From: a virus
Lineage: Duplodnaviria; Caudoviricetes
Reading direction: 5' to 3' (one strand)
Virus record (IMG/VR): IMGVR_UViG_2904541872_000002
Location: 1,693 to 65,692 of that record
Length of the DNA: 64,000 bases
A program made the translations under genes and the position numbers. Shown one piece after another: positions 1 to 64,000 of the stretch; position 1 is the first letter of the stretch; the number at the start of each line of letters is the position of its first letter. The notes beneath the pieces were generated by a model. That model ran no database searches. It was given only the letters and a program-made list of their open reading frames with translations, and was not told the DNA's origin.

Positions 1-189
1 GACGCGGCCTTTCCGCTTGAGATATCCGGGCCCTCGGACCTACGTAACGCGGCCGTTCTCGCTGCCGCTGAACTCATCGACGCCGACCTTCCGACCCAAA
101 GAGACGGGACTGAGCTCCCCGGCGTCATACGCGGGATTACCCCGTTAGGCAAAGCTGCGTTGCGAAAAACAGGGCACAAGGCGGCTTAG
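1..189 (+). CDS. Partial hypothetical protein (C-terminal part), resembles 42199..42606
   Basis: Open frame 1 from window edge to TAG at 187-189: DAAFPLEISGPSDLRNAAVLAAAELIDADLP...IRGITPLGKAAL. Confidence 0.55.
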   Translation, partial: DAAFPLEISGPSDLRNAAVLAAAELIDADLPTQRDGTELPGVIRGITPLGKAALRKTGHKAA

Positions 190-235
190 CCCCACCTAGG
201 GGTTCGAGCGACAGAACCTCGGGCGCGCAAGACTC

Positions 236-862
236 CTAGCTCCGCTTGAACCTCTCGGCCGGGATCGCGCCCTTACGCTTTACCTTCACCCAGTCAGGTG
301 ACCGAGACCCAGGCTGATAGGTGCTCAGAACGCGCTTCGCGACCAACCCCTCGAGGTTGAGCGGAATCACAGCCTTCTCGAACACCGTCAGCCCGTCCTC
401 GCCGTCGAAGTGGCCGACTAGCAGCACGTTCGGCAAATCTTTTGTTAGGACCTTGGCCAGCGCCGCCTTGCGCTTCTTAAGAGGCTGGCGCGTGATGTCC
501 ACGCCGCGGTCCACCAAGAGGTCGAAGACACAGTAAACGACCGGCGGGGCGCCCTGGAACCACTTGCGTCGTCTGGCACGGTCTTGCAGCTGGTCGAAGT
601 CGCTGTGTCCCTGTTCGTCCAGCACGCAAACCTCGCCGTCGAAGACGTACGGGCCATCCTTGAGCGCGGAAAGGCCGGCTGCCACTTCGGGGAACCAGGC
701 GGTCGCATTCGCCCCGCCGCGGGTGCGCAGCTGCACATCGAGGTCAACCTCGGCCATCAGCCGGTAGCCGTCGAACTTGATCTCGCAGATCCAGCCTGGC
801 TCGGTCATGTCGACCGGCCGCTCGGTGAGCAGCATCGGGAAGAGCGCTTGGAAGTCGAGCAT
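236..862 (-). CDS. ATP-dependent DNA ligase adenylation domain (no OB domain)
   Basis: Motif I EIKFDGYR, motif III FDGEV, IIIa VFDLL, IV EGLVAKR, V RSPDWVKVK; ends 13 aa after motif V. Confidence 0.9.
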   Translation of the reverse strand: MLDFQALFPMLLTERPVDMTEPGWICEIKFDGYRLMAEVDLDVQLRTRGGANATAWFPEVAAGLSALKDGPYVFDGEVCVLDEQGHSDFDQLQDRARRRKWFQGAPPVVYCVFDLLVDRGVDITRQPLKKRKAALAKVLTKDLPNVLLVGHFDGEDGLTVFEKAVIPLNLEGLVAKRVLSTYQPGSRSPDWVKVKRKGAIPAERFKRS

Positions 863-932
863 GCTGCGACGGTAGGCGACGCTGCCGCAGTCGGCGTGTC
901 AGGAAAATTCGCTGCGCGGCGCCTGAAACGAC

Positions 933-968
933 AAAATCCCCCGCCCGGCCGAAGCCAGAGCGGGGGAT
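933..968 (-). terminator. Intrinsic terminator at end of late lysis operon
   Basis: Stem ATCCCCCGC (936-944) / GCGGGGGAT (960-968) followed by a T tract on the minus strand (AAAA at 933-936). Confidence 0.75.
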
Positions 969-986
969 CAAGGGGGTGGTCGGGGT

Positions 987-1523
987 CTATTCTGGCGCCG
1001 GCAGTCCTCGCAAAGAGTAGGTGTCTGCCCTGCATGAGGCATAGGCGCCGCTCATCGTCTCAATCGCCGTCAGGGCGTCTGCAAGGCGTCCAGCACCAGC
1101 TTCCGATAGAACCCCACTGGACGTGCCGGCGTCTGCTGCACCAGCGTCGGGACTGGGGGCAGCTGCACTTGGGGCGCCTCCACCACCGCTCCCGGCATCG
1201 CGGGCGCAGTCGCGCACGCGGACAACGACAGGAGCGCTGCGTTGGCGGCGATCGTCAGCAGCGATTTGGGTGACAGCTTTCTCATCGGTCTTCTCCTGCG
1301 CCTCGTGGCGCCTGTTCAGCTCGGCCTGGGCCGCGTCTCGTTCCTTCGTGCGCTGCACGAGCAGCCGGGCCGCTGCGGTGTTCGTCGCGACCACCGCCGC
1401 GTTCTGGACCTGAAGCGCCAGGCCCGCCGTCTTGGCCTGCCCGCGGTAGAGCCAGGTCGACAGGCCCAGCACGCCGGCCAGCGCCGCCAGTGCGAGCAGC
1501 AGGTAGTTGCGCAGGTCAGGCAT
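987..1523 (-). CDS. Rz-like inner-membrane spanin
   Basis: Start reassigned to ATG 1523 (MPDLRNYLLLALAALAGVLGLSTWLY, N-terminal TM), coiled-coil body, C-terminal Cys; fully embeds a lipoprotein ORF in another frame. Confidence 0.8.
   Translation of the reverse strand: MPDLRNYLLLALAALAGVLGLSTWLYRGQAKTAGLALQVQNAAVVATNTAAARLLVQRTKERDAAQAELNRRHEAQEKTDEKAVTQIAADDRRQRSAPVVVRVRDCARDAGSGGGGAPSAAAPSPDAGAADAGTSSGVLSEAGAGRLADALTAIETMSGAYASCRADTYSLRGLPAPE
1070..1285 (-). CDS. Rz1-like outer-membrane spanin lipoprotein (embedded in Rz)
   Basis: Lipobox LLSLSAC (Cys24), Pro-rich mature part, nested in Rz like lambda Rz1. Confidence 0.8.
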   Translation of the reverse strand: MRKLSPKSLLTIAANAALLSLSACATAPAMPGAVVEAPQVQLPPVPTLVQQTPARPVGFYRKLVLDALQTP

Positions 1524-1974
1524 TGCTACCTCCCAGCGCCGAGGCGGCGGCCATGCCCTGCAGCAAGTCCTTGAAGCTCTTTCCGGCCTCCTGCTGGATG
1601 GGCACCTCGAGGTCGAGCAGCACCAGGCCCAGGGCCTCGATGCATGGCCGAGCATCGAGCGATTCGCTGATGTCGGTGATGTGCCCTGCGGCCAGCAGCT
1701 GAGCGCACAGCTCGAGCGGGATCTCGACATCGAAGGCAGCGGCGCCGGCCTGCAGCGCCTCCGGCGAGCCGAGGGCGTCGGCGACCTTCTTGTCGATCGC
1801 GCCGCTGCTGATGAAGTGCGTGGGCTCCGTCGCGCCTGGCGGGGCCAGCGGCACGGTCCACATGCCGGTGCCGCCCTCTCCGAACTCGGCGGCGAAGGCG
1901 CGCGCGATCGGCGCCATGGCGGCCTCGATGATCATGCAGCGCTGAACCCAGGTGATGCCTTGCTCTTCGTCCAT
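1516..1974 (-). CDS. Hypothetical protein downstream of receptor-binding protein (possible fibre chaperone)
   Basis: 152-aa ORF tightly packed between RBP and Rz, phage-like codon usage. Confidence 0.7.
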   Translation of the reverse strand: MDEEQGITWVQRCMIIEAAMAPIARAFAAEFGEGGTGMWTVPLAPPGATEPTHFISSGAIDKKVADALGSPEALQAGAAAFDVEIPLELCAQLLAAGHITDISESLDARPCIEALGLVLLDLEVPIQQEAGKSFKDLLQGMAAASALGGSNA

Positions 1975-1981
1975 GGCCGCC

Positions 1982-4075
1982 TCAGAGGTTGTTGCTCATG
2001 TCGAGCTTGGCTTGGGCTTCGAGCCAGCCGAGTTCGTCAGGCGACTGCACGCGACCGATGCCGCGCAGGCTGTGAATCACCCCGTTGAACGGGTTGCTCG
2101 AGTTGTTTCGACGCCCGACGTTCATCACGTAGTTGCCGTACGAGCCAACACCTTGCGTCGTGCTGGAGGCGTTTGACGGCACGCCATTGACCCGAAGCGC
2201 ACTGGATGGCGCAGCGATATCCCCCGTCATGCTGAGGATGAGGCCCGCAGGCGCAGGGATAGCGAAGACCGCAACGAATGCAGCCGAGGTGCCACGAGAA
2301 CCTGTACCGACGTTCGCGACTCCCGCGTTCAGAGGCGCTGCGAGGTAGAAGGTGCCGTCCGAGGTGCTGATTGGGCCAAACTCAGCCACCATCGCCGTCG
2401 CCGCGTCGCTCTGCTTACGGATCGCAGCGGTGATGTTCACCTTGTTCGTGCCCCACGCGATAGCTGCGGGGCTGTACAGGCTGTCGTCTGTACCGTCGAA
2501 GCGCCAGCCTTTCGCGAAGCCCACGGTGTCGTAGTCGGTGGCTGCACCGATGCGTTGATAGCGTTGCAGCGGACCGTAGTTGAACTGCGGGTGCCACATC
2601 AACAGGTCGGCACTGTCGGCCGTGCTCTGCGTGCCACGAAGCCAGAGACCGATGGCATTGACTGTCGTGCTGCCCGCAGACACAGTGCTGTCTTGCGAGA
2701 AGTATTGCCACGTGCCGGTCACGGTGATGAGTTTGCCCACCGTCGCGGAGTTGTCATCTCGGAATTGAACAACTTTCGTGGAACCATCATTCGTCTTGAG
2801 CCAGAGCCCTTGCGAATAAGTCCCGCCCACGGGCATGCCTGTAATCGACTGGAGAAGTCGGCTGATGTCCCCCGAGGTCGTGCCACCGTTCAAAGCTAAC
2901 TGCACACGAGAGGCTGTCGTGGTGCCATCCGGCGCTACGCCAAAGTTATCGGTGACAACGGCTGCGGTGCCCGTACCACCGGCAGACTTCGCCCAATTGG
3001 CATGGCTGATCTGTTCGCTGTAAGTGAGCAAGTTGACCCGAGCACTCAGCGTCGGCCGCGACGTGGACGTAGGCTGGATCAGGTGATTGCCTGGAATCTC
3101 CACGACGATGATCGTGTCGATGGTGCCGATGAAGCCGTTGCTGTAGATGTAGAGCGCAGCGTTGGCGGGTGCTACCAGAATGCGACGGTAAAGATCAGGC
3201 GCCGTCTTGTAGAGGATGTTACTGCCCGTGCCGTCATAGGGCATTGCTACAGAGCCCGCCGTGCGCGAAACCACGCGCATGATGACCTCATAGGTACGAC
3301 CGGGGATCAGCTTGGGCGTGCTGCCCCAACCCATCAGGCCATTGGCACCAGACATCGTGTAGCTGCCGTCGCCGTTGTCAACCCAGCCATTGAGAACGTT
3401 GGTCGCGCCAGACCAAAGATTTGTGCCCGTGATCTGCTTGCAGGACACGTTGTCAAGCGTGTAGCTCTTTTGCGTGCCCGAGTCGTTGTTCACGTAGAAC
3501 GACAGATGCGAGGCCGTAGACGAAGCACGGAACAACAACCTGAAGGTGCCGTTTCCGGGGATGCTGAAGGACAGTAGATCGGCGCCTCCAGCCGTGCTGC
3601 CCATCTGCATGAGATTGTTCGCACTGCTGCCAACCCAATCGCTGACCTGAAAGATCAATTCGTAGACGGCACCAGGGACAGTAGTCCATCCGGCTTGACG
3701 CAAGCGAGCTATACCACCCGTGGCCCCCGTGTCGAGTTTGACCACGCCGCCCGTTGCAACCACGCTCCCGGGCGCAGTGGATGGCGTGGTCCAGCCGGTA
3801 AGACCCGAAGTGAAGCTGCCGTTCTGCACGAGATCGGCACCTCGCGGTGCGCCGCCCTTCGAGCGGTCAAGCACGATGCCGACGGGTTGTTCGACGTTGT
3901 AGACAGGCAGGGTGCCGCCAGTAGCACCGCCATCCTGATACTGCGTCGATAGATCACTGGCCGACCAGTCGAACGCCGGCGCAGTTGTGGCAGCGAACAT
4001 GGCAGCGACGAGTGCCGCCACGGTCCGCAGCGGCCCGTGCGTGTTGCTGCTGAGCTGGGTAGCGCGCAGCCGCAT
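1982..4075 (-). CDS. Receptor-binding/tail fibre protein with carbohydrate-binding-like modules and C-terminal LamG/concanavalin-like domain
   Basis: Start at ATG 4075 (TAATG overlap with upstream gene); module starts DLVQNGSFTSGLTGW and NLLTYSEQISHANW; C-terminal FDGTDD...GRR...PFNGVI; T/S/G/N rich and lower GC. Confidence 0.75.
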   Translation of the reverse strand: MRLRATQLSSNTHGPLRTVAALVAAMFAATTAPAFDWSASDLSTQYQDGGATGGTLPVYNVEQPVGIVLDRSKGGAPRGADLVQNGSFTSGLTGWTTPSTAPGSVVATGGVVKLDTGATGGIARLRQAGWTTVPGAVYELIFQVSDWVGSSANNLMQMGSTAGGADLLSFSIPGNGTFRLLFRASSTASHLSFYVNNDSGTQKSYTLDNVSCKQITGTNLWSGATNVLNGWVDNGDGSYTMSGANGLMGWGSTPKLIPGRTYEVIMRVVSRTAGSVAMPYDGTGSNILYKTAPDLYRRILVAPANAALYIYSNGFIGTIDTIIVVEIPGNHLIQPTSTSRPTLSARVNLLTYSEQISHANWAKSAGGTGTAAVVTDNFGVAPDGTTTASRVQLALNGGTTSGDISRLLQSITGMPVGGTYSQGLWLKTNDGSTKVVQFRDDNSATVGKLITVTGTWQYFSQDSTVSAGSTTVNAIGLWLRGTQSTADSADLLMWHPQFNYGPLQRYQRIGAATDYDTVGFAKGWRFDGTDDSLYSPAAIAWGTNKVNITAAIRKQSDAATAMVAEFGPISTSDGTFYLAAPLNAGVANVGTGSRGTSAAFVAVFAIPAPAGLILSMTGDIAAPSSALRVNGVPSNASSTTQGVGSYGNYVMNVGRRNNSSNPFNGVIHSLRGIGRVQSPDELGWLEAQAKLDMSNNL

Positions 4076-5001
4076 TACGCCAGCTCCGTGACTTCCAGCT
4101 GGCCGGTCTGCGACGCGGAGAGTGAGTCCGCGATGACCGAGATCCATGCGCCGGCCGGCACCTCAATGCGCGCGCCCTGGGCCAGGAAGTGCGCGTTGGT
4201 GCCGGCGCCGGTATTGGCTGCGGTGTTCGCGACGTTGAAGGTCGCCGCGGCGAAACCGTAGCGCACGTCGCAACCGCGCGCGAATAGCGACACACGGGCC
4301 GTGCTCGCCGTGAGCTGCTGCGGGTTCGCGACGCCGGTCACCAGGACCTGGCGGGCAAGTAGCGGCGCGCGCAGCGTGTTGACGTTGAGCAGTGACGTGA
4401 TCGCAACCCAGATGTTCGACAGCCAGCCGATTAGGCCGGCACCGCCGGCCGGCAGCGCCGGCGCCGCGGTGGTCTTCGTGCCGATCTGCGCGTCGTCGCT
4501 GGCCAGCACCACCGGTAGCGCTGCTGCGCTGGCCGCCGCGCCGAAGCCCGGAATCTTGCCGACCAGGCGCTTCATGAACGCCATCAGGCTCGCGGTGGCG
4601 GTGTCGCTCGCGGCCGGTGCATCGGCGCGCGCGCCGAGCGTCACGCTGGCGCCGTCAGCGACGGTCACGGCGCCGCCACCGCCGCCGCCACCAGCTCCCA
4701 CGGCGGCCGAGATGTTGTACTCGGCGCCCAGCGGCGGCATGGCGATGCCGGGGCCGCGTCGCTGCACGCGCAGTGCCACCGGCCCGCGGATCTCCACCGA
4801 GACATCTTGCGGCGCGCGCAATGCGCGAACATCGGCCCAGGCTCCGCCGGCGCGCTGCAGCTGGATGCGCAGCTCGGCGCCGGCCGGGATGGCGCTGCCG
4901 TTCGCGGAGGTCAGGAAGACGGTGATGATCTTGCCGTCGTCGACATTCACCACGCTCGATAGCGCGGTGTCGGAATCGGGGGCGAGGAGTTGGATGGTCA
5001 T
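4075..5001 (-). CDS. Probable virion/tail structural protein
   Basis: 308-aa ORF between endolysin and RBP, Gly-rich hinge, translationally coupled to RBP. Confidence 0.65.
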   Translation of the reverse strand: MTIQLLAPDSDTALSSVVNVDDGKIITVFLTSANGSAIPAGAELRIQLQRAGGAWADVRALRAPQDVSVEIRGPVALRVQRRGPGIAMPPLGAEYNISAAVGAGGGGGGGAVTVADGASVTLGARADAPAASDTATASLMAFMKRLVGKIPGFGAAASAAALPVVLASDDAQIGTKTTAAPALPAGGAGLIGWLSNIWVAITSLLNVNTLRAPLLARQVLVTGVANPQQLTASTARVSLFARGCDVRYGFAAATFNVANTAANTGAGTNAHFLAQGARIEVPAGAWISVIADSLSASQTGQLEVTELA

Positions 5002-5019
5002 GGTTGGTCCTTTCGGCGG

Positions 5020-5580
5020 CTACTGCGCGGCGAGGCAGGCGGCGTGGCGCTCCTGCTGGCGCAGCCACACGCCCTTGCAGCCTTTGGGGCCCCAGTTCTG
5101 CGGCAGCGCGCAATCGCGCTTGGCCTGGAATCGATAGCGCAGGAGCGCGTCGCACGCGGCGCGCGGCCGACCGGCGCGCAGCTCGCGCTGCATGCTTGAG
5201 CCGGTCCAGTTGCTCATGCCGAACTGCCCCACGAAGTTCATGTAGAGGTCAAACTCCTCCTGGGTCAGCATCACGCCGGGCAGCGAGGCGGCGAACCGCC
5301 GCTCTTCGGGTCGGTTGAGGTTGCGCGCGAGTTCCTCGGCGCGCCGGCGCGTGATCGGTGGATCTGCCAGCGTCACGCGCGTGCCGTCCTCGTAGCGGGT
5401 GGAGCCGTGCCCGATCGTGGGCACGTCGCCCTGCGTGGGTATGTAGGGGTGCAGCACCTCCACGCCATCGCCGCGCACCGTGACCGGGCCGTCACCCTCC
5501 TGCGCCTTCCACGCGCCGAAGCCCGCCACCGACAACGTCAGGGCCGCCACAGCGATGCGCACACGGCTGGGCGCGGCCAT
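5020..5580 (-). CDS. SAR endolysin, GH24 (phage lysozyme) family
   Basis: Start at ATG 5580 overlapping holin stop; N-terminal Ala/Gly-rich SAR segment, catalytic EG, YIPTQGDVPTIGHGST, C-terminal G...RQQE...C. Confidence 0.9.
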   Translation of the reverse strand: MAAPSRVRIAVAALTLSVAGFGAWKAQEGDGPVTVRGDGVEVLHPYIPTQGDVPTIGHGSTRYEDGTRVTLADPPITRRRAEELARNLNRPEERRFAASLPGVMLTQEEFDLYMNFVGQFGMSNWTGSSMQRELRAGRPRAACDALLRYRFQAKRDCALPQNWGPKGCKGVWLRQQERHAACLAAQ

Positions 5581-5891
5581 CAGTCGGTCTCCGTCGGCCG
5601 CAGGGCAGCCCACTCGCTCGGCGTGAGCACCAGGCGCGGCTTCGGCTTGATCCACCCGACCCGCTCGAAGAAAGGGCGCCAGAACTTTTTCCAGCAGAAC
5701 TCCGCGAGCAGCGCGAGCGTGTAGATGGCGGCGGCCGCGGAGGCCAGGTTCGGCCAGCTGAGCACGAACAGGTCGGCGAAGGCCGAGGTTGCCTTGGTGG
5801 CGCTTTCCACGACCTGCGCCCCCGCGGCAGAAGCGATAGCGGCCCCGGCCTTCACGGCGGGCGCGCTGATGGTGGTGGGGTCTTCGTTCAT
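5580..5891 (-). CDS. Holin-like membrane protein
   Basis: 103 aa, hydrophobic segment LSWPNLASAAAAIYTLALLAEFCW plus basic tail, directly upstream of endolysin. Confidence 0.75.
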   Translation of the reverse strand: MNEDPTTISAPAVKAGAAIASAAGAQVVESATKATSAFADLFVLSWPNLASAAAAIYTLALLAEFCWKKFWRPFFERVGWIKPKPRLVLTPSEWAALRPTETD

Positions 5892-5898
5892 GCCCCCA

Positions 5899-5940
5899 AT
5901 GATTTCGGCGCGCGGCCGCGCGGTCGAACCCTAGAGGGGG
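5899..5940 (-). promoter_or_regulatory. Late promoter element copy 1 (holin operon), predicted leaderless
   Basis: Minus strand CCCCCTCTAGGG-TTCGAC-N18-AATCAT, ATG 8 nt after the last -10 base. Confidence 0.75.
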
Positions 5941-5968
5941 AGCGACTTCGCCGCTACCATTCACATGC

Positions 5969-5994
5969 GACTAGCCTAACGGCCAGAACCGGTC
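5969..5994. repeat. 26-bp GGCC-centred cassette-boundary site 1
   Basis: GACTAGCCTAAC-GGCC-AGAA-CCGGTC. Confidence 0.5.
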
Positions 5995-6071
5995 ATCGAG
6001 CGTCGCGGCTGATTGCAACAGAGTTCGAACCCCGACCTGAGGAGCACACCGCTTGCGGCGTGAACAGACAG

Positions 6072-6461
6072 ATGAAGATGTACATCCTTGTCCGAGACGA
6101 CATCCCGCTAGGCTTCGCCATGGTCGCCGTGGCTCATGCATCCTTGGCAGGCTATCTCAAGTTTCAGAACGAGCCAGAAACACAGAAGTGGCTTTCGGGC
6201 CCTTTTTTCAAGGCCGTCTGTAAGGCGAATGCCAAAGAGTTTGAGAACGCCAAACAGGTTGGCGACCATCTGGTTTTGACTGAATCTGCGCTTGAGAATC
6301 AAGAGGTAGCGATTGTCTTCAAGCCTCGGGATGAATGGCCAAAGATGTTCAAATTCCTTCGACTCTACAAGGAGGCCCCATTGCCTCCGGCTGTGTCTGA
6401 ATGGCAGGGCGCGGCCAGAAGCAGACCTCTATTGTCCAACAGCATCAGAAAACTCCTGTGA
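6072..6461 (+). CDS. Peptidyl-tRNA hydrolase 2 (Pth2)-like protein, cargo gene
   Basis: MKMYILVRDDIPLGFAMVAVAHA start, W..GPFFKAVCKAN, LTES, AIVFKPR; low GC; reads through site 6401-6426; alternative GTG start 6060. Confidence 0.75.
   Translation: MKMYILVRDDIPLGFAMVAVAHASLAGYLKFQNEPETQKWLSGPFFKAVCKANAKEFENAKQVGDHLVLTESALENQEVAIVFKPRDEWPKMFKFLRLYKEAPLPPAVSEWQGAARSRPLLSNSIRKLL
6401..6426. repeat. 26-bp GGCC-centred cassette-boundary site 2
   Basis: ATGGCAGGGCGC-GGCC-AGAA-GCAGAC. Confidence 0.55.
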
Positions 6462-6504
6462 TTAAAACCTTCAGTGGCGTTGCATTGGTGGGCTACGGGC
6501 GTCA

Positions 6505-7104
6505 TTGATGGACGTCCAGCCTTCAGTTGATCCTGCTGTTTTCTCCCACATTCGTGTGGTGCTCAGCATGGTGGTGAGCCTGGGGATCGCACGATTGCTA
6601 TCCGGCGTGGCCCGGTTTGTCCAGCATCCTGGGCGCAGGCCTGCGTACGGCGTCCACTTGGTGTGGGCGCTGTCCCTGCTGCTATCGATGATGCACTTCT
6701 GGTGGTGGGAGTTTTCCCTCTCGCACTTGCAGGTCTGGCGCTTCGAGACCTATGTCTTTGTCGTCGGTTATGCCGCTCTCTACTACCTCCTCTGTACAAT
6801 TCTCTTCCCCGACGACCTAGCGGAATACGCAGGCTACCGTGACTACTTCATGTCTCGTCGGCGATGGTTCTTCGGACTGCTGGCCACGACGTATATCGTC
6901 GATGTCGCAGACACCTGGATCAAAGGTCGAGACCACCTTAGCGCGCAGGGGTACGAATATCCGATAAGGACCGTCGTTTATGTGGTGCTATGCCTTCTCG
7001 CGGCGCGCACCGCCAATGCGCGTTTTCATATCGCTTTTGCTGTGCTCAGCCTGGTCTACCAAGTCTCATGGATCCTTCGCCTGTACGACGTGATCGGTAT
7101 TTGA
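6505..7104 (+). CDS. Multi-pass inner-membrane protein, cargo gene
   Basis: 199 aa, about 5-6 hydrophobic segments, HFWWWEF and LFPDD motifs, low GC, antisense to late operon. Confidence 0.8.
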   Translation: MMDVQPSVDPAVFSHIRVVLSMVVSLGIARLLSGVARFVQHPGRRPAYGVHLVWALSLLLSMMHFWWWEFSLSHLQVWRFETYVFVVGYAALYYLLCTILFPDDLAEYAGYRDYFMSRRRWFFGLLATTYIVDVADTWIKGRDHLSAQGYEYPIRTVVYVVLCLLAARTANARFHIAFAVLSLVYQVSWILRLYDVIGI

Positions 7105-7186
7105 GCTGCAATCGGATTCTCATGGGTGAACGTTTTCGGGCAAGTGCGCACGTAGCGCCCGCAACGACTGCTTTGGAGAGCTCCGA

Positions 7187-7237
7187 CCGGCTGGTTCGGG
7201 CCCAAAGCAGACATCCCCGATGCCTGAAAGCAGACAT
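7187..7237. repeat. 26-bp GGCC-centred cassette-boundary site 3 plus adjacent half-site
   Basis: CCGGCTGGTTCG-GGCC-CAAA-GCAGAC (7187-7212) then GCCT-GAAA-GCAGAC-AT (7222-7237). Confidence 0.55.
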
Positions 7238-7257
7238 TCGTCCGGGCAATGGCGCGT

Positions 7258-7539
7258 CTACCCTTGAGCCTTCGTCCACCGCTTGTGCAGTGCGAAGCTG
7301 CGATGCCGAGTCCGTTGCTCGTACTGTCGTCCGCGACCGATGGCTTCAAGCCTCGTCGCGATTACGGAGTCGATTGGTGCGCCTTGCTCCAGCCACCCGA
7401 CCGCAAGCGCGGGCCAGTAGTCGGTCGGCCAGTTCAGCGCACCAAGAAGAATCTCGCTTGCTGGCATCGAACCGGAGTACGACGAGTACGGCGACTCCAG
7501 CGCCGGTAGAAAGCGAATGAACTCGGGGTCTGATGCCAT
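7258..7539 (-). CDS. Small hypothetical protein, cargo gene
   Basis: 93 aa, W-rich (NWPTDYWPALAVGWLEQG), low GC, lies between two boundary sites. Confidence 0.65.
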   Translation of the reverse strand: MASDPEFIRFLPALESPYSSYSGSMPASEILLGALNWPTDYWPALAVGWLEQGAPIDSVIATRLEAIGRGRQYEQRTRHRSFALHKRWTKAQG

Positions 7540-7545
7540 AGCTTA

Positions 7546-7571
7546 GTGTCTGCTCCTGGCCGACTGTAGCC
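7546..7571. repeat. 26-bp GGCC-centred cassette-boundary site 4
   Basis: GTGTCTGCTCCT-GGCC-GACT-GTAGCC. Confidence 0.55.
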
Positions 7572-7681
7572 GGTCACACAGCCGTCGCGAAGGGGCTTTT
7601 GCAAACGCTCAACATGGGCACGCTCTAGCCCCCAAAGTCAACCATGCAGCACGACGGTGCCTCCCTTAGCCGAAACTCCGC

Positions 7682-10600
7682 TTAGTGCGCATCCGCCCGA
7701 GCGCGAGCAAGTTCTTCTTGCATCCGCGCGCGCATCGCACGCGGCGCCGTGTCAGCGATGCGCTGGTCCTTCGACCTTTGCATGTTGCGCACCCGCTCCA
7801 GTACGCTCGGGATGCGGATCACCATGGGTTGGTCGGGATTCTTCGCGTTCCAATCCGCGATCGCCTCGCGCGCGGCGCGCACCTTCGCATCGTCCTTCTC
7901 GAAGATGCCAGCCGCCCACTGCGCTCGGATCTCCTGGCCGCGCAGGTTGTAGAAGGCCTTCGCCTGCTGATTGAGGGCGTTCGCCTCCTGGATGGTGGCC
8001 ACGCTCTGCGGCTGGAAGCCGATCGCCTTCAGCGCCGCCTCGAGGTGGTTGGTCTCCAGCACCTTGTAGCCCTTCGCGTCGCGATACATGCCGGTTGCGG
8101 CCATGTCCACGCCCTTCGCCGCGTTGCGCACGGCTGTGGGCGCGACCTCCAGTGCGCCGGCGCCGACGTTGCCCTTCGCCACGTTCAGCGCGCCGGAGAA
8201 GATGCGGCTCGCGAAGTCGCCGGCCGGGCCCGCGATCTCGAGCACGTCGCGCGTGTGGCTGGTCTTCTGCTGCAGCAGCCCGGTGCCCGGGATCAGGTTG
8301 CCCATGCCCAAGCGGCCGGACACGTCCAGCGGCGCGCCCGGCAGGCCGCTCACGCCCTTGTCAAGGAAGTCGGCGATGCCCTTCGGCAGCATCGCTTCGA
8401 GCACCTCCTGGCGCGCCTTCTTCGCCGAGAAGTTGTAGCCCAGCAGCTGCGCGAGCGCGTCGGCCACATCCTCGGCGTCCTCGGCGAATGGCAGGCCACC
8501 CGAGCCGCCCATCAGCATCAGCATGCCCAGCGCCAGCAGCGCGGCGCGCTTGCCCTCGGGCCCACCCTGCGTGTACATGCGGTGCAGCAGCTCGAGGTAG
8601 GCGATGGAGTAGGTCTTGAACGTCATGAGCGTGCCGCCCACGGCGCCGCGGCCCCATTGCATCTTCGAGGCCTTCGAGTAGACGAATTGGGTTTCCTTCA
8701 CCGCGCGGTTGGCGAATGCAGCGGGATCGGCCTCGCCGCGATCGCGCGCCACGCGGTAGGCGGCGATGAATGTGATCCGGCGATTCACCTGCTCGGCTGC
8801 GCCAAAGACCTTGCCCCATGCGAGCGACAGCCGCGCCAGCGCATTCTGGCCGGCGGCCCGGGCCTCGCCCAGCCGCGTGCCGTCGCCAGCGCGCAGCGAA
8901 CCCGAGCCGCGGGCCTGCGCCATGAGCTGGTGCACCTCCTGCGGCGCGACGACGCCCTCGTCCTCGGCGGTCTTGAGCGCCTTGGCCAAGTCCGGCTCGA
9001 ACTCGAAGCCCTTCGTGGCCATGTTCTTCGCCGCAGTGCCCAGCGCCGCGGCCGCCTTGCGCGCGCCGCCAAACTGGCTGAGCCAGGGGAACGTCACAGC
9101 GGCCGGCTGCGTCATGTTCACGAACGCAGAAGCGATCGAGCCGCCGAGGTACTGCGCGAACAGCAGGCCGCGCACCGCCTGCGCTTCCTCCTGCGGGTTC
9201 TTCACGTACTCGGCCAGGCGCACGGCAACGTCTTTCAGCTCGCCCTGCTCCTTCGGGATCGCGTTCACGGCCTCGCCCAGGTCGCCCATGTTCAGGCCGG
9301 CGGCAGTCTGCCGCGCATTGCTGTAGATGAAGCTGGCCAGCACGCGGCCCACGTCCTCGCTGAAGCCCGCGATGCCCTTGCGATGGATCAGGCGGCGCAT
9401 AGCGCTGCGATTGGTCTTCGTGAGCTTCAGGTACTCCTGGAAGGCCTGGTCCTGCGCGCGATCGCCGGTCGAGCTGAGGCCCAGCGCATTGCCGAACAGC
9501 TCGAGCGTCTCGGGCGTGACGCCGGCGAACATCTTGAAGGCCTCCTCGGACAGCGTGCCCTGGCTGACTGCGCCCTCGCCGAACTCGCCGCGCATGCGCG
9601 CGGCCATGGTGTTGGCCTCGCGCGCGGTCTCGAACAGGCCGAAGTACTGCCGCTCGCCCTTGGCATCGACGACGTCGACCGAGTAGCGGCCGAAGCGCGA
9701 CAACGGCGCGTAGCCGCGGGCCTGCAGATCGCGCACCTTGTCGGCCCGGTCCATGATGCCGTTGGCGGTGTTCATCAGCAGCGTGGAGCGGTCGGGCTGG
9801 TCGGCCGCGAGCTGCGCGAGGTGATCGCGGATCAGCACCGCCGCCGCCTGCGCGTCCGGCGCGTCCATCACCATCGTGCGCAGGCCCTTGGCGTCGTCGC
9901 CTGCAAAGCGCAGCATGTCGGCGCGCGCCATGGTGTCGAGGGAGCGGTTCGTCGCTTCCCGGAACTCCCGGTACAGCGCGACCTGGTCGTCGGTCAGCTG
10001 GAACATGCTGCGCAGCTCCGCATCGCTCCAGACCACGCCCGGCTGCAGCATGCGCGACTCGTAGCGCGACGCCACGGCCTTCTCGTACGACTCGAGCGGC
10101 ATTCCCTGCCAAGCCTTGAGCATGCGCTCGTCGAGCATGCCGTTGCGCAGCAGGCGCTGGGCCTTCTGCTCGGATGTGAGTCCGGCCGCGGCATCGATCA
10201 GGGACTGCACCTGCACCGGCTTGCCCTGCTCGTCCCGCGCCCAGGTCAACGTGCCCTCGAAAACCGGCTTGGCCACCGCTGCGTTGTCGGCGGCGGAGAT
10301 AGGCGACTTCTTGATGTCGCGCCAAGTCTCCAGCTTCGGCAGCAGCTTGGGCGCCAGTTCGGCCGCGTCGGTGGCGTAGTGGCTCACATCGTCGACGAAG
10401 CCCTGCGCAGCATCGAAGACGGGCTTGAACGCCGGCGAACGCTCGGCCAGGTTGTACATCGTGCCGATGGTCTTGTGCCACCAGCTGAGCCGGCCCGGCG
10501 CCGAGAACGACTTGTTGAGTTCGGCGGCCGCGGTGCGCGCGTACTCGCCCACGGTCGAGCGGCTGAACATGATGTCGGGGTTCGACTCGTCGAAGGTGCC

Positions 10601-13600
10601 GGCATTGCCGCTGGCGCTCTTAATCTGCCCCGGCTGGAACACGATGAACTCGCGCCCGCCGCCCTGGTGGCTGACGATGATCCCGTCGTAGCCTCGGCTG
10701 ATGAGTTCTTGCCGGACGTAGTCGTCGTCCATCTCGGCGCCAGGCTGCTCCATGACCTGGTTGACGACCTCGAGCGGCGCGGGATTCTTGAGGGAAAGAT
10801 AGACGTCCATCACGCGACCGCCCTCGCCTTCCGCGTAGGCCGCGGCGGCCTGCTTCTGGTCCGTGAAGTAGAAGCCATTGCCCCAATCGGCGTTGCCGTC
10901 GCCCTCACCGAGGAACTCGTCGTTGAAGGCCGTGAACTCCGCCGTGGTGCCGTGGAACACCTGCAGCGGCGCGCCCTGGGCGTCCACCACCTTGCTTTCG
11001 CCGAACCACGCGCGGAAGGCGGGCGTCGAAGTCTGTTCGGTGCCCGTGGGCTCGCCCTCCGCCGGGTTGACGCTGTAGATGCGATCCAGGACACTACGGA
11101 TTGCTCCGGCATCCGCTCTGGACTGCACCCCAGCTCCGGCTGCACCTGCACCAGCCTCGAAGGCGGACTGCTGGAGCTTCTCTCTCAGGACCACCTCGTG
11201 GACGTACATGCGCTTGGCATTCGAGTCCGCCTTCACCAGCACCACCTCCACCATGTCGCGATCGCTGATGCGCACCGGCGCGGCGACGTGGTAGACCATG
11301 CCCGCGTCGCGCGCGCCCTCCATCGCTTCGGCGTGGATGATCTTGCCGTTCTTGAGCACGTCCGGCACCGCAGCGAAGGCCGTTGCCTTGTCCCGGCCAA
11401 TGCCGTGGAACAGGCTGCTCTTCACGGACTGGCGGTCGAGCGACACGAGGCCGATGCCGGGCACCTCCACCTGCGCGTTGCCCGTGGTCGCGTAGTGCTC
11501 CGTCACCTTCTCGGTGATGGGCACGCCGTCCGGCGCGAACTCCTTCCCGGTCATCTGCGCCACTGGAGCGCCTTCCAGGAACGCGCGGCTCTCGGCGTCG
11601 GGGTCGGTCCCTTCGGCCCGGCTGAACGCGAGGCCGGCGCGCGGCGCCGCGGCGCCGGCGCTGCGCTCCACGAATGCGCGCGCCGGCAGGATGAAGTTCC
11701 GGATGATCTCGTCGTCGGTGAGGCGCAGGCCACGGAAGCCGGCCACGTTCTCGCGCAACCAGGTGCGGATGGCGGCCACCGCGCGCCGCACGAAGTGCAG
11801 CTCGGGCGTGTTCTGCGCCATTTCGGCCAGCACCTCTTCGGCGGCCGCGCGGCGGTCCAGCTTGTTCACGCCGCGTAGGCCGTACTCGCGCACCTTCGCG
11901 TCGACCTCCGTGCGGCGCATCGTCGCGATCTGGTTGAGCACGCCGTCCAGCTGCTTGCCGAAGGTGCCCCGCAGGCCGTGGTGGCCCAGCACCTCGTGGT
12001 AGAGCACGCGCGCCGCGTCCTCGGCGGTGCCCAGGCGCGAAGCCATCAGGTAGGCCTTGCCGCGGTAGTAGAAGCCCTCCGGCGCGCCGCGCGCGCCACC
12101 GCTGCGCTGGCGCAGATCCGCGCGGCGCGCGGCCTCCGGCACGGCCGCATCGTTCATGTCGAAGGCCACCACGATGTCCGGCGCGTTGCCCCAGGCGCTG
12201 CGGATCGCATCGACCGTCTTCCGCACGGTGGCCACGGCCTGCGCCCGTGCCTGCGGCGAGTAGGTCGGGCGGCTGAGCGCACGCATGGCGTTCGCTGCCT
12301 CGGGCGACATGCCCGCCAAACCGTCGTCCCCGCGGCGGAACAGCGCGGTGTTGCCGTTCTCGCCGGCGCGCGTCTCGATCGTCGTAGCGAGTTGGTCGAA
12401 TGCCTGGTTGATTCGAGCCCGCTCGAGGCCGGCCGGGTACTGCACGCCGGACTCGACGCCGTGCACCAGGTAGTCGGAGCGGGCACCCATCGCCTTGATG
12501 CGATCGAACACCCACGACTCGAAGGCGCGCGCGAACATCTCGGTCGGTCGGGTCCAGTAGCTCTCCTTCCCCTCCTTGATGCCCAGCGACGACTCGTAGT
12601 AGCTGCTCTCCTTGCGCCCCTGGCGCACTGCGTCGGGCGGCAGGCCCAGCGCCTTGGCCAGGTTCTGGCGGGCCGAATCGACGCCGGTGCTGTAGATCCG
12701 CTTCAGGTCTTCGTCGGCGGTACCGGCCAGTCGCGCCTGCGCGCGCTCCAGCGTGAGCTCGGCGTCGCGCACCAGCGCCGCACGGTCGACCTGCTCCCGG
12801 TAGATGGTGCTCATGACCCGGTCGAACGCGCTGGCCAGCTCGGGCCGCAGGTTCTCGAGCCGACCACGACGGCCGGTTCGCTGAGGATCGCCGTCGTAGC
12901 TGCCTTGCGTGTACCAGCCGCTGGCGCCGCGGGCACGCCCCTGATAGGCATCTGCCTGCTCGAGCTCTCCGAAGTAGTGGTCGAGCGCGTGAGCCCACTC
13001 GTGCGCGAGACTGCCGCCGCCGCGGATCTTGGTCATGTTGATGACCAGGCGCCCGGGCTCGTAGTGCGCGGCGAACCGACCGCCGCCGCGCGCCCCGAAG
13101 GCCAGGCCCATGGTGCCGTTCAGGCTCATCGCCGATGGCGGCACGCCCATGACCTGCGCAAGATCGCTCAGGCCGTCGTAGGCCATGTTGATGATGCGCT
13201 GACGCTCGTCCTGAGCGCTCCAGTTGCCGAACTCGATGCCGCGGAAGCCGAAGTCGCGGATGAAGTCGTCCGGCGTCGCGTCTCGGTCCAGGCGCTGCGG
13301 CAGGCCCGCGCGCTGCAGGACGTCGAGATGCGGGCGCTCCGGCTCTTGCCCACGGGTCGTGCTGGCCAGCTCGGCCTCGTAGAGGCGCCGCGCCGCCGCC
13401 TCGGCGTCCTCTCGCGTCATCGCGTAGGCAAGCACTCGGCCACCGATCTGTCGACGGACCTCGAAGTAGGAGCCCGCGATCTGCTCGGCCGTCAGTGGCG
13501 TGCCCATCTCCGCCGACTGCTCGAGCGTCAGCTCGCGGCCGCGCGGCGTGAGCGATTTGCCACTCGCTTCCCTGACGCCGAAGCGCCTGGCCCACGGCTC

Positions 13601-16600
13601 GCCTTTGGCAGGGAAGCCGTCGGCCACCATCTTGCGAACGCGCATCAAGTCCGAGTGGTCGAGCACGAACGGGTCGCTGCGTCCCTTGTACACGGAGAAC
13701 AGCGTGGCGCGGGCCTCGCGCTGATGCGCGCCGAGATCCTCGATGCCCGCTGCATTGCGCCGCGCGAGGTCGCTACGGCCCTCGGTCCATCGCAGATGGT
13801 CGTACAGCAGGCGCTCCTTCGCGCCGGCAATGTTTTCCGGGGTGAGCTCGCTGTACACCGCGCGCACCGCCTGCATCATGCGCACGTAGCGGCGGCGGCC
13901 CGCTGGCGTGTTGTCCTTCGGCTGCGCGGCGAGGCGGTCGTAGATCACTTTCGCCGATGCCGCGGTCACGGGGTTCATGCCGCCGCTGACCAACGCCGTC
14001 CAGTCGGGCTTCCAGATGTTCGCCTTCGTGGCCAGCTCGGCGCCTTCGGCCTCGCTCATCTCGTTGAGGTCGGACACGTTGAGGCCGCGCTCCTTCCAAC
14101 GATCCTTTCGGGCGCCGCCGATCTTCTCGCCGGCATCCTGGATGCTCTCGGCAGGCGCAGCCGCTGGCGTGCGCGGCGGACGCTTTTTCTCGGGCTCCTT
14201 CGCTTCAACGGGTCGGCCCGACGGCAAAGCCGTCGGCTCGGGCGTGGGCGTGGGCGTGGGCGTGGGCGTGGGCTCGGGCTCGGGCTCGGGCGTGGGCGTG
14301 GGCGTGGGCGTGGGCGTGGGCGTGGGCGTGGGCGTGGACGTGGGCGTGGGCGTGGGCGTGGGCGTGGGCGTGGGCGCCGAAGCATCGTCCAACGTCGAGC
14401 TGGGGAACTCACGGGCGGCCTCGAGCAGTAGGTCGATCGGCGCATCCAGGCGGATCGTGCGCACGTCTTCGCCCCGCTCGCGTGCGGCGAGCCATTGGTG
14501 GTGGCCGTCGAGCACATGGCCGTCGCTGGACACCAGAATCGCGCGATCGCCGCCCGTGAACTCGCCAGCCCATTGGACGCGATCCGGACTGAACTCCGCC
14601 TGGGTCGGCTTGAGGCTGGCGGCCGGTACCGTCTCATCCGTGTGCGCAATGCCGCGTGCGCTCATGAAGTTGACCATTGCGCCACGGTGCTCCGCGCGGA
14701 TCTGCGGCATTTCCGACCGCGGCACACCCTTCGTCCCGGAGTCCGCCGCGAAGGTCGACCACTCGCCATCCGCCGCGCGGCCCAGCTGCTTCGCTGCCGG
14801 CAGCGGCTCACGCGCTTGAGGATGCGCTGCCGGCGCGGCCGGCGCCGCGCTCGTGGCGCTCCGCTCCTTCACCACGTAGCGCCGGTTCTCGGGCACCACC
14901 TCGTGCGTGTCGGCCAGGCCGTTCTCGCTGACGAAGGCATCGGCCTTGGCCTGGGACAGGAACCACGCCTTGCCCTCTTCCACTCGGCGCTGCGCCTTCT
15001 CGCGGCGCGCCGAGGGCACGGCCGGTGCCGGTGCCGGTGCCGGTGCCGGTGCCGGTGCCGGTGCCGGTGCGGGTGCTGCTGGCGCGGGCGGCGCCGCGCG
15101 GCGCGCGCGCGCCCGGGCAATGCCGTCTCGCACGCTGGTCGGCGCCGCCGCTGCGTCGACAGCTGCTGCCGGCGCAGCTGGCGCCGCTATGGCTTTCGCT
15201 GGCTCGGCTCGTCCTTGCTCGGCCGGAGCTGCTGCAGCAGCCGGTTGCGCGCCTTGGGCGACATCTGCCGCAGGCGCAACAGCGCCGCGAGCACCTTCTT
15301 CCGGGCCCGTGGCTCCGCGGGCAGCTTGAATGGCATCTGCAATCTCCTGGTCGTTCGCGCCAAGGGCGCGGAGGAATTGTTCATCGGTGACGTTGCGGTC
15401 GCCGAAGTCGGGCACGTCGTCCTCGAGCGCGGCGGCCATGTGCCCTTCGGTCTCACGGTCGAGCGCGTGGAAGTAGTCGTCGTAGAGCGTACGGTCGCGC
15501 TCGTCGAGGTCGGAGTAGTCGAGCACGGGCGGCGCCGCGCGGTTGGCAGCCGTGGCCTCCTCCTGCTCGGCCATCGCGGCAGCGTCGGCTTGGCGCTGGG
15601 CGTCCTGCAGCAGCTGGCCGTGCGCACCGGAATCCACGGCGATCGCGGCGCCGGTGGAGAGCGGGCCGGCAGCCGGGTCGATGCCCATGGCCTGAGACGG
15701 CAGCGGTGCTGCGCGCACAGCTGGCGCGCCAGCTGGTGCCTCGGTGGACGGCGGCGATGGTTGCGGCGCCAGGCCCATCAGGCGCGTCCGCGCCGCGGCG
15801 CGCTGTTCTTCCGGCAGGCGCGCGAGATAGGCGTCGACCTCTGCCTGCCGGCCGACGGTTCCATCGGGGAACGCGACGAGCGTGTCGGGCTGGTAACCGA
15901 GCTGCAGCGGCTCGGCGGCAGGGGCCGCGGCGGACTCGCCGCGCGCGCCCGCGCCGTGCACCAGCGCCGCGCCGCCGCCCATCGCACCGCCGGCCAGCAG
16001 GCCCTGCGCGGCGGCCGCACCGACGCCCTCGCCTACGGGCTTGTCGAGCGCGAGGTTCTGCAGCGCCTGCTCGGCCATCGACTGCGGGACCTCCTCGAGC
16101 ACGCCCTCGGAGAGCACGCCCTCGCCCACCTGGCGCGCCAGCGAGCGCTGCGAGGCATGGCCAGCGCCGCGGATCGAGCCCTGCGCCAGCATGGTGTCGG
16201 CGTCGCCGATGCCGAGGCGCTGCGCGACGCGGCCGCCGGCGGCACCGAACGCGGTGGTGGTCACGCCGCTCGCGGCGGCCAGCGCCGCCTGCTGTGGGGT
16301 CAGCAGCCCGTCCGTGGTCTCCTGGCGGATCTGCTCGGCCTGCGAGCCAGCGCCCAGCACGCCCTCGCCGATCGCACCGGCGATGGCCGGCGCAATCTTC
16401 GCGCCCGTGGCCAGCACGCCCCGCGCCACGCCGGCGCCGCCGAGCATCTGCGGGATCGACTCGCCCACGCTGGTCGCGATCGTGCTCGGGTTCTCCAGCA
16501 TCGCCTGGGCCGTGCCCACGAAGCCGTCGGCCTCGGCCACCTTGCGGTTGGCGGCCTTCTGCGCATCGGAGTACTGGTCCGCGAGGATGTCCTGGGTGTC

Positions 16601-16855
16601 CTTGAAGCGCACGCCAGCGTCCTCGACGGCCTTGCCGGCTCGGCCGCCGGTGAACAGGTCGGCTACACCGACCACGCTCTGCGGCAAGCCCACTGCGCCC
16701 TTCAGCGCGGTGATGCCAACGTCCTTGGCAACGTCGAGCGCGGTGCGTTTCGGCGCCGCGGGCTCGACCTCTTTCGCACCAGCTTTCCACCAGCCGTCAC
16801 CGGCTGGTGCCGACTCCTCGGGCTTGGCGCCCTGCTGCCACCAGTTCTGTTCCAT
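7682..16855 (-). CDS. Giant polyvalent internal virion/ejection protein (ParB-like, LPD5-, LPD1-, LPD3-like, two zincin motifs, ART-PolyVal-like, PLxRFG domain)
   Basis: 3057 aa; LKPTQ...DGHHQW; IQDAGEKIGGARKD; HEWAH; YWTRPTEMFARAFESWV; HEVLGH; FHGT/GFYFT/REFIV; YAPLSRFGRY. Confidence 0.9.
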   Translation of the reverse strand: MEQNWWQQGAKPEESAPAGDGWWKAGAKEVEPAAPKRTALDVAKDVGITALKGAVGLPQSVVGVADLFTGGRAGKAVEDAGVRFKDTQDILADQYSDAQKAANRKVAEADGFVGTAQAMLENPSTIATSVGESIPQMLGGAGVARGVLATGAKIAPAIAGAIGEGVLGAGSQAEQIRQETTDGLLTPQQAALAAASGVTTTAFGAAGGRVAQRLGIGDADTMLAQGSIRGAGHASQRSLARQVGEGVLSEGVLEEVPQSMAEQALQNLALDKPVGEGVGAAAAQGLLAGGAMGGGAALVHGAGARGESAAAPAAEPLQLGYQPDTLVAFPDGTVGRQAEVDAYLARLPEEQRAAARTRLMGLAPQPSPPSTEAPAGAPAVRAAPLPSQAMGIDPAAGPLSTGAAIAVDSGAHGQLLQDAQRQADAAAMAEQEEATAANRAAPPVLDYSDLDERDRTLYDDYFHALDRETEGHMAAALEDDVPDFGDRNVTDEQFLRALGANDQEIADAIQAARGATGPEEGARGAVAPAADVAQGAQPAAAAAPAEQGRAEPAKAIAAPAAPAAAVDAAAAPTSVRDGIARARARRAAPPAPAAPAPAPAPAPAPAPAPAPAVPSARREKAQRRVEEGKAWFLSQAKADAFVSENGLADTHEVVPENRRYVVKERSATSAAPAAPAAHPQAREPLPAAKQLGRAADGEWSTFAADSGTKGVPRSEMPQIRAEHRGAMVNFMSARGIAHTDETVPAASLKPTQAEFSPDRVQWAGEFTGGDRAILVSSDGHVLDGHHQWLAARERGEDVRTIRLDAPIDLLLEAAREFPSSTLDDASAPTPTPTPTPTPTSTPTPTPTPTPTPTPTPEPEPEPTPTPTPTPTPEPTALPSGRPVEAKEPEKKRPPRTPAAAPAESIQDAGEKIGGARKDRWKERGLNVSDLNEMSEAEGAELATKANIWKPDWTALVSGGMNPVTAASAKVIYDRLAAQPKDNTPAGRRRYVRMMQAVRAVYSELTPENIAGAKERLLYDHLRWTEGRSDLARRNAAGIEDLGAHQREARATLFSVYKGRSDPFVLDHSDLMRVRKMVADGFPAKGEPWARRFGVREASGKSLTPRGRELTLEQSAEMGTPLTAEQIAGSYFEVRRQIGGRVLAYAMTREDAEAAARRLYEAELASTTRGQEPERPHLDVLQRAGLPQRLDRDATPDDFIRDFGFRGIEFGNWSAQDERQRIINMAYDGLSDLAQVMGVPPSAMSLNGTMGLAFGARGGGRFAAHYEPGRLVINMTKIRGGGSLAHEWAHALDHYFGELEQADAYQGRARGASGWYTQGSYDGDPQRTGRRGRLENLRPELASAFDRVMSTIYREQVDRAALVRDAELTLERAQARLAGTADEDLKRIYSTGVDSARQNLAKALGLPPDAVRQGRKESSYYESSLGIKEGKESYWTRPTEMFARAFESWVFDRIKAMGARSDYLVHGVESGVQYPAGLERARINQAFDQLATTIETRAGENGNTALFRRGDDGLAGMSPEAANAMRALSRPTYSPQARAQAVATVRKTVDAIRSAWGNAPDIVVAFDMNDAAVPEAARRADLRQRSGGARGAPEGFYYRGKAYLMASRLGTAEDAARVLYHEVLGHHGLRGTFGKQLDGVLNQIATMRRTEVDAKVREYGLRGVNKLDRRAAAEEVLAEMAQNTPELHFVRRAVAAIRTWLRENVAGFRGLRLTDDEIIRNFILPARAFVERSAGAAAPRAGLAFSRAEGTDPDAESRAFLEGAPVAQMTGKEFAPDGVPITEKVTEHYATTGNAQVEVPGIGLVSLDRQSVKSSLFHGIGRDKATAFAAVPDVLKNGKIIHAEAMEGARDAGMVYHVAAPVRISDRDMVEVVLVKADSNAKRMYVHEVVLREKLQQSAFEAGAGAAGAGVQSRADAGAIRSVLDRIYSVNPAEGEPTGTEQTSTPAFRAWFGESKVVDAQGAPLQVFHGTTAEFTAFNDEFLGEGDGNADWGNGFYFTDQKQAAAAYAEGEGGRVMDVYLSLKNPAPLEVVNQVMEQPGAEMDDDYVRQELISRGYDGIIVSHQGGGREFIVFQPGQIKSASGNAGTFDESNPDIMFSRSTVGEYARTAAAELNKSFSAPGRLSWWHKTIGTMYNLAERSPAFKPVFDAAQGFVDDVSHYATDAAELAPKLLPKLETWRDIKKSPISAADNAAVAKPVFEGTLTWARDEQGKPVQVQSLIDAAAGLTSEQKAQRLLRNGMLDERMLKAWQGMPLESYEKAVASRYESRMLQPGVVWSDAELRSMFQLTDDQVALYREFREATNRSLDTMARADMLRFAGDDAKGLRTMVMDAPDAQAAAVLIRDHLAQLAADQPDRSTLLMNTANGIMDRADKVRDLQARGYAPLSRFGRYSVDVVDAKGERQYFGLFETAREANTMAARMRGEFGEGAVSQGTLSEEAFKMFAGVTPETLELFGNALGLSSTGDRAQDQAFQEYLKLTKTNRSAMRRLIHRKGIAGFSEDVGRVLASFIYSNARQTAAGLNMGDLGEAVNAIPKEQGELKDVAVRLAEYVKNPQEEAQAVRGLLFAQYLGGSIASAFVNMTQPAAVTFPWLSQFGGARKAAAALGTAAKNMATKGFEFEPDLAKALKTAEDEGVVAPQEVHQLMAQARGSGSLRAGDGTRLGEARAAGQNALARLSLAWGKVFGAAEQVNRRITFIAAYRVARDRGEADPAAFANRAVKETQFVYSKASKMQWGRGAVGGTLMTFKTYSIAYLELLHRMYTQGGPEGKRAALLALGMLMLMGGSGGLPFAEDAEDVADALAQLLGYNFSAKKARQEVLEAMLPKGIADFLDKGVSGLPGAPLDVSGRLGMGNLIPGTGLLQQKTSHTRDVLEIAGPAGDFASRIFSGALNVAKGNVGAGALEVAPTAVRNAAKGVDMAATGMYRDAKGYKVLETNHLEAALKAIGFQPQSVATIQEANALNQQAKAFYNLRGQEIRAQWAAGIFEKDDAKVRAAREAIADWNAKNPDQPMVIRIPSVLERVRNMQRSKDQRIADTAPRAMRARMQEELARARADAH
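14235..14376. repeat. Hexamer microsatellite (GGGCGT)n with GGGCTC variants, encoding a (PT)n/(PE)n linker
   Basis: About 23 tandem 6-bp units, in frame in the giant protein. Confidence 0.95.
15021..15070. repeat. Hexamer microsatellite (GCCGGT)8 encoding an (AP)n linker
   Basis: Eight perfect 6-bp units. Confidence 0.95.
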
Positions 16856-16861
16856 CCCCCC

Positions 16862-16902
16862 ATCCTCTGCACGAGGGAGGGGGGAGTCGAACCCTAGAGG
16901 GG
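16862..16902 (-). promoter_or_regulatory. Late promoter element copy 2 (giant protein), predicted leaderless
   Basis: CCCCTCTAGGG-TTCGAC-N18-GAGGAT, ATG 7 nt after. Confidence 0.75.
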
Positions 16903-16962
16903 TCCGCCCCTCGCGGGGTAGAGTCCGGTCACGACAACAGGACCCCGCAAGGGGCGGACGAA

Positions 16963-17193
16963 ATGGACGATCAAAAGGCAGCGGACGAGATCGCCGGAAC
17001 GGTGCTCGCCATGAGCTCAGCCATACGGGCGCTCATCAAGACTCACCCGGCTCCGGAGGCGTTGGCTGCTGCATTGCATTTCGAGTATCAGGAAAGCCTC
17101 GCGCTGGTAACTGCGGCTCCGATTCGCGAGCACGTTCTGCAGACGTTTCACACTGTATGGGCATCGGTTGGTCCGAAAGACCCAGATGGCTGA
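16963..17193 (+). CDS. Small hypothetical protein (76 aa), divergent cargo gene
   Basis: MDDQKAADEIAGTVLAMSSAIRALIKTHP..., helical, lower GC. Confidence 0.65.
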   Translation: MDDQKAADEIAGTVLAMSSAIRALIKTHPAPEALAAALHFEYQESLALVTAAPIREHVLQTFHTVWASVGPKDPDG

Positions 17194-17566
17194 CAAGCTG
17201 GGCAACAGCGTCAGCTTTGGACGTCAATCTGAACGCCGCGGCGCCGCTTGAACCTGGCACTGGGCGCTTCGGGTCGTCTCGGTTGACCGGCTCGGGCTCA
17301 GGCGGCTCCCGGCGCCCTCCGAAGCCAGCAGCACGAGAAATTGCGTTGGCCGCGCTGCTGTGCGACGGCACCGCGTTGATTGCCGCCATGCCCGCGGACC
17401 ACATCGCATTGAGCGATTGCGCGGCCGACAGCGCGGCTCGCGCCTTCGTCTCGACCAACCCGAAGTCGATCTCGGAACGGGCTGCCTGAACGCCAGCATG
17501 CGCTATGGAGAACCTGCGGTTCCGGCCGACACGCATCCTCATCAGGTGCCAGGAGGCGTGATGCAT
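17036..17566 (-). CDS. Hypothetical protein with segment resembling the C-terminus of 21157..22200
   Basis: ATG 17566 with AGGAGG RBS and TGATG coupling; KARAALSAAQ...AGMAAIN versus KVRATMASAQ...AGLNAIN; 3' part overlaps a plus-strand gene. Confidence 0.45.
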   Translation of the reverse strand: MHHASWHLMRMRVGRNRRFSIAHAGVQAARSEIDFGLVETKARAALSAAQSLNAMWSAGMAAINAVPSHSSAANAISRAAGFGGRREPPEPEPVNRDDPKRPVPGSSGAAAFRLTSKADAVAQLVSHLGLSDQPMPIQCETSAERARESEPQLPARGFPDTRNAMQQPTPPEPGES

Positions 17567-17715
17567 CACGCACCTCCTTTTGCTGCAGGGCTCGCGGCAA
17601 CCAGCCGTGTCGGCGGCTCTCCGACGTAGAAGCGCAAGGCGTAGCCGCCGCCCTCGGTGATGAAGTGGCCTTCGGCGACGTGCACGAGGCGCTCGGGCTC
17701 GAGTTCGGGGTTCAT
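17566..17715 (-). CDS. 49-aa hypothetical protein (MNPELEPERLVHVAEGHFITEGGGYALRFYV...)
   Basis: Sits 7 nt downstream of a full late-promoter copy; stop overlaps next start. Confidence 0.6.
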   Translation of the reverse strand: MNPELEPERLVHVAEGHFITEGGGYALRFYVGEPPTRLVAASPAAKGGA

Positions 17716-17721
17716 GGGGCC

Positions 17722-17762
17722 AGTCTGGCGCTGGACGACGGCACCGCCGAACCCCACAGGGG
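17722..17762 (-). promoter_or_regulatory. Late promoter element copy 3, predicted leaderless
   Basis: CCCCTGTGGGG-TTCGGC-N18-CAGACT, ATG 7 nt after. Confidence 0.65.
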
Positions 17763-17813
17763 TACGTGCGTGTCCTGCTACATTTCGTTTCATCCGAAGT
17801 CCCGGAGCGAGGA

Positions 17814-18236
17814 ATGGAACAAGCAACCGCCGAGCCGCCATCACCAGCACTGCGCCTCGGGCGCCACGCCGTCGGCATCATGGTCGCGGCCCTGGCCAAC
17901 CCGATGATCTACTTCAGCACCGATCAGGTGCTGGTGTGGCTCGCGACATGGGGCCCCGTGCTCATCGCCACGACAGTGATCTACGGGCTGCTCGCCCTGT
18001 TCCTCACGCGCCGCGCGCGCGCAGCGTGGCCTGGCGGCGCGATCGCGCTGGCATGGGTGCTCCTGCTGCTGCTGGTGGTCGGAAACTGGATGAACTATCA
18101 AGAGGCGCGCGCCGGGCGGCTTGCGGTTCCAGCCCCCAACGAGGCTTCGTCTCCGCAAGGTAGCGCTGGCGCGCAGGCGCCCCGACCGAGTTCTGACGAC
18201 GAATGGTGGAAGAAGGGCGCGAAGCCCCTCAACTAG
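17814..18236 (+). CDS. Membrane protein (about 3 TM) with C-terminal WWKKGAKP motif; moron, possible superinfection exclusion
   Basis: Start ATG 17814 after GAGG; three hydrophobic segments, Pro/Ala/Ser linker, ends SSDDEWWKKGAKPLN. Confidence 0.75.
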   Translation: MEQATAEPPSPALRLGRHAVGIMVAALANPMIYFSTDQVLVWLATWGPVLIATTVIYGLLALFLTRRARAAWPGGAIALAWVLLLLLVVGNWMNYQEARAGRLAVPAPNEASSPQGSAGAQAPRPSSDDEWWKKGAKPLN

Positions 18237-20284
18237 TCCTTGCGGTACCGCTTCCCGTCAGGACCGACGAACTCAGCACCGGCCGGCAAGGACGCTAGGC
18301 GCTGACGTCCTGCCGCATCGTTGGTGATGGTGGTGGGACCCGCAGCGCCCTGCCCCTGATCCAGCCGTCGCACTTCCCCGGTCGCAGAGTTGACCGCCGC
18401 CAGCACGCCCTCGGTCTTGTTGCCCGACGCATCGGTGCTGCCCTGCAGCGCCACGGGCTTCCACTCGCCCCCTGCCACCTTGCCCTGCATCGCCAGCAGG
18501 CCCTGCTGCGCGCGGGCCCGCTCCGACACCGAGGTCTTCGGGTCGAGCACGATGCGACGGAGCGCGGCCTCGTCTTGCGCTGCTGCGACCTGCGTGTCGC
18601 GCAGCCGGTTGACACCGGCCAGTTCCTCGCGCCGGATCGAGTTGGTGTCCGACGCGCGCCGGTCCTCGGCCGCGATGCGTTCGGCCTGCAGCCGCGCGGC
18701 GGCCGTCTCGCGCTGGGCCGCGCTCTGGAAGCCGAGGCCGGCGCGCTGCGTGTCCGCTGCCTGCCGCCCCGCCTCGAGTTCGGCTTGCTGGCGATTCTGC
18801 ACCGGGACTGCGGCCGCGGCGATCGCGCCCTGGTCGGACTGGAAGCCGCGCCGCGGGCTCCACGAGCCGCGCGCGCCCGCCGTGCGTAGATCCGCCTGGT
18901 CGAACATGGCCTGGGCCGCAGCCGGGCCGGGGTTGTTGATGACGGAGAGACCGCCGACCGGCACAGAAGCGTTGAACGCGCGCAGGTTCGCGGCCTGCGC
19001 GTTGGCATCGTCAAGGCTGCCAGCCACCGGGCGGCTACCCGCCGTCGGCCCGAATCCACCAGGTGCTGTGGTGGTGCTCTCCGGCGCCGCGACAGCTGCT
19101 GGCGCTGCCGCCGGTGCGGCGACGGGCGCAGGCGGCGCGACGGGCGCAGCAGCCGCCGCGGCCGGGGCCGACGCGGGCGCCGAAGCCGGCGCGCTGATGC
19201 CGAAGACGGGCGCGACGCCTTGGCGCGCAGCTTCGGCGCCGGCGGCGCGGTCACGCTGGTCCTGCTCGAAGCGAGAGACGACTCGAGATTGCTGCTCGTC
19301 GGTCAGCGGGTAGCCGCTGTAGCGCATCGAGGCATCGTTCGCCGATGCCACAGCGCTGGCTGCAGGTTGTGCCGACGGCGGATTGACCGCGCCGCGACCA
19401 GCACCAGCCGCCGACGGCGCACCGAAGCCGGCCATCTGTTGCGCCTGCGGGCTCGGCGGCAGCGAGGGCGTGAGCATCGGCAGCGGGGCCGGGATGCTGG
19501 CGCCGAGGTCGCTGCTGCCGGTGCTGGCCGCCGCCGGCCGCGGCGCGCCGAGTTGCACGACGCTCGAGTCTCGCGCGGCTGCTGCGGCGTCGCCGAAGCT
19601 GCTCGCGCGCCGGCGCGCCTCATCATCGACGGGCCCACCGTTGGCATAGCCGCGCGGTCGGAAGCCGAAGCCGTTGCCAGCAGCGGCCGGCGCTTCGGCG
19701 GCGGGCCGCCCCGAGAATCCGCCCACGAACCGCACCGCATGGGTCGGCACGGGCTGAGCTGCTGCCGCCGCTGGCGCCGGACCGTCGATCATGCTGACCG
19801 TGCCGCCCGGCGCGCCGCCGTTGATGCTCACCGGGCCGGTCACGTTGCCGCCGCTGTAGGCGTTGCCCTTGCGGGTCACGGCCCCGCCGTCGGCGAAGAA
19901 CAGCGCGCCCTCGGAGTTGAAGCCGAAGCCCTCGGGCACCGGCGTGTGCGTCGCATCCTTCATCGCGTCGAGCGCCTGCACGCCGACGGCATGCACCTGC
20001 TCGGGCGGCAGACGGTACTCGCCGTTGCTCAATCGCACGTCAACGCCCTCGCGCGCGCTGCGCGGGCTGAAGCCTCGTGCGCCCATGTTGCCGAGCGCCG
20101 CTTCGCCGAGCTGCTCGGTCGAGTCGGCCGGCATGATGTAGCTGCCGGCCGGGACCGTGTCCTCGATGGAGTCCGAGGTGCCCGTGGCGGGCCCGCGGAT
20201 CAGGCCGCCATCGGCCTTGTGCTGCCGCGCACCGTGCGCGGCCTGGGGCGTTTTGCGCACTGCGCGTGGTTGAAAGCCGTGCAT
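18233..20284 (-). CDS. Internal virion/ejection protein
   Basis: 683 aa; three (F/Y/K)A(D/N)GG motifs, GPATGTSDSI...LSNGEY motif, Ala/Pro linker, C-terminal LPAGAEFVGPDGKRYRK. Confidence 0.8.
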   Translation of the reverse strand: MHGFQPRAVRKTPQAAHGARQHKADGGLIRGPATGTSDSIEDTVPAGSYIMPADSTEQLGEAALGNMGARGFSPRSAREGVDVRLSNGEYRLPPEQVHAVGVQALDAMKDATHTPVPEGFGFNSEGALFFADGGAVTRKGNAYSGGNVTGPVSINGGAPGGTVSMIDGPAPAAAAAQPVPTHAVRFVGGFSGRPAAEAPAAAGNGFGFRPRGYANGGPVDDEARRRASSFGDAAAAARDSSVVQLGAPRPAAASTGSSDLGASIPAPLPMLTPSLPPSPQAQQMAGFGAPSAAGAGRGAVNPPSAQPAASAVASANDASMRYSGYPLTDEQQSRVVSRFEQDQRDRAAGAEAARQGVAPVFGISAPASAPASAPAAAAAAPVAPPAPVAAPAAAPAAVAAPESTTTAPGGFGPTAGSRPVAGSLDDANAQAANLRAFNASVPVGGLSVINNPGPAAAQAMFDQADLRTAGARGSWSPRRGFQSDQGAIAAAAVPVQNRQQAELEAGRQAADTQRAGLGFQSAAQRETAAARLQAERIAAEDRRASDTNSIRREELAGVNRLRDTQVAAAQDEAALRRIVLDPKTSVSERARAQQGLLAMQGKVAGGEWKPVALQGSTDASGNKTEGVLAAVNSATGEVRRLDQGQGAAGPTTITNDAAGRQRLASLPAGAEFVGPDGKRYRKD

Positions 20285-20314
20285 GGGCTACCCTTCGAAA
20301 GTTCGCTGTCCACG

Positions 20315-20357
20315 ATTCTTCGCGGCAGCCGCACGGCCAGCCAAGCCCTATAGGGGG
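20315..20357 (-). promoter_or_regulatory. Late promoter element copy 4
   Basis: CCCCCTATAGGG-CTTGGC-N19-AAGAAT. Confidence 0.65.
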
Positions 20358-20367
20358 CGAGGCAAGC

Positions 20368-21114
20368 TCAAAGCTCTCGAATCGACAGGCCTCGCTGGCG
20401 CAGGAGCGAGATGAAGTTGTCAGGACCAACGCAGTGGGACGCACCTACTGCCAGAAGGGTATTGGTCGCTGGATTTCCCGCCTGGAACACTGACTCGACC
20501 CACGCCCTGTTGCGGGACACGAGCACGGCTTCGCGAATCGCGGGTCGGCCAAACAATGGCGACTGGTCATTGAGAGATTGCACTGCTTCGCTATCTCGAG
20601 CGGCCCAGCTATCGAACATCGCATCGAACTGTTCTTGGGCGCGACCAACGAGTGGAAGCCCCAGCCTCATCGCAACCGCCACTTCGTCCTCGGGGATTGC
20701 GTCGAAACCGGCGGCCACCGCGGCCGCCTGCTCGATGTAGCGAAACGCCTGCCCCTTTTGAGCTAAGCGAGCACCGATGGCAGCCTCCGCGCCGGGAGCC
20801 AGCTTCACTCGCGACATTCCCACCTGCAAAAAGGCCGCCCAGGGGCGAAGGCTTTGAAGGTCTTCTTGGATTTTCGGCGGTCCGTCCCATGCGGCAGAAA
20901 GCGCATTCCAGATGTCGAGCGGCAAAAGCGCTTGCAGCCGACCTCCTGGCGCGAGCTTTCGATATGCCTGAAACGCTTGCACGTCGTGCTCTATGCAGCC
21001 CGCATCAGCCCACTGCGCTGCATCCGACACGAACTGCGGCACCACGCTGCCGACAGGAAAAGCATGCAGCGTGGCCAGAATGCGAAGACGGGTCCCCTCG
21101 ACTTCAAAGTACAT
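20368..21114 (-). CDS. TraB/GumN (TIKI-like) family protein, cargo gene
   Basis: TLH, IEH, SRNRAW and AVGASHCVG motifs; low GC; no signal peptide. Confidence 0.75.
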   Translation of the reverse strand: MYFEVEGTRLRILATLHAFPVGSVVPQFVSDAAQWADAGCIEHDVQAFQAYRKLAPGGRLQALLPLDIWNALSAAWDGPPKIQEDLQSLRPWAAFLQVGMSRVKLAPGAEAAIGARLAQKGQAFRYIEQAAAVAAGFDAIPEDEVAVAMRLGLPLVGRAQEQFDAMFDSWAARDSEAVQSLNDQSPLFGRPAIREAVLVSRNRAWVESVFQAGNPATNTLLAVGASHCVGPDNFISLLRQRGLSIREL

Positions 21115-21156
21115 GACGTGCCCCCGACCAAGATGGACACGAAATGTGCCACAACC

Positions 21157-22200
21157 TCAGTTCGAGGTGCTGTCGCTGCCGCTGATGCTGGCGCTGGTGT
21201 TGATCGCGTTGAGGCCGGCCGCCGCTTGGGTGCCGAACATCTGGGCCGACGCCATGGTGGCGCGCACCTTCGCGTCGACCGAGCCCATCGCCGCGCGGAT
21301 GTTCGCCTCCTCGCCGCGCATCTTCAGGTCCGCATCGGCGATCGCCAGCCGCACGCGCGGCTCGAGCGCCGCGGTCTCGGCGCTGTACATCTGGACCAGC
21401 GCGCGCGCGAGATCCGTGCGCAGGCCCGAGAGCCCGGTGGCCAGCTTCATTGCCGTCTCGGGTCCGAGGATCAGCGTGCGGATGTAGTTGCCCGCGGCGT
21501 CGAGCGCGACCTGGCGCTGGCTCAGAAGCGCGGTCACCGCGAAGCGGATGTTCTCCAGTTCCTGGTCCCACGACTTGACCATGATGTCGCGGCTCGCGGT
21601 GGCCAGCTGCTTCATGCCGTCCAGCCGGATCTGGTTCACCTGGCTGGTCAGGGCGCCCGGCGGCAGCGGAAAGCCGCGGTCAGCCCAGGAAGCCATGGCC
21701 TCGTCCTCCGCGCGCGCCACCTCCGCGCCGACGCGCGCGCGGTCGCGCTCGAACAGCTGTTGCTCGACGGCCGGGTTGATGCCGGTACCTCCCTCGCGCA
21801 CCGCGCGATCGCACCAAGTGATGGCGTCCTCGTAGAACTCGGGGTGCGGGAAGTGCTCGGCGATGAAGTCGGCCATGCCCTGCTGGATCATGGCCAGGAT
21901 CTGGTCGCGCGAGGCATCGTAGAGCGCCTGGGCGTTGGCCGGGTCCTCGTCGGGCAGCTGCGGCTTCACCGGCGGGACGTAGCTGGTGTCCAGGCCCGGC
22001 ACCGTCACGTGCGGCGCGGGGTCGGCCAGCGCCACCGCCGCGCCGATGCGCGCATCGCCAGCCGACGACATCGTCTGCGCGTTCTTCCACATCGCGTTGA
22101 AGGTGCGCGCGACCGTGACGGCCGCGCCGACTCCGCCGCTGACGGGATCAGGGATGGGGACGATCTCGCCCGGTCCAGGTGGGGTGACTGCCATGTTCAA
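21157..22200 (-). CDS. Probable internal virion/ejection protein
   Basis: 347-aa helical Ala-rich ORF in the virion operon (alternative start 22194). Confidence 0.7.
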   Translation of the reverse strand: MNMAVTPPGPGEIVPIPDPVSGGVGAAVTVARTFNAMWKNAQTMSSAGDARIGAAVALADPAPHVTVPGLDTSYVPPVKPQLPDEDPANAQALYDASRDQILAMIQQGMADFIAEHFPHPEFYEDAITWCDRAVREGGTGINPAVEQQLFERDRARVGAEVARAEDEAMASWADRGFPLPPGALTSQVNQIRLDGMKQLATASRDIMVKSWDQELENIRFAVTALLSQRQVALDAAGNYIRTLILGPETAMKLATGLSGLRTDLARALVQMYSAETAALEPRVRLAIADADLKMRGEEANIRAAMGSVDAKVRATMASAQMFGTQAAAGLNAINTSASISGSDSTSN

Positions 22201-24032
22201 ATCTTCCGCTTGAGGTCTGCGACCCGGAATTGCACCGAGTCGATTTCGAAGTTGGCGCCGTCCTTGTTGAACAGCTCGACCGTGAGGTAGCTGGCGCTCA
22301 GGCCGCGCCCGACTTCCACGCGCCGCTGCTTGAGGTCCGGGCCGAAGCCGCGGGCCTTGTAGATGAACTCCCGGCCCTCGGCGATCACCTTCACGTAGAG
22401 CTCAGCTTCGCCGGCCATGCCGACGTAAGCCTCGCTGATCGTCTTCAGCGCCTTGGTGCCGAAGTCCAGCTTCCCGAGGCTGATCGACGCCTCGATCGGC
22501 GCGCCCGCGTCGTCTTCGCCGATCAGCTCGAACAGCCCGAAGTCGCTGGCCCCGTAGAAGCGATCGCCGATGCGCGCGAAGCTGTTGTAGTCGTAGTTCG
22601 AGTAGGTGGTGCTGGCGTTCGAGTCGAGGTTCACGACCCACACCTGGGTGTCGCCGCCGGCGCCCGGATTGCCTGGCCCACCGGGGCCGCCGGGCCCGCC
22701 GCGCGTGCCCAGCTCCGAGCCGGCGCGCGCCGCGGCCTGCATGGCGGCCTCGACCACAGCGCTCAGGACAAGCGCCGAGCCGACGCTCAGCTGCTCGATC
22801 ATCTCGGCCGCCAGCAGGATCTCGGGCAGCAGGCCCGCCGCCACGATCACGCCGCCCTGCATGGTGACGACCAGCAGATTTACCGCCTGCAGCGCGGTGG
22901 CCACACCGGTGAGGCTCGACATGGAAGCGTGGAAGTTGTCTTCGTAGGCCAGCAGCACGCCGCCCAGCGGCTCGAGCACACCGCGCAATTCGCCATATGG
23001 ATGGTCGGCCGCGAGCATCTCCATGCGCGGCAGCTGGGCGTCGAGCGTGGCGGTCTCGCCCACCAGCACGCTCCCGCCGAACGCGAGCGGCGGCAGCGCG
23101 AAGTTGCCGACTGCATAGGAGGGAGTGATCAGGCCGGCCTCGCCAGCGAAGCGCAGCGCCGGCAGGTCCGCGCGCAGCTCCGCATAGGCGCCGGTGGCCG
23201 CGAACATCGTCAGCGGCTCCAGCTCGGCGTCCAGCGTCGCGGTGCCCGGCGTCAGGTCCGGCGGGCTGACCTGCACCAGCTGCGGATCGAACACCTTGTC
23301 GTCGCCCGAGTAGAGCGAGGCCTCGAGCCAGCCCGCGGCCGTCGGCACGCCCGTGTCGACCACCAGCACCTCCTCACCGTCCTTGAAGAAGGTGACGACT
23401 GGTTCGTCGTCGCTTCCCGAACGCTCGATGCGAAACACCGTCGCATCCGAGTAGTTGCCCACGCCCGCCCCCATCACGCCGTTGCGGATGGTCCAGGCCA
23501 CGCCCTGGGCGCAGTAGAAGCCGAAGTCGATGGTGTTGCCGTTGTAGCCGGCGTCGACGCCGTCGTAGAAGTTGATCCCGCAGATGACGCCGACCACCGA
23601 CTGGCCGACCTTGAACTCGACGAAGCCGTCGCCCTTGAACTCTGCGATGGACCTCGCGCCAGCGTTCCACCCCAAGTTGTAGCCGGTCTCGAAGGTGGAG
23701 CCCGCGGCGTAGGAGAAGCCGGGTTCGAAGGGCTGGGCCGGGACCGCTGGATAGGTGATGGCCACCAGCTCGTCCGTGCAGGCCCAGACCCCCACCTCGG
23801 CGCCCGCACCCCCGCCGATGACCCCGTCGGGCACGAACGTGCCGGTCACCTGGCCCGTCGACGGGTCATAGGTGAAGAAGTAGCGGCCCGGCCCGCTGTA
23901 TCGGAACATGCAGACGCGCCGGGTCTCGAAGACCGTGCGGGCGGGCTGCGGCGGCCGGTAGGGCTTCGCCGGGACATGCTCGTAGCTGACGTTCTCGACG
24001 ATGACCGTGTTCTTGGTGAGCGTGTTCGCCAT
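22197..24032 (-). CDS. Tail structural protein with beta-sandwich (SPRY/ConA-like) region
   Basis: Start ATG 24032 (MANTLTKNTVIV); KGDGFVEFKV...FRIER...FFKDG; conserved-looking C-terminal tail module. Confidence 0.7.
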   Translation of the reverse strand: MANTLTKNTVIVENVSYEHVPAKPYRPPQPARTVFETRRVCMFRYSGPGRYFFTYDPSTGQVTGTFVPDGVIGGGAGAEVGVWACTDELVAITYPAVPAQPFEPGFSYAAGSTFETGYNLGWNAGARSIAEFKGDGFVEFKVGQSVVGVICGINFYDGVDAGYNGNTIDFGFYCAQGVAWTIRNGVMGAGVGNYSDATVFRIERSGSDDEPVVTFFKDGEEVLVVDTGVPTAAGWLEASLYSGDDKVFDPQLVQVSPPDLTPGTATLDAELEPLTMFAATGAYAELRADLPALRFAGEAGLITPSYAVGNFALPPLAFGGSVLVGETATLDAQLPRMEMLAADHPYGELRGVLEPLGGVLLAYEDNFHASMSSLTGVATALQAVNLLVVTMQGGVIVAAGLLPEILLAAEMIEQLSVGSALVLSAVVEAAMQAAARAGSELGTRGGPGGPGGPGNPGAGGDTQVWVVNLDSNASTTYSNYDYNSFARIGDRFYGASDFGLFELIGEDDAGAPIEASISLGKLDFGTKALKTISEAYVGMAGEAELYVKVIAEGREFIYKARGFGPDLKQRRVEVGRGLSASYLTVELFNKDGANFEIDSVQFRVADLKRKI

Positions 24033-24034
24033 GG

Positions 24035-25567
24035 TCAGATGGGTGGGGGGTTGGGCCTGCGCGAGTCGGTCAGCCAAGGGGTCAGGGGAAAGGCGCTGAC
24101 CGGCAAGTCGTTGTCGCGCAGGAAGGTCACGACGGTGAAGTCCGCGAGGGAGAGCTGCTCCTGGCCAGGCGCCGGCGCATCGTCGGGCGGCAGGCCGTCG
24201 CGCGCGATCGTGCCGCGGCGCGACCACGTCTGGCCGTAGTCGGCGCTCTGGTACAACGAGTGCTTTCCGTCCCACATGGGGCACACCATCAGCTTCGTCG
24301 ACAGGCCGCTCACGATGCCGGTGTAGTTCTCCTTGAACGGCATCGCGGGCCGCTCGAACAGATCCGTGCCGTTGGGCGTGAACCGCACTCGGGCGGGGTA
24401 CATCCAGGCCTTGCGCCCTTCCAGCGGCGCGGGGATATTGCGCGTGAAGATCAGCACGCCGCCCGGCACGGCCAGCGGCGCGCGGCCGGCGTAGATGCCG
24501 GCGTCTTCGCCGTTGCCTTCGTACAGCACCTGCGTCTCCATCAGCGAGCAGCCCGCAGCCACATCCACCAGCCCGAGCTTCACCTTCACGCGCACGGCGT
24601 TCGAACCATCGACGTAGGGCACGCGGGCCACGACGACCGAATAGCGCCGGCTCAGCGGCGCCGACGTGATTTCCGCATCGGAGATACCCTGGTTGAAGCG
24701 GCCGGCGGCCGTCTCGGTCAGCGGTAGACCTCTCATGGTCGCCAGCTCGGTGTCGAACATGTTGGTCGACGAGCACGGCGACCAGGTGCGACCCGCGTCC
24801 AGCGAGTAGGTGAAGGTCAGTCCGGGACACGCCGCTGGGTTCACGGCCGTAGGCGCATAGACCGGCCGCAAGTAGCGGTCCATCTTCAGCAGCACGCCGG
24901 GCGCGAGGTGCAGGATGTCGGGGAACCAGCCCAGCTGGTTCGCGACGTACAGGACATCGCCGAACGCCTGGCTCGCGCCATCGTCGGTCACGTAGGCCTG
25001 CACGTGCTGGCCGTCCTCGAGCAGGATCGGCACGGCCACGCCGGCGTAGAACTTGTGCGCGGCGCCGTCCTGCCAGTAGCCGCCCCGGGTGTAGGTCACC
25101 AGCGCATAGCCACCGAGGTACGGCACGAAGCTGTCCACTGCGTAGTGGTCCTTGAGCTGCCTGCCGGTGCGGGTCAGCTGCAGGTTCGTCGTGAAGACCC
25201 GGCAGGGCCGGCCGTCGAAGTCCAGGAAGTTGCCGACGTCGGTGTTGCTGATGACGCCGCCTTGGCCCCTGCCGTAGTAGGCGAGCTGCGACGTCACGAA
25301 GCCGCCTGCCTCCGGCGCGGGCCCGCGATCAGAGAACGTGCGCGCGTCGCTCGAGCCGCGAATCCGCGTGCCTCCGCCGGCCACGCGCCCAAGCGAGTAG
25401 TAGCCGTCGAGCTTCTGGCCCTGGAAGATGTTGGTGAAGTCGCCACTCTTGCGCACGACCACGTCGCCGCGCCGGCGTGTGCTGAAGGTGGGCAGTCCGT
25501 CCTGCACCCAGTTCGCGGCCTGGCGCCCCAGCGAGGTCGGGCCGTTGCGGAATTTCCCGTAGGCCAT
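24035..25567 (-). CDS. Tail/adsorption protein with Asp-box (BNR) repeats
   Basis: YSLDAGRTW and SADYGQTW Asp boxes, 510 aa. Confidence 0.7.
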   Translation of the reverse strand: MAYGKFRNGPTSLGRQAANWVQDGLPTFSTRRRGDVVVRKSGDFTNIFQGQKLDGYYSLGRVAGGGTRIRGSSDARTFSDRGPAPEAGGFVTSQLAYYGRGQGGVISNTDVGNFLDFDGRPCRVFTTNLQLTRTGRQLKDHYAVDSFVPYLGGYALVTYTRGGYWQDGAAHKFYAGVAVPILLEDGQHVQAYVTDDGASQAFGDVLYVANQLGWFPDILHLAPGVLLKMDRYLRPVYAPTAVNPAACPGLTFTYSLDAGRTWSPCSSTNMFDTELATMRGLPLTETAAGRFNQGISDAEITSAPLSRRYSVVVARVPYVDGSNAVRVKVKLGLVDVAAGCSLMETQVLYEGNGEDAGIYAGRAPLAVPGGVLIFTRNIPAPLEGRKAWMYPARVRFTPNGTDLFERPAMPFKENYTGIVSGLSTKLMVCPMWDGKHSLYQSADYGQTWSRRGTIARDGLPPDDAPAPGQEQLSLADFTVVTFLRDNDLPVSAFPLTPWLTDSRRPNPPPI

Positions 25568-25569
25568 GG

Positions 25570-26214
25570 TCAGGGCGCGGGCGGGTCGCCGATGGTCGCG
25601 GTCGCGCCGACGAGATCCGTCCAGAAGTCAGAAGGCGGAGGCGGCTCGGAGGTATACGCTCGCATGGACGACAGATTCAGGCTGCTGTCGCTGCTCGCAT
25701 TCATCCGCCAGTTGTGCCCGTCCATGACCCGGTCCGACGAGCCGTACGAGAAGATCTCCTCGCCCTCGAAAGAGGCGGTCAGCCTCGGGTTCTCGTTCGC
25801 ACGAAAGTGAAAGCGGACAGTCGAGCCGCTAATGATCGAGTCCGGCCACGTGAACGTCTGGACCGGGCCCTCGGTGTACCAACGCACCTCACAGCCCGTA
25901 TTCGAGATGTTTATGTACCAATTCCCGGGCGTCAGGTCGCCCACGGACTGCACGCCGTATTCGATTTCCAGAAGGTCCGTCAGCAGGCCTCCGAACGTCA
26001 GCTCGACACCGCACTCGTCCGCACCGCCGAATTCGTAGAGTGGCACTTGCGCGTCACCCGCGCCACTGAATGGCGGGATGACGGAGCCGAAGCCCGACAA
26101 CAGCAGGCGCTGTCCCGAGACGAACGGAGCAGCCCAGACGTGGTCGTTCCCCGCATCGTGGCCGACGAGCGTGCCAGGAGGCCCGTTGAATTCGTCGAGG
26201 AAGAGATCGGCCAC
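25570..26214 (-). CDS. Variable beta-rich virion accessory protein
   Basis: 214 aa, acidic, lower GC core, C-terminal FWTDLVGAT segment. Confidence 0.6.
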   Translation of the reverse strand: MADLFLDEFNGPPGTLVGHDAGNDHVWAAPFVSGQRLLLSGFGSVIPPFSGAGDAQVPLYEFGGADECGVELTFGGLLTDLLEIEYGVQSVGDLTPGNWYINISNTGCEVRWYTEGPVQTFTWPDSIISGSTVRFHFRANENPRLTASFEGEEIFSYGSSDRVMDGHNWRMNASSDSSLNLSSMRAYTSEPPPPSDFWTDLVGATATIGDPPAP

Positions 26215-26217
26215 GAC

Positions 26218-26655
26218 TCAGAACGTCGGGAGCGTGATGTTCGCGGCGTTGATCGACTGGGGCGCGCCCGCCGTGAGGTTCACGCTGGACATGTTCAGGT
26301 CCGCGCCCGCGGTGCCGCACTTGCCCTGCAGACGCGGCTGCGTCGTGCTGGCGGTGCCGTCATCGTCGCCCGAAACGATGCGGAAGTGCGACGCGGTGCC
26401 GCTGCCGGTGTTGACGCCGCTCCAAACCTGCGCCGCGGCCTTCGGCAGCGTACCGTTGGCGGCGTCATCGAAGTTGAGCGGGTCCCCGGTGCTGTTGTCG
26501 CTGACGATGCAAAGCACGGCCGGTGCGGCCGCGGCATCTGCGCTGGCCGGTTCGGTGCCCGCGTAGATGATCAGCACGGGGTTGGGGATCGAGGCGATCA
26601 GCGAGCCCATGCTCAACATGGCATTGCGCAGGCCGGTGGAGGCTTTGAGGGTCAT
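26218..26655 (-). CDS. Tail structural protein
   Basis: 145 aa, LIIYAGTEPASAD and GTASHFRI motifs of phage tail beta-proteins. Confidence 0.7.
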   Translation of the reverse strand: MTLKASTGLRNAMLSMGSLIASIPNPVLIIYAGTEPASADAAAAPAVLCIVSDNSTGDPLNFDDAANGTLPKAAAQVWSGVNTGSGTASHFRIVSGDDDGTASTTQPRLQGKCGTAGADLNMSSVNLTAGAPQSINAANITLPTF

Positions 26656-26665
26656 GGGAGGTCCT

Positions 26666-27166
26666 TCAGGCAGAGACGAGGGAGTTGACGGCCACCACGC
26701 TCAGCTTGTCGCCGGTGCCGAGCACCTTCGGAGAGCTGAAGCGCATGGCGCTGATGAGCACGCCGGTCGTAGCGCCCTTTGGCGACGCCGAGACAATGAA
26801 GCCGCCGTAGATGGTCTTGTTCGCGGTCATCACGAACTCGGCCTTGCTGGCGCTGTTGTCGACCGAGCCGTCGACCACGGCGCCCGGCACGAACGGCACG
26901 CGCTGCGCCGCGGCGTAGGCGATGCATTCAGCCGCCGCGGCCGCGATGTTGCTGGCCTTCACGTCGGGCTGCGGCGTGTAGTTGCCCTCGAACAGCCCGA
27001 TGTACCAGGTGGGCACCTGGGTGCCGGCCTTGTAGACGACGGACGCGATGTGGTTACGCCCCTCGATGGGGGTGAGGTTGTGCACGGTCTCGCACTGCGA
27101 CACCCGGCCATCGGGATGCACGACCTCGACATGGAAGCTGAAGCCGTGCTCGGCGTTGTTGTTCAT
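26666..27166 (-). CDS. Tail structural protein
   Basis: Start ATG 27166 overlapping upstream stop; HNL...GRNH...WYIGLF motif. Confidence 0.7.
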   Translation of the reverse strand: MNNNAEHGFSFHVEVVHPDGRVSQCETVHNLTPIEGRNHIASVVYKAGTQVPTWYIGLFEGNYTPQPDVKASNIAAAAAECIAYAAAQRVPFVPGAVVDGSVDNSASKAEFVMTANKTIYGGFIVSASPKGATTGVLISAMRFSSPKVLGTGDKLSVVAVNSLVSA

Positions 27167-28392
27167 GGCTGGGTTTCCTTTCGGACGATCTCGGCGTCCA
27201 TGTAGCTGCGCGCGACCGCTACCGAGGCCTCGGCCCCGGCGCGCGTGGAGATGACGTGCTGCATGCCGTCGAAGGCGCGGTACAGCGAGACGCCGCGCAC
27301 CGCCGGGCCGAAAGCGATCGCGGCCTCCTGCAGGTTCTGCACGCCCCCGGCCATGTCCGCCATCACGAGGCCGCGCGGCGACTGCCAGTAGGCGGCCTTC
27401 GCGGCCGGCGAGCGCACGCTCGAGCAGGCCAGCGCGCCGTAGGGGAGCAGTTCGGACAGGCGCGAGGCGTTGAAGTCCGGCAGCCAGTAGGTCTTGTCGG
27501 CGCAGATGTAGATGCCGCTGTCGCACGGCTCCACCACCGTGATGTTGTCCGGCAGCGGGATGTAGCCGGCGGCCGGCTCGTAGAGTCCGTAGCGGTAGGG
27601 CTGCGAGAAGTAGAGCATCCGGCCCGCCGCGACGACCATGCGGCCGTTGAAGTGCCGCACGATGCTGCCCGCGGGCATCACCGCAGTCTCGATCGTCGCG
27701 CAGCGCCGCCCGGTCTCCTGGGGCGCCAGCACGCTGAAGCGCCCGTCCGTCGAGGTCTGGGCCAGGCCGAGCAGCTCGCCGTTCGGCCCCGACAGGTAGA
27801 GGTTCACGATCAAGCCGTCGAGCAGCACGTCGCTGAGCGCCAGGCCACCACCTTCGGGCACCTCCACCTGCTGCACGACGGTGGCCGGCGACTCGCCGTC
27901 TTCACCCTGCACGGTGAAGGTGTAGAGGTAGCGGCCGGCCGGCAGCGCACCGGCGGTCAGCGACAGCACTGGCGCGCTCGACAGCGGCGGCGTGGCGACC
28001 GCCCGGTCCTCGCGCTCGAGCACGCGGCGGATCTCGGCGCCGTTGGTCCAGTAGACCGCGCCGTCGGCGCCCGGCGAGTACGACACGTCGGCCCGCGGCA
28101 TGCCCGCACGTACCGCCACCTGGTCCAGCCCTGCCCCGTTCGGCTCGAGCTGGGTGAGCACGCCATCGACGACGGCGAAGCCGAACTTGCCGTCGTTGTC
28201 CCATACGCTGTGCCAAGCGCCGGCCAGCGCGCGCGTCGCGCCGACCCGGCGCTTCACGTAGCCCTGCGCGTCGATGTCGACGTTGTCGGCGCCGTAGAGG
28301 AAGGTCGCGCCCTCGCCGCCGTCGGCCAGCCGCGTTGGCTCGCGGCGGTTGTTGATGCCGCGGGCCAGGGAGGTGAAGTTGACGTCGCGCAT
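27163..28392 (-). CDS. Tail nozzle/stabilisation protein (beta-propeller type)
   Basis: 409 aa, GINNR...ADNVDID..G...RRVG start, position after adaptor. Confidence 0.7.
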   Translation of the reverse strand: MRDVNFTSLARGINNRREPTRLADGGEGATFLYGADNVDIDAQGYVKRRVGATRALAGAWHSVWDNDGKFGFAVVDGVLTQLEPNGAGLDQVAVRAGMPRADVSYSPGADGAVYWTNGAEIRRVLEREDRAVATPPLSSAPVLSLTAGALPAGRYLYTFTVQGEDGESPATVVQQVEVPEGGGLALSDVLLDGLIVNLYLSGPNGELLGLAQTSTDGRFSVLAPQETGRRCATIETAVMPAGSIVRHFNGRMVVAAGRMLYFSQPYRYGLYEPAAGYIPLPDNITVVEPCDSGIYICADKTYWLPDFNASRLSELLPYGALACSSVRSPAAKAAYWQSPRGLVMADMAGGVQNLQEAAIAFGPAVRGVSLYRAFDGMQHVISTRAGAEASVAVARSYMDAEIVRKETQP

Positions 28393-28394
28393 GG

Positions 28395-29063
28395 TCAGAA
28401 CGGATAGACCACGGTCTGGTGGTCCTGATCGTGCCGGGCGGTGCGGCGGAGGTCGCTGTCGGGTGGCAGGCCGAAGTAGGTGGTGAAGGCCGCCTCGGCC
28501 TTGCCAGCGCGCACCGGGTCGAAGGTGTCGGCGTCCGGCACGCTGAAGGCGCGGAACAGCGCCCAGTCCACCAGGTGGCGGTGGTGCGCGCGGTGGATTT
28601 CGGGCTCGTCGGTGTCCTGCGCCATCGCAACCAGCGGCAGCCGGTAGCCCTCGATCCGCAGCACGCCCCCGACCGCCGGCACGCGCGCGAGCCGCAGCGA
28701 CTTGTCGTCCTGCACAGCGTGGTCGACGAGGCCGCGCTCGCGGCGCCAGTCGGGCATGCTGCGATCGAGCTCACCGGCGGACTTCAGCGTCACCTGTCGC
28801 GCCTGGCTGCCGTCCGATGGCTCGAAGACGAGGTAGCCGAGTTCGTAGAGGCTCGGGTGCAGCACGTAGACCGTGACGCCCGCCTGCACCGCGATCTCGC
28901 ACAGCGTTGCGTTGGCGCTCTCGTGCAGCAGCCGCGCGCGCACCGCTGCCTCGTCCTGTGCTTCGTTCAGCCACGCGATGACGTCCTCTTCCTCGAAGAG
29001 GGGCGGGTCGGCGCGATCCTTCGCGTCGACCCGAAAGGCAGCGATCAGCGCCTGGAGGTTCAT
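28395..29063 (-). CDS. Head-tail adaptor protein
   Basis: 222 aa, EEEDVIAWLNEAQDEAA, PEIHRAHHRHLVDWALFRAF. Confidence 0.75.
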   Translation of the reverse strand: MNLQALIAAFRVDAKDRADPPLFEEEDVIAWLNEAQDEAAVRARLLHESANATLCEIAVQAGVTVYVLHPSLYELGYLVFEPSDGSQARQVTLKSAGELDRSMPDWRRERGLVDHAVQDDKSLRLARVPAVGGVLRIEGYRLPLVAMAQDTDEPEIHRAHHRHLVDWALFRAFSVPDADTFDPVRAGKAEAAFTTYFGLPPDSDLRRTARHDQDHQTVVYPF

Positions 29064-29677
29064 GGCACCCCGAACTGGTCGATCATCTCGACGAGGCGAG
29101 CGCGCATGTTCTCGACCGAGAGGGTCTTCGGCACCTTCTGCTGGAACTTGTCGAAGCCCCAGTCCTGCAGCTGGTCCTTGTCCATCGAGTCGAGGGTCTG
29201 CACGAGGTCGAGCCGGTTCTGCTCGGCCAGCCTGCGTGCCTCCTCCACCTTCTTGGCTTCGGCGAGCACGGCGTCGGTGTCATCTTCCTGCTCGTGCGTG
29301 CCATCGTCCGCGGGCGGGGTGTCGCCCGATGGCGCGCCATCGGCCTGGCCGCCTGCCCCGTCCGATGCGGCGCCTTCGGCGGTGCCGCCGTCCGAACCCT
29401 CGCCGCCTCCGCCATCTCCAGAGGTGCTTTCGCTGTCGTGCGTATCGGGCTCGACAGGCGCCGGCGCCGGCGCGGGGGCGGGAGCCGGGGCCGCAGGCGC
29501 GATGACCACGCGCTCGAAGCAGTCGCTGTGACGGAGAAACTTCGCGACCAGGTCGAGGTCGCTGATGACGCGCACCTGCTCGCGCTCGAAGGAGAGATTC
29601 GAGCCGTAGAGGCGGTCATAGAACGGGTCTTCGCGCCCGATGTACTTCACGGGCACGCCGGCGGTTTTGGAGGCCAT
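29060..29677 (-). CDS. Hypothetical virion-associated protein with acidic linker and C-terminal helical (HeH-like) domain
   Basis: Start ATG 29677 after GAAGGA; VKYIGREDPF N-domain, PA/G/D linker, MDKDQLQDW..DKF C-domain. Confidence 0.65.
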   Translation of the reverse strand: MASKTAGVPVKYIGREDPFYDRLYGSNLSFEREQVRVISDLDLVAKFLRHSDCFERVVIAPAAPAPAPAPAPAPVEPDTHDSESTSGDGGGGEGSDGGTAEGAASDGAGGQADGAPSGDTPPADDGTHEQEDDTDAVLAEAKKVEEARRLAEQNRLDLVQTLDSMDKDQLQDWGFDKFQQKVPKTLSVENMRARLVEMIDQFGVP

Positions 29678-29733
29678 GGGGGTTCCTTCAGGAAGGGGAA
29701 AAGGAGGAAGGCGATCGCCCTCCCCCGCTCGCG

Positions 29734-30213
29734 TCACTTCGCGCCGAGGCGCTCGCCGTGCACGATGAAGTCCACGCGGCTGGCCTTGGCGTTGGCGGCG
29801 CCCGCGAGCGTCAGCACAAGGAAGGCTTCCTTCGCCAGCGTCACCGGCGCCTTCGCCGACGTGGTGCGCAGGCGAGCCGCCGCGTTGAGCGCGATGCCCG
29901 CACCGAAGTACGCGAGGTCCTGCGGCACCTCCGCGCTGTCGACGCCATCGACGTACTCGAAGCCGATCGAGCCGGTGACGGCAGCCGTCATGGCGGTGGA
30001 GACGATTGCCTGCAGATCCTCGAGCCGGAAGCCCGCGGGCAGCACCTGGAGATAGACCTTGTCGCCGACCGCGAGCGCGATGTCGGAGTTGGCGCGCAGC
30101 GGCGCGCCGTTGGCGCCGGTGTCGAGCCGCGAGCGCAGCGTGGTCACGTTGCCGTAGGCGGCCATGCCGCCGAACTGGTTGATGCCCAGGCCCTTGAGTT
30201 TGATGTTGGCCAT
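29734..30213 (-). CDS. Capsid decoration/cement protein
   Basis: 159 aa directly after MCP, GDKVYLQVLPAGFRLED. Confidence 0.65.
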   Translation of the reverse strand: MANIKLKGLGINQFGGMAAYGNVTTLRSRLDTGANGAPLRANSDIALAVGDKVYLQVLPAGFRLEDLQAIVSTAMTAAVTGSIGFEYVDGVDSAEVPQDLAYFGAGIALNAAARLRTTSAKAPVTLAKEAFLVLTLAGAANAKASRVDFIVHGERLGAK

Positions 30214-30270
30214 GTATGGCTCCTTGGGAATGAGAAGGGAGAGAGGCCGGGTTGCCCCGGCCCTGGGTCA

Positions 30271-31560
30271 TCAGCCGCGCGGCTTGATGATCGGCACCAC
30301 GGTGTCGAGCACCGTCACGCCGTGGTCGGTGAACTGCACCTCGTCGCCGTGGTCGACCGCGAAGCGGATCTTCGACAGGCCCTGGATGACGCCGATCAGG
30401 ATTTCCAGCTTGTCGCCGTGGTCGTCCTCTTCTTCGCTCCAGAAGAACGGCATGCCGCTGTGCTCCGACGCGGCGAACGCCTGGCCGAGGGCCTGGCCGC
30501 CGAGCAGGATGGCGCGGTCGATGGCGAACTTCGTGGTGAAGCTGGCCGGGACCACCGCTTGGCTCTCGGTCTCCGAGTCGTAGGCCGCGCAGTAGCGGAT
30601 CACGTCGTTGGCGTAGAAGCGGATCGGCTTCGGCATCTTGACCAGCAGGATGCCGTTCCACAGGCCCGCGTCACCGAGGAACAGCGGGTGATCCTTGATG
30701 AGGCGCGCACGCGCCACGGCCGCAGCTTGGAAATTGCGGAAGGCCGGGTCGGTCGCGAAGCCGCTGTACTGCGCCGGCGACAGCAGCATCACCCGGATCG
30801 GGCTGTCGGTGGCGGCCTGGTCGCCGTCGAACTGCACCGGAGGCGGGGGCAGCGCGATCTGGTCGACGTAGGAGCGCACGGCGTCCACGGTGCCCATCTT
30901 CAGCAGGTCGGTCGAAGCGATGTCGACCTCGCCCGCGTTCACGGTGAACTGGTCGATGACGCCGGCCTTGGCCATGAAGTGCCGGTTCTTCGTTGGCGCC
31001 TTCACGGGGTTGACCAGGATCTCGGCGAAGTCGGGGTGCGTCTCGACCGGCACGCGCCATTCGATGTTGTCGTGGAAGCCACGCGCGCCGCCCATGTGAA
31101 CCAGGATGGACTGGTCCAGGTAGTCGTTTGCCTTCTGCTGCGCCAGCGGCCGGCCCACGCGGCGCAGGTCCACCGGGCTGCGGATCTGCGACATGACGTC
31201 GCCCATGTCGATCGGGAAGCGCGCCTGGTTCACGCGCAGCCGGTCTTCGGACAGCTTCACGCCCACGCCCTTGCCCTTGGCGTACTTGCTGCCCATGATC
31301 GGGTAGCCACCGCTCGGGTTGATGAGGTTGAACTTCACCTCGTCCCCGCGGCCCTTGCCCAGGTCCTGCACCTGCACGATGGGCATGTGGTTGCTGGACT
31401 GCTTCTTGATCGTGGCGATCGCGCCCTCGAGCTTCGGCATCTTGCCGACGAGGCGATTGATGGTGGTGTTGCGCTGCTGGCTCACCGCGAAGACGCCAGC
31501 GGCTTGCTGGACCATCGCCTTCGGGTCGCCGTACTGCATCTGCGTTTTGGTTGCGGTCAT
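30271..31560 (-). CDS. Major capsid protein, N4-gp56/DUF4043 type
   Basis: 429 aa; DLGKGRGDEVKFNL, LRVNQARFPID, RAILLGGQAL, DHGVTVLDT. Confidence 0.9.
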   Translation of the reverse strand: MTATKTQMQYGDPKAMVQQAAGVFAVSQQRNTTINRLVGKMPKLEGAIATIKKQSSNHMPIVQVQDLGKGRGDEVKFNLINPSGGYPIMGSKYAKGKGVGVKLSEDRLRVNQARFPIDMGDVMSQIRSPVDLRRVGRPLAQQKANDYLDQSILVHMGGARGFHDNIEWRVPVETHPDFAEILVNPVKAPTKNRHFMAKAGVIDQFTVNAGEVDIASTDLLKMGTVDAVRSYVDQIALPPPPVQFDGDQAATDSPIRVMLLSPAQYSGFATDPAFRNFQAAAVARARLIKDHPLFLGDAGLWNGILLVKMPKPIRFYANDVIRYCAAYDSETESQAVVPASFTTKFAIDRAILLGGQALGQAFAASEHSGMPFFWSEEEDDHGDKLEILIGVIQGLSKIRFAVDHGDEVQFTDHGVTVLDTVVPIIKPRG

Positions 31561-31601
31561 CTAGACCTCCTTGTGTTGTGGTGCTGCGTGGGCCTGGTGG
31601 C

Positions 31602-32714
31602 TCACAGAGATCGGTTCAGGAACGCATCGATCTGCTCGGCCGTCATGCCGTGCATGGCTTCCACCATCGCTGCGGGCTCCATCGCTGCGAGTCGCTCGTG
31701 CGGCGACAGCGCGTCGGCCTTCCCGCCCGGGATGTCCGAGAGGGAGGCCGGCACGGCCGGCGCCGCCGCGGCGATCGCGGCTTGCGCGGCTGCCTTGTTG
31801 TCGGCTGCCGCGGCTTGGCTCTGTCCAGCAGCCGGTGCCGCCGCGGGTGCGGCGGTGGCCTTCTTGAAATCGTTGAACAGCTCGACCACCTGCTGCGCGC
31901 TGCCCTTCGCCAGCACGTCCTGCAGCGTGGGCCGCAGGTAGCTGGGTTGGCCCGCGATCCACGCCTTCAGCTCGGCGCTCTCCGCCACGGAATCCGCGTC
32001 GGGGTGCGCCTTGTAGATGGCGTCGAGGTGGGCGTCTTGGGCGCTGCGCTGCTGGTGCTGCTGCAGGGGAGCGATCGCCTTGCTGATCCGCTCCTCCACG
32101 CGCTGGTCGACCAGCGTCGCGATGCCCTTGGCCAGCGCCTCCTCGGAGAAGTCGCCGAAGAGAGCCGGGTCCACCCCGCTGGCGATCGCCGCTTGCGCGG
32201 CCGCCACCTGGTTGTCCGTCTTCGTCGGCGCCTGCCCCGCGTCGGCGCGCTGCTGCGCTTGGGCTTGCAACTCGGTGAGCTGCCGCTGCGCCGTCTCCGC
32301 CTGCGCCTTCCAGTGCTGCTCGCCCTCGCGGGCCTGCACCAGCTTCTCGTAGGGGATGGTGTGCTTGCCATCCTTCGCGAGCACGACGGCGTTGGACGCA
32401 TCGGGCTCGGCTGCGGGAGCTGCTGCAGGTGCCGCGGCGGGTGCTGCTGCGGGGGACGGCGCGGGCGAAGCGGCCGGGGCTGCCGCGGGTGCGGGAGCCG
32501 GCGCTGCTGCGCTGCTGTTCGTGTCGGCGCCGCTCGCTGCATCGGATGCGGGAGCGGGTGCGGCTGCAGCAGTGGTGGTCGTGGGCGCGCCACCGTCATC
32601 CAGCCCGAAGCTGGTATCGCCCGATGCCGCGATCTCGAGGAGCTCAGCGGCCTGCTGCGGCGTCAGTGCGCCGTTGATGTCGTTGGTCTGGAAAAAGTCG
32701 TTGGATGTCGTCAT
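31602..32714 (-). CDS. Capsid scaffolding protein
   Basis: 370 aa, Ala/Pro low-complexity, KDGKHTIPYEKL coiled coil, HPDADSV; directly upstream of MCP. Confidence 0.8.
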   Translation of the reverse strand: MTTSNDFFQTNDINGALTPQQAAELLEIAASGDTSFGLDDGGAPTTTTAAAAPAPASDAASGADTNSSAAAPAPAPAAAPAASPAPSPAAAPAAAPAAAPAAEPDASNAVVLAKDGKHTIPYEKLVQAREGEQHWKAQAETAQRQLTELQAQAQQRADAGQAPTKTDNQVAAAQAAIASGVDPALFGDFSEEALAKGIATLVDQRVEERISKAIAPLQQHQQRSAQDAHLDAIYKAHPDADSVAESAELKAWIAGQPSYLRPTLQDVLAKGSAQQVVELFNDFKKATAAPAAAPAAGQSQAAAADNKAAAQAAIAAAAPAVPASLSDIPGGKADALSPHERLAAMEPAAMVEAMHGMTAEQIDAFLNRSL

Positions 32715-32855
32715 GCCTGTCCCACCACATATCGCCGTGGCCGCAAGGGGCCAGCAATCCGGTGCGAGCCCTCAAGGGGCCGCGCCATCTGCCTGGAATC
32801 CACGGTGTTGCCACCGTGACCTCGCCCCAGCGCTCGCGCGCGGTGCTTGAAAGGC

Positions 32856-32897
32856 AGTGTCGAAAGAGCAAAGGCAAAGACGAAACCCTACAGGGGG
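32856..32897 (-). promoter_or_regulatory. Late promoter element copy 5 (scaffold-capsid operon)
   Basis: CCCCCTGTAGGG-TTTCGT-N18-GACACT. Confidence 0.7.
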
Positions 32898-32905
32898 CAG
32901 GAACG

Positions 32906-32930
32906 AAAAAGCCGCCTCGAGGGCGGCTTT
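32906..32930. terminator. Bidirectional intrinsic terminator
   Basis: AAAAA-GCCGCC-TCGAG-GGCGGC-TTT. Confidence 0.8.
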
Positions 32931-32952
32931 GGAAGGGCATCGTCGGCCGCAA

Positions 32953-33969
32953 CTACTCGGGACGCGCGGGCCGAATCTGTCTAGGCTCCCGTGGCCAGGA
33001 CACGCTCACGATTTGCGCGGTTGTGATCTCGCCACGCAGCTCTGTCGCGTTGATCTGCATGTAAAGCGACTTGCGCTCCCACTCCGCGTTCTGCAGCATG
33101 GTCTTGTGCTCATCGCGTAGGGTCTCGGTGCTCAGGTTTGCGATGAATTCGCCGCTGCGCCCACCGCCTCCGACCCACAAGCGAGCAACGCTTTCCTGCT
33201 GCCAATCGATCTTGAAAATCTTGTAGTTGCCGTTCAGCTGGATATCCTTGGCACGCTGCCGCGATGCAGTTGCGATGTTGCGTGCCACGGCGTTTGGCAT
33301 CTCCATCCCATTGACCTCCAAGGTCTTCGCATCGCCAACACTGCGCAAAATTTCTCGACGGCTGTCGTCAAAATCCTCGTGTGCGGCAGCGAGTTTGGGG
33401 CGGCCTGCAAGCGCTTCGGTGACGACTTGAAGGCGCTTCGTTTCTTGTTCGGTCAATGCAACTTGCTTTCTAAACTCAAGGTCAGCGAGCTTTTCCTCAG
33501 CCTTGTTTTTCAGAAACGCTTTCGTGACGACGACACTCCCCGCAACGAACGCAAGTCCAATAATGGTTACGACAAGTTCAGTCGATGTCATTTTTCCCAC
33601 CAATGCAGTAGATAACTTCTCGGCATACTCACCGAGGTTGACTTCGATCAGCGAGCTGCCCCGCTTGACCTTGGCCTTGAACTGAATGTCCTGCTTCTCA
33701 TCTGCTGTCAGCACACGCGCGTTCGTGCTGTTGTGCACATAGCGGGCATAGGATCGGTTGAGAGCATGCTGGATCTGAACCAGCGCTTCTGCCATGTCGG
33801 GGGTGATCGTGCTGTCGTACCCCTCGCCCTTAGACCGGATCGACAGGACTGGCCAGCCGGCGAATTCGATGACCACGTTCTTGTCATCAAATTGGCCCTT
33901 TAAGGCGGATTCCAAGTACCGCGCCGCCTGTTGCTCGTCCTCAACCCGAAGAACACGCTCTCCTGCCAT
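32953..33969 (-). CDS. Low-GC moron protein with one central TM helix, unknown function
   Basis: 338 aa, VKRGSSLIEV, TM ELVVTIIGLAFVAGSVVVT, own terminator. Confidence 0.8.
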   Translation of the reverse strand: MAGERVLRVEDEQQAARYLESALKGQFDDKNVVIEFAGWPVLSIRSKGEGYDSTITPDMAEALVQIQHALNRSYARYVHNSTNARVLTADEKQDIQFKAKVKRGSSLIEVNLGEYAEKLSTALVGKMTSTELVVTIIGLAFVAGSVVVTKAFLKNKAEEKLADLEFRKQVALTEQETKRLQVVTEALAGRPKLAAAHEDFDDSRREILRSVGDAKTLEVNGMEMPNAVARNIATASRQRAKDIQLNGNYKIFKIDWQQESVARLWVGGGGRSGEFIANLSTETLRDEHKTMLQNAEWERKSLYMQINATELRGEITTAQIVSVSWPREPRQIRPARPE

Positions 33970-34053
33970 GCTTGCCCGCCTCGCTCGATGTAATACGAGA
34001 ATGCTACAGCAGGTTACAGAGCACGCCGTTAAGGGTTTCTGGGCACTCCTGCC

Positions 34054-34917
34054 TTAGGCAACCACCACCCAGTCCTCCGCCAGCATGTCGGTTTGCGAGG
34101 CGAGCCAGCCCATGAGGATCTCGCCGTTGGCGGTCTTCATCGTGATGGACGGCAGCACCATGGCTGTGCCGTTCGGCTGCTGCTCGGCCCACTTCCGGTT
34201 CGCCGACGCCCAAAAGCCCGCGGCCGGCACCTCGCGCGAGCCGTCGCAGCTCAGGGCGAGCCACATGTCCTTGCCGTTCCAGCCGAGGCGCGCGACGCGC
34301 TCGCCATGCTTCAGGGCCCGCAGCGCCGCGCCGAAGTCCAGGACCGAGCGCTGCCCGCGCGCAGCAAACACCGCGTCGACCGCTTCTTCGGCCTTGCCCG
34401 GACCTTCGTCCTGGTGATCGTCGCGCACCGGAATGCTGACGACCTTAGGCGCTGCGGCCGACCTGGTCCCGATCAGCGCATCGATCGCTTCGCGCACCTG
34501 CGTGCCGACACGCGCGCCACCGTGCCCCAACTCCGCGACTCGAGCCGCCAGCGAATGCGAGGCCGACAGTTCGAGGTCCTGGCGGTGCGTGCGTGCAATG
34601 GGCGCCGCGGTTGCATCCTGCCGCGCGGCCTGGCCCTTCTGGAACGGCATCCAGGTGCAGAACCACCCGAAGTCGACACGAGCGGGATCGGGTTCCGGCA
34701 AGAGGTCAACGCTGGTGCGACCGTGCGGTGCACCGTTGGCATCGAACACGGTCAGATTGACCAGCACGTCGCTCCACACATGCGTGACGATCGCGGCGTA
34801 GGGCTGATCGGCGCCGGCGGCATGGCGCGCGAAGCCAGCCTCGGCGCCGTTCGCACAGGGATAGAACCAGAGCACGCGGCCGACGGTTGGGGTGATCTGG
34901 GGTTGAGGGGTGTTCAT
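34054..34917 (-). CDS. Fusion: uncharacterised phage N-domain plus C-terminal DUF2829 (Tad2-like) domain
   Basis: Start ATG 34917 after AGGAG; N-domain PTVGRVLWFYP...WMPFQ; C-domain LDFGAALRALKHGERVARLGWNGKDMW...GWLASQTDMLAEDW. Confidence 0.85.
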   Translation of the reverse strand: MNTPQPQITPTVGRVLWFYPCANGAEAGFARHAAGADQPYAAIVTHVWSDVLVNLTVFDANGAPHGRTSVDLLPEPDPARVDFGWFCTWMPFQKGQAARQDATAAPIARTHRQDLELSASHSLAARVAELGHGGARVGTQVREAIDALIGTRSAAAPKVVSIPVRDDHQDEGPGKAEEAVDAVFAARGQRSVLDFGAALRALKHGERVARLGWNGKDMWLALSCDGSREVPAAGFWASANRKWAEQQPNGTAMVLPSITMKTANGEILMGWLASQTDMLAEDWVVVA

Positions 34918-34933
34918 AGGGCTCCTGAAATGG

Positions 34934-35032
34934 AAAAGCCCTGTGGTCTGGCATCCCCGGTAGCGGCCTTCCTCCTCACGGAGGTGGGATGCCAGAGAAC
35001 AGGGCTCTGGGTTGGTTGTCTTGGCCGCTACC
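34934..35032 (-). promoter_or_regulatory. Structured 5' leader: terminator-like hairpin with 10-bp 5'-to-loop pairing
   Basis: Stem 34937-34957 / 34986-35006, T tract, and GGTAGCGGCC (35023-35032) complementary to loop segment 34959-34968. Confidence 0.65.
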
Positions 35033-35046
35033 CGTTGACGAACGCC

Positions 35047-35088
35047 AATGTCGATGCAGGGACGCGACAGCACCATCCCTACAAGGGG
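35047..35088 (-). promoter_or_regulatory. Late promoter element copy 6 (Tad2-fusion leader)
   Basis: CCCCTTGTAGGG-ATGGTG-N18-GACATT. Confidence 0.55.
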
Positions 35089-35107
35089 TCGGTGGAATAA
35101 TTGGTTG

Positions 35108-35782
35108 ATGCCATACGACGATCCGATTTCTACTCCATGGGCCGGCAACCTCGAAGAGGTCAGTCGCCGAATGAATGCGTTCTTCGGAAGCGCCGAAGGA
35201 TTTGAAAGCTATCTAAACGGTCGGTTGCAGGCATTTACGGCAGTCTGGCAGCGAGACTCTCGGGAGGTGGGTGAGGTCCTTCATGCTCACCTCGTAGTCG
35301 AGCACTTTTTGGATGAATATTTGCGGAAAACTCATCCGACTGTTGATTTCGATGTCGTTCGGCCGAAGTACGATGGGAAGCTCAAGTTCGTGCCTGCGTC
35401 GAATCAGCTCCTGATGGAAGCCATGCCGAGCTTCAGGGCGCTAGGCACGATCCGCAATGGGTTGGCTCATCAGATCAATCGTGGGATCGAGAAGGCGGAT
35501 ATTCAGCCGATGCTCAAGTTCGAAAAGTACCGGACTTTTCGCAGTAGCCCGAGTACGCAGGGCCCAATGGATTTCAACTCAGCAAGCCCACACGAGATAT
35601 ACCTCGACTTTGCGAAATGGATTGCGAGCACGCTTCAAACGATGGCTGACCCAGATCATGAAAAAATGAAATTGGTCTTCGACCTTTCTCGCAACATCGA
35701 CGGCACGCCAGCCCCGGCCGTCTCCAATGACGGCGTACCAGGATCGCCGAAGGTAAAACGTCCGATCTTCGGAAGTTTCTGA
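35108..35782 (+). CDS. HEPN-domain protein (MtlR-like HEPN, RxxxxH), antisense moron
   Basis: HLVVEHFL helix and IRNGLAH motif at 35453-35470; low GC; start ATG 35108 (alternative 35048). Confidence 0.75.
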   Translation: MPYDDPISTPWAGNLEEVSRRMNAFFGSAEGFESYLNGRLQAFTAVWQRDSREVGEVLHAHLVVEHFLDEYLRKTHPTVDFDVVRPKYDGKLKFVPASNQLLMEAMPSFRALGTIRNGLAHQINRGIEKADIQPMLKFEKYRTFRSSPSTQGPMDFNSASPHEIYLDFAKWIASTLQTMADPDHEKMKLVFDLSRNIDGTPAPAVSNDGVPGSPKVKRPIFGSF

Positions 35783-35783
35783 T

Positions 35784-38120
35784 CTACACCGGTACGTTGT
35801 CTGACGTGCGCGCGGTCTCGATACCGTCCATGCCCTCGCCGCCGGCGCGCGGCCGCGGCGGGAACGTCGGGCTGCTGTTCTCGCGCACTGGCGGTGCGGC
35901 AGCCGCTTCTTCCTGAGCCGCCGGCGGCACCACCGCGCCACCCTGCCCTTGGATGTACGGGTCCTTGATGTTCATCGCCGCGGTCTGCGCCGGCGTCGGG
36001 AAGTTCGGGTCGTCGCCGCCCGGGCTGGGCCGCGTGTAGCCCGCGCCCTGCATGATCGCGTCGGCGATCGGCGCGATCATCGGCATCTGCGCCACCTGCG
36101 CGCCACCCTGCATCGCTGCGAAGGCCGCCTGCACGCCGGTCTGCACGGCCTGGGCCATCAGCTGCTTGATCTGCGCGTCGGTCAGCCGCTCCTTCATGTC
36201 GAGTTCGCGGGCCTTCAGGTCGTGGCCGGCCATCTTGACCTCCTGCGCCACGCGCTCCTGCACCTGCTTCTCGATCTCCTCGGGCGAGGCCTGCTGACCA
36301 GCGGCGCGCAGCGCCTGCACCAGGTCGCGCTTGAACGGCACGTCCATGAGGCTCGCGAGGAACGGCATGGCCGCCGCCTGGTACTGCGCAGGCAGGCTCT
36401 TGACCGCCTCGCCCATGACGTTGAGCTGCTGCCCGCGGTAGGTGGGGCTGCTCGGCACGTCCTCGAGCCCGACCTTCAGCCGCGTGCGCTGCAGGTCGTT
36501 GCTCAGGTAGGCCACGCCGGTCTTCGGGTCGATCTCGGGCTTGTTGAGGAGGACTGTGCGGTCGGGCGTGATGGCGTCGCCTTCGATGACGATGGTGTGC
36601 GGCTCCTTGCCCATGTCCTCGACGATCATGGCCAACAGCAGCTCGCCCACCTGGGTGCGCGCGGCCTTGAAGTTGTCCATCAGGTGCGCCAGGCCCTGGT
36701 TCGCCTGCTCGACCTGCGTCTCCTCCTGCACGCCGCTGGTGGCCGTGCCGCGGCGGCCCGAGAACGCACCGGCCGCCGCCGGCGCGACGCGCTCGAGCGC
36801 CATGCGCGCGTCGTTGAGCATCTGCAACTGCTGGTCGGTGAGCTGCACGTCGCGCTTCACCTCGAACCGCGCGCCCTGCTGCGCCATTGCCGCGGCGTTG
36901 AGCACGATGTCGGCATTGCGGCGCCCGACCTGGCGGCGCAGTTGCTCGTCGGTCATGTCGACGGCGCCTTTCGTGCGCTCCACCCGGTAGGCGCTCATGC
37001 CCCATGTCATCGTGGCCGTGCCGCTGTTCAGCCGGTCCTGCTGGAAGATCATGCCGCGCACCAGGCCGTAGGGCACGCGCGTGCCGTCCTCCCGGTAGCC
37101 CCAGAACGGCACGTAGGGAAAATGCCGGTGCGTGTACGGGCTGGGCCCGTCGTGTAGGCGGTGCGGCCCGAGCCAGAAGCTGCGGCGCACGCGCGCGATG
37201 ACGGTGTGCTGCGGGCGCACGAGGCCGCGGGCCAGCGAGTAGTTGTGGACCGCGTTCTCCCGGTCGTACTCGACCACGCGGCCATCAGGCGAGCGCAGCA
37301 CCACGGCCTCGGCCCAGCGGCGGTACCAGACCTCGGACACGCACATGTCCTTGCTGACCGGGTCGTACCAGTTGTGCTCGGCCACGGTCCAGCCACGCGC
37401 CGCGTCCCAGGCGCCCGTGGTCAGCCCGGTAGAGCCGCCGCCGTCCAGCGACTCGGGCGAGAGATTCACCCACCAGTTCTGCCCGTGGCGGCCGCACTCG
37501 ATGATCAGGTCCTTGTGCTTCGGGAACACCTTGGCGACGCGGCTCGGCGGCAGCCAGCGCTCGCGGCGCAGGTAGCGCGCGTCGCTCAAGTCGTCCTCCT
37601 TGGCGTAGAAGTCCCAGTGGATCTCGTTGCGGTGCACGGCGCTGCAGCGGTACTGGTACTTGAAGGGGTCCGACTCGCGCGAGACCTCCACCCAGCCGAG
37701 GCCCACGGCCGCCTGCGGTCGGAAGGCCTTCGAGCACGCCTGGTCGGCCTTGGAATGGCGCTCGGCCTCGTTGAGCCGGAAGTTGAGCGCCTCGGCGACG
37801 TCCTGGCCTTCCGGCTGGCCATTCGGCGTCACGCGCCAGTCCGTGCGCACCGTCGCCTCGTAGCCCTGGATGGCCAGCAGCGCCGGCCCAATGAGGTCCT
37901 CCTTCGCTGGCGGGATGCCCAGCTCCTTCTGCGCGCGCAGCAGCTCGGTGTCCAGCTGGTTGCCGTCGGCGTAGTCGAGTTCCTTGTCGGCCACGGAGCG
38001 CCACGGCGGCTGCTGCTCGATCTCATAGATGAACTGGCGGTATTCCTCGAGGGTCAGCGCGCCGTCGGCGTCGATCTCCTCCTCGATGCTCAGGGTGGTG
38101 GTGCTGTTGCTCATGGTCAT
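35784..38120 (-). CDS. Portal protein, P22-like
   Basis: Start ATG 38120; ELDYADGNQL, GLGWVEV, FPYVPFWGYR, YGLVRGMIFQQD, GTATSG; long C-terminal barrel/tail. Confidence 0.9.
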   Translation of the reverse strand: MTMSNSTTTLSIEEEIDADGALTLEEYRQFIYEIEQQPPWRSVADKELDYADGNQLDTELLRAQKELGIPPAKEDLIGPALLAIQGYEATVRTDWRVTPNGQPEGQDVAEALNFRLNEAERHSKADQACSKAFRPQAAVGLGWVEVSRESDPFKYQYRCSAVHRNEIHWDFYAKEDDLSDARYLRRERWLPPSRVAKVFPKHKDLIIECGRHGQNWWVNLSPESLDGGGSTGLTTGAWDAARGWTVAEHNWYDPVSKDMCVSEVWYRRWAEAVVLRSPDGRVVEYDRENAVHNYSLARGLVRPQHTVIARVRRSFWLGPHRLHDGPSPYTHRHFPYVPFWGYREDGTRVPYGLVRGMIFQQDRLNSGTATMTWGMSAYRVERTKGAVDMTDEQLRRQVGRRNADIVLNAAAMAQQGARFEVKRDVQLTDQQLQMLNDARMALERVAPAAAGAFSGRRGTATSGVQEETQVEQANQGLAHLMDNFKAARTQVGELLLAMIVEDMGKEPHTIVIEGDAITPDRTVLLNKPEIDPKTGVAYLSNDLQRTRLKVGLEDVPSSPTYRGQQLNVMGEAVKSLPAQYQAAAMPFLASLMDVPFKRDLVQALRAAGQQASPEEIEKQVQERVAQEVKMAGHDLKARELDMKERLTDAQIKQLMAQAVQTGVQAAFAAMQGGAQVAQMPMIAPIADAIMQGAGYTRPSPGGDDPNFPTPAQTAAMNIKDPYIQGQGGAVVPPAAQEEAAAAPPVRENSSPTFPPRPRAGGEGMDGIETARTSDNVPV

Positions 38121-38130
38121 GGTGGTGCTC

Positions 38131-39882
38131 CTACACGCGCCAGTCGGAGGCCGGGGCCTCGACGTAGGCGGTGTTGTCGGTGAGGTTGGACAGCAGGCCC
38201 AGCTCCTTGGCCTGGGCCCACTGGCGCAGCGCGTCGGCACCCTCGGTGCAGCCGTTGCTCTTGTCGGGCTGGTCGAGATAGCGGCTCTCCGACTGGCTGA
38301 ATTTCTTGCGGTAGCCCTGGATGCGCTCGACACCTTGCTTCGTGGCGTCGAGGTCGAAGAAGGCGCCCTTGATGTGCTTACGCACGGCGTAGATGCCGGC
38401 CATCAGATCGGTGACGCACGGCACGATGAAGAAGGCCTGGCCAGGCAGCAGCTGCTCGAGCTGCTCCTTCGTGCTCCTGTTGTAGTCGCCGAGGCGCTTG
38501 TGGTTCGCGTCGTGCGGCAGGAAGTGGCCGCCGTAGAGGTAGCCGCGGTCCTGGAGGTGCCGCGCGTAGTGGCGCAGGTCCTCGCCGTGCTCCTCGTAGT
38601 AGCCGATGAACCGGTCCTCGCTGCGCAGGATCTGCATGAACCAGATGGCCGTGCCGTCTTTGTTGCCGATGTCCCAGAACGTGAACACGGGCAGGTCGAG
38701 CACCGGCACCTGGCAGATGCCGCCTCGCTTGCGCAGCAACACCATGTCCTTCGCGTAGTAGTGGCCGGCCGTGGACTGCTGGAATGCCTCCTCGGGGGTC
38801 GAGGGGTACTCTTGCCACATGCGCTCCTCTTTGCCCGAGAAGTCATTGCGCAGCTTCTCGACGTACCAGGCGCGCTGGCCCAGGTCGATCTTGGCGTCGA
38901 TCTTCGACTCGAGCTCGTCGAAGTAGTCGTGCTGCTCGGGCGTGATGGACACGCCGGCCGGGTCGATCGAGTAGGTCGGGTCCTGCCACCAGGCGTAGAA
39001 GTGGAAGCGGTACTGGCTGGGCGTCAGCTTGCGCGCGCCGGCCACCAGCGCCTGGGCGCGCTGGCAGATGTCGTAGAACTCGCCCTCGGTGCCTTCGGCC
39101 GTGCTCTCGATGACCAGGATGCCGGACAGCGGCACGGCCTGGAACGAGCCCGTGACGACTTCGTTGGCCTTCGCGGGAAACTTGGCGCAGATCTTCCCGA
39201 ACTCGGAGACGTGCAGCCTGTGGATGGTGCCGCCGCGCACGCTGGTGGCCACGCGGATGCTGCTGTTGTTGTGGCCGAACAGCAGTTCCTTCGTGCTGGC
39301 GCGCGCGAGCGGAAAGCGCTGACGGATCTCCTCGGGCAGGTGGTCGTATGCGAAGACGACCTTGTCGCGGAAGATGGCCTCGGCCGTCTCGCGGTCCTGC
39401 GCGATCATGCCGCAGCGCTGGTTCCCGTTGAACAGCGCGTGGTCGAGCCAGAGGATGGCGACCAGCGTGGTGAAGCCGAGCTGCCGAGCCTTCAGGATGA
39501 CGTTGCGGTGCCAGAGCCTGGTGATGAAGCGCTTCTGCGCGCGGTTCGGCTTGAACGGCATGACGAAGGAATCGCCCTCGTCGATGACCTCGCCCTCCTC
39601 GTTCCTGATCGGCTCGCCCTTGACGATGATCTGGTAGAGGCAGCCGCTGAACAGGCGCCACTGCGGGTCGCGCAAGCAGCGCTCGAGTTCCGCCGCGTCC
39701 GTGGGCAGGAAGTCGGCGTGCTTGGCGATGTGCGGCCCGCGCTTCGGCCGGCGCCGGTTGTCCCAGCGGTGCCCGAGCTGCGCGTCGAGGTCGCGACCAG
39801 GCTCGACCTCAAGCGCGGTGTCGTCCTCGTCAAGCGTGCCCGGGTCGGCGGGGCGCGCCGCAGCCTTAGCCTGGAGCGCCAT
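38131..39882 (-). CDS. Terminase large subunit
   Basis: Walker A LKARQLGFTT, Walker B LHVSEFG, IESTAEG, nuclease WDIG, HFLPHD, ADALR; start ATG 39882. Confidence 0.95.
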   Translation of the reverse strand: MALQAKAAARPADPGTLDEDDTALEVEPGRDLDAQLGHRWDNRRRPKRGPHIAKHADFLPTDAAELERCLRDPQWRLFSGCLYQIIVKGEPIRNEEGEVIDEGDSFVMPFKPNRAQKRFITRLWHRNVILKARQLGFTTLVAILWLDHALFNGNQRCGMIAQDRETAEAIFRDKVVFAYDHLPEEIRQRFPLARASTKELLFGHNNSSIRVATSVRGGTIHRLHVSEFGKICAKFPAKANEVVTGSFQAVPLSGILVIESTAEGTEGEFYDICQRAQALVAGARKLTPSQYRFHFYAWWQDPTYSIDPAGVSITPEQHDYFDELESKIDAKIDLGQRAWYVEKLRNDFSGKEERMWQEYPSTPEEAFQQSTAGHYYAKDMVLLRKRGGICQVPVLDLPVFTFWDIGNKDGTAIWFMQILRSEDRFIGYYEEHGEDLRHYARHLQDRGYLYGGHFLPHDANHKRLGDYNRSTKEQLEQLLPGQAFFIVPCVTDLMAGIYAVRKHIKGAFFDLDATKQGVERIQGYRKKFSQSESRYLDQPDKSNGCTEGADALRQWAQAKELGLLSNLTDNTAYVEAPASDWRV

Positions 39883-40804
39883 CGTCCACGTCCTGGCGCG
39901 GCAGGAGGCTATTCGTGCCGCTGGGAGCCTCGGGCGCCTCCGGGTCGTTGGCCACGGGCCGGAACCCGTTGCCATTGCCATTCGCGATGCTGTGCAGCAG
40001 GGCCGCCAGAGGGTCGGTCTTCTGCTGGTTGTCCTTCTCGTAGAGGCCCAGGTGCTTGAACAGCTTCTCCATGGCCGCGCCCTTGTCGTGCATCGAGATC
40101 TCGATGCCGTACTTGGTCATCTTGGCGCCGGCGTAGAGAGCGAGCGCCCGCGGCGACAGGCGGCGTGTGTCGGCCAGCACGGTGCGCGCGTGGCCATCGC
40201 CGCCGCAGTCCGGGCAGGCCGGGTGCGGCGGCTTGAGCGGGTCGAAGCCGATGCCGCCCTTCTCGTCGAAGTCGGCCGGGCCGCCGCCCTTCACGGCGTG
40301 CTGCTCGCGGTCGTGATTGAACTCGCCGATGGTGCGCTGCCACTTGAAGCCCTCGCCCCAGCAGTGCCGGCAGCAGCCGACCTTCACCTGCACCAGCTCG
40401 CGCGGGTCGGCCAGCATGATGTTCCACGCCTCGGTCACCACGCGGTCCGCGTCGACCTGCGTGCGCTCCTGCTGCGCCTTCCTGGCATCAGCGATCGCGG
40501 CCTGGATGTACGGTTTTGACAGGTTCTCCGAGGCCATCTGCCGCGCGCTGTCGGGGCTGTATCCGGCCCGGACTGCTGCCTGCGTGCCGTTTAGGTCGAC
40601 CAGGTACTCGTCGACGAAGCGCTGCTGCAGGTCGGTAAGGCCGAGCTGGGCCGGATCCGTTGCTGGTCGGCGTGGCTTCTTCGGCTTGGCGGCCGGTGCC
40701 CTCTTGCGCGCAGGCGAGCCCGCGGCCTTCTTGGGGGCTGCGGGCTTGGTGGTGGTCTTCTTCGGTGCGGGCGCCGGCTTCTTGGCCGGCTTGCGTGGTG
40801 CCAT
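39866..40804 (-). CDS. Terminase small subunit with zinc-finger insertion
   Basis: LTDLQQRFVDEYLVDLNGTQAAVRAGYS; CRHCWG...CPDCGGDG; HDKGAAMEKLFKHLG. Confidence 0.9.
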   Translation of the reverse strand: MAPRKPAKKPAPAPKKTTTKPAAPKKAAGSPARKRAPAAKPKKPRRPATDPAQLGLTDLQQRFVDEYLVDLNGTQAAVRAGYSPDSARQMASENLSKPYIQAAIADARKAQQERTQVDADRVVTEAWNIMLADPRELVQVKVGCCRHCWGEGFKWQRTIGEFNHDREQHAVKGGGPADFDEKGGIGFDPLKPPHPACPDCGGDGHARTVLADTRRLSPRALALYAGAKMTKYGIEISMHDKGAAMEKLFKHLGLYEKDNQQKTDPLAALLHSIANGNGNGFRPVANDPEAPEAPSGTNSLLPRQDVDDGAPG

Positions 40805-40811
40805 GCGGGCG

Positions 40812-40854
40812 AGTCTTCCGCGCGCGGGCCCGGGGGGCGAACCCTATAGGGGGG
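40812..40854 (-). promoter_or_regulatory. Late promoter element copy 7 (terminase operon), predicted leaderless
   Basis: CCCCCCTATAGGG-TTCGCC-N18-AAGACT, ATG 8 nt after, no SD. Confidence 0.75.
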
Positions 40855-40993
40855 CCCATCGACGCGAAGCTCGGGCGAAAGAACCAGGTCCTAGGGTTGC
40901 ACACGAGAACTTATGGTTCAGCACTGTAGGACAGCGTCTCGGCGGGGAGCGAAACCCTTGCGCCTACAGCCGATGTCTCTTGAAGATTAGGGG

Positions 40994-41194
40994 ATGCTCG
41001 TCTCTGATCCCGAATTGAAATCGCGCCTGACGGCTCAAATGGCCTGGGAGGCTGCATGCGAGCGGGTTCGCAAGACGCTGCACCCACCTCTTGGCTATCC
41101 CAAGCCAACCCCGGAGGAACTCGAGGCCGCCTTCACGAATGCCGCAGAACGGCTGCATACCTTGCGCGTCATCTGCACCACGCCAGAGGAATGA
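40994..41194 (+). CDS. Small hypothetical protein (66 aa)
   Basis: ATG after GGGG, helical amphipathic sequence, stop abuts terminator A tract. Confidence 0.55.
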   Translation: MLVSDPELKSRLTAQMAWEAACERVRKTLHPPLGYPKPTPEELEAAFTNAAERLHTLRVICTTPEE

Positions 41195-41222
41195 AAAAAC
41201 CCGCCAGGGTGGTCCTGGCGGG
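41194..41222 (-). terminator. Intrinsic terminator of candidate ncRNA
   Basis: 9-bp stem 41200-41208 / 41214-41222, T6 on the minus strand. Confidence 0.85.
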
Positions 41223-41428
41223 CGAACGTGCGACCGAGGCCGCTCGAGGAGACAACTGGCCGGCTCGATGCCGGGAGCGGTCCATCCGACTACGCGCGCT
41301 GCGCGCTGGACCGTGCGGTTTCGTCCCACCCTGCAACCCCTGGGACGAGCAGGAGGAAAAATCCGGAGTGGCTTACCCCCCACTCCAGCACCAGGGCTGG
41401 CGCCGTGTTCGGGGTCCGGTTGCCCGTG
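41194..41428 (-). ncRNA. Candidate structured ncRNA (about 235 nt)
   Basis: Upstream late promoter copy, at least four hairpins, no convincing ORF, ends in terminator CCCGCCAGG-ACCAC-CCTGGCGGG-TTTTTT. Confidence 0.6.
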
Positions 41429-41434
41429 GCCTGA

Positions 41435-41476
41435 ATCTTCCGGCTGCCGGCACATGCGGCGAATCCCTACAGGGGG
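41435..41476 (-). promoter_or_regulatory. Late promoter element copy 8 (ncRNA)
   Basis: CCCCCTGTAGGG-ATTCGC-N18-GAAGAT. Confidence 0.65.
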
Positions 41477-41499
41477 ACGGCGCAACCTGATCGGGGACA

Positions 41500-42177
41500 A
41501 TGCTCGTCCGATTCATGGAGGCGAACTTGGCATCCCTCACCCATTTCGAGATGGAACAGGCGCTCCGGAAGGCGGGCGTGGCTGTTCGCCCATACCCCAC
41601 AGCGACGCACGATTTGAAGGCGCACGATCTTCGCGAAGAGGATCGACGGCTAATCGAGGCCGGATCTGCCTGGGAGCGGGAGCTAGAGCGCCTTTATGCA
41701 ATGCACGTTCAGGACGCACATGCCGGCGAGCAGATGGATTTCGCGCTGCGGTTCGACACCACATGCACGGAGAAAGGCATGGGCCCGGCGCTGGCCTTGC
41801 TGAACTCGGAGGTGCCCCACCGATTCACCGGCGTCTATCGCGCTACGCCGACCTCTATGGTTCTCGTCGAGCTATTAGACAAGGATGGCGCGCCTCGGCC
41901 CGACTACCTCGCCGAGGTTCCTCTGGCCTCCAGTTTCTGTCAGTACGTGCTGCGCGACGGCTCATTCCTGACGGACAACTCTGGTACCGACCAGCGGCTG
42001 AACGGTCACCCCTACCAGGGCGTGTTGCTGGCGTACTGCGGAGCGCCCATCTTCAATGCCAAGGGCGTCCCCATCGGCACTGTCTGCCACTTCGACGCCG
42101 TGTCGTGCGAGGCATCCGAAGTTCAGATCGCCCGGCTGCACGCGGCGGCCACGATCCTTTCCAACTACCTCCGGTAG
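41500..42177 (+). CDS. Stand-alone GAF-domain protein
   Basis: HRFTGVYR, SFCQYV, D.RL.GHP, YCGAPI...G..IGTVCHFD; true start may be internal. Confidence 0.75.
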   Translation: MLVRFMEANLASLTHFEMEQALRKAGVAVRPYPTATHDLKAHDLREEDRRLIEAGSAWERELERLYAMHVQDAHAGEQMDFALRFDTTCTEKGMGPALALLNSEVPHRFTGVYRATPTSMVLVELLDKDGAPRPDYLAEVPLASSFCQYVLRDGSFLTDNSGTDQRLNGHPYQGVLLAYCGAPIFNAKGVPIGTVCHFDAVSCEASEVQIARLHAAATILSNYLR

Positions 42178-42198
42178 CCGTTACTCAAAGCTGCAAGG

Positions 42199-42606
42199 CT
42201 AGATTTCGGATGCGGAGCCGAGATTGTTCCGCGAGACGCTGAAAATAGCGCCCGTGCCGCTGGAAACTACTCGAGCGATTTGTCGGCGTTCACGCATTTT
42301 CTCTCGACCGACCCGCCAAGACTCACGCAGGTCAGCCCTGATGCGTTCGAGTTCAGCGTGGCCTTCCGACGTTATCGCCAACACTGTGGCTTTTTGCACC
42401 GGCAGGTTCCTGCCGTGCATCTCGAACGGAGGAAAGGACTCAGAAATAATGAGGCCGGTGGATGTCAGAATCCGCACGTGATTCAAATCGACAGGGCTCC
42501 AAGTTTCCTTGGGCAAGGCACCTGCGGCCAAACTCAATAGGAACAAGCGCGGCGTATCGACCAAGTCCCCACAGGCGTCTTTCCTTCTGTCGTCAGGAAT
42601 GCTCAT
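42199..42606 (-). CDS. Hypothetical protein (possible winged-helix-like fold)
   Basis: 135 aa, SPVDLNHVRILTSTGLI...VLAITSEGHAEL; low GC. Confidence 0.65.
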   Translation of the reverse strand: MSIPDDRRKDACGDLVDTPRLFLLSLAAGALPKETWSPVDLNHVRILTSTGLIISESFPPFEMHGRNLPVQKATVLAITSEGHAELERIRADLRESWRVGREKMRERRQIARVVSSGTGAIFSVSRNNLGSASEI

Positions 42607-42821
42607 TGGCTCACCCTTGCCAAGGTTTCAAATAGCTGGCTGCCGAGCATTTTGAGCGAAATGTTGCGTGTGCGTATATCGGCGCGCACTTACACAACTC
42701 GATCAAGCCAACTATTGAGCGAAAGTGCGCCTGATCGACTCGGCGTACTGACCCCGGGTCTTCACCCCGCGACAGACTCCAACGCAAGAGCTTTTGGCGG
42801 CTCGCCCTTCACAGTAGTGTC

Positions 42822-42896
42822 TGGTTGCGGTGGCCCGATGAACGGGCGACCTGTGGGTTATGAGCCCTCTGCGCTACCTGGCTGCGCTACACCGCG
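42822..42896 (-). tRNA. Degenerate initiator-type tRNA-Met(CAT), possibly pseudo-tRNA
   Basis: C1:A72 mismatch, three G-C pairs in anticodon stem, CTCATAA loop, encoded CCA; T-loop only 5 nt (TTCAT), A28:A42 mismatch. Confidence 0.75.
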
Positions 42897-43418
42897 GTCA
42901 AAGTGTGGAACGTTCGCGGCCGGCACGCCCGCCCGACAGGGGGTATCGAACAGCTGCACCTGCTTCGGGTCGACCGGCGCCTCGAGAGCGGCCACCCGGC
43001 GGCGCAGGCGCTTGATCTCCTCGCCCATCTCGGCCGCCAGCAGGGCGGTGTTGCGACCGGTCTCGATGGCAATCGCCTGTGCGGCCGCGCCGGCCTGCAG
43101 CGCCGCCAGCATGCGGTCCTCGCGCGGCGTGAGCTGGAACACCATGTCGCCAATCTCGATCTTCACCCAACCGTCGGCCAGCAGCGTCTTCGACATGGCG
43201 CGCGCCGGCGGGTGCTGGATGGCCGGCACGTAGACGCCGCGCTGCACGCGCAGGATGTCGCCGCGGTCGACCAGCGTGCCGACGCGGTCGTCGATGATGC
43301 TGAGCGTCAGGCCGGTGAGCTCGGCCAGCGTCTCTCGGGTGACGATTTGCTCCTTGGCGTGCAGGTCCTGCACGGCCTCGAGCACGATGGTGGTGCTTGA
43401 TTTGCGGTCTTCGGGCAT
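42858..43418 (-). CDS. Winged-helix DNA-binding protein, candidate late activator
   Basis: TRETLAELTGLTLSIIDDRVGTLVDRGDILRVQRGVY; last early-right gene; stop codon falls in the tRNA anticodon loop. Confidence 0.7.
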   Translation of the reverse strand: MPEDRKSSTTIVLEAVQDLHAKEQIVTRETLAELTGLTLSIIDDRVGTLVDRGDILRVQRGVYVPAIQHPPARAMSKTLLADGWVKIEIGDMVFQLTPREDRMLAALQAGAAAQAIAIETGRNTALLAAEMGEEIKRLRRRVAALEAPVDPKQVQLFDTPCRAGVPAANVPHFDRGVAQPGSAEGS

Positions 43419-43434
43419 CGGTTGTTCTCCTCGT

Positions 43435-43968
43435 TCAAATTCTGTCGAGCGCCCACTGGGCGGCTTTCCGCTCGCGCGGCGTGGCCGGCACCTTGCCCGT
43501 CACGATGTCCTGCCAGATGGCCACCATCCGGAGGTGGGCGGCGCCGAAGCGCTCGGTCTTCTCGGCCGCCGGCGCCGGGCCCTGGTCGAGCCAGCGGTGG
43601 CAGGCGTCGCAACCGTGCACATGCCACTGGTCGTCGGCCTTGCGCGCGCCGGCCTTGCCGTGCACGGACTGGTTGCTGTGGCACGCCACGGTCGTGTCGG
43701 TGCCGCCGCGGCAGATCCCGGGCACCAGCAGCAGGCAGCGCTGGCCGCGCGCCATGTCCAGCAGCGCGCGGTTCTTCAGCTTCTTCGTCTTCAGCCGTGG
43801 CCCCTTGAAGTCCGCGTCGTTGATCGCCGCCATGCGCACGATTCGCCCGGGGACGGGATCGACGCGCACGAGCACGGTCACGCTCGGCTCGCGCGCCAGG
43901 TCGAAGCCGATCAGCGCAGGCAGCCGGCGCTTGAAGGGCGTGCGCTTGAGCGGCGTGCTGCGCTTCAC
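43435..43968 (-). CDS. DUF1364-like His/Cys nuclease
   Basis: GTG 43968; ARGQRCLLLVPGIC, TTVACHSN, GKAGARKADD, CDACHRWLD. Confidence 0.8.
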   Translation of the reverse strand: MKRSTPLKRTPFKRRLPALIGFDLAREPSVTVLVRVDPVPGRIVRMAAINDADFKGPRLKTKKLKNRALLDMARGQRCLLLVPGICRGGTDTTVACHSNQSVHGKAGARKADDQWHVHGCDACHRWLDQGPAPAAEKTERFGAAHLRMVAIWQDIVTGKVPATPRERKAAQWALDRI

Positions 43969-44465
43969 GTCGGGCCCATCCCGATGATCTCGCCCGTGTC
44001 CGGGTCGACCTGCATCCGCTCCCACTGCTCGAAGCTGGCCGGGAAGGTCACGCCCAGCTCGGTGGCCGCGAAGGCGCTCACGCGGTCGATCAGCTGGCTG
44101 TAGCCCTTCACGCCTAGGTCCTCTGTGCTGACGCGCTCGCGCCGGCGCACCTTCTTGCCGGTGAGCGGGTTGCGGGTGGTGACCGTCTTGTGGCCCAGGT
44201 ACTCGGCGCGGAAGTGCTCCTTCCAGACCTTCAGCGGAAACTGAGCGCCCTGCGGCCGGGCCTGCGCGGCGATGGTCTTGAGCACCACGCCGTGGTAGTA
44301 CTTCCGCTGGCGATCGGTCTTCGCATCCTCGTGCAGCCGGATCTCCAGCTCGAGCCGGCGGCCCGCAGCCCACTGCTCCTTGCACCACGGCGCGACGCGC
44401 TCGAGGAAGCTGGCGCGCGCGCGCTCTTGGTCCGGCCAGATGACGTGTAGGGCGAGATCGCTCAT
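43965..44465 (-). CDS. NinB-like recombination protein
   Basis: KTDRQRKYYHG, WKEHFR, STEDLGVKGYSQLIDRVSAFAA.ELGVTF. Confidence 0.75.
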   Translation of the reverse strand: MSDLALHVIWPDQERARASFLERVAPWCKEQWAAGRRLELEIRLHEDAKTDRQRKYYHGVVLKTIAAQARPQGAQFPLKVWKEHFRAEYLGHKTVTTRNPLTGKKVRRRERVSTEDLGVKGYSQLIDRVSAFAATELGVTFPASFEQWERMQVDPDTGEIIGMGPT

Positions 44466-44899
44466 CGGGTACCGGTCCTTCTGAAGGTCCACGCCACCAT
44501 GGCGGCATCGCGCTCGTGCTGGTTGCTCCGGTCCGACCAGCCGGTCACGATCGCAAAGTTGGCCGCGTTGAGCTTGGCGCCCTTGGCGGCCGGGCTGATG
44601 CCGTGCGCGGGGATGCCGAGGTCGGCGCAGATGGCTGTGATCAGGCTGCACCAGGCATCCACCTGTCCCAGCGAGCGTGCGGTGGCCAGCGCCGCGCCGT
44701 AGTTGTGCTTCTCGCGGGCGTTCCAGGTGCGCTTCTCCAGCCGGCTGTCCTCGAAGATGACGCGCGCCGGCATGTAGTGGCGCAGCTGGTGCTCGATGGT
44801 GTGCGGCTCGATCGTCTTCAGGAACTCGAGCGCGCCACAACTGAAGGCGGCCAGGCCGGTGCTGGCGCCCGGGTCGATGCCGAGAACGTGGACCTTCAC
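44462..44899 (-). CDS. RuvC-like Holliday junction resolvase
   Basis: GTG 44899; VLGIDPGASTGLA, VIFED, HERDAA. Confidence 0.8.
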   Translation of the reverse strand: MKVHVLGIDPGASTGLAAFSCGALEFLKTIEPHTIEHQLRHYMPARVIFEDSRLEKRTWNAREKHNYGAALATARSLGQVDAWCSLITAICADLGIPAHGISPAAKGAKLNAANFAIVTGWSDRSNQHERDAAMVAWTFRRTGTR

Positions 44900-45159
44900 A
44901 GGAGCGCTCCTTGCGACGACGTGCGCAGCTGCTCGAGGCGCACGGCTGCGGCCTTCACCGCCGCGTGGCCGCCCTGCCAGTCCTCGCCCCAGATCGAGCG
45001 CAGCGCGGTCTTGTACTCCTCGCGCAGCGTGCCGTCCTTGCGCGAGCGCCAGTACTCGGGGCCGTTGGCGATGCCTCGGGCCAGGCACTCGCGGCAGTTT
45101 GCGGTGTAGCCCGGCCAGTCGGCTAGCGCCGCGGCCTTGTCGCAGTTCGGGCAGCTCAT
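44896..45159 (-). CDS. Small CxxC-CxxC zinc-binding protein
   Basis: CPNC...CREC, coupled to neighbours. Confidence 0.65.
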   Translation of the reverse strand: MSCPNCDKAAALADWPGYTANCRECLARGIANGPEYWRSRKDGTLREEYKTALRSIWGEDWQGGHAAVKAAAVRLEQLRTSSQGALL

Positions 45160-45887
45160 GCGCGACGCCTTTCCGAATCGTTGGCGGCGTCGAGGCCGGA
45201 GAACGGCGTGGCCTTGTAGTTGCGCCAGCGGTCGCGATTGCGCACGGCCTGCACCGTCGACGCGCTCACGTCCATCTCACGCGCCATCTGCCGATGGCTC
45301 TTGGAGTTGGACAGAATCTCCAGGACCTTGACCTCGTCCAGCTTCGAGTCCTTGCGCTTCGCCAGCGCGATCGCCCGGCGGTGCGCCAGCGTCTTGGGCT
45401 TCCCCTCCTGCTTGTGCCCGCGGCCAACCCGCTTCATGTGCTCGAAACGGATGCAATCGTCCGGGTTCTCGCACGTCATGGTGATCGTGTGCCGGAAGTC
45501 CATCTTCCGCAGATGCAGGCCCCACACCTGTCGGCGCGCAGACCGCTCGCCGCTGCCCCACACGACGTGCACGATGGGGCCGCGCTGCGGGTCGACGTAG
45601 CCCGACCAGCAGAGGCACCCGTTCATCGGGCGGCAGCGTTCGTAGATGTCCTGCAGCTGCTGTGCCTTCGTCGGCTGCCAGGCGGCCGCAGCCAGTAGCT
45701 TGTGGCCGCCGAACTGGACCTTCTTCACAGCGCCGCTGGCGAGCAGGCCTTCGATGATCGGCCGCAGGCGGCGCCGAACGACGGCATCGCGCGAGCCGGC
45801 CAGATCATCCCAGCGGACCGGTTTCGCCCGGATGCGCGCGAACACCTCGTCGGCGTCGAATTGGAAAAGGGGACCGCGCGTCGTCAT
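45156..45887 (-). CDS. His/Cys (HNH-like) domain plus C-terminal HTH protein
   Basis: CLCWSG, MTCENPDDCIRFEHM, KLDEVKV...SHRQMAREMDVSASTVQAVR. Confidence 0.65.
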   Translation of the reverse strand: MTTRGPLFQFDADEVFARIRAKPVRWDDLAGSRDAVVRRRLRPIIEGLLASGAVKKVQFGGHKLLAAAAWQPTKAQQLQDIYERCRPMNGCLCWSGYVDPQRGPIVHVVWGSGERSARRQVWGLHLRKMDFRHTITMTCENPDDCIRFEHMKRVGRGHKQEGKPKTLAHRRAIALAKRKDSKLDEVKVLEILSNSKSHRQMAREMDVSASTVQAVRNRDRWRNYKATPFSGLDAANDSERRRA

Positions 45888-46123
45888 GCCAGTTCGGGCT
45901 CCGGTGCAGGGGTGAAGGCGCCGTCGTTCGCCGGCGCGAGGGATGCGAAGTGGGCAGCGCAGCCAGCCAGGCTGCAGCGCTCGACCGCGCGGTAGGCCGC
46001 GATGCCCGCAGCCGCTTCGGCGTTGAGCTGGCCGGCCTCCTGCAGGCGGGTCTCCGACCAGGCGATGGCGTGCAGGCGGCGCTGGGCGCCGAGCGCGACC
46101 GAGGCCACGTAGCGCAGATTCAT
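45884..46123 (-). CDS. Small hypothetical protein
   Basis: 79 aa with ATGA overlaps on both sides. Confidence 0.55.
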   Translation of the reverse strand: MNLRYVASVALGAQRRLHAIAWSETRLQEAGQLNAEAAAGIAAYRAVERCSLAGCAAHFASLAPANDGAFTPAPEPELA

Positions 46124-47073
46124 GCTGGTTCTCCTTGACGTTGCTCGACCACGCGGCGGACGCGGGCCGTGTACTGCGCGAAGGTCTCGCGAGTGGCGCT
46201 CAGGTCATGCTCGTCCCAACGGCCCAGGCCGAGCTCCTCGCCCTTCGCTTCGATGGTGGTGCGCGAGTCGTCCCAGGGCTTCTGGGGCATGCCGACGCCG
46301 GCGGCGATCGCCGCGGCTTCGCCGAGCTGCCGGCGCACGATGCCCAGCAGGTAGTTGAAGCCCTTCGGCGGCGTGCTCTTGGCGCAGATCTCGGCCGCGG
46401 CCTCGAAGGTCTCGACCGGCACGCCCTTGGCGATCAGCGCGAGCAGCTCCGGGTTCGACGGGCTGACGTCCGCCACCTTCTTCGCCTTGATGGCGCGGCA
46501 GACCTCTCCCGCTTTCGTCGGGCTTTGCCCGCCAACCCCCACCGACGCGGCCGTAGATCCGGGCGGGGGGTTTCTTTCTTCCAATCCGGTACTGGTTCCG
46601 GTTCCGGTTCCGGTGTCGTCTCTCCCGGCGTCGATCCGGGTGTCGTCCTCTTGGCGTCCGACGTCTGTCCCATGGGACATCCCCGCCCTTTCCGCGTCCT
46701 TCCGCTGGCGGTACTCGCGCTTCCGCAGGCGCTCCGTTTCGCGCGCCGCCAGCATCTCGAGAACTCGCTTCGTGACTGTGTCGTGATAGAGGCGGCCGTC
46801 CTCGGCAGCCCACCAGCCGCGCATCAGCCTGGCCCGCACCTTCACGAAAGTCTTCATGGGCATGCCGATGCGAACGGCGATCAGCTCGTCTTCGCTCGGC
46901 AGCGAGCCGCAGGGTTCCTGGCGCCAGGCTGTGACCCAGAGCATCAGCAGCCACGGGCGCACGTCCGCCGGCGCGAGCGCCCAGGTGTCTGATTGCTCGA
47001 TGCGCTCGTGGTCCAGCTCGAAGCGCCAGCCCTTCGCGCGCGTGTCTGCGGGGTATGGAACAGGTCTCGTCAC
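46120..47073 (-). CDS. Replication initiator, YdaU/DUF1376-like
   Basis: GTG 47073; LLMLWVTAWRQEPCGSLPSEDELIA, DGRLYHD; GTGTGT linker; C-terminal helical domain. Confidence 0.8.
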   Translation of the reverse strand: MTRPVPYPADTRAKGWRFELDHERIEQSDTWALAPADVRPWLLMLWVTAWRQEPCGSLPSEDELIAVRIGMPMKTFVKVRARLMRGWWAAEDGRLYHDTVTKRVLEMLAARETERLRKREYRQRKDAERAGMSHGTDVGRQEDDTRIDAGRDDTGTGTGTSTGLEERNPPPGSTAASVGVGGQSPTKAGEVCRAIKAKKVADVSPSNPELLALIAKGVPVETFEAAAEICAKSTPPKGFNYLLGIVRRQLGEAAAIAAGVGMPQKPWDDSRTTIEAKGEELGLGRWDEHDLSATRETFAQYTARVRRVVEQRQGEPA

Positions 47074-47074
47074 G

Positions 47075-47938
47075 TCAGTCCCCGCAGAAGCACGCCAGGG
47101 CTTCCTGGTCGTCCTCGAACATGTCCACCTGATCGGCCGCGTACTGCGCGATCTCTGCGTAGCTCGGGCCGTCCTTGGTGAAGCGGGCACCTCGGCCAGT
47201 GGCTCCAGGGATCAGGGAGCCGTCCTCGGCGCGCACCCACCAGGTGATGGAATAGCGGCCCGCGCGAGCAATGGACAGGCGCTGCGCCGGCGGCTTGTTG
47301 AAGCAGTAGATGCAGTTGCCCTCAAGCGTGCGCCCGTTGTGCGTCACGAGTTCGAGGTCGAAGGGTTGCGACTTCCAGAACGCTCCCACCTCTTGCACGC
47401 TCACGCCGGCGTCGGCAAGGGGCATGCACATCGTCTCGTCCTTGGTCTCGGTGCTGGTGCCGCGCGCGCGAATCTTGGCGACGCGCCGCTGCTCGTCGGC
47501 CCGGATGCCAATGAGCTGGTCCCACTCTGGCCACGCATAGAACGCGCGCAGGTATCGGTGCATGGTGCGGATCTTCAGTTCGCTGGTGCAGAACCGGCTG
47601 ACGGGGTTCGGCAAGAACTTCCGGCGGAGAATCAAGGCCGTGAAGGGCTCGCCCTCCCGCGCCGCCCATCTCGGATCGGTGTACGACCGGAACATGCGGT
47701 CGTCCTCGCCCAGGTACTCCAGCCACACGATGCGCACGTCCCACTCGTAGGAGCACCGGGCCACGAACTGCAACGTCTCTTCGGCCTCGAGGCCAGTATT
47801 CGCAAAGCACACGACCAGCCAGCGCGCGATGTCCTCGCGCGTGTTCGCCTGCAGCACGCGCCACAGCATGTAGGCGCTGGTGCGCCCGCCGCTGAAGCTC
47901 AGGCAGGTGGGGCCGGTCAGCTTGAAGGGGTCGCGCAT
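47075..47938 (-). CDS. PP-loop (PAPS reductase/DndC-like) protein with Cys motifs
   Basis: ATG 47938; LSFSGGRTS, FANTGLE, RFCTSELK, IGIRADE, GNCIYC, CFCGD. Confidence 0.85.
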   Translation of the reverse strand: MRDPFKLTGPTCLSFSGGRTSAYMLWRVLQANTREDIARWLVVCFANTGLEAEETLQFVARCSYEWDVRIVWLEYLGEDDRMFRSYTDPRWAAREGEPFTALILRRKFLPNPVSRFCTSELKIRTMHRYLRAFYAWPEWDQLIGIRADEQRRVAKIRARGTSTETKDETMCMPLADAGVSVQEVGAFWKSQPFDLELVTHNGRTLEGNCIYCFNKPPAQRLSIARAGRYSITWWVRAEDGSLIPGATGRGARFTKDGPSYAEIAQYAADQVDMFEDDQEALACFCGD

Positions 47939-48192
47939 CAGGTCGCGCCCTCCTGAACCAGAACGGTTTCGATGTCCACGCCGTGGTGGCTCGCCTGAAG
48001 CGTCAGCACGCCGCCGAAGCGCTCGTGCAAGTTGGCGGCGATGTCCTCCTGGAAGCCTTTCTTGTGAAGAGCGCACGCCGTCTTGATGTGCTCGACGAAG
48101 ATTCGCTTCCGGGTCTCGATCTCCAGCCTGTAGATGATCGACTCGCCGTTGTTGGGGCAGACCGCAGCAAAGGTGTAGCGATAGACGTTCAA
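47938..48192 (-). CDS. QueF-like small T-fold protein
   Basis: 84 aa; F.AVCP, FVEHI, FQEDIA, HHGVDIET. Confidence 0.65.
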   Translation of the reverse strand: MNVYRYTFAAVCPNNGESIIYRLEIETRKRIFVEHIKTACALHKKGFQEDIAANLHERFGGVLTLQASHHGVDIETVLVQEGAT

Positions 48193-48938
48193 AGCAGTAC
48201 TCCTTGCGACGGCGGCGGCTCGTCAGGAACCATGAAGGTCCAGCGAGCCGGTGCGTTCTGGGACTCGATCCGCGCACGCATGACCTGCGCACGGGCCTCT
48301 TTTGTGGGCGGCGGGTAGGTGCCGCGCCATTTCACGTCTTTGCCGATGTTCTGGCCGATGTTGGTGCTGTCGGCGCTTGCGAACGGCAAGCGCGTGAAGA
48401 CCTCCGGGTTCAGCATGCGCAGCCCGTGCAATTTGCACAGCGGGCGCCCCTCGTCGTCGCAGACCACGCGCAGAGCACGCGCCATCTGCCCCCACCAGGC
48501 GGCCGTGCCAACCGTAGCGAATTCGCCGGAGCTGCCGATGCAGACCCGTGGCCATCCCGCGGCAAGCCGCTCGAGCCGGCCCAGGCTCTCGTGCATATGC
48601 CAGACCGGTGCGCCAAACCAACGGGGCAGTGGCCATTCGGAAAGCAGCGCGTCGTTCGCCGCCTCGTCACCGTCGATCACGTCCGGGATGACCGCGAAAT
48701 CGCAGTGCGGAATCAGCTTGCACTGCTCTGCCCAGGCGTAGTAGGTGCTCCAGTCCTGCACGGGCCGGCCCTGCTTCCACGCGGTGAAGGCGCCGTTGTC
48801 GATCGCCAGCGACTGGCACACCTGCGCCGCGACACCCAGTTGCCCGGGGTGCGCGAAACTGACGAAGGCATGCCCGCAAGCAACGGCCGCCACCGCCGCT
48901 GTGTCCGGTGTGATGGGAAGTCCGTGGTAATGGATCAC
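48189..48938 (-). CDS. TGT/DpdA-like base-exchange TIM-barrel protein
   Basis: GTG 48938; IDNGAF, VIPDVIDG, PVWH, IGSSG, LHGLRML, SADST. Confidence 0.7.
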   Translation of the reverse strand: MIHYHGLPITPDTAAVAAVACGHAFVSFAHPGQLGVAAQVCQSLAIDNGAFTAWKQGRPVQDWSTYYAWAEQCKLIPHCDFAVIPDVIDGDEAANDALLSEWPLPRWFGAPVWHMHESLGRLERLAAGWPRVCIGSSGEFATVGTAAWWGQMARALRVVCDDEGRPLCKLHGLRMLNPEVFTRLPFASADSTNIGQNIGKDVKWRGTYPPPTKEARAQVMRARIESQNAPARWTFMVPDEPPPSQGVLL

Positions 48939-49453
48939 GCATCCACCCCCAGGTACTCGCGCCACGGCACGATACGGCCGTCGACCTTGAACCCCCAGCC
49001 CTGCGAGTCGCCCCAGGTGAAGAACAGCGTGTAGGCCCCGTGCTCCGACACCTCGGTGATGCGATGGCAAACGCTGGGGGCGATCGCCTGCGTGAAGCCG
49101 CGCACGCGCAGCCGCGCGCCGCGGTATTCCTCGCGACGCTCCTCGAGGTAGCCGCCACGCAAGATGATCGAGCGCGCCAGCCACGGGTGGTTGTGCTCGT
49201 GGTCGTCGTCATCCGGGCGCGCGATGTGGTGCACGCGGATGCTCGGCAGCCAGGCCCAGCGCGCCTGCACCCGGCCGCCCTCCTCGTTCTTGCCGTAGGC
49301 GTTGAACAGCCACCAGCGGTCCATGTAGAGGTCATCGCTGTTGCGGCCGGAGATCGGCGTGTACGGTGTGCGCTGCGCGCGGCGGATCAGGTAGTCGGCG
49401 ACCGGGCGGCGCGAGACGATGAAGGCGACAAAGCGCCATAGTGCTTCCTTCAT
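48935..49453 (-). CDS. Cupin-like protein
   Basis: RVHHI...DDDDHEHNHPW...IILRGGYLE...CHRI. Confidence 0.7.
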   Translation of the reverse strand: MKEALWRFVAFIVSRRPVADYLIRRAQRTPYTPISGRNSDDLYMDRWWLFNAYGKNEEGGRVQARWAWLPSIRVHHIARPDDDDHEHNHPWLARSIILRGGYLEERREEYRGARLRVRGFTQAIAPSVCHRITEVSEHGAYTLFFTWGDSQGWGFKVDGRIVPWREYLGVDA

Positions 49454-49842
49454 GCGACCTCCGCGTGGGGATCGTTGGCGGCCGCGGCACGGTGCCGGCC
49501 GGGGGCCTTGGCGTTGCGGAACTCAAAGAGATCGGCGTGTTCAGGGTGCTCGAGGCCGAACAGGCGCGCCAGATACGGCGTGTGCCAGTCGTTGAGCTTC
49601 CAACGGCCCGAGGCCTCATGCAGCGCGGAGTGGTGGCGCAGCACCTCGATGATCGTGCGCGCGCTGTAGTGGCCGTAGCCCTTCGCGATCACGCGGTTGG
49701 TCTCGCGGCAGAAGGCTTCGTAGACGTGCAGGTTGCAGGGCAGGTAGAGCAGGAACTCGGGCGTGAAGATGCCGGCGTGCTGGCGCGCAAGTTCGAGCGG
49801 GTTCACCCGGCGGAACAGGTCGTCGTTGTCGGCTGCAGTCAC
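49450..49842 (-). CDS. Conserved-type phage hypothetical protein
   Basis: 130 aa; HYSARTIIEVLRHH, TPYLARLF. Confidence 0.7.
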   Translation of the reverse strand: MTAADNDDLFRRVNPLELARQHAGIFTPEFLLYLPCNLHVYEAFCRETNRVIAKGYGHYSARTIIEVLRHHSALHEASGRWKLNDWHTPYLARLFGLEHPEHADLFEFRNAKAPGRHRAAAANDPHAEVA

Positions 49843-50156
49843 GCTGCGCGCCCTCCCCGCTCCGCGAATTCCGGGCCCTCAAAAGGCCCTGCCAGTTTGC
49901 GCAGCGCGCCGATACGCTCCTCCTCATGCAACAGCTTCTCCGCCGCCATCGCACGCCAGGTCTTGCCGTAGCAGGTCAGGTAGACGAAGTCGCGCAACAG
50001 GGTGCTGGCGTCCGTACCGCTAAGAGCGCAGTGCTGCCGGAATACCTTGTCAGTCGCCTCGTCAACCTTGGTCTTCAGGTCTTCGGTCAACTTGCCGAGC
50101 GGCCCGGCGATGCCGCGGGCGAAGGCCGGCTCTTGGTCTTGGTCGATGGTGGACAT
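49839..50156 (-). CDS. Ribbon-helix-helix-like regulator (CII position)
   Basis: LTEDLKTKVDEATDKVFRQHC...DASTLLRDFV. Confidence 0.6.
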   Translation of the reverse strand: MSTIDQDQEPAFARGIAGPLGKLTEDLKTKVDEATDKVFRQHCALSGTDASTLLRDFVYLTCYGKTWRAMAAEKLLHEEERIGALRKLAGPFEGPEFAERGGRAA

Positions 50157-50183
50157 CTCGAGTTGATGGTTGGGGTGAGGTGG

Positions 50184-50369
50184 TCAGCCGATCGGCTGGA
50201 GGTCAGCGGCGCGTGCGGCGAAGACGTCGCGGAAGACGACGTGGCGCCAGCAGTCGGGATCAGCCGGAAATGGGTTGGCCAAGGCGAGCTCTTCGCCCCG
50301 CTCGGCCGCGTGCTGGGCGAGTTCGGAGACCTCGGTGTGGCTCAGTGAGGCGAGAGGCTTGACCTGCAT
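50184..50369 (-). CDS. Small hypothetical protein (61 aa)
   Basis: TGATG coupling to Cro; ALANPFP motif. Confidence 0.55.
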   Translation of the reverse strand: MQVKPLASLSHTEVSELAQHAAERGEELALANPFPADPDCWRHVVFRDVFAARAADLQPIG

Positions 50370-50623
50370 CACGCGGTCTCCTTCGCGATGGAGGCGACGT
50401 CGAGCACCGGCCGCCCCTTCGGGTGCGGCCAGGACTTGTCGGGGACACGCAGCCAAGGTGCGTCGGGACGCATCTGTTCGCACACGAAGCGCCCGTTCAT
50501 GGCGCGTTCAATCGTCGGGCAGTGGTGCTCGGGAATCGCCTTCCAGCCGTGCACTGTGGGCACGGAGAGGTGAACCATGCGAGCTACGGCTGTGGGACCG
50601 CCCAGGTCTTGTACGGTGATCAT
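50369..50623 (-). CDS. Cro-like HTH repressor
   Basis: LGGPTAVARMVHLSVPTVHGW, IPEHHCPTIE, CEQMRPD; divergent from CI. Confidence 0.85.
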   Translation of the reverse strand: MITVQDLGGPTAVARMVHLSVPTVHGWKAIPEHHCPTIERAMNGRFVCEQMRPDAPWLRVPDKSWPHPKGRPVLDVASIAKETA

Positions 50624-50630
50624 GCGGGCG

Positions 50631-50696
50631 ATTCTAAGGTGCGCCTAAGATAAAGCACAAGGCACACCTAATAAAAAGATTATTAGGATTGCCTAA
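50631..50696. promoter_or_regulatory. OR-like operator triplet and PR-like promoter
   Basis: TAAGGTGCGCCTAA 50635-48, CAAGGCACACCTAA 50658-71, TTAGGATTGCCTAA 50683-96; minus strand TTGTGC-N18-TAGAAT. Confidence 0.85.
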
Positions 50697-51463
50697 TGAG
50701 TACCCTTCAGCAGCGATTCGCCAAGCTGGCGGCCGAGAGGCCCGACATTTCGCAAGCCGACCTCGCGCGTGCGACGGGCGCCAAGCCGCCTTCCGTGAAC
50801 GCCTGGTTCAGCGGCGAGACGAAGGCGATGAAAGCGGTCACGGCCGCGAAGGCCGCACAGCTCTATGGGTGCAACACCCTTTGGCTTTCCGATGGGCAGG
50901 GCCCAATGTGGCCCCCATCGCGAGTTGTGCCCGTCGAGGGCGCCGGGCCAGACATGGAGGAACCTTCGGACGCGCCAACGCCCAGCGCTCCCGCTCCTCA
51001 CGCCGAGGACGGCGAAATCATCATCTTCCAGTACGACGTCATTGGGGGAATGGACAGTCGGGGAAAGCTACTGCTCGAGGCAGAGCCTCCGGGAATCATC
51101 AAGAGCTGGAGGGTTGATCGCGAGTGGTTGCAGCTCAATGTCCGCTCGTACACCAGCCTCGCGAACCTCTGCATCGTGACCGGCTTCGGCCCCTCAATGA
51201 AGGGCATGTTCAACCCGGGCGACCCGCTGCTGATGGACGTCGGCGTCAACCGGGTTGACCACGAAGGGGTCTACTTCTTTCGGGTTGGGGACGAGGGCTA
51301 CATCAAGATTCTGCAGCGCGTGCCCGAGTTCGACGGGCCGGGCTTCAGGCTCCGGGTGATCTCGAAGAACGAGGACTTCCCGCCCTACGACCTGTCGCCG
51401 AAAAACCCCCACCTCCGGATCATTGGCAAGATCCTCACCGTCTGGAAAAGCGAGCAGTACTGA
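50696..51463 (+). CDS. CI-like repressor (XRE HTH plus S24 peptidase)
   Basis: ISQADLARATGAKPPSVNAWFSG; GFGPSM..MF..GD; YIKIL; leaderless start inside third operator. Confidence 0.95.
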   Translation: MSTLQQRFAKLAAERPDISQADLARATGAKPPSVNAWFSGETKAMKAVTAAKAAQLYGCNTLWLSDGQGPMWPPSRVVPVEGAGPDMEEPSDAPTPSAPAPHAEDGEIIIFQYDVIGGMDSRGKLLLEAEPPGIIKSWRVDREWLQLNVRSYTSLANLCIVTGFGPSMKGMFNPGDPLLMDVGVNRVDHEGVYFFRVGDEGYIKILQRVPEFDGPGFRLRVISKNEDFPPYDLSPKNPHLRIIGKILTVWKSEQY

Positions 51464-51876
51464 TGAGCCAGGCGCGCAGGTTCCAGCTCGCAGCGGCGCT
51501 GTCCCTGCTGTACTCGCTGGTGCTCCCTCAACACGCTGCCGCGTTCAGCGTCGCCTGCAGCCTAGGAGCGAAATGCGTCGAAACGCAGGGCACGAAGATT
51601 CCTTCGAAAAAGGTGCTCGAGATGCTGGAGCACTGCGACGACTTCACGCGGAATGGCGTCGGACGTCAGGTTCTTCGCATGTCGCTCGCCGAGATTCAAG
51701 ACCGCTCTCGAGGGAACATTACCCATCCCATCTTTGCCGCGCACTATGCTTTCGACCAGCTCCGCGACAGCCCGCTCGCGTTCGAACGCAGGGACCGGGT
51801 AGAGGACACCAGCTACGAACAGATCGCGCGGTCATGTGCTCGACTACACGGGGATTTCGAACGCTGGGCAAGGTAA
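51463..51876 (+). CDS. Exported Cys-containing protein co-transcribed with CI
   Basis: Sec-type signal MSQARRFQLAAALSLLYSLVLPQHAAA, four Cys, TGATG coupling to cI. Confidence 0.7.
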   Translation: MSQARRFQLAAALSLLYSLVLPQHAAAFSVACSLGAKCVETQGTKIPSKKVLEMLEHCDDFTRNGVGRQVLRMSLAEIQDRSRGNITHPIFAAHYAFDQLRDSPLAFERRDRVEDTSYEQIARSCARLHGDFERWAR

Positions 51877-51897
51877 CCCACTCCCTCAATAAACGGA

Positions 51898-51921
51898 GCC
51901 CGCCCAGCGCGGGCCTTTTTT
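51898..51921 (+). terminator. Intrinsic terminator of cI operon
   Basis: GCCCGC-CCAGC-GCGGGC then TTTTTT. Confidence 0.8.
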
Positions 51922-51938
51922 CGCCCGCACCAGTCCCG

Positions 51939-52000
51939 TTAGGTGTGCCATGAAAATATTAGGCGCACCTATTGACGATAATATTCGGCACACCTAAGAT
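51939..52000 (+). promoter_or_regulatory. OL-like operator triplet and PL-like promoter
   Basis: TTAGGTGTGCCATG 51939-52, TTAGGCGCACCTAT 51959-72, TTCGGCACACCTAA 51984-97; TTGACG-N17-TAAGAT. Confidence 0.85.
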
Positions 52001-52038
52001 TTGCGCCGCGGCCACCGAATGGCCCGCGAGGAGCGCAA

Positions 52039-52227
52039 ATGCACAACAACCCCGGGCGGGTAGCCCACCCCAAGCCGGCAGCGCCGGCCCCCATCGAGTT
52101 CAGCGAAGAGCAACTGCAGGCGTTTGACCGCGGCTATGCCGCAGCGAAAGACGCCGGCATCCTGCCGCAGCTGCAGGCCGACGCCGCGCTGCGCATGGAC
52201 CTGGCCCACCAGCGAGGTGCGGCATGA
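52039..52227 (+). CDS. Small early protein (62 aa)
   Basis: GAGGAG RBS, first gene after PL-like promoter. Confidence 0.65.
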   Translation: MHNNPGRVAHPKPAAPAPIEFSEEQLQAFDRGYAAAKDAGILPQLQADAALRMDLAHQRGAA

Positions 52228-52346
52228 AGGCGAAGCTGCAGGCCCAGCTGCTGGACATCCAGCGCCAGATCGCCGCGCTGCGGCGCCAGTACGCCGAGGC
52301 ACGCACCGCGCGCGCCATGGCTTCGTTCGGATGGTGCGCAGCATGA
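52224..52346 (+). CDS. Small coiled-coil early protein (40 aa)
   Basis: MKAKLQAQLLDIQRQIAALRRQYAEAR..., ATGA overlaps on both sides. Confidence 0.5.
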   Translation: MKAKLQAQLLDIQRQIAALRRQYAEARTARAMASFGWCAA

Positions 52347-53098
52347 GCCGCCGCATCGACCCCGCCGTGCTCGCGGTCATCGAGCGCGCCGACACCAGCG
52401 GCAACGCGCTGCGCATCGCCGGGCAGCTCGACCGCAAGACCTACGCCGTGGTAAACGGCGTCCTCGAGGCCGCTGGCGGCCGCTGGGACCGCAAGGCCAA
52501 GGCCCACCTGTTCGGCTGCGATGCTGACGACGCCCTCGAGCAGATCCTGCTGACCGGCGAAGTGCTCACGAAGAAGACCCGGCAGCAGGAATTCGGCTTC
52601 TTCGAAACCCCGATCGAAATCGGCCGCATGGCGCTGGATGCTGCAGGCGTGCGGCCGGACATGGTGGTGCTGGAGCCTTCGGCCGGGCACGGCGCTCTCG
52701 CGCGTCTGGTCTGTGCCGCTGGCGCCAGCGTGCACTGCGTCGAAGTCCTCCCGGAGAACGCTCGCGAGCTGACCGCGCAGGGCTTCGAGGTGGAGGAAGC
52801 GGACTTCCTCGCGGCGGCGCCGGCCCCCATCTACGACCGCGTCGTGATGAACCCGCCCTTCGCGAAGCAGGCGGACATCAAGCACGTCACGCACGCGCTG
52901 AAGTTCTTGAAGCCCGGCGGCCGGCTGGTCTCGATCATGTCGAGCGGGTCGACCTTCCGCACCGATCGCCGCACCACCGAGTTCAACGACCTGATCAGTT
53001 CGCTGGGCGGCACCGTCGAGCCGCTGCCCGAAGGCGCGTTCAAGGCATCGGGCACGCTGGTGAACACGATCCTGATCACTGCGGAGGTCCCGGCATGA
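52343..53098 (+). CDS. Orphan N6-adenine DNA methyltransferase
   Basis: FFETP, VLEPSAGHGAL, VVMNPPF, LKPGGRLVSI. Confidence 0.85.
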   Translation: MSRRIDPAVLAVIERADTSGNALRIAGQLDRKTYAVVNGVLEAAGGRWDRKAKAHLFGCDADDALEQILLTGEVLTKKTRQQEFGFFETPIEIGRMALDAAGVRPDMVVLEPSAGHGALARLVCAAGASVHCVEVLPENARELTAQGFEVEEADFLAAAPAPIYDRVVMNPPFAKQADIKHVTHALKFLKPGGRLVSIMSSGSTFRTDRRTTEFNDLISSLGGTVEPLPEGAFKASGTLVNTILITAEVPA

Positions 53099-53325
53099 GC
53101 ACGCCCCGCCCCCTCCCCGCGCCGCTGACCATGAAGCTCCGCACCTCCACGCTTGTACTGGACTACAAGGGCAGCGCCTCCGAAGGCATCGAACTCGCCT
53201 TCGGCGCGCTGTACAGCAAGCCGAAGGCGCGCGCCAAGCTGCTGGCCGCGCTGAACGAGCAGCACCAGAGGCTGCTCGAGCGCGAAATGCAGGCCCAGCC
53301 CACCACAGAAGGTCAGCCGTCGTGA
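53095..53325 (+). CDS. Small early hypothetical protein
   Basis: 76 aa, overlapping start/stop coupling. Confidence 0.55.
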   Translation: MSTPRPLPAPLTMKLRTSTLVLDYKGSASEGIELAFGALYSKPKARAKLLAALNEQHQRLLEREMQAQPTTEGQPS

Positions 53326-53528
53326 GCGCCGCACACATTTGGTGGACCGCTGGCAATCACGGCCTTTGCGGCTACGTGGGTGCAGGCGCAAGTGGCATCC
53401 AGTTCACGCGGCATGCCTACGACTGCCTGCCCGGCCTCTGGCGTGTCGGCATCACGGGTTGGACCAACGACTGCAATGCCGTGGTCGATGACTTCGGCGA
53501 TCTCGTTCAGGTGCGAGGTACCGCATGA
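53322..53528 (+). CDS. Small early hypothetical protein
   Basis: 68 aa, GTGA overlap; ends DDFGDLVQV. Confidence 0.5.
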   Translation: MSAAHIWWTAGNHGLCGYVGAGASGIQFTRHAYDCLPGLWRVGITGWTNDCNAVVDDFGDLVQVRGTA

Positions 53529-53743
53529 GCGCCACGCAGCACACGCCGAAGACCGAGCTGGTCTCGATGACCATGAGCGGAAACCTGCACGACGTGGCGC
53601 GATACGTCAGCCGCTTCGGCCTGTCGGACTTCTTCGTGCAGGCGGAGTCCTCCGGGAGCAGCAGCATCGTCCTGCTGCGTCTCCCCGTGGGCTGGCCGGT
53701 CGATCACCTCGGGCCCGTGCCGGCGGAAGGGCGCGCGAAATGA
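53525..53743 (+). CDS. Small early hypothetical protein
   Basis: 72 aa, GAGG RBS, ATGA overlaps. Confidence 0.55.
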   Translation: MSATQHTPKTELVSMTMSGNLHDVARYVSRFGLSDFFVQAESSGSSSIVLLRLPVGWPVDHLGPVPAEGRAK

Positions 53744-53997
53744 GCACGCGCTCCATTCTCAGCTACGCGGACCTGCGCCGCGCCGAGCGCGAGTGCGCGC
53801 CCGACCAGACCGTCACCACCAACGTTGGCTTCCTGCTCGCGCTGCGCCGCGGCTCCGACGAACGCGACAAGTTCGCGTCGGCGGCACTGCAAGGCCTGTG
53901 CGCACATCCCGACACCTGGGCTCTCCCCTCCGAAGACGCGCTCGCGGAGAAGGCATACGAGCTCGCCGACGCCATGCTGCGCGCACGGGAGGCCTGA
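53740..53997 (+). CDS. Small early phage protein
   Basis: RDKFASAALQG...AEKAYELADAMLRAR, a common phage motif. Confidence 0.65.
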   Translation: MSTRSILSYADLRRAERECAPDQTVTTNVGFLLALRRGSDERDKFASAALQGLCAHPDTWALPSEDALAEKAYELADAMLRAREA

Positions 53998-54266
53998 TGC
54001 ACAACGCTTACCGCTTCCCCCTCGTGCCCGCGCCCGCTGACCAGCCCACGCTGGTCGGCACCGTGAACGCGGACGACCACCGCGCCGGCCGCATGCCGCG
54101 CTCGCTCGAGGACGCCTTCGGGCCCGGCCAGCGCTCCAGCACTGCGCGCCTCTTCGTCGAGATCCCCGCCCGCCAGCAGTTCGCAGAGAAGGTGGTGATC
54201 GCCGCCTCTGCGGCCGCCGGTGTGTTCGTCATCGCCCTCCTCATCTTCGAAAGGATCGCATCGTGA
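53997..54266 (+). CDS. Early protein with C-terminal TM helix
   Basis: RMPRSLEDAFG motif, TM VVIAASAAAGVFVIALLIF. Confidence 0.6.
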   Translation: MHNAYRFPLVPAPADQPTLVGTVNADDHRAGRMPRSLEDAFGPGQRSSTARLFVEIPARQQFAEKVVIAASAAAGVFVIALLIFERIAS

Positions 54267-54508
54267 GCGTCCGCCTCGTGCACCCGCCGCGCGCCAGCGC
54301 CGGCCAGACCGTTCCACCCGACCACTTCCCGGCCGCCGCCAACGACGACCACGTCGACATGCCCGGCCTGTGGTTCCCCTCCACCCTCGCGCACGACCTG
54401 TTCATCTGCGCCGGGATCGTGCTGTTGATCGCCTTCGGCGCGCTGCTCGCGTTCTCGGGCAGCGAGCCGCTCGCCCAGTGGGGCGCTCTCCTGGGCTTCG
54501 CGAAGTGA
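54263..54508 (+). CDS. Early membrane protein
   Basis: AANDD motif, hydrophobic LFICAGIVLLIAFGALLAFSG. Confidence 0.6.
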   Translation: MSVRLVHPPRASAGQTVPPDHFPAAANDDHVDMPGLWFPSTLAHDLFICAGIVLLIAFGALLAFSGSEPLAQWGALLGFAK

Positions 54509-55320
54509 GCATCGCACTCGCCCACGCGGAAACCGAAGTGCTCGAGCCTGCTCGGGTGGCGGCAGCACAGCCGCTTCCCGCACGCAACGAGATCGCGACG
54601 GTCATGCACGCCATCACGGCCGCGGCGAACGACCCGAACGTCGACGTCGACAAGATGGAGCGGCTGCTGGCGATGCACGAGCGCATGCGCGCCCACGCGG
54701 CCGAGCAGAAGTTCAACGTCGCGATGACGAAGTCTCAGGCGGCGATGGGTCCCATCTCGGCCGACGCGGTCAACCAGCAGACGCGCAGCACCTACGCCAC
54801 CTTCACGCAGCTGGACCGCGCGCTGCGCCCCATCTACACGAAGAACGGCTTCGCCCTCAGCTACGACACCGACGTCAGCCCCAAGGAGGACCACATCCGC
54901 GTTCTCTGCTACGTGTCGCACGCCGCGGGCCACATGCGCACCTACAAAAGCGACATGCCCACCGACGGCAAGGGCGCCAAGGGCGGCGACGTGATGACGA
55001 AGACGCACGCCCGCGGCTCGGCGATGACCTATGCCCAGCGCTACATGCTGAAGCTCATCTTCAACGTGGCGATCGGCGAGGACGACGACGACGGCAACGC
55101 GGCAGGCAAGAAGTCGACCGACGCCGACGTCGCGGCAGAGCAGGTGCTGGCCGCGCTGATCGACCGCCTGCTGCGCACCGTTCGCGACGACCAGGCCGCG
55201 GCGCTGTGGCAAGAGGGCTCCCGCGCGCTGCGCGAGACGCAGCGCAACGACCTGTACGCCAAGTTCAAGGACGCTGTCATCGCGCACCGCAACGCCCTCC
55301 GCGGGAGGCGCGCTGCATGA
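54505..55320 (+). CDS. ERF-family ssDNA annealing protein
   Basis: GTG 54505; FNVAMTKSQ, YATFTQL, GSAMTYAQRYMLKLIFNV..GEDDDDGN. Confidence 0.85.
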   Translation: MSIALAHAETEVLEPARVAAAQPLPARNEIATVMHAITAAANDPNVDVDKMERLLAMHERMRAHAAEQKFNVAMTKSQAAMGPISADAVNQQTRSTYATFTQLDRALRPIYTKNGFALSYDTDVSPKEDHIRVLCYVSHAAGHMRTYKSDMPTDGKGAKGGDVMTKTHARGSAMTYAQRYMLKLIFNVAIGEDDDDGNAAGKKSTDADVAAEQVLAALIDRLLRTVRDDQAAALWQEGSRALRETQRNDLYAKFKDAVIAHRNALRGRRAA

Positions 55321-56273
55321 TCGTCCTGAACCATCCCCAGGGCAGCGAAGACTGGCTGCGCGCGCGCTGCGGCGTGGCCACCGCGTCCCGCTTCACCGAG
55401 GCCCGGCAGAAGGTCGGCGGCCTGACCGATCAGCAGCGACTGTACGTCGACGCCGTGCTGGCGGGCCAGGATGAAGCGCTCGCTCGGGCGCATGCCGGCT
55501 TCAAGCAGAAGCCCACGGCCGGCGGCATCGCGAAGGCGCTCGCCGGTGAGTCCACCGAGGCACCAGGTGCCGACGCCGTGAAGTACGCATGGCTGATTGC
55601 TTTCGAGACGATCAGCCGCGAGCCGCTCGACGACACCTTCGTCACCTACGCGATGCGACGCGGCCGCGAACTCGAGCCGCGCGCGCGCATGGTCTACGAG
55701 ACGCGCACCGGAGCGCTGGTCGAAGAGGTCAGCTTGATCCTGACCGACGACGAGCGCTTCGGCTACTCGTCGGACGGCTTGATCGACGACGACGGCATGG
55801 TTGAGATCAAGTGCCCGCTGTCGTGCGACAAGCTGGGCAAGGTCTGGGCCAGCCCGGAAACCGCGCACATCGAGTACCTCGACCAGATCAACGGCGGCCT
55901 CTGGATCACGGGCCGGAAGTGGTGCGACCTCGTCGTCTACTGCCCGTGGCTCGAGCCGGTCGGCAAGGACCTGTTCGTGAAGCGCATCTATCGCAACGAC
56001 GACGCGATCGAAGCCCTCGAGTCGGACCTCATCAGCTTCTGGCGGCTGGTCGAAAGCTCCCTCGAGGTGCTGCGCGCGCCCGCCAAGATGTCCGGCGCTC
56101 CAAAGGTGCCGCCGGCAGACCAAGCGCAGCAGCCACACGCAGCGCGCACGCCCGCGACCTCGCCCCCGCCCTCGCCCTCGCCGGCCCCCGTGGCCGCGCC
56201 CCCCGCTTCCCTGTTCCCCGAGCCGACCGTGCCCGCGCGCGCCGGCCATGCCGTTGTCGACAACCCGTTCTGA
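55317..56273 (+). CDS. YqaJ/lambda-exonuclease family protein
   Basis: QGSEDWLRARCG..TAS, MRRGRELEP.AR, YSSDGL, VEIKCP, YLDQINGGLW. Confidence 0.85.
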   Translation: MIVLNHPQGSEDWLRARCGVATASRFTEARQKVGGLTDQQRLYVDAVLAGQDEALARAHAGFKQKPTAGGIAKALAGESTEAPGADAVKYAWLIAFETISREPLDDTFVTYAMRRGRELEPRARMVYETRTGALVEEVSLILTDDERFGYSSDGLIDDDGMVEIKCPLSCDKLGKVWASPETAHIEYLDQINGGLWITGRKWCDLVVYCPWLEPVGKDLFVKRIYRNDDAIEALESDLISFWRLVESSLEVLRAPAKMSGAPKVPPADQAQQPHAARTPATSPPPSPSPAPVAAPPASLFPEPTVPARAGHAVVDNPF

Positions 56274-56281
56274 GAGGCCCC

Positions 56282-57397
56282 ATGTCCGATCTTTCCACCA
56301 CCCCGACCGGCGGCGAAGTCGCCGCCAAGCCGACCACCATCGCTGCGGCGGCTCTCGCGCTCTTCGCTCCGCTGGAAGCCGAGGTCAACACCCTCGCGGA
56401 GCGCTACCGCAACGTCGCCTTCGACATGAGCACGCCGAAAGGCTTCAAGGCCGCCAAGGACGTGCGCCTGGAGCTGCGCGAATCGGGCCGCTTCGCGCTG
56501 CAGCGCCTGCGCGACAAGACCAAGGACCAACTCAACGACTGCAAGAAGGTCGTCGACGCCGAGGCCGCGCGCCTGATCGAGATCGTGCGGCCCGTCGAGA
56601 CTGCTGTCGACGAGCAGATCACGGTGCACGAGAACAAGCTGGCCGCCGAGAAGGCGGAGCGCGATCGCATCGAGGCCGAGCGCCGGCAGAAGCACCTGGA
56701 TGCGATCGCCAAGATCGAGAGCTACGTCGCAATGGCCGACGGCCTGCCGGTCGAGCGCATCGAAGCGGGCCTGGCCTACGTGCGCGAGATCGATGTGAGC
56801 GCGGCGGTCTTCGAGGACTTCGCGGTCCGGGCCTCGGCGCAGAAGGACGCCACCATCCGCGCGCTCGAGAAGATGATCGCCGACGTGCGCCAAGCGGCCG
56901 CGGCCGAGGCGCTGCGCATCGAGAACGAGCGCCTGCAGGCCGAGCTCGCCGCGATGCGGAGCCAGCAGGCAGCACCAGCACCGGCGCCGGCAGAGCCAGC
57001 TGCGGCGCCCGTTGCTGAGGCGCCGCCCGCAGCGCGCGCCGCGGAGGCGCACGTCGCATCGCACCGCCCCGCGACGTCGGCCTACGGTGGCGGCCGCAGC
57101 ACCTCGCCCGCGGCGCCCGCGCCCGCCTCCGCGCCGCCGGCGGCGATCGATACCGGCGCCGCAGCGGCCAATGAACCGAGCGTCGGCGCCAAGCCTACGC
57201 TGCGCATCGGCGAGATTTCGGAACGCCTGGGCCACCCACTCACGGCGCAGCGCCTGCGCGACTGGGGCATCGAGCCCGCCACGCGCGAAGGGGCCGCCAC
57301 GCTCTACCACGAGCACCAGTTCGCGCTCATCTGCGACGCCGTCGCACGCAACGCCATGCAGGCCAAGGCCGCGCACGCGCAGCGCCTCGCCGCCTGA
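56282..57397 (+). CDS. Coiled-coil early protein
   Basis: ATG 56282; long heptad region DAEAARLIE...AAEKAERDR, Ala/Pro linker, small C-domain. Confidence 0.7.
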   Translation: MSDLSTTPTGGEVAAKPTTIAAAALALFAPLEAEVNTLAERYRNVAFDMSTPKGFKAAKDVRLELRESGRFALQRLRDKTKDQLNDCKKVVDAEAARLIEIVRPVETAVDEQITVHENKLAAEKAERDRIEAERRQKHLDAIAKIESYVAMADGLPVERIEAGLAYVREIDVSAAVFEDFAVRASAQKDATIRALEKMIADVRQAAAAEALRIENERLQAELAAMRSQQAAPAPAPAEPAAAPVAEAPPAARAAEAHVASHRPATSAYGGGRSTSPAAPAPASAPPAAIDTGAAAANEPSVGAKPTLRIGEISERLGHPLTAQRLRDWGIEPATREGAATLYHEHQFALICDAVARNAMQAKAAHAQRLAA

Positions 57398-57420
57398 TCC
57401 TCCAGCAGCAAGAGTCAACG

Positions 57421-57696
57421 ATGCCCATGTCCTTCCACAACGAGGCCGAGCGCCTCGACATTCCCCTCATGCCCGTGAAGTCCGCTCAGGTGGCGGCCGT
57501 GGGCTATGACCCGATCACGAAGACGCTGGCCGTGACCTTCACGCGCGGCGCCGGCACGGTCTACCAGTACCCCGACATCACCGCCGCGACCCACGCAGCT
57601 TTGCTGGCGGCCGAGTCCATCGGCAAGTACTTCGAGCAGCACATCCGGCCCCAACCCTTCAAGAAGTTCGTGACGGCCCCGGCCGGCGCGCGCTGA
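57421..57696 (+). CDS. KTSC-domain protein
   Basis: MPVKSAQVAAVGYDP...LAVTF...YQYPDI....AESIGKYF. Confidence 0.85.
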   Translation: MPMSFHNEAERLDIPLMPVKSAQVAAVGYDPITKTLAVTFTRGAGTVYQYPDITAATHAALLAAESIGKYFEQHIRPQPFKKFVTAPAGAR

Positions 57697-57814
57697 CCAG
57701 TTCCGGGCGACCCGTTGGTCGGAGTCTTTCCCTCCTCCCTCCCTCCTCCATTGCCGACCAACCCGCGCGAGCGGCGCCCGCTTTTTACTCCCCTCAACCA
57801 CCAGAAAGGTGACC

Positions 57815-58189
57815 ATGCCTGACGTATTGAAGTCCCCAACGCCGCAGGCCAAGCGGCAGAGCTTCTCGGAGTTCCTCCAGTCGCTCGACTACGGCGCCAT
57901 CGACGACGAGGCGACGCACGAACTCAACGAGATCGTGCATGCCTGCACGGAGACCGGCAAGACCGGCGAGATCTCGCTGACGATCAAGATCAAGCCCATC
58001 GGTACGGCCGGCCAGGTCGAGCTCGACAGCGCCCTCAAGGTGAAGAAGCCGAAGCCCGTTCGCGGCAAGACGCTGATGTTCGCCACCCCCGACAACAACC
58101 TGCAGCGCGAAGACCCGCGCCAGCGCTCGCTCGACGGCGTGCGCACCGTGGCGGAAGAGGCCCGCGGCCAAGTCCGCGCTGTGTCCTGA
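57815..58189 (+). CDS. Partner protein upstream of DUF2303 gene
   Basis: TGKTGEISLTIKIKP, FATPDNNLQREDPRQ. Confidence 0.7.
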   Translation: MPDVLKSPTPQAKRQSFSEFLQSLDYGAIDDEATHELNEIVHACTETGKTGEISLTIKIKPIGTAGQVELDSALKVKKPKPVRGKTLMFATPDNNLQREDPRQRSLDGVRTVAEEARGQVRAVS

Positions 58190-58239
58190 GACCGCCCTTC
58201 CACCCGCTCCTCCATCACAACTTTTTCAACGAGTACTCA

Positions 58240-59082
58240 ATGAGCAACGACAACACCGCCTGCAACGTGCAGGCCGCAATCAACGCCGGCGCCGGCCTGG
58301 CTGGCGTCCAGATCCTGGACCTCGCCAAGGCGACCCCGGGCAACCTCCCCTTCGTCGTGCTGCCCGAGGGCTACCGCACCGAGAGCCTCGAGTCGATCCT
58401 GGCTTCGCCCTTGCGCAAGAAGGGCAACACGACGTTGAACGACGCGGTCAGCTTCATCGCAGTCGTCAACGACCAGAAGGGCGACACCACGCGCCTCTAC
58501 TCGACCATCAACCCGCCGACCTTCACCGCCGTGTTCAATGACCACGCCGGCGTGGCCGGGGGCGGCTGGCGCGCGGGCTGGCGCGATCACCGGGCCGTCT
58601 ACAACGCGCCACTGTCTCCCGAGTGGAAGACGTGGGTTGGCGCGAGCGGCCGCCACCAGACTCAAGCCGACTTCGCGCAGTTCATCGAGACCAATCTGCC
58701 GCACATCGCCGAGCCCGTCGGTGCCGTGGTGCTCGAGGTGGCCCGCACCCTCGAGGCGAAGAAGAAGGTGAACTTCGCGTCGAGCTTGCGCCTCTCGGAC
58801 GGTTCCACCCAGTTCACCTACGAAGAAGACGTGCAGGGCTCGGCGCAGAAGGGGCAGCTGCAGGTGCCCGAGGTGTTCGTGCTCGCGATCCCCGTATTCG
58901 AGAACGGCGAGCTGTGGAAGCTAGAGGCCCAGCTGCGCTACCGCATCGCCGACGGCGGCAAGCTGACCATCTGGTACGAGCTGCTGCGCCCGCACAAGGT
59001 CATCGAGGCCGCAGTCGACGACCTCCGCACCACCATCGCCGAGAAGACGGAGCTGCCCATCCTGGTCGGCTCCCTCAACTGA
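58240..59082 (+). CDS. DUF2303 family protein
   Basis: AVFNDH, WRDHRAVY, QADFAQFIE, IPVFENG, LRYRI. Confidence 0.85.
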   Translation: MSNDNTACNVQAAINAGAGLAGVQILDLAKATPGNLPFVVLPEGYRTESLESILASPLRKKGNTTLNDAVSFIAVVNDQKGDTTRLYSTINPPTFTAVFNDHAGVAGGGWRAGWRDHRAVYNAPLSPEWKTWVGASGRHQTQADFAQFIETNLPHIAEPVGAVVLEVARTLEAKKKVNFASSLRLSDGSTQFTYEEDVQGSAQKGQLQVPEVFVLAIPVFENGELWKLEAQLRYRIADGGKLTIWYELLRPHKVIEAAVDDLRTTIAEKTELPILVGSLN

Positions 59083-59138
59083 TCGCCCCCTTTAGCCCGC
59101 CCGCGCCGCAGGGCGCGGGCACCGACGAGCGAGACGAC

Positions 59139-59663
59139 ATGAGCGAGAACACCAAGATCGAGATCCCGGCCACGACGTTGGCCTACCTCGCCGGAATGAT
59201 CGATGGCGACGGCTACATCAGCATCACGCGCTCGGTGCGGGCCGGCAAAGAGTACTTCGGCGCCCAGGTCGGCATCGCAGGCACTCGACGCGAGCCGCAC
59301 GACCTGGCCGCTTCCCTCTGGGGCGGCGTCGTGTCGCGCTACGAACCGGCGAATCCGAACCACCGCGCGCAGTTTCAATGGTCGCGTGTGGGCAAGGTCG
59401 CAGCGATGGTCATCGACGCGATCTACCCCTACCTGCTGATCAAGAAAGAGCACGCCGAACTCGCGCTTGCGTTGCACGAGTATGTGCGCGAGGCACGCGC
59501 CGAGGATCCGTTCCCCTGGTTCGCGCCAGACTACGACCCTCTCGTTCACATGCGAGCCATGCGCGACGAAATGATCGCGCTCAACCAATCGCGCAATCGC
59601 GTCGGCAAGAAGGCCGCCGGCCGCCTGCTGGACGGCCGCACCTGGGACGAGGTGCCCGCGTGA
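59139..59663 (+). CDS. Single-motif LAGLIDADG endonuclease flanked by DUF5131 (Gp37/Gp68) N- and C-terminal peptides
   Basis: MSENTKIE start, LAYLAGMIDGDGYISI, YPYLLIKKEHA, end RVGKKAAGRLLDGRTWDEVP. Confidence 0.8.
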   Translation: MSENTKIEIPATTLAYLAGMIDGDGYISITRSVRAGKEYFGAQVGIAGTRREPHDLAASLWGGVVSRYEPANPNHRAQFQWSRVGKVAAMVIDAIYPYLLIKKEHAELALALHEYVREARAEDPFPWFAPDYDPLVHMRAMRDEMIALNQSRNRVGKKAAGRLLDGRTWDEVPA

Positions 59664-59665
59664 CG

Positions 59666-59914
59666 CTACGGGGAGGGTGCCCTATACCTGCGACGCAGTT
59701 CCTGAACCGCTGGAGCAATCGCCACATGGGCGCGCTGTGCCAGTTCGGCGGGACCGTTCCAAATCGAAAGATCCCAGTTGCAGCCCTCTCTGTCGGGCTT
59801 GTGCCAGTAAGGGTGCTGTGGCGTGACGTCGTCGAACTCCGGGTGCTTGCGAAGCTCGTCGATCACGAGCGTGCGGATCTCATCCAGCGACTTGATGACA
59901 GCTCCGGTGACCAT
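59666..59914 (-). CDS. Small antisense cargo protein (82 aa)
   Basis: ATG 59914 after AGGAG; EGCNWDL, AVQELRRRY. Confidence 0.6.
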   Translation of the reverse strand: MVTGAVIKSLDEIRTLVIDELRKHPEFDDVTPQHPYWHKPDREGCNWDLSIWNGPAELAQRAHVAIAPAVQELRRRYRAPSP

Positions 59915-60051
59915 CGTTGTCTCCTGGTTCTCAGTTTGGGGAGCGCCAGTATGAACGAACGCCGGAAACCGCAGCCCCGTTGCCCGACCTTTGCGTGTGA
60001 GTCTGTACAGGCGAATGCAGTCCACGCATCGCAGGGAAAGGATAAGGCGCC

Positions 60052-60498
60052 GTGAACTACGAACTCCGCATGAAGATGCAGGAATACGAGCGCGGCCGCA
60101 TCACATGGTCCGAGCTGGGCGAGTGGCTGGACGCGCGGATCATGTTCACGCCGCGGCTGCCGGCGGACGTGACCGTCTTCAACCCCCACAACCCGGCCAT
60201 CCAGCTGCTGCCCGAGGGCACCCGCATCGCCGTCTACCGGCGCGTGCCCGACGCCGTCGAACACGGCGACGACCCCGAACTGCGCCTGTCGCCGCGCGAG
60301 GTGAACGACGAGCAGCCGACCACCGTCGCACAGCGGTTCGTGAACCGGAACCACCAGCGGCCGCCGGTGGCGTGGATGCACTTCGCCGACCCCGAGCGCT
60401 GCATCAGCGTCGCGGTCAAGAGCCTGGGCCAGCGCGCCGGCGGCATGTCGGCGCGCTGGGTCGGCGCCTACACCCTGCCACTCGTGAGGAGCGAATGA
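60052..60498 (+). CDS. Early hypothetical protein
   Basis: 148 aa, high-GC phage codon usage. Confidence 0.6.
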   Translation: MNYELRMKMQEYERGRITWSELGEWLDARIMFTPRLPADVTVFNPHNPAIQLLPEGTRIAVYRRVPDAVEHGDDPELRLSPREVNDEQPTTVAQRFVNRNHQRPPVAWMHFADPERCISVAVKSLGQRAGGMSARWVGAYTLPLVRSE

Positions 60499-60500
60499 CG

Positions 60501-60743
60501 TCAGTCCTCTTCGAGGTCGAATTCTTCCTGGGCCTGGCGGATCACGCGCGCCACGCTGGTGCTGTGTTGGTCGCGATCCCTCAAGACTGGGACGGTCCAG
60601 GTTGGCCCACCCGGGCCGCCGTCGCACCAGCGAACGCCACCCAGGTGCACGTCCGTTTCCAAGCCATCGAACCCAGGCAGCGCCTCTATGCGCTCGATCA
60701 GGATCTGGCGCAGCTGTCGCGCCGTGCGGGTGGGTTTTGCCAT
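60501..60743 (-). CDS. Small antisense cargo protein (80 aa)
   Basis: MAKPTRTARQLRQILIERI...GPTW...VIRQAQEEFDL. Confidence 0.55.
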   Translation of the reverse strand: MAKPTRTARQLRQILIERIEALPGFDGLETDVHLGGVRWCDGGPGGPTWTVPVLRDRDQHSTSVARVIRQAQEEFDLEED

Positions 60744-60777
60744 TTTTCTGAGTATTGCACCAAGGAAAGGAGCACAG

Positions 60778-61008
60778 ATGTCCATCGTCCTGACTGAAGA
60801 CGAGCTGCAGGCGATCACTGGCTACAAGGTATCCACCATGCAGCTCGCGGTACTGCACAGGCGCGGCTTCTACCGCGCATTCATGGGCCGCAAGGGCGTC
60901 GTGCTCGAGCGCAGCCACTACGAGTCCGTGACCCGCGGCGAATCCACCTCGCCGACCGGCGGCGTCAAGAAATCGATCAACCTTTCCCACCTGAAACTCG
61001 CACAATGA
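60778..61008 (+). CDS. Excisionase-like protein (DUF4224 type)
   Basis: LTEDELQAITGYK...QLAVLHRRG; GGAG RBS; ATGA overlap with integrase. Confidence 0.75.
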   Translation: MSIVLTEDELQAITGYKVSTMQLAVLHRRGFYRAFMGRKGVVLERSHYESVTRGESTSPTGGVKKSINLSHLKLAQ

Positions 61009-62102
61009 TTCGCCCACGAGCCACCCCGGACGGCCTGCCGTTCCGGGTCTATGAGAGGTACGGCAAGAAGGTCTACAGCATCGGCTACAAGATGAAGTCC
61101 GGCCGCTGGGCGTTCAAGCTGCGGTGCCAGGTCGACGATGCCAACCAGGTGCGCAAGCTCCGCCGCCAAGCCATCGAGGACTCGGCGCGCATCATGGACG
61201 ACGTGCCCGAAGGCGGCTTCAGCGGCTTAGTGAATGCCTGGTTCGCATGGCAAGAGGGACTGCCCGACACGTCCGCGGAGAAGCGCGCGGAATCGACGCG
61301 CACCGAGAACCGCCGCGAAGCCGACATGCTGCTCAAGTCCTTCGGGCACCTCGAGGTCGGCGAGATCACCCGATCGATGGGCTACCAGTACCTCGAGGCC
61401 CATCAAGAAGCCGGCCGGCCCGAGAAATCGAACAAGGAAATCGCGCTCGCGCGCCTCATCCTCGAGTACGCCATCCGCAAGGGCATGATCGAGACGAACC
61501 CTTTCGACAAGCTCACCAAGAACAAGCGGGTGAAGGAAGCGAAGCGCTATGTCACCCACGACGAGCTCGAAATCGTCGTAGCCACCGGCCGGGAGCTCGG
61601 CGGCCCGTATCACATCATCGCCCTGGCACTGAAAACCGCATGGCTCTGCGTGCGTCGGTCGTTCGAAGTCCGCAAGGTCACCATCGACGCGATCACGGAC
61701 GACGGCATCCTCTGGACCGACTCCAAGGATCCGACGAAGCCGAGGATCCTGATCGAGTGGTCCCCCGAGCTGAAGGAAACCGTCGAGGAGGCCCGCGCGA
61801 TCAAGCGCAACAAGCTGGCCGGCTCGTTCCTGCTGTTCGGCAACCTGCAGGGCCAGCGCTACACGAAGTCGGGTTGGGGAAAGCTACTGGGCACGCTCAT
61901 GGCCACGGCCGAGGAGCACGCGCGTGCGCTGGATCTCGAGTTCGAGCACTTCTCGCTGCAGGATTGCCGGCCGAAGGGGGTGAGCGACAAGCTCGAGGCT
62001 GGCCACACGGACACGCAGGAGGCCACGCTGCACACCGACGGGAAGATGATCGCTCGGGTCTACGACCGTCGGCAGCTCAAGAAAGCGACCCCAGCGGGGT
62101 AG
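61005..62102 (+). CDS. Tyrosine integrase
   Basis: 365 aa; core-binding NKEIALARLI, catalytic CVRRSFEVR, QDCR, LH, VYDR; adjacent to tRNA-Asp. Confidence 0.9.
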   Translation: MIRPRATPDGLPFRVYERYGKKVYSIGYKMKSGRWAFKLRCQVDDANQVRKLRRQAIEDSARIMDDVPEGGFSGLVNAWFAWQEGLPDTSAEKRAESTRTENRREADMLLKSFGHLEVGEITRSMGYQYLEAHQEAGRPEKSNKEIALARLILEYAIRKGMIETNPFDKLTKNKRVKEAKRYVTHDELEIVVATGRELGGPYHIIALALKTAWLCVRRSFEVRKVTIDAITDDGILWTDSKDPTKPRILIEWSPELKETVEEARAIKRNKLAGSFLLFGNLQGQRYTKSGWGKLLGTLMATAEEHARALDLEFEHFSLQDCRPKGVSDKLEAGHTDTQEATLHTDGKMIARVYDRRQLKKATPAG

Positions 62103-62143
62103 CTCATATTCCAAAGTGCCTCGAAACGAATTCCAAAAAGACA

Positions 62144-62175
62144 AACGGGCTACGTGATTTCTCACGTAACCCGTT
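62144..62175. terminator. Inverted repeat just downstream of tRNA-Asp (att-associated terminator)
   Basis: AACGGGCTACGTGA / TCACGTAACCCGTT, 13 of 14 matched; ATTCCAAA direct repeats at 62108 and 62130 may be arm sites. Confidence 0.6.
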
Positions 62176-62183
62176 GTTTTATA

Positions 62184-62260
62184 TGGCGGAGTGGACGGGA
62201 CTCGAACCCGCGACCCCCGGCGTGACAGGCCGGTATTCTAACCAACTGAACTACCACTCC
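62184..62260 (-). tRNA. tRNA-Asp(GTC), integration target
   Basis: 77-nt canonical cloverleaf GGAGTGGTAG...CTGTCAC...TTCGAG...CCGCCA. Confidence 0.97.
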
Positions 62261-62329
62261 TGGTAGACAACGTTCACTCCTTGCGGAGTCGAGTGTTGAC
62301 GACTCGTGCCTGCTTCACTTGCATGAAAC

Positions 62330-62405
62330 TGGCGACCCTACGGGGATTCGAACCCCGGTAGCCACCGTGAAAGGGTGGTGTCCTAGGCCTCTAGACGATA
62401 GGGTC
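62330..62405 (-). tRNA. tRNA-Glu(TTC)
   Basis: 76-nt cloverleaf, CCACC-CTTTCAC-GGTGG, CCA end. Confidence 0.97.
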
Positions 62406-62460
62406 AAAACCTTAGGAACCGTGCTGCGATCAGCACTTCTTCTCTTCTCGACACTTTTGA

Positions 62461-62536
<76 letters not shown>

Positions 62537-62608
62537 TCTTTGACATTCCAGTGCTTCTTTTCAGAATCACCTTGTGTCGGTGTCGAGCCTCAAATTATAG
62601 ACCGATTT

Positions 62609-64000
62609 TTAGGCCACTTTCAAACGCTCGATGATTTTTTCTTTAGAAAAAATCGCGAGGACCGCATCGAGCGATGGCGTCTGTGGCGTCCCCATCACGA
62701 GAACACGCACCGGCATCGCCAGAGCAGGCATCTTGAGCGAATGCGCAGCCAAGGTTTCCTTGATGGCCGCGGCGATCGTCGCCTTGTCCCACGTCGGAAG
62801 GGTGGAGAGTTTATCCGCAAGTGTGGCCACCGCAGGCTTCACCGCATCGGTGATGTGTTGCGCGCGGTCCGCTTCGCTCGCGTGGACGTCGGCATAGAAA
62901 GCCGCGGCCCAGTCGGCCAGCGCGACGGTGGTCTCGCAGCGGTCCTTGAACAGCGCGCAGATGGCGACGAGCCGATCGTCGGCCTCGATGCCGCGCTTCT
63001 TGAGCTGCGCGGCCACGAGCGGCGCGAGCGCGTCGTCGCTCTTGGCCTTGATGTACTGCGCGTTGACCCATGCGAGCTTGGCCGCGTCCCATTGCGCCGG
63101 GCTCTTCGACAGGTGCGAGCCGTCGAACCAGCTCACCATCTGTTCGCGCGTGAACAGCTCGTCGTCGCCGTGGCTCCAGCCGAGGCGCGCGAGGTAGTTG
63201 AGCATCGCCTCGGGCAGGTAGCCGTTGTCCTCGTAAGCGGTCACGCTCACGGCGCCGCGGCGCTTCGAGAGCTTCTGGCCGTCGTCGCCGAGGATCACGG
63301 GCACGTGGCCGAACTGCGGCAGCGGTGCGCCGAGCGCGTGGAAGATGTTGATCTGCCACGGCGTGTTGTTGATGTGCTCGTCGCCGCGGAACACGTGCGT
63401 GATGTTCATGTCCCAGTCGTCGACCACCACGGCGAAGTTGTAGGTGGGCACACCGTCGGGCCGGAGGATGATCAGGTCGTCGATCTCGCGGTTGTTGATG
63501 GTGATCTCGCCCTTGACGAGGTCGTTCCAGGTCACGTCGCCTTCGGGCGGATTGCAGAAGCGCACCACCGGCGGCACGCCCTCGGGCACGGGCGGCAGCA
63601 CCTTGCCGGGCTCGGGGCGCCAGCGGCGGTCGTACAGGGTCTTCTCGCCGCGCGCCTTCTGCGCCTCGCGCATCTCGTCGAGCTCGGCGGGCGTGGCGTA
63701 GCAGTGGTAGGCCGTGCCGGCTTCGAGCATCTGCGCGATCACGGCGCGGTAGCGCTCGAGGCGCTGCATCTGGTAGATCGGGCCCTCGTCGTAGTCGAGG
63801 CCGAGCCAGTGCATCGACGCGAGGATCTGGTCGGTCGAATCCTGCGTGGAGCGCGCGACGTCGGTGTCCTCGATGCGCAGCACGAACTCGCCGCCATGGT
63901 GGCGCGCATAGGCCCACGAATAGAGCGCGGTGCGCGCGGTGCCCAGGTGCAGGAAGCCGGTGGGAGACGGAGCGATGCGGGTGCGGACTTTGCCGGTCAT
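62609..64000 (-). CDS. gltX: Glutamate--tRNA ligase
   Basis: [13 protein letters not shown] (HIGH-like), RIEDTD, KLSKR; followed by a tRNA cluster. Confidence 0.98.

Follow-up and report, generated by a model that had tools for sequence, protein, structure and literature searches.

The late genes of the prophage studied here appear to be divided into nine transcription units that share one activator-dependent promoter of the sigma-70 type, served by a 186-aa activator and giving partly leaderless mRNA, a reading that we regard as reasonably likely on the basis of sequence comparison. The stretch of DNA analysed, hereafter the window, comprises 64,000 nt and is a prophage of the temperate F116-like podophage type, whose host is probably of the Variovorax type. 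Pseudomonas aeruginosa is the host of F116, a classical generalized transducing phage with relatives that are frequent as prophages in beta- and gammaproteobacteria. No description of late-gene switching in F116-like phages was found in the full text searched, which did not cover Byrne and Kropinski 2005 (Gene). These phages would gain a promoter model, start predictions to the single base, a named candidate activator family and a corrected start of F116 TerS.

In the proposed mechanism, each late unit would be headed by the same promoter in four parts. CCCCTnTAGGG, a conserved element of 11 bp, would occupy about -48 to -38 and be followed by the poor -35 TTCGAC, a spacer of 18 nt and a minimal -10 hexamer nAnnnT; transcription would begin 46-48 nt past the beginning of the element. 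For four units this places the predicted start on the ATG's A or on the base before it, and their mRNAs are therefore predicted to be leaderless; for one unit the start would coincide with the 5' base of an initiator-type tRNA-Met. A 186-aa winged-helix protein, whose gene closes the early rightward operon, is the most likely binder of the element. The protein would sit beside the -35 and recruit the host RNA polymerase in the style of a class II activator, comparable to Mu C/Mor.

A search for CCCCTNTAGGG with at most one mismatch gave 12 matches on the two strands of the window against 1.56 expected, and none of the shuffled windows attained 12. Ten of the 12 lie on the minus strand (41475, 40852, 35087, 32896, 20356, 17762, 16902, 5939, 32779 and 42942), and the remaining two are plus-strand palindromic echoes of the copies at 20356 and 40852. 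A weight matrix trained on relatives alone, with the window and F116 excluded, retrieved exactly eight sites from the window, all on the minus strand and scoring 17.8-35.4 bits; no other window position reached 12 bits with this matrix, which in shuffled sequence made about 0.4 hits per run. All eight minus-strand copies that an earlier note on this DNA had placed ahead of late units are present, its coordinates being the low ends of the same sites, but the total has to be raised to nine by a degenerate copy at 42942. Two weaker plus-oriented copies claimed in the same note, at about 191-235 and 40887-40931, both fall under the matrix threshold; in the former the spacer is 20 nt long, and the site overlaps a terminator-like hairpin of the minus strand. 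The early region of the window contains no motif copy, and a scan of the whole late region for consensus sigma-70 promoters found none. The match at 32779 was considered as a tenth promoter; it has the core and no -10-like hexamer, and was for that reason excluded from the promoter set. The predicted promoters are as follows:

41434..41475, minus strand: late promoter with no ORF behind it (27.1 bits)
40812..40852, minus strand: late promoter of terS-terL-portal (31.5 bits; TerS ATG at 40804, offset 48)
35047..35087, minus strand: late promoter of a Tad2-like fusion gene (17.8 bits, the weakest copy; ATG at 34917, leader of about 120 nt)
32856..32896, minus strand: late promoter of the head-gene block (29.1 bits; ATG at 32714, leader of about 130 nt)
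20315..20356, minus strand: late promoter of a 683-aa gene (25.0 bits; ATG at 20284, leader of about 24 nt with SD-like GAAGGG)
17722..17762, minus strand: late promoter of a 49-aa ORF (22.8 bits; ATG at 17715, offset 47)
16862..16902, minus strand: late promoter of a 3057-aa polyvalent virion protein (29.3 bits; ATG at 16855, offset 47)
5899..5939, minus strand: late promoter of the lysis and tail-fibre block (35.4 bits; ATG of a holin-like 103-aa ORF at 5891, offset 48)
42902..42942, minus strand: degenerate ninth promoter copy (core at 42932-42942 with one mismatch and without TT; hexamer at 42902-42907)

The copies at 32896 and 20356 are orthologous to the F116 sites 28681 and 45731, respectively; a further F116 site is at 59202. 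TerS was identified by a Pfam match, and the 49-aa ORF behind the 17762 copy is conserved in one relative.

Within each copy the order of elements is CCCCTnTAGGG, TTCGAC, 18 nt and nAnnnT, with TTCGnC-like bases following the core and the nAnnnT hexamer at offsets 35-40. In the copies at 41475 and 20356 the hexamer lies at 36-41, because one extra base is present ahead of TTCG; counted from TTCG, the spacer is 18 nt. The A at position 2 and the T at position 6 of the -10-like hexamer are found in all eight window copies and in the ninth at 42942, and across the family in 108 (A) and 102 (T) of 125 sites, at positions that had been partly selected for. TTCGAC matches TTGACA in register at two of six positions, which makes it a poor -35, and with a start at offset 47-48 the element would be centred at -41.5 to -42.5. 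The suggestion of an activator site abutting a poor -35 agrees with a core that adjoins TTCGAC and is predicted to be centred near -42. Its description as a functional palindrome is doubtful, as core position 7 is always a T and its symmetric partner varies. A sister clade has 1-2 extra nt separating the C-run from TAGGG, and in the most distant relatives TAGGGTT is all that survives of the element.

A motif search across relatives recovered the same promoter design, which is kept in more than 100 related phages and prophages. When 70 viral loci were oriented by the regulator gene, 137 motif hits fell on the same strand versus 34 on the opposite one, several of the latter being palindromic echoes of same-strand sites; about 5 hits lay upstream of this gene and more than 130 downstream. 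The pattern CCCCTNTAGGGTT occurs four times in a 6-Mb Variovorax genome and six times in a 4.4-Mb Pseudomonas genome, in every case inside a prophage, on the late strand and within 46 kb of the regulator gene. Neither host genome has a copy outside the prophage, and the reversed control pattern gave no hits. In these two genomes the motif is thus restricted to prophages rather than being equally frequent at random host positions. It is constant across Acinetobacter, Pseudomonas, Variovorax, Thauera and Desulfuromonas MAG hosts. At the level of sequence, these results mark the motif as a genuine promoter of late genes that is family-wide in F116-like phages.

One late unit is predicted to be non-coding:

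41192..41427, minus strand: predicted non-coding transcript from the 41475 copy (no ORF, no Rfam family)

An Rfam search with this RNA returned nothing above threshold, and its 5' part is kept in relatives. Its two terminators, at 41363-41388 (RNA of about 70 nt) and 41199-41223 (about 235 nt), both precede TerS, which has its own motif copy. A further intrinsic terminator is situated immediately upstream of the copy at 32896.

This unit bears on whether the late genes are instead controlled by Q-like antitermination, in which a protein bound to the element would load onto RNA polymerase and confer terminator resistance, the 41475 promoter and its short RNA being the counterpart of lambda PR'-6S-tR'. 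The ORF-less 70-235-nt RNA with its two strong terminators does resemble lambda 6S RNA, and the regulator gene occupies the position of Q, ending the early right operon ahead of the late genes. Nevertheless, we consider this reading highly improbable: unlike in lambda, no Q-family homology is seen, nine promoters are present rather than one, and the TerS copy lies beyond the terminators. Half of the units are also predicted to start coding at +1, and no pause element is conserved after the start, the information content of the family sites being near zero at offsets 49-64. F116, moreover, is without the RNA unit, and its regulator gene abuts the TerS promoter. The earlier note had preferred a distributed, activator-driven late programme to Q antitermination, and this preference is supported at the sequence level by the lack of a detectable Q-type protein and of a conserved pause element and by the terminators before the 32896 and TerS copies.

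The distributed programme calls for an activator, and the gene that the earlier note had named is the best candidate on account of its fold, synteny and co-occurrence with the motif:

42858..43418, minus strand: candidate late activator of 186 aa (phrog_8117, listed with unknown function, E 6e-53)

This gene is the last of the cro-side early operon, and its product is 53% identical to F116p37, which is encoded immediately 5' of the F116 TerS promoter. Residues 2-70 of the protein form a winged helix, which is followed by a beta unit of three strands, a long helix spanning 98-146 and a disordered tail whose coding sequence extends into the tRNA gene. Its AF2 model has a pLDDT of 76 and gives wHTH structural matches with Z of about 10. 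Fold searches of the PDB (Foldseek, VIA-align) matched the N-terminal winged helix only, a sequence profile search of the PDB gave no match, and the ESM Atlas returned hypothetical proteins only. With Pfam, the protein gave a weak AbiEi_4 wHTH match alone, and no Q, sigma, Ogr or Mor domain was found in the regulator, its neighbours or the early region. Alternative sigma factors and Q proteins from the early region were accordingly dropped as candidates. The 3057-aa protein, considered as a motif-reading virion RNA polymerase, was likewise rejected, as it has ART-PolyVal, LPD1 and LPD3 domains and no polymerase domain. Among 30 contigs found by the motif alone, the regulator is encoded in 22, and in all 12 of those that are at least 90% complete. 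Co-occurrence of this kind also reflects the common ancestry of whole phages. Taken with its position, these data suggest that the motif is probably switched on by the winged-helix protein encoded just upstream.

Variation within the family was used to examine this pairing. A polar wing-tip residue 59 goes with the canonical core (56 regulators versus 2), and a hydrophobic one with the variant carrying the 1-2 nt insertion (9 versus 0). The association represents a single change on the regulator tree and is explained equally well by shared descent; when co-variation of regulator and motif was tested by independent contrasts, only one independent pair was available, so that no statistics were possible. 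The motif variant tracks the regulator clade rather than the terminase type. In a loose scan for the variant motif in five genomes with the other-clade regulator, only Alicycliphilus was informative, with two of three hits in the prophage. Three proteins encoded at the same position with 34-38% identity (L076, L149 and L100) have altered recognition-helix residues and a canonical motif, and they would either speak against a simple residue-to-base code or represent non-orthologues. With its 11 bp, the element is short for a winged-helix dimer, an observation that counts against the main model.

The divergent proteins, the confounding of motif-protein co-occurrence by descent, and the naming of a homologue as an AbiEi antitoxin in some database records all leave room for a promoter that is real and has another reader. 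This might be a different phage early protein or a host component, for instance an alternative sigma factor or the C-terminal domain of alpha, with the winged-helix protein acting as a repressor or AbiEi-like regulator instead. We regard such a reader as unlikely. The motif stays constant in diverse hosts, and a host regulon is unlikely because the motif is absent outside the prophage in two host genomes. No sigma-like protein was detected by Pfam, in F116 the first late promoter follows the early operon with no gene intervening, and the 135-aa neighbour in the window has no counterpart between the F116 regulator gene and terS. If the winged-helix protein is indeed the activator, a function would be assigned to a family otherwise listed in databases as hypothetical or mislabelled as AbiEi antitoxin, and the pair of promoter and activator could act as a compact, orthogonal and host-independent expression switch.

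Activator-driven late control of this general kind is already known from other phages. Mu C and Mor are small phage-coded activators that are made at the end of an earlier phase and serve dispersed promoters with a poor -35, read by the host sigma-70 polymerase, through a binding site whose centre lies near -43.5, overlapping the -35 or adjoining it. The window resembles Mu in its dispersed late promoters without a good -35, in the element adjoining the -35, in the small candidate activator encoded at the end of the early operon and in the predicted use of host sigma-70 polymerase. However, its element is shorter and different in sequence, and Mor and C carry a C-terminal HTH, whereas the 186-aa protein has an N-terminal winged helix followed by a long helix and shows no relation to them in sequence or fold. 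Mu late mRNAs are not known to be leaderless. The late activators Ogr, B and Delta of P2, 186 and P4 are zinc-finger proteins, of which Ogr contacts the alpha subunit, and the Ogr site, TGT-N12-ACA, is centred near -55. These temperate phages also have distributed activator-dependent late promoters and no antitermination, as predicted here, but the window system has neither a TGT-N12-ACA site nor a zinc finger. The genes of RinA, ArpU and LtrC lie just upstream of terS, and their products activate the terS promoter and with it the packaging and lysis genes (PMC3152322, PMC3753634). The candidate activator gene is similarly placed upstream of terS; in contrast, RinA, ArpU and LtrC belong to unrelated protein families and act on one late operon promoter instead of nine, without leaderless mRNA.

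The predicted leaderless transcripts follow from the position of the start codons. In four window copies, those of the holin-like ORF, the giant 3057-aa protein, the 49-aa ORF and TerS, the ATG is located 47-48 nt from the motif start and 6-7 nt behind the hexamer. About half of the 175-179 distinct sites of the family, 90 when 179 are counted, carry at offset 47-49 an ATG that opens an ORF of at least 40 aa; nearly all other offsets from 40 to 63 have 0-1 such ORFs, and a smaller cluster (n = 8) is found at offset 39. The layout with an ATG at 47-49 precedes at least seven unrelated gene families. It is seen as in the window at 41 distinct TerS promoters, and that of the 3057-aa protein is common to 18 distinct orthologous sites. 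F116 TerS also conforms to it, with an in-frame ATG at F116 position 22776, offset 48. At ORFs of at least 60 aa behind these sites, ATG outnumbers GTG by 86 to 2, which fits the ATG requirement of leaderless translation. For half of the copies, transcription thus probably begins at the ATG itself.

Alternatively, the transcripts would not be leaderless, the true starts being internal or transcription beginning further upstream, and the ATG at 47-48 would be incidental. Chance open frames in G+C-rich DNA could produce such an ATG, and in F116 the TerS annotation begins 25 codons downstream of an in-frame ATG at offset 48. Nor is leaderlessness obligatory, since AT-rich relatives have leaders, with an SD before TerS, as do the genes behind most of the F116 sites. 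We nevertheless find an incidental ATG distinctly unlikely, given the peak at 47-49 over unrelated gene families, the preference for ATG over GTG, the lack of room for an SD, and a tRNA whose 5' end lies at the same offset.

Leaderless phage transcripts are not without precedent. Sevostyanova et al. are said to have reported in 2007 that the middle and late transcripts of the Thermus phage phiYS40 are leaderless. The lambda cI mRNA made from PRM is leaderless as well (bioRxiv 10.1101/2023.09.02.556006). As in both of these, the ATG in the window stands about 7 nt past the -10 hexamer, and the predicted transcript start is the start codon; in phiYS40 leaderlessness reportedly covers a whole temporal class. 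Unlike in either, it would here concern the late regulon of a proteobacterial temperate phage and be tied to an upstream activator element, and a part of the F116-like family also links it to a phage initiator tRNA. A late regulon carried largely on leaderless mRNA would, if true, be unusual among phages of Proteobacteria.

The tRNA is associated with the ninth copy, which is embedded in the 3' end of the regulator gene, ahead of the following gene:

42822..42896, minus strand: tRNA-Met of the initiator type (ARAGORN; Rfam tRNA, 45.3 bits; sequence comparison)

Its 5' end is 46 nt from the motif start of the ninth copy. An in-gene copy with a perfect core is present in 10 relatives, and the 5' end of the tRNA-Met falls at offset 46-50 in 13 phages. 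For the tRNAs at offset 46, the usual start 7 nt behind the hexamer falls one base inside the tRNA, an observation that counts against the start model. Raised levels of fMet-tRNA enhance leaderless translation strongly and canonical translation only mildly (review, PMC9031893). It is tentatively possible that phrog_8117 proteins, as a new family of winged-helix activators acting at about -42 on many scattered promoters, late mRNAs starting with AUG that encode structural, packaging and lysis proteins and, in some phages, a leaderless-transcribed initiator tRNA form a self-contained late module without a described precedent. Extra fMet-tRNA would then tilt host ribosomes toward the leaderless messages of the phage, and the link to an initiator tRNA would suggest a strategy of translational take-over.

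The initiator character of the tRNA is apparent from the C1xA72 mismatch, found in all 10 tRNA-Met copies compared (window and nine relatives), and from the GGG/CCC anticodon stem of the window and most relatives, with AGG/CCT in L003, L009 and L011. The window tRNA-Met has C11:G24 instead of A11:U24 and a T loop of 5 nt, two shorter than the 7 nt of L002 and other relatives, and this copy may be defective or decaying.

The repeated late promoter motif noticed in the sequence was confirmed. Searching the window for CCCCTNTAGGG with at most one mismatch gave 12 matches against 1.56 expected, made up of 10 minus-strand sites and 2 palindromic echoes of two of these. All eight minus-strand copies listed in the earlier note were found (41475, 40852, 35087, 32896, 20356, 17762, 16902 and 5939, named by their high-end coordinate). 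Their alignment revealed a common anatomy of an 11-bp core (CCCCTnTAGGG), TTCGnC, an 18-nt spacer and an nAnnnT hexamer. Counted from the motif start, the hexamer occupies offsets 35-40; one additional base before TTCG shifts it to 36-41 in 41475 and 20356. A weight matrix trained on relatives only, with the window and F116 excluded, picked just these eight sites over the whole window (17.8-35.4 bits, all minus strand); no other window site reached 12 bits, and shuffled windows gave ~0.4 matches each. Both weak plus-strand copies claimed earlier fell below the matrix threshold. A core at 32779 lacks the hexamer and was excluded. No ordinary sigma-70 promoter was found in the entire late region by consensus scan. 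The count of eight was extended by a ninth, degenerate copy (42942) with one core mismatch and a good hexamer, located within the 3' end of a regulator gene (42858-43418, minus strand).

The window (bases 1693-65692 of one 65.7-kb record, classed as a virus record) has a G+C content of 67%. Its terS-terL-portal DNA is ~71% identical to Pseudomonas phage F116 and relatives (genus Hollowayvirus), and Variovorax prophages encode the nearest relatives of its regulator protein. The genome order is lambdoid:

61005-62102: integrase, adjoining host tRNA genes
Plus strand: leftward early operon
50696-51463, plus strand: cI-like repressor
50369-50623, minus strand: cro
Minus strand, ending at 42858: rightward early operon
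42822-42896, minus strand: tRNA-Met, first base at offset 46 of the ninth copy
41192-41427, minus strand: predicted ORF-less RNA behind the 41475 copy, with two strong intrinsic terminators
Minus strand, down to ~236: all late genes

The portal (35784-38333, minus strand) is ~33% identical to portals of Stx-converting (933W-type) phages, whose late control is by Q antitermination; related head modules are thus paired with different late-control systems.

To follow the motif beyond the window, 70 IMG/VR loci were retrieved via the regulator protein and oriented by its gene. Core matches numbered 137 on the regulator-gene strand versus 34 on the opposite strand, several of the latter being palindromic echoes of same-strand sites, and ~5 lay upstream of the regulator gene versus >130 downstream. 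The late strand of F116 carries the same promoter at 22728, 28681, 38120, 39376, 45731 and 59202. At 22728 an ATG at offset 48 lies in the TerS frame, 25 codons 5' of the annotated start, and yields a Lys/Pro-rich N-terminus resembling those of TerS from the window and relatives. The annotation of F116 terS (F116p38, NC_006552) probably lacks the first 25 codons, at 22776-22850. CCCCTNTAGGGTT occurs four times in Variovorax paradoxus NBRC 15149 (6 Mb), always on the same strand and no more than 46 kb past the regulator gene on its downstream side, and six times in Pseudomonas sp. LjRoot71 (4.4 Mb), at most 29 kb downstream of that gene. Neither host genome contained CCCCTNTAGGGTT elsewhere, and a reversed control pattern gave zero matches in both. 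In these two genomes the motif is therefore found near the regulator gene and not with equal frequency at random host positions.

An ATG close behind the hexamer had been proposed for the holin, the giant protein, the 49-aa ORF and TerS, and this geometry was found. The ATG is at offset 48 for TerS (40804) and the holin-like ORF (5891) and at 47 for the 49-aa ORF (17715) and the 3057-aa protein (16855), which leaves just 6-7 nt past the hexamer, where a ribosome-binding site cannot fit. Among 179 distinct promoter-like sites in the pooled loci, an ATG-led ORF (at least 40 aa) begins at offset 47-49 in 90; the remaining offsets between 40 and 63 nearly all had 0-1, and a smaller cluster (n=8) was present at offset 39. 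The ORFs behind these promoters represent at least seven unrelated families:

TerS: 41 distinct promoters
Polyvalent giant protein: 18 distinct promoters
Other families: three holin-like families, a 120-aa protein, the 49-aa ORF and others

Where the ORF at these offsets was 60 aa or longer, its start codon was ATG in 86 cases versus GTG in 2, an excess predicted from the AUG requirement of leaderless initiation. Conserved columns outside the selection were C at -1, CGAC at 13-16 and A at 48. The 3057-aa gene (7682-16855, minus strand) has its own leaderless-type promoter, and its product is a polyvalent virion protein containing ART-PolyVal, LPD1 and LPD3 domains. In the head-gene unit (32896-32714 and orthologous loci in many relatives, including F116) the leader begins with a conserved CAAGC ~6-7 nt past the hexamer, which may reflect start-site context or leader structure.

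The tRNA-Met carries the hallmarks of bacterial initiator tRNA (C1xA72 mismatch and GGG/CCC anticodon stem) and overlaps the 3'-terminal 13 codons of the regulator ORF. Twelve relatives repeat the promoter-tRNA arrangement, and in most of them the core within the regulator gene is perfect. Across the 12 and the window, the distance from motif start to tRNA 5' end is 46-50 nt. The mature end of a structural RNA thus falls on the predicted start, with agreement within ~2 nt, which independently supports the position of transcription start. The window's tRNA combines a T loop of 5 nt (2 nt less than in L002, a relative with an intact loop) with C11:G24, and is thus possibly non-functional; the short T loop and the promoter core mismatch suggest that this unit may be decaying. 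The copies of the 12 relatives look intact, often with a tRNA-Thr, Tyr or Gly next. According to a review (PMC9031893), a higher fMet-tRNA level boosts the translation of leaderless mRNAs strongly and canonical translation only mildly. In light of this effect, a promoter-linked initiator tRNA that would favour leaderless messages is an attractive hypothesis.

With a start at offset 47-48, the element would span about -48 to -38, centred at about -42 and directly adjoining a weak -35. Similar activator-site geometry is known from class II activation and Mu C/Mor sites. The palindrome is doubtful as a functional description: core position 7 is always T and its symmetric partner variable, the 5'-arm spacing shifts in a sister clade, and the most distant relatives keep only TAGGGTT, with the hexamer, 7-nt gap and ATG persisting before TerS. 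Apart from this and the plus-strand copies, the earlier interpretation was largely right, including its preference for an activator over lambda Q antitermination. Antitermination is unlikely given that there is no Q homologue, that promoters number nine, that no sequence is conserved past +1 and that a terminator lies immediately 5' of the 32896 copy. Moreover, the ORF-less RNA predicted from 41475 would stop at two strong terminators 5' of TerS, which has its own copy. The first 40 nt of this RNA are conserved in at least eight relatives, and F116 is without it. It has no Rfam family, only a sub-threshold match to 'Betaproteobacteria toxic sRNA' on the second terminator; it is antisense to a 66-aa ORF (40994-41194, plus strand) only upon terminator read-through, and its likeness to lambda 6S RNA is superficial.

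The candidate for activator-dependent initiation is the 186-aa regulator, which belongs to phrog_8117 (function unassigned in PHROG). None of its >560 homologues is named, and in 41 GenBank phages it is labelled hypothetical or 'AbiEi antitoxin'. Its AF2 model (pLDDT 76) opens with a winged helix (residues 2-70; Z ~10 to IdeR, IclR and MarR domains), followed by a small beta unit and then a helix of 50 residues, a possible dimerisation element. Its F116 counterpart, F116p37, shares 53% identity with it, and the F116p37 stop codon precedes the TerS promoter of that phage by 3 nt. When IMG/VR was queried by DNA pattern only (core plus TTCGAC), 30 contigs new to the protein search were obtained; 22 encode the regulator, including 12/12 of those at least 90% complete. 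The eight others comprise seven fragments (24-53% complete) and one contig of 179 kb with a completeness rating of 88%, possibly a chance match. One regulator clade with a hydrophobic wing-tip position 59 (RVLRG versus RVQRG) pairs with a variant of the element that carries a 1-2 nt insertion ahead of TAGGG, e.g. CCCTGTATAGGG. A polar residue 59 accompanied 56 canonical versus 2 variant elements and a hydrophobic one 0 versus 9, an association that is one change on the tree and counts as a single event. The variant tracks the clade of the regulator and spans two different terminase types; the canonical element is kept beside three very divergent proteins at the regulator position. We consider it rather probable that the regulator reads the element, the single-event association and the divergent proteins holding our confidence at this level.

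Dispersed activator-dependent late promoters are already known from Mu (C) and P2 (Ogr), and Thermus phage phiYS40 is reportedly an earlier example of leaderless expression of a temporal class. RinA provides such an activator-dependent precedent in Gram-positive phages (PMC3152322, PMC3753634). The searchable literature, with the 2005 F116 genome paper outside its scope, holds no description of the protein family, the element or the systematic start codon at the predicted +1. The system described here is a variation on the known dispersed type, and F116 is a fit subject for bench work.

Two further observations concern genes among the late promoter copies. A 287-aa protein (34054-34917, minus strand), whose gene has its own late promoter copy and a ~120-nt leader, has a Tad2-like (Thoeris anti-defence) domain in its C-terminal third. 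The plus-strand 66-aa ORF and a 225-aa ORF (41500-42177, plus strand; weak PHROG match) sit between late promoter copies, opposite the late genes, and look moron-like.

Follow-up and report, generated by a model that had tools for sequence, protein, structure and literature searches.

Integrons are the textbook system for the collection of single genes, and the tools that find gene cassettes look for the integrase IntI and its attC sites. attC sites have been reported in phage genomes (PMC9892861). Here we describe a prophage insert and related arrays that resemble integrons and CALINs in several ways. All have arrays of single-ORF cassettes, an imperfect hairpin-forming inverted repeat that is split at the cassette boundary, genes with a fixed orientation relative to the site, and a tyrosine recombinase as the likely enzyme. 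Orphan arrays without an enzyme exist, and one cassette may recur in several arrays, bounded at the site. In contrast to integrons, the sites described here have no AAC/GTT core triplets, and their core is self-complementary, with cassettes in both orientations. In addition, there are several small arrays per genome instead of one platform, and the candidate enzyme has 207 amino acids and no N-terminal domain.

Other systems share some of these features. The sfx sites of the shufflon of IncI plasmids, recombined by the tyrosine recombinase Rci, have a variable left arm, a conserved core of ~7 bp and a right arm of ~12 bp, and many of them lie in both orientations in one region (PMC11852207). 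However, the segments of a shufflon provide alternative ends for a single gene, pilV, and only inversion is known there, whereas the cassettes here are independent ORFs. Rci also has an extra C-terminal domain (PMC11852207), for which the 207-aa enzyme, with PF00589 only, has no room. REPs, BIMEs and REPINs, associated with RAYTs, are short GC-rich palindromes that follow genes, some paired into larger hairpins (PMC3733652). The sites here differ in their low copy number, their confinement to arrays, their coincidence with homology breakpoints and their linkage to a tyrosine recombinase and not a Y1 transposase. The pdif modules of Acinetobacter plasmids are gene modules bounded by arm-core-arm sites of ~28 bp that are used by XerC/XerD in varied contexts and orientations. 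In contrast, the sequence of our sites is unlike dif (judged by eye against the dif consensus), a dedicated small recombinase is linked to the sites, and the system is found in Burkholderiales chromosomes and prophages. Lastly, as in Hin-type segments, this recombinase gene lies inside a segment of ~0.9 kb between inverted recombination sites. Hin, a serine recombinase, acts at a single fixed locus, whereas the unit described here is found at many loci, in several copies and with cassettes attached.

Based on the results below, we conclude that the four sites in the prophage are probably the joints of three single-gene cassettes that belong to a site-specific system of Burkholderiales distinct from integrons. 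Our literature search found no published description of these sites, or of the recombinase as a cassette enzyme, although this is not proof of absence.

Results

Four related sites in a prophage slot

The window, that is, the whole 64-kb stretch of DNA that was analysed, comes from a 65.7-kb provirus record. A 1.7-kb insert occupies the slot between a holin gene and a giant virion gene (Table 1). No insert is present in this slot in two related prophages (L005 and L006), and L007 has a different insert there; the holin gene is 92% identical in L005-L007. Homology of the phage backbone to related proviruses ends near position 5944. The giant gene has 78% nucleotide identity to a gene in Pseudomonas phages USP_18 and USP_25, in which the synteny of giant gene, holin and lysozyme is the same as in the window. 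The junctions between insert and phage are not clean site halves, so another route of entry is possible for the array. The provirus has no match to tyrosine (PF00589) or serine (PF00239) recombinases, in agreement with the initial annotation, which had seen no recombinase nearby. Its three-cassette array is therefore an orphan.

Table 1. Positions of the insert's parts and of the bordering phage genes in the window
Feature	Position	Strand	Description
Holin gene	5580..5891	-	phrog_21780/phrog_920; left border of the slot
Left boundary, containing site 1	5944..5996	+	Decayed inverse arm, spacer, left arm; GGCC 5981-5984; right arm 5985-5996
Cassette 1 (Pth2-like)	5980..6412	+	Homology bounded by the site 1 and site 2 cores
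Pth2-like ORF	6072..6461	+	PF01981, 23.5 bits; phrog_1866
Site 2	6399..6428	+	Left arm, GGCC 6413-6416, right arm; matrix score 26.4
Cassette 2 (membrane protein)	6413..7198	+	Right arm, 92-nt leader, ORF, trailer
Cassette 2, internal parts	ORF 6505-7104; inverse arm 7166-7176; left arm 7185-7198		
Site 3	7166..7214	+	Hairpin-forming full site; GGCC 7199-7202; tail-to-tail joint of cassettes 2 and 3
Cassette 3 (93-aa protein)	7199..7561	-	ORF 7258-7539; orientation opposite to that of cassettes 1 and 2
Extra arm copy (half-site)	7227..7237	+	11-mer identical to 7204-7214
Site 4	7546..7575	-	GGCC 7558-7561; right arm just upstream of the 93-aa start codon
Cassette 3'-end element	7562..7610	-	Inverse arm, spacer, left arm; no cassette body; adjoins phage backbone
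71 nt from last site element to giant-gene stop	7611..7681	.	Missing from L005 and L006
Giant 3057-aa phage gene	7682..16855	-	Virion gene; right border of the slot

The initial annotation had placed four 26-bp sites centred on GGCC at the boundaries of the Pth2-like, membrane and 93-aa genes, and all four are present there. The pattern GGCC-N4-GCAGAC has three matches in the window (0.48 expected; three were reached in 0 of 100 shuffles). These matches span at most 1.15 kb, all within the insert, and the full provirus record has no others. We built a site matrix from 21 sites, taken from the window and four metagenomic array contigs. Scanning with such a matrix had been suggested at the outset; scores of at least 14 were found in the window at the array sites only, and none in 91 kb of unrelated chromosomal DNA. 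Site 4 scored highest in the window (37.3), and site 3 scored 31.1 on the plus strand and 17.8 on the minus strand.

Some details of the annotation changed. Site 1 has no more than the core and right arm in common with the other sites, its left arm being decayed; this core and right arm are kept in the copy of the cassette in L011. Site 4 had been listed in the orientation of the others and is in fact the same site on the minus strand. The half-site reported at 7222 exists, some nucleotides further on (Table 1), and is also present in L013 and L014.

Full sites are imperfect hairpins of 45-70 nt in which the inverse arm pairs with the right arm. For example, in the DNA fold of site 3, 7166-7176 pairs with 7202-7212 (-16.7 kcal/mol). 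An information profile computed for 131 sites shows strong conservation of the core and right arm; the left arm mirrors the right arm more weakly. The element at the right end of the insert fits the long-class consensus of L024, L026, L027 and L036.

It is scarcely credible that the similarity is due to chance, or to the operator or ribosome-binding contexts of these three genes. The motifs are indeed short, and on the minus strand an AGGAG in site 4 precedes the start codon of the 93-aa ORF by 13 nt. However, the motif statistics argue against this explanation, as does the recurrence of the same sites more than 130 times at cassette boundaries in unrelated genomes.

Homology between cassette copies ends at the core

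Metagenomic homologues of cassettes 1 and 3 are bounded by the same sites and have different neighbours, and nucleotide homology stops at the GGCC core. Cassette 1 has 90.3% nucleotide identity to positions 2645-3077 of L011 and to L012. Its Pth2-like ORF runs through site 2, as had been noted, and ends in a 19-codon read-through tail past TGG 6402-6404. The annotation had suggested loss of the stop codon on insertion. Instead, the aligned codon in the 90%-identical copy in L011 is TGA, indicating a point change from TGA to TGG. Homologues of the Pth2-like protein have 102-114 amino acids and cover 77-86% of the query; no relative of the gene was found in IMG/VR. An alternative GTG start is possible at 6060. 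For cassette 3, L013 and L014 match 7199-7571/7578 with 85.5-86.6% nucleotide identity. The 93-aa protein has only 10 homologues, all metagenomic, and the four that were examined (4/4) sit between such sites.

Cassette 2 is different. Variovorax and its relatives have ordinary chromosomal genes that match its membrane ORF with 82-91% identity; the nucleotide homology is limited to 6506-7124, and those copies are without sites. None of the membrane-gene homologues examined is flanked by sites outside this prophage, all being ordinary chromosomal genes, and five further contexts were ordinary chromosomal loci or lacked sites. Thus, the expectation that homologues of each gene would be flanked by the same sites elsewhere holds for the Pth2-like and 93-aa genes but not for the membrane gene.

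Arrays in Burkholderiales genomes

Arrays of small ORFs split by the same sites are present in a few Burkholderiales genomes. Those of G001 (Variovorax sp. LT1R20), G233 (Rhodoferax ferrireducens BE313) and G264 have 5-19 sites co-oriented with the ORFs. L024, L035 and L051 contain mostly single-ORF cassettes that are separated by sites and co-oriented with them. In G001, one and the same cassette end is attached to any of three neighbours, and similarity between the contigs is lost directly after the core. These arrays, together with the breakpoints at cores, support the site-specific gene-cassette system that the annotation had suspected. One array includes a gene of the beta-lactamase family.

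A strict form of the site was found in 42 of 301 genomes, about seven of them with at least three copies; 259 genomes had no match, and a reversed-pattern control gave ~6 matches in total in the same scan. Copies matching a loose pattern number 13-20 per genome in G001 and G233 and are clustered in a few arrays. An Rfam search of two arrays gave no match.

A 6.7-kb array-bearing segment of G001 is absent from another Variovorax genome. Its chromosomal junction is a terminator-like hairpin and not a site, and no attB could be defined from this empty-site comparison. Arrays lie 2-3 kb from an endolysin gene in two provirus records, and in one more, sites lie beside a tail gene. The proposal that such cassettes are loaded into phage moron slots therefore stands for the slot described here, and elsewhere these three records suggest it.

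The sites could be regarded as unusual attC sites and the insert as a CALIN of a classical integron, serviced by IntI. We consider this very unlikely. The layout is the same, with single ORFs between imperfect hairpin palindromes co-oriented with the genes, and in one 3.8-kb contig a true intI is immediately followed by these sites and two GNAT cassettes. However, in L024, L035, L011, L013 and L015 there are 0 matches to RYYYAAC ... GTTRRRY at 40-130 nt apart, and a true integron of the same family (G211; L043) has ~20 attC at ~100 nt spacing and none of these sites. Here, 14 conserved bases go with the next cassette, not 6. In addition, no IntI (TIGR02249) scores above cut-off in G001, G233, G264 or G110; one does in G178 and G211. 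Of the 6 array-bearing genomes checked, 4 have no IntI. The initial view that the sites do not match attC is thus upheld.

The sites might also be REP or REPIN palindromes, mobilised by a RAYT or acting as terminators or mRNA stabilisers, and found at gene boundaries because intergenic repeats accumulate there. The sites are GC-rich hairpins downstream of genes, their commonest left arm contains the complement of the REP GTAG tag (PMC3733652), and a Y1 transposase gene (PF01797) is present in G001 and G233. On the other hand, G264 has no Y1 transposase match, and the sites amount to tens of copies per genome in only a few arrays, with none in most genomes of the family, whereas REPs have been characterised as high-copy elements. 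The core is where homology between cassette copies is lost, and sites lie at a fixed distance from a tyrosine recombinase gene. This explanation is unlikely.

A small tyrosine recombinase is linked to the sites

A search for a co-occurring recombinase, as had been suggested, found a 207-aa tyrosine recombinase consisting of the catalytic domain only. It matches PF00589 alone (62.8-66.8 bits; cut-off 27.1) and scores 22 bits against the IntI model TIGR02249, for which the cut-off is 265. R58, K86, H155, R158, H181 and Y190 are invariant, and the H-x-x-R, H and Y align to XerD. Presence of the recombinase is associated with presence of the site (odds ratio 4.8, p = 2.7e-5).

At the 80 named recombinase loci, 62 of 111 site matches are within 500 bp of the gene, which is flanked by sites at a fixed distance and orientation in 42 loci; 27 loci have no site above threshold. 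The 33 upstream matches (31 on the minus strand) lie ~95-490 bp ahead of the gene, mostly between -121 and -189, and the 29 downstream matches (27 on the plus strand) at +86 to +229, mostly +86 to +117. Conserved inverted inner arms are particular to the recombinase unit, which is oriented opposite to the cargo cassettes; these inner arms differ between loci of the Comamonas type and the Variovorax type. In G233 the gene terminates a 13-kb array, and in G001 it lies directly next to an array. Examples of the protein are encoded in R. ferrireducens BE313 (L088, 6001-6621) and in Variovorax (L111). No copy was found in G264, which has arrays, and no recombinase was found beside the arrays of L024 and L035. 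The gene is also present in five virus records, of which four contain sites, and there are at least 582 copies of the gene in one-genome-per-species data.

A serine recombinase was also considered, as the site arm resembles a resolvase half-site. This candidate was dropped; there is no PF00239 match in G001, which has the most sites, or in the provirus.

Alternatively, the sites might be used by host XerC/XerD, as in the pdif modules of Acinetobacter, with the 207-aa recombinase merely one of the cargo genes. The arm-core-arm layout of ~28 bp fits this idea, most arrays have no linked enzyme, and all genomes checked encode XerC and XerD. However, by eye the arms look unlike the dif consensus, from which the dif of these genomes may differ, and the inverted inner arms and opposite orientation of the recombinase unit fit poorly with plain cargo. 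We doubt that host Xer proteins are the enzymes, and consider the dedicated recombinase the likely candidate.

Discussion

We suggest that each cassette starts with the GGCC core and a conserved right arm of 10-12 bp, followed by one ORF, and ends with the inverse of the right arm. This inverse arm would either abut the next core or be separated from it by a spacer of ~16 nt and a variable left arm. Adjacent cassettes would be joined at the core, whose self-complementarity allows a cassette to face either way.

The 207-aa recombinase, whose gene lies in a unit of ~0.87 kb between inverted site copies, is the likely enzyme. It may bind the arms, exchange strands within a core of 7-8 bp and insert circular cassettes; recombination between direct sites would cause deletion, and between inverted sites, inversion. 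The sites and their clustering, the breakpoints of homology, the arrays and the linkage of the recombinase to the sites are observed; this catalysis, the exact crossover point and the circular intermediates are inferred. The array in the prophage might have been placed in its slot inside a host that supplied the enzyme, or it might have been captured as a block.

More tentatively, we propose a broader picture that we regard as quite possible. An autonomous element of ~0.87 kb that encodes only the recombinase, plus single-gene cassettes mobilised by this element in trans, would make up a second, integron-independent gene-capture system of Burkholderiales. The self-complementary core would allow insertion, excision and inversion, and the system would also bring cargo into prophages close to their lysis genes. 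The unit with the recombinase gene could instead be an invertible segment and not a mobile one.

With sites of its own kind and a minimal recombinase, this would, if real, be a second system of gene cassettes. A recombinase of 207 aa and its site of ~30 bp could serve as a compact tool for genome engineering. The membrane cassette is a chromosomal-type gene that has cassette ends only in this prophage, and it offers a possible view of the birth of a cassette, a problem that is unsolved for integrons. If the system is real, current annotation misses a mechanism that moves part of the accessory genome in soil and freshwater Burkholderiales, along with some prophage cargo.

An accessory insert beside the lysis genes

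The window covers nearly all of the 65.7-kb IMG/VR provirus record, and the region from 5945 to 7681 has a G+C content of 50-60%, compared to ~70% in its surroundings. In the Pseudomonas phages USP_18 and USP_25, the giant gene, holin gene and lysozyme gene come in this order, and only ~100 bp separate the giant gene from the holin gene. We used the holin to retrieve three related proviruses. The corresponding slot is empty (~60 bp) in two of them (L005 and L006) and occupied by an unrelated insert of ~700 bp, with one ORF of phrog_7805, in the third (L007). Because relatives have an empty or differently filled slot, we conclude that the region is an accessory insert of 1.74 kb, placed in a slot of variable content adjoining the lysis genes. 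The single gene of the L007 insert (5303-5902, minus strand) encodes 199 aa, its phrog has no known function, and the insert lacks a GGCC-type site; the slot receives cargo by more than one route. The 3' part of the 3057-aa ORF is 78% identical in DNA to a ~4,900-aa gene, annotated as "hypothetical protein", of vB_PaeM_USP_18 and USP_25.

The initial annotation described four related 26-bp GGCC-centred sites bounding three cargo genes, and all four were found in place and as described (sites 1-4, with GGCC at 5981, 6413, 7199 and 7558). A proposed extra half-site is also present, as an 11-mer of the arm with copies at 7204 and 7227. The window has three copies of the strict pattern GGCC-N4-GCAGAC (0.48 expected), all inside the insert and one of them on the minus strand (7548-7561), and the whole provirus record has no further copies. 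Site 1 shares the core of the other sites and has a variant right arm. Site 3 is a tail-to-tail joint; the resemblance between one cassette's inverse arm and another's right arm makes such a joint possible.

Features of the insert and its borders (window coordinates)
Feature	Position	Strand or orientation	Remark
Holin gene	5580-5891	minus	start borders the insert region
Boundary site	5944-5996		
Cassette 1	5980-6412		
Pth2-family ORF	6060/6072-6461		weak family match
Cassette 2	6413-7198		
Membrane-protein ORF	6505-7104		no known family
Cassette 3	7199-7561	inverted	
93-aa ORF	7258-7539	minus	
3'-end element	7562-7610	inverted	without cassette body
Stretch between 3'-end element and stop of giant gene	71 bases		no assigned part
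Giant gene (3057 aa)	7682-16855	minus	stop borders the insert region

Homology ends at the site cores

Two of the three cargo genes are flanked by GGCC-type sites elsewhere, with homology ending at the cores. The Pth2-like ORF has nearly a thousand close homologues (102-114 aa, covering 77-86% of the query), and the closest copy, at 93% protein identity, is on the metagenomic array contigs L011/L012, which match the window at 90.3% over a stretch bounded by the cores of sites 1 and 2 (5980-6412). The 93-aa protein has only ten homologues, all metagenomic, and contigs L013 and L014 match its gene at 86% over a region that starts at the core of site 3 and reaches site 4 (7199-7571/7578). Outside the cores, the window is unrelated to either pair of contigs. 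On contigs L011-L015, the genes form part of runs of small ORFs whose function is accessory or unknown (neighbors include ankyrin, SMI1_KNR4, DUF4177, 2OG-Fe(II) oxygenase and HTH proteins), with a GGCC-type site between ORFs. The Pth2 frame does cross site 2, as had been noticed, but its stop was not lost by insertion: the window has TGG at 6402-6404 where the aligned codon in L011 is TGA, and this change gives the ORF a 19-codon tail across the site.

The membrane protein is 82-91% identical to products of ordinary chromosomal genes in Variovorax, Pseudorhodoferax and Roseateles. In seven other contexts of this gene, nucleotide homology was limited to the coding region and no site was found. 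Relatives of the gene are otherwise plain chromosomal genes beside a LysR regulator. This cassette may have formed recently.

Alignments of 68 and later 131 sites gave a consensus in which the core reads TC-GGCC-A and leads into a conserved right arm, AGAAGCNGAC, and then AT. The right arm stays with the downstream ORF, and its inverse closes the upstream ORF, either directly against the core, producing a 24-28-bp palindrome, or followed by a ~16-nt spacer and then a left arm, which mirrors the right arm in a weaker, degenerate form and is best kept at G -10 and C -8. In DNA folding, the inverse arm pairs with the right arm to give 45-70-nt hairpins. In the arrays, sites are oriented like the genes. 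Judging from the homology breaks, the crossover point is probably at the core.

Arrays in bacterial and viral genomes

At least one strict site is present in 42 of 301 genomes of the family, and three or more in about seven; a reversed control pattern gave ~six matches in total over the same genomes. Variovorax sp. LT1R20 (G001) has 14 strict sites, placed in an array of 6 kb and at the ends of several contigs, and a scan of a second Variovorax genome for the strict site found none. With a looser pattern, G001 and Rhodoferax ferrireducens BE313 (G233) show several clusters each. This distribution is not that of a genome-wide REP family, and a hairpin is the only feature in common with REP families (PMC3733652). 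Three G001 contigs start with an identical cassette end and diverge directly after the core, indicating that one cassette is joined to three neighbors in a single genome. None of the chromosomal junctions examined for the array-bearing segment of G001 is at a site. Immediately left of this array is an ~80-bp element (L024, 12016-12098), not called as a tRNA by ARAGORN, that recurs at 75-96% identity, often several times, in most of 81 Variovorax genomes searched. A PF00144 (beta-lactamase family) protein of 385 aa is the product of one cassette in the R. ferrireducens array (L035, 10891-12048, minus strand), and it greatly exceeds the products of the other cassettes in size.

Among viruses, three other IMG/VR records contain the strict site. 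In two, the arrays are 2-3 kb from an endolysin gene; in the third, the sites follow a tail terminator gene.

A candidate recombinase

The provirus contains no tyrosine or serine recombinase, in agreement with the earlier remark that no dedicated enzyme is nearby; a candidate linked to the sites was found in other genomes. When all PF00589 genes of three array genomes were listed, G233 and G001 each proved to have one small gene beside sites, and the products of these two genes are 67% identical. The proteins of this family are 207 aa, match only PF00589, fall far below all cut-offs of XerC, XerD, XerA, IntI and invertase models, and are annotated in databases only as "tyrosine-type recombinase/integrase". 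R58, K86, H155, R158, H181 and Y190 are invariant, and the H-x-x-R, H and Y align with XerD. In G233 the gene occupies one end of a 13-kb array with about 19 sites, and in G001 it abuts the cassette common to three contigs. It is present in 53 of the 301 genomes, including 18 of the 42 with sites (odds ratio 4.8, p = 2.7e-5), and in five virus records, four with sites nearby. Genome G264 has arrays, but the recombinase was not found there.

The strongest evidence for the candidate is its linkage to sites at 80 named loci (880 kb), taken from at least 582 recombinase loci in Acidovorax, Hydrogenophaga, Roseateles, Rubrivivax, Variovorax, Ramlibacter, Comamonas and others. Sixty-two of 111 core-plus-right-arm matches are within 500 bp of the gene. 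Upstream matches are ~95-490 bp before it (mostly -121 to -189; 31 of 33 on the minus strand), and downstream matches are at +86 to +229 (mostly +86 to +117; 27 of 29 on the plus strand). A match is no more than 400 bp away in 42 of the 80 loci, matches flank both sides within 500 bp in 16, and no site scored above threshold in 27. These positions and strands place the gene in a unit of ~0.87 kb, in which the inner arms are conserved and inverted and the right arms face outward. Cargo cassettes have the opposite polarity, which sets the recombinase gene apart from an ordinary cassette. Such a unit would be the expected outcome of a circular element recombining with a palindromic minimal site. 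It might also be a Hin-like invertible segment, and the sequences do not distinguish the two. In most of 12 loci viewed (L055-L066), a conserved leader, roughly CCCTCAACTYGATGGGAGWCCATC then ATG, lies ~30 nt ahead of the start codon of the recombinase gene; L055 and L056, the two closest relatives, have a different one. The conserved leader may be a regulatory or translational element.

Relation to integrons and other systems

The arrays follow the logic of integrons but lack their defining features. We sought attC-type inverse-core/core pairs in the arrays and found none, in line with the earlier view that the sites do not match attC; the positive control, a classical chromosomal integron beside a true intI in genome G211 (L043, contig C3, 292-312 kb), yielded about 20 pairs of ~100 nt and no GGCC-type sites. 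IntI above the model cut-off is absent from G001, G233, G264 and G110, and an Rfam search of the arrays gave no match. One contig of genome G178 would favor attC identity, as GGCC-type sites and two GNAT cassettes come right after its intI gene; we read this as juxtaposition and, given the missing pairs and integrases, consider it improbable that GGCC-type sites are attC sites. On that contig (L039, 2384-2515; contig C40), the stop of the true integrase gene is directly followed by a stretch of ~100 bp with a GGCC-type site at each end. The inner arms of this pair are similar to those of the recombinase unit, and the stretch may be a gene-less miniature of the unit.

By eye, the GGCC-type site does not look related to the consensus of dif; pdif modules are similar in concept to the cassettes. 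The sfx sites of the Rci shufflon have a variable left arm, a ~7-bp core and a conserved right arm (PMC11852207), matching the layout seen here, but enzyme and cargo do not match. Full-text literature searches found no description of GGCC-type sites or of the 207-aa recombinase as a cassette enzyme, which does not prove absence. The homology breaks at cores, the arrays and the co-occurring candidate enzyme support the initial proposal of a gene-cassette system, and by these sequence comparisons the GGCC-type system would belong to the cassette-array kind. With a candidate enzyme named, this reading is open to direct testing.

What the first reader, a model, noticed from the sequence alone, without database searches (positions are those of the whole stretch)
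16769..18236. Moron membrane protein ends in a copy of the ejection protein's N-terminal WWxxGAK motif: exclusion by mimicry?
The giant ejection protein begins NWWQQGAKP...GWWKAGAKE (16843-16820, 16792-16769). About 1.4 kb away on the opposite strand, a 3-TM protein ends in a flexible linker and DEWWKKGAKP (18204-18227); 21 of 24 nt match the first copy. It is antisense to the late operon, so it can be expressed in the lysogen. Inference: the WW motif is a docking signal in assembly of the DNA-ejection conduit, and the membrane-tethered copy is a decoy that blocks incoming related phage. This would be a self-matched superinfection-exclusion mechanism predicting co-variation of the two motifs.
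Basis: partly seen in the sequence, partly recalled or inferred. Interest (0 to 1): 0.88.

Follow-up and report, generated by a model that had tools for sequence, protein, structure and literature searches.

The report
Prophage membrane decoy copying ejection-protein peptide
A small prophage membrane protein ends in a copy of the short peptide that heads the phage's giant injected protein, and across related phages this copy, the giant's peptide and the tail end of a neighbouring injected protein switch together among at least seven types, which points to an untested, type-specific decoy that blocks DNA entry by rival phages.

Summary
WWxxGAK occurs three times in all six frames of the window: twice at the N-terminus of the 3057-aa polyvalent virion protein and once at the C-end of a 140-aa three-helix membrane protein on the opposite strand.

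- In 15 distinct related loci, the last motif of the membrane tail matches the tandem N-terminal motif of that locus's giant protein.
- Seven unrelated motif classes are involved.
- A third element co-varies: the last ~30 residues of the convergent 683-aa late protein.

Conservation is at the peptide level, because identical residues use many different codons.

Two near-identical phages of different class differ in two separate patches. The DNA between the patches is 86-100% identical, so one recombination block cannot explain the match.

Many family members carry two to four different motifs in one tail. Related phages without the membrane gene still have the tandem motif.

Best reading (about 0.6): a periplasm-facing decoy that captures the C-terminal module of an incoming ejection protein. 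This would be a P22 SieA-like exclusion by peptide mimicry.

I found no published description. This scan has noted the same theme on other genomes.

The parts
7682..16855 (-). Giant 3057-aa polyvalent virion (ejected) protein
   Evidence: ORF. Pfam ART-PolyVal, LPD1 and LPD3. Its homologue in phage 8P is annotated as a structural protein.
16820..16846 (-). Motif copy 1 at residues 4-12 of the giant protein (NWWQQGAKP)
16769..16795 (-). Motif copy 2 at residues 21-29 of the giant protein (GWWKAGAKE)
16856..17813 (.). Variable accessory cassette between the giant gene start and the membrane gene. Its small ORFs have no assigned family.
   Evidence: No Pfam hits. It is unrelated to the cassette of the same-class locus L001 (0-50% identity). 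Other loci carry a 194-aa gene or Arc/Ant genes here.
17814..18236 (+). 140-aa membrane protein, the candidate decoy (an alternative GTG start lies at 17766)
17844..18122 (+). Three predicted membrane helices (residues 11-33, 36-71, 75-103), with a conserved basic loop TRRARAAWPGG between helices 2 and 3
   Evidence: AlphaFold2 model and charge counts over 14 homologues
18123..18200 (+). Unconserved linker of low model confidence (residues 104-129)
   Evidence: pLDDT below 50. No conserved column in alignments A1/A3.
18201..18233 (+). Terminal motif EWWKKGAKPLN (residues 130-140), a copy of the giant protein's N-terminal motif
   Evidence: E130, W131, W132, K133, K134, G135, P138 and N140 are invariant in homologues only 40-48% identical overall.
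18233..20284 (-). 683-aa late protein, convergent with the membrane gene; a putative ejection or internal virion protein
   Evidence: ORF. phrog_11341 plus a short tape-measure-like hit. Conserved position next to the giant gene in all loci and in the Pseudomonas phages USP_18, 8P and PA8.
18236..18325 (-). Class-specific C-terminal module (last ~30 aa, ..ITNDAAGRQRLASLPAGAEFVGPDGKRYRKD), the proposed receptor for the motif
   Evidence: Class-linked replacement. AlphaFold2 gives a short helix plus a beta-hairpin at pLDDT about 80.

Best explanation
The giant polyvalent virion protein carries two copies of a short linear motif at its extreme N-terminus (WWxxGAK in this phage). I infer that this motif docks onto the small C-terminal module of the 683-aa late protein when the ejected proteins rebuild the DNA-entry conduit in the cell envelope. 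The resident prophage makes a three-helix inner-membrane protein. Its C-terminal tail is about 40 residues long and has low model confidence. I predict that it faces the periplasm. The tail ends in the same motif. It would capture the C-terminal module of an incoming phage of the same motif class, stop conduit assembly, and so exclude phages of that class.

Shown here:
- The mimicry is real.
- The three elements co-vary over seven classes.
- Selection acts on the peptide, not the DNA.
- Class switches involve two separate patches.
- Many tails carry several motifs.
- The prophage is temperate.

Inferred:
- The C-terminal module is the binding partner.
- The tail is periplasmic.
- The gene is expressed in the lysogen.
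- The outcome is exclusion.
For: 1. The motif occurs only at these three places in the window.
2. The terminal motif is invariant in homologues only 40-48% identical overall, while the linker is not conserved.
3. In 15 distinct loci the last tail motif matches that locus's giant N-terminal repeats. The classes are WWxxG[AS][KT], LKPFxGxLD, FxYEE/FSYEDA, DWEKGAL, [IV]DxxLxDxP, NPFxDPNYG and VDLFxxxGI. The observed pairing scores best of all 40,320 permutations of eight representatives.
4. The last ~30 aa of the convergent late protein track the class. Same-class pairs are on average 74% identical there, even where the preceding 100 aa are only 24-44% identical. Different-class pairs average 21%, even where the preceding 100 aa are 79-93% identical.
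5. L037's C-terminal module matches that of phages USP_18 and 8P. Its tail (EGPWTKYQK) resembles their giant N-terminal DQKPWESF repeats.
6. Identical residues use different codons, for example L019 with 9/9 residues but only 3/9 codons identical.
7. L001 (WW class) and L004 (LKPF class) differ in two separate patches, with 86-100% identical DNA between them. The window and L001 share both patches but have unrelated cassettes between them.
8. Many tails carry two to four motifs of different classes, including the class seen at the giant N-terminus of Hollowayvirus PA8.
9. USP_18, 8P and PA8 lack the membrane gene but keep tandem N-terminal motifs, so the membrane protein is accessory.
10. Charge distribution in 14 homologues puts the basic loop 2 inside the cell and the tail outside. 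The tail has low model confidence.
11. The gene sits convergent on an ejection-type gene. In L009 it lies beside Arc/Ant genes, which is the position of sieA in P22. The prophage has a CI-like repressor and an integrase.
Against: No binding, expression or exclusion data exist. No RNA run was listed and no sigma-70-like promoter was found by the simple scan. The coding sequences of the tail motif and the C-terminal module abut and always switch as one patch. Their association alone could therefore be linkage, and only the giant N-terminus is physically separate. Multi-motif tails could partly be recombination relics, because the phage's own class is always the last motif. The strong conservation of the membrane helices (20 invariant columns) suggests that the anchor does more than tether. 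Topology rests on the positive-inside rule only.
Confidence: 0.6

Rival explanations
1. This is still exclusion by mimicry, but the shared partner is a host envelope protein rather than the 683-aa protein's C-terminal module. The giant protein's N-terminal motif would dock on a host periplasmic or membrane factor during entry. The prophage protein would occupy that factor, as filamentous-phage pIII does with TolA. The C-terminal module of the 683-aa protein would merely hitch-hike with the adjacent tail.
For: The coding sequences of the tail and the C-terminal module are contiguous and always switch as one patch. The motifs lie in N-terminal regions that look unstructured, as with colicin TolB/TonB boxes (own knowledge).
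Against: Near-identical phages, presumably sharing a host, use unrelated motif classes. That would require many different host partners. The C-terminal module forms discrete classes that are conserved across backbones 24-44% identical. It stays class-matched to the giant motif in phages that have no membrane gene.
Confidence: 0.15
2. The membrane protein serves the phage's own cycle. It would hold the 683-aa protein at the membrane by its C-terminal module until the giant protein's N-terminus takes over, acting as an assembly or hand-over chaperone.
For: The tail always includes the phage's own class, as its last motif. The membrane helices are highly conserved.
Against: Related phages lack the gene altogether. 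The gene lies on the opposite strand, in a variable accessory cassette. Tails carry foreign-class motifs. The predicted periplasmic tail is on the wrong side of the membrane for cytoplasmic assembly. Intact copies persist in degraded prophages (L013, L038).
Confidence: 0.1
3. The protein is a superinfection sensor rather than a passive decoy. Capture of an incoming ejection protein by the tail would signal through the conserved helices, for example to delay lysis or trigger abortive infection, in the manner of T4 RI.
For: The helices are conserved far more than a mere anchor needs. Some family members replace the motif tail with globular C-terminal domains.
Against: No effector domain or conserved partner gene lies beside it, and the neighbouring cassette genes vary. 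Nothing links it to the lysis genes.
Confidence: 0.08
4. The match is a DNA-level feature: inverted repeats used for inversion or gene conversion, a single linked recombination block, or chance.
For: On the DNA the two motif-coding stretches are inverted repeats, 21 of 24 nt identical in this window.
Against: In other loci, identical peptides are encoded with mostly different codons. The giant protein carries two direct copies. Class switches involve two patches separated by 86-100% identical DNA. The distance between the copies ranges from 527 to 5187 nt. The observed pairing is the best of 40,320 permutations.
Confidence: 0.02

Closest known systems
Phage P22 SieA (superinfection exclusion A; Leavitt et al., mBio 2024, PMC10883804)
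   Same: Both are small prophage proteins (162-164 aa and 140 aa) with three predicted membrane helices. Both genes lie on the opposite strand, convergent on an ejection-protein gene and next to an Arc/Ant-type region. SieA blocks DNA injection, and its escape mutations map to the C-terminal regions of ejection proteins gp20 and gp16. This fits an attack on the junction between two ejection proteins.
   Different: There is no detectable homology (hhalign probability 0.1). SieA's conserved C-terminal motif is predicted to be cytoplasmic, and no mimicry of an ejection protein is reported. Two SieA types that were compared showed no difference in specificity. Here the tail is a class-specific copy of the target's partner peptide. 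Exclusion is untested here.
HK97 gp15, Streptococcus phage TP-J34 and Lactococcus phage Tuc2009 exclusion proteins, as discussed in PMC10883804
   Same: [quoted passage not shown] The block is overcome by changes in the protein thought to form the conduit, the tape measure.
   Different: Those phages are long-tailed and the families are different. No peptide mimicry or co-varying specificity classes are described.
Exclusion by filamentous-phage pIII occupying TolA, and colicin TolB/TonB boxes (own knowledge, not checked in a paper here)
   Same: A short motif or domain of the entry protein, made by the resident element or toxin, competes for the docking site used during import. The motifs lie in N-terminal regions that are unstructured.
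   Different: In those cases the partner is a conserved host protein. Here the likely partner is a phage module that is exchanged together with the motif, giving many interchangeable lock-and-key classes.
Polyvalent proteins (Pfam ART-PolyVal, LPD1 and LPD3 families)
   Same: The giant protein carries these domains and is a virion protein in relatives.
   Different: I found no description of the tandem N-terminal docking motif and its mimic in the papers searched.

Membership tests
P22 SieA-type superinfection exclusion proteins | Sequence homology to SieA | tested here: not met
   hhalign of alignment A1 against P22 SieA gives probability 0.1 and E 0.55. No Pfam or PHROG family matches.
P22 SieA-type superinfection exclusion proteins | Small inner-membrane protein with three membrane helices | tested here: met
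   This is a prediction only: AlphaFold2 helices at 11-33, 36-71 and 75-103, and a charge pattern consistent with N-terminus in and C-terminus out.
P22 SieA-type superinfection exclusion proteins | Gene among or next to the ejection-protein genes, on the opposite strand, in a temperate phage | tested here: met
   Repressor and integrase are, and the record is classed as a provirus.
P22 SieA-type superinfection exclusion proteins | Expressed from the prophage | tested here: inconclusive
   No RNA holder was listed. The simple promoter scan found no site.
P22 SieA-type superinfection exclusion proteins | Blocks DNA injection by related phages without affecting adsorption | not testable with these tools
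   This needs plating, adsorption and DNA-entry assays.
Short-linear-motif mimicry (decoy of a docking peptide) | The motif lies in an unstructured region and is conserved while its flanks are not | tested here: met
   The tail has pLDDT below 50. Residues 130-140 are invariant while the linker is unconserved.
Short-linear-motif mimicry (decoy of a docking peptide) | The mimic co-varies with the mimicked peptide, at the peptide level and not the DNA level | tested here: met
   15 of 15 loci over seven classes. Codon comparison and permutation test. Two-patch identity profile.
Short-linear-motif mimicry (decoy of a docking peptide) | Mimic and original bind the same partner | not testable with these tools
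The candidate partner is inferred from co-variation of the C-terminal module.
Polyvalent proteins (the giant protein) | Multiple conflict-related domains with LPD linker domains in one giant phage protein | tested here: met
   ART-PolyVal E 1.8e-31, LPD1 E 3e-20, LPD3 E 6.5e-07.

The most novel reading that the evidence does not exclude
These short-tailed phages would use a set of interchangeable lock-and-key pairs to join two ejected proteins: an N-terminal peptide on the giant protein and a ~30-aa C-terminal module on its neighbour, in at least 8-10 classes. Prophages would display arrays of the key peptides in the periplasm as a readable exclusion repertoire. The motifs in a tail would then predict which phage classes a lysogen excludes, and swapping a 10-residue peptide would re-programme the specificity.
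Probability: 0.4. Interest if true: 0.9.

Novelty: new variant of a known kind. Interest (0 to 1): 0.85.

Why it matters
How membrane exclusion proteins such as P22 SieA recognise ejection proteins is an open question. The authors of the SieA study say they find it hard to see how such interactions persist through the diversity of both partners.

Here the sequence itself proposes an answer that can be tested directly:
- The excluder copies a 7-10-residue docking peptide.
- The peptide, its mimic and a candidate receptor module come in discrete, exchangeable classes.

This gives concrete predictions. Specificity should be class-specific and peptide swaps should change it. Escape should need matched changes at two sites.

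It also marks a probable contact between two ejected proteins of a poorly known phage group. The idea may generalise, because the scan's notes report similar mimics on other anchors.

Tried and rejected
- RNA evidence: no RNA holder was listed.
- The promoter scan found no sigma-70-like site, and only two weak terminator-like sites at chance level.
- Pfam and PHROGs gave no family for the membrane protein or for the cassette ORFs.
- My hmmscan did not reproduce, at E 0.01 or better, the precomputed YjaZ label of the 194-aa cassette gene.
- Foldseek of the C-terminal model against the PDB gave nothing at E 0.001 or better.
- The inverted-repeat / gene-conversion reading was rejected on codon differences.
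- Single-block hitch-hiking was rejected on the two-patch identity profile.
- Chance was rejected.
- A holin role was considered and set aside. A separate lysozyme-containing lysis cluster exists in the related prophage L007, and the gene sits in an accessory cassette.

Uninformative loci:
- L018: the giant N-terminus is lost.
- L007, L013 and L014 (Comamonas): remnants without a nearby giant gene. L014 has a frameshift inside the motif.
- L015, L028, L030 and L031: other tail types or doubtful matches.
- L038: a remnant in a chromosomal context.
- L039: the contig is too short.
Full report
**Observation**

The window is a complete provirus record of 65.7 kb. It has a CI-like repressor (50696..51463), an integrase (61005..62102) and a host glutamyl-tRNA synthetase gene at its end.

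Its late genes lie on the minus strand. They include a portal, a major head protein, an Hc3-type connector and an adaptor. Related loci carry SU10_adaptor and P22_portal labels.

The 3057-aa ORF 7682..16855 (-) has ART-PolyVal, LPD1 and LPD3 domains. It begins MEQNWWQQGAKP, with a second copy GWWKAGAKE 17 residues later.

On the plus strand, an ORF with ATG at 17814 (preceded by GGAG/AGGA) ends ...DDEWWKKGAKPLN at 18236. A six-frame scan finds WW..GAK only at these three places in 64 kb. The membrane ORF has coding-type GC3, 0.77 overall and up to 0.92.

**Family and co-variation**

The membrane protein has homologues. In members only 40-48% identical overall, the terminal EWWKKG[AS].P.N is invariant, while the linker before it is not conserved. 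Closer homologues carry quite different tails.

I fetched the genomic context of these proteins and of further relatives. This gave 15 distinct loci that hold both a giant-protein N-terminus and a membrane tail. In every one, the last motif of the tail matches the tandem repeats at the giant N-terminus:

| Class | Loci | Giant N-terminal motifs | Membrane tail motif |
|---|---|---|---|
| WW | window, L001, L009, L027 | WWxxG[AS][KT] | WWxxG[AS][KT] |
| LKPF | L004, L010, L017, L032 | LKPFxGxLD | LKPFxGxLD |
| FxYEE | L016 | FSYDDA, FSYEDA | FTYEEA |
| DWEKG | L021, L022 | DWEKGAL, DWERGAI | DWEKGAL |
| xDxxLxD | L019 | IDNILNGAP, IDEILKDAP | IDEILKDAP |
| xDxxLxD | L029 | EVDAFLEDSP | DVDAFLDD |
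| NPF | L020 | NPFSDPNYG, NPFSNPDYG | NPFKDPNYG |
| VDLF | L040 | VDLFELAGI | VDLFDKFGI |

With eight representatives, the observed pairing has the highest summed 9-mer score of all 40,320 permutations. The distance between the two sites ranges from 527 to 5187 nt.

**A third co-varying element**

The late gene convergent with the membrane gene is 18233..20284 in the window (683 aa; phrog_11341). It is conserved up to ...GEVRRLDQGQG. Its last ~30 residues are then class-specific.

- Same-class pairs are on average 74% identical in this module, even when the preceding 100 residues are only 24-44% identical. This holds for WW, LKPF, DWEKG and FxYEE across different backbones.
- Different-class pairs average 21%, even when the preceding 100 residues are 79-93% identical.
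- AlphaFold2 models the module as a short helix plus a beta-hairpin at pLDDT about 80.

Pseudomonas phages USP_18, 8P and PA8 (a Hollowayvirus) have no membrane gene. Their giant gene follows the 634-724-aa gene directly. The giant still begins with two copies of a short motif: DQKPWESF in USP_18 and 8P, and TWGENDKIV / DFGANDEVV in PA8.

The metagenomic locus L037 has the USP_18/8P type of C-terminal module, and its membrane tail ends EGPWTKYQK. So the module predicts the motif class across phages with and without the membrane gene.

**Excluding trivial explanations**

On the DNA the two motif-coding stretches are inverted repeats. However, identical residues are mostly encoded by different codons: L019 has 9/9 residues but 3/9 codons identical, and L004 has 7/9 residues with 2 of 7 codons identical. 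Selection is therefore on the peptide.

A 60-nt identity profile between L001 (WW) and L004 (LKPF) shows two separate divergent patches:
- the giant N-terminal motif, at 37-53% identity;
- the tail plus C-terminal module, at 15-45% identity.

The DNA around and between the patches is well conserved. The intergenic region and cassette gene between them are 86-100% identical, and the membrane-helix region is 85-90% identical.

Conversely, the window and L001 (both WW) share both patches at 74-98% identity, but the cassettes between them are unrelated. One linked block therefore cannot explain the match.

A caveat remains. The tail and the C-terminal module abut and always switch together, so their mutual association could be linkage. 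The physically independent evidence is the match of both to the giant N-terminus.

**Tails as motif arrays**

A profile search finds 129 representative family members. Their tails are built from at least ten short motif types, often two to four per tail:

| Protein | Motifs in the tail |
|---|---|
| P0046 | DWERGAM + EWWKKGAT |
| P0030 | FTYEEA + LKPFTGKLD |
| P0076 | IDEFLRDAP + NPFSDPNFG |
| P0048 | TWGENDK + DWGAGDKE + FTYEEA + NWDDFTPVDD |
| P0099, P0098, P0071 | two or three copies of one type |

Where the context is known, the phage's own class is the last motif (L004, L016, L012, L040). Foreign-class motifs fit a broadened exclusion range. They could also partly be relics of recombination within the linker. 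Other family members carry globular C-terminal domains instead of motif tails.

**Topology**

AlphaFold2 gives helices at 11-33, 36-71 and 75-103, and a tail of pLDDT below 50. In 14 homologues the loop between helices 2 and 3 carries 2-4 Lys/Arg and no acidic residue. Loop 1 carries 0-1 basic and usually one acidic residue, and the N-terminus carries 2-3 basic residues. By the positive-inside rule the tail is periplasmic. This is a prediction only.

**Mechanism**

The best reading is as follows. The tandem N-terminal peptide of the giant protein docks on the C-terminal module of the 683-aa protein when the ejected proteins rebuild the conduit. The prophage's membrane-tethered periplasmic copy competes for that module on incoming phages of the same class and blocks DNA entry.

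Diversification into exchangeable lock-and-key classes is what an arms race between excluders and excluded phages would produce. The steps from co-variation to binding, and from binding to exclusion, are inferred.

Rivals are:
- a host protein as the shared partner;
- a role in the phage's own assembly;
- a sensor function.

All three fit the data less well. The gene is absent from related phages, it lies on the opposite strand in a variable accessory cassette, tails carry foreign-class motifs, and intact copies persist in decaying prophages.

**Comparison with known systems**

P22 sieA occupies the equivalent position: convergent on ejection gene 16, next to mnt/arc/ant. In L009 the membrane gene lies beside Arc and Ant genes.

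SieA is a 162-164-aa inner-membrane protein with three predicted helices. It blocks injection, and its escape mutations lie in the C-terminal regions of gp20 and gp16 (PMC10883804). The present protein is not homologous to SieA, so it works like SieA without being a member of that family.

I found no paper that describes an exclusion protein copying an ejection-protein peptide. Earlier notes of this scan report the same theme on other genomes, with membrane, lipoprotein and secreted anchors. These are unchecked AI notes. They agree with this reading but are not independent evidence.

**Limits**

No RNA run was listed. No promoter was detected by the simple scan. No structural neighbour was found for the C-terminal module.

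Noticed in passing
window 20368-21114 (-): A TraB/PrgY/GumN-family gene (Pfam E 6e-26) with low GC3 (0.65) sits between two late genes. L001 has a different 191-aa plus-strand gene at the same spot and L004 has none, so this is a second accessory slot in the ejection-gene region.
   Followed up: partly
window 18233-18236: The stop codons of the membrane gene (+) and the 683-aa gene (-) share one palindromic CTAG, so the two convergent genes overlap by 4 nt.
   Followed up: no
L023 9616-9855, L024 9650-9889, L036 4926-5105: Cultured Pseudomonas phages USP_18, 8P and PA8 (Hollowayvirus) lack the membrane gene. Their 3.8-4.9-thousand-residue giant proteins still begin with two copies of a short motif (DQKPWESF, or TWGENDKIV / DFGANDEVV). 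These phages are tractable systems for testing the docking idea.
   Followed up: partly
proteins P0026, P0031, P0032, P0044, P0045; P0039, P0043, P0049, P0053, P0055, P0057: Some members of the membrane-protein family replace or extend the motif tail with globular C-terminal domains. One is a ~150-residue domain ending ..NGCLTIV.I.G. Another is a recurrent ..IYAAHPDADAIF.. domain. Their function is unknown.
   Followed up: no
L013 9503-10435; L014 2689-3072; L038 159-1153: Orphan copies exist in decaying prophages or chromosomal contexts. One Comamonas contig has a tail-less copy just upstream of an intact WW-type copy. Another copy has a frameshift inside the EWW motif. A multi-motif copy lies next to a truncated 151-aa remnant of the convergent gene.
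   Followed up: partly
L018 7797-9800: In this provirus the giant protein's N-terminal region is missing. Several genes of different composition, on both strands, occupy the space next to the membrane gene. That gene's tail carries IPFNGKLD plus two FDP[ST]TARPV repeats.
   Followed up: no
window 16856-17813: The cassette between the giant gene and the membrane gene has weak coding signals and no family hits. It is unrelated to the cassette of the near-identical same-class locus L001, which carries a 194-aa gene. That gene has a precomputed YjaZ label that my own hmmscan did not reproduce.
   Followed up: partly
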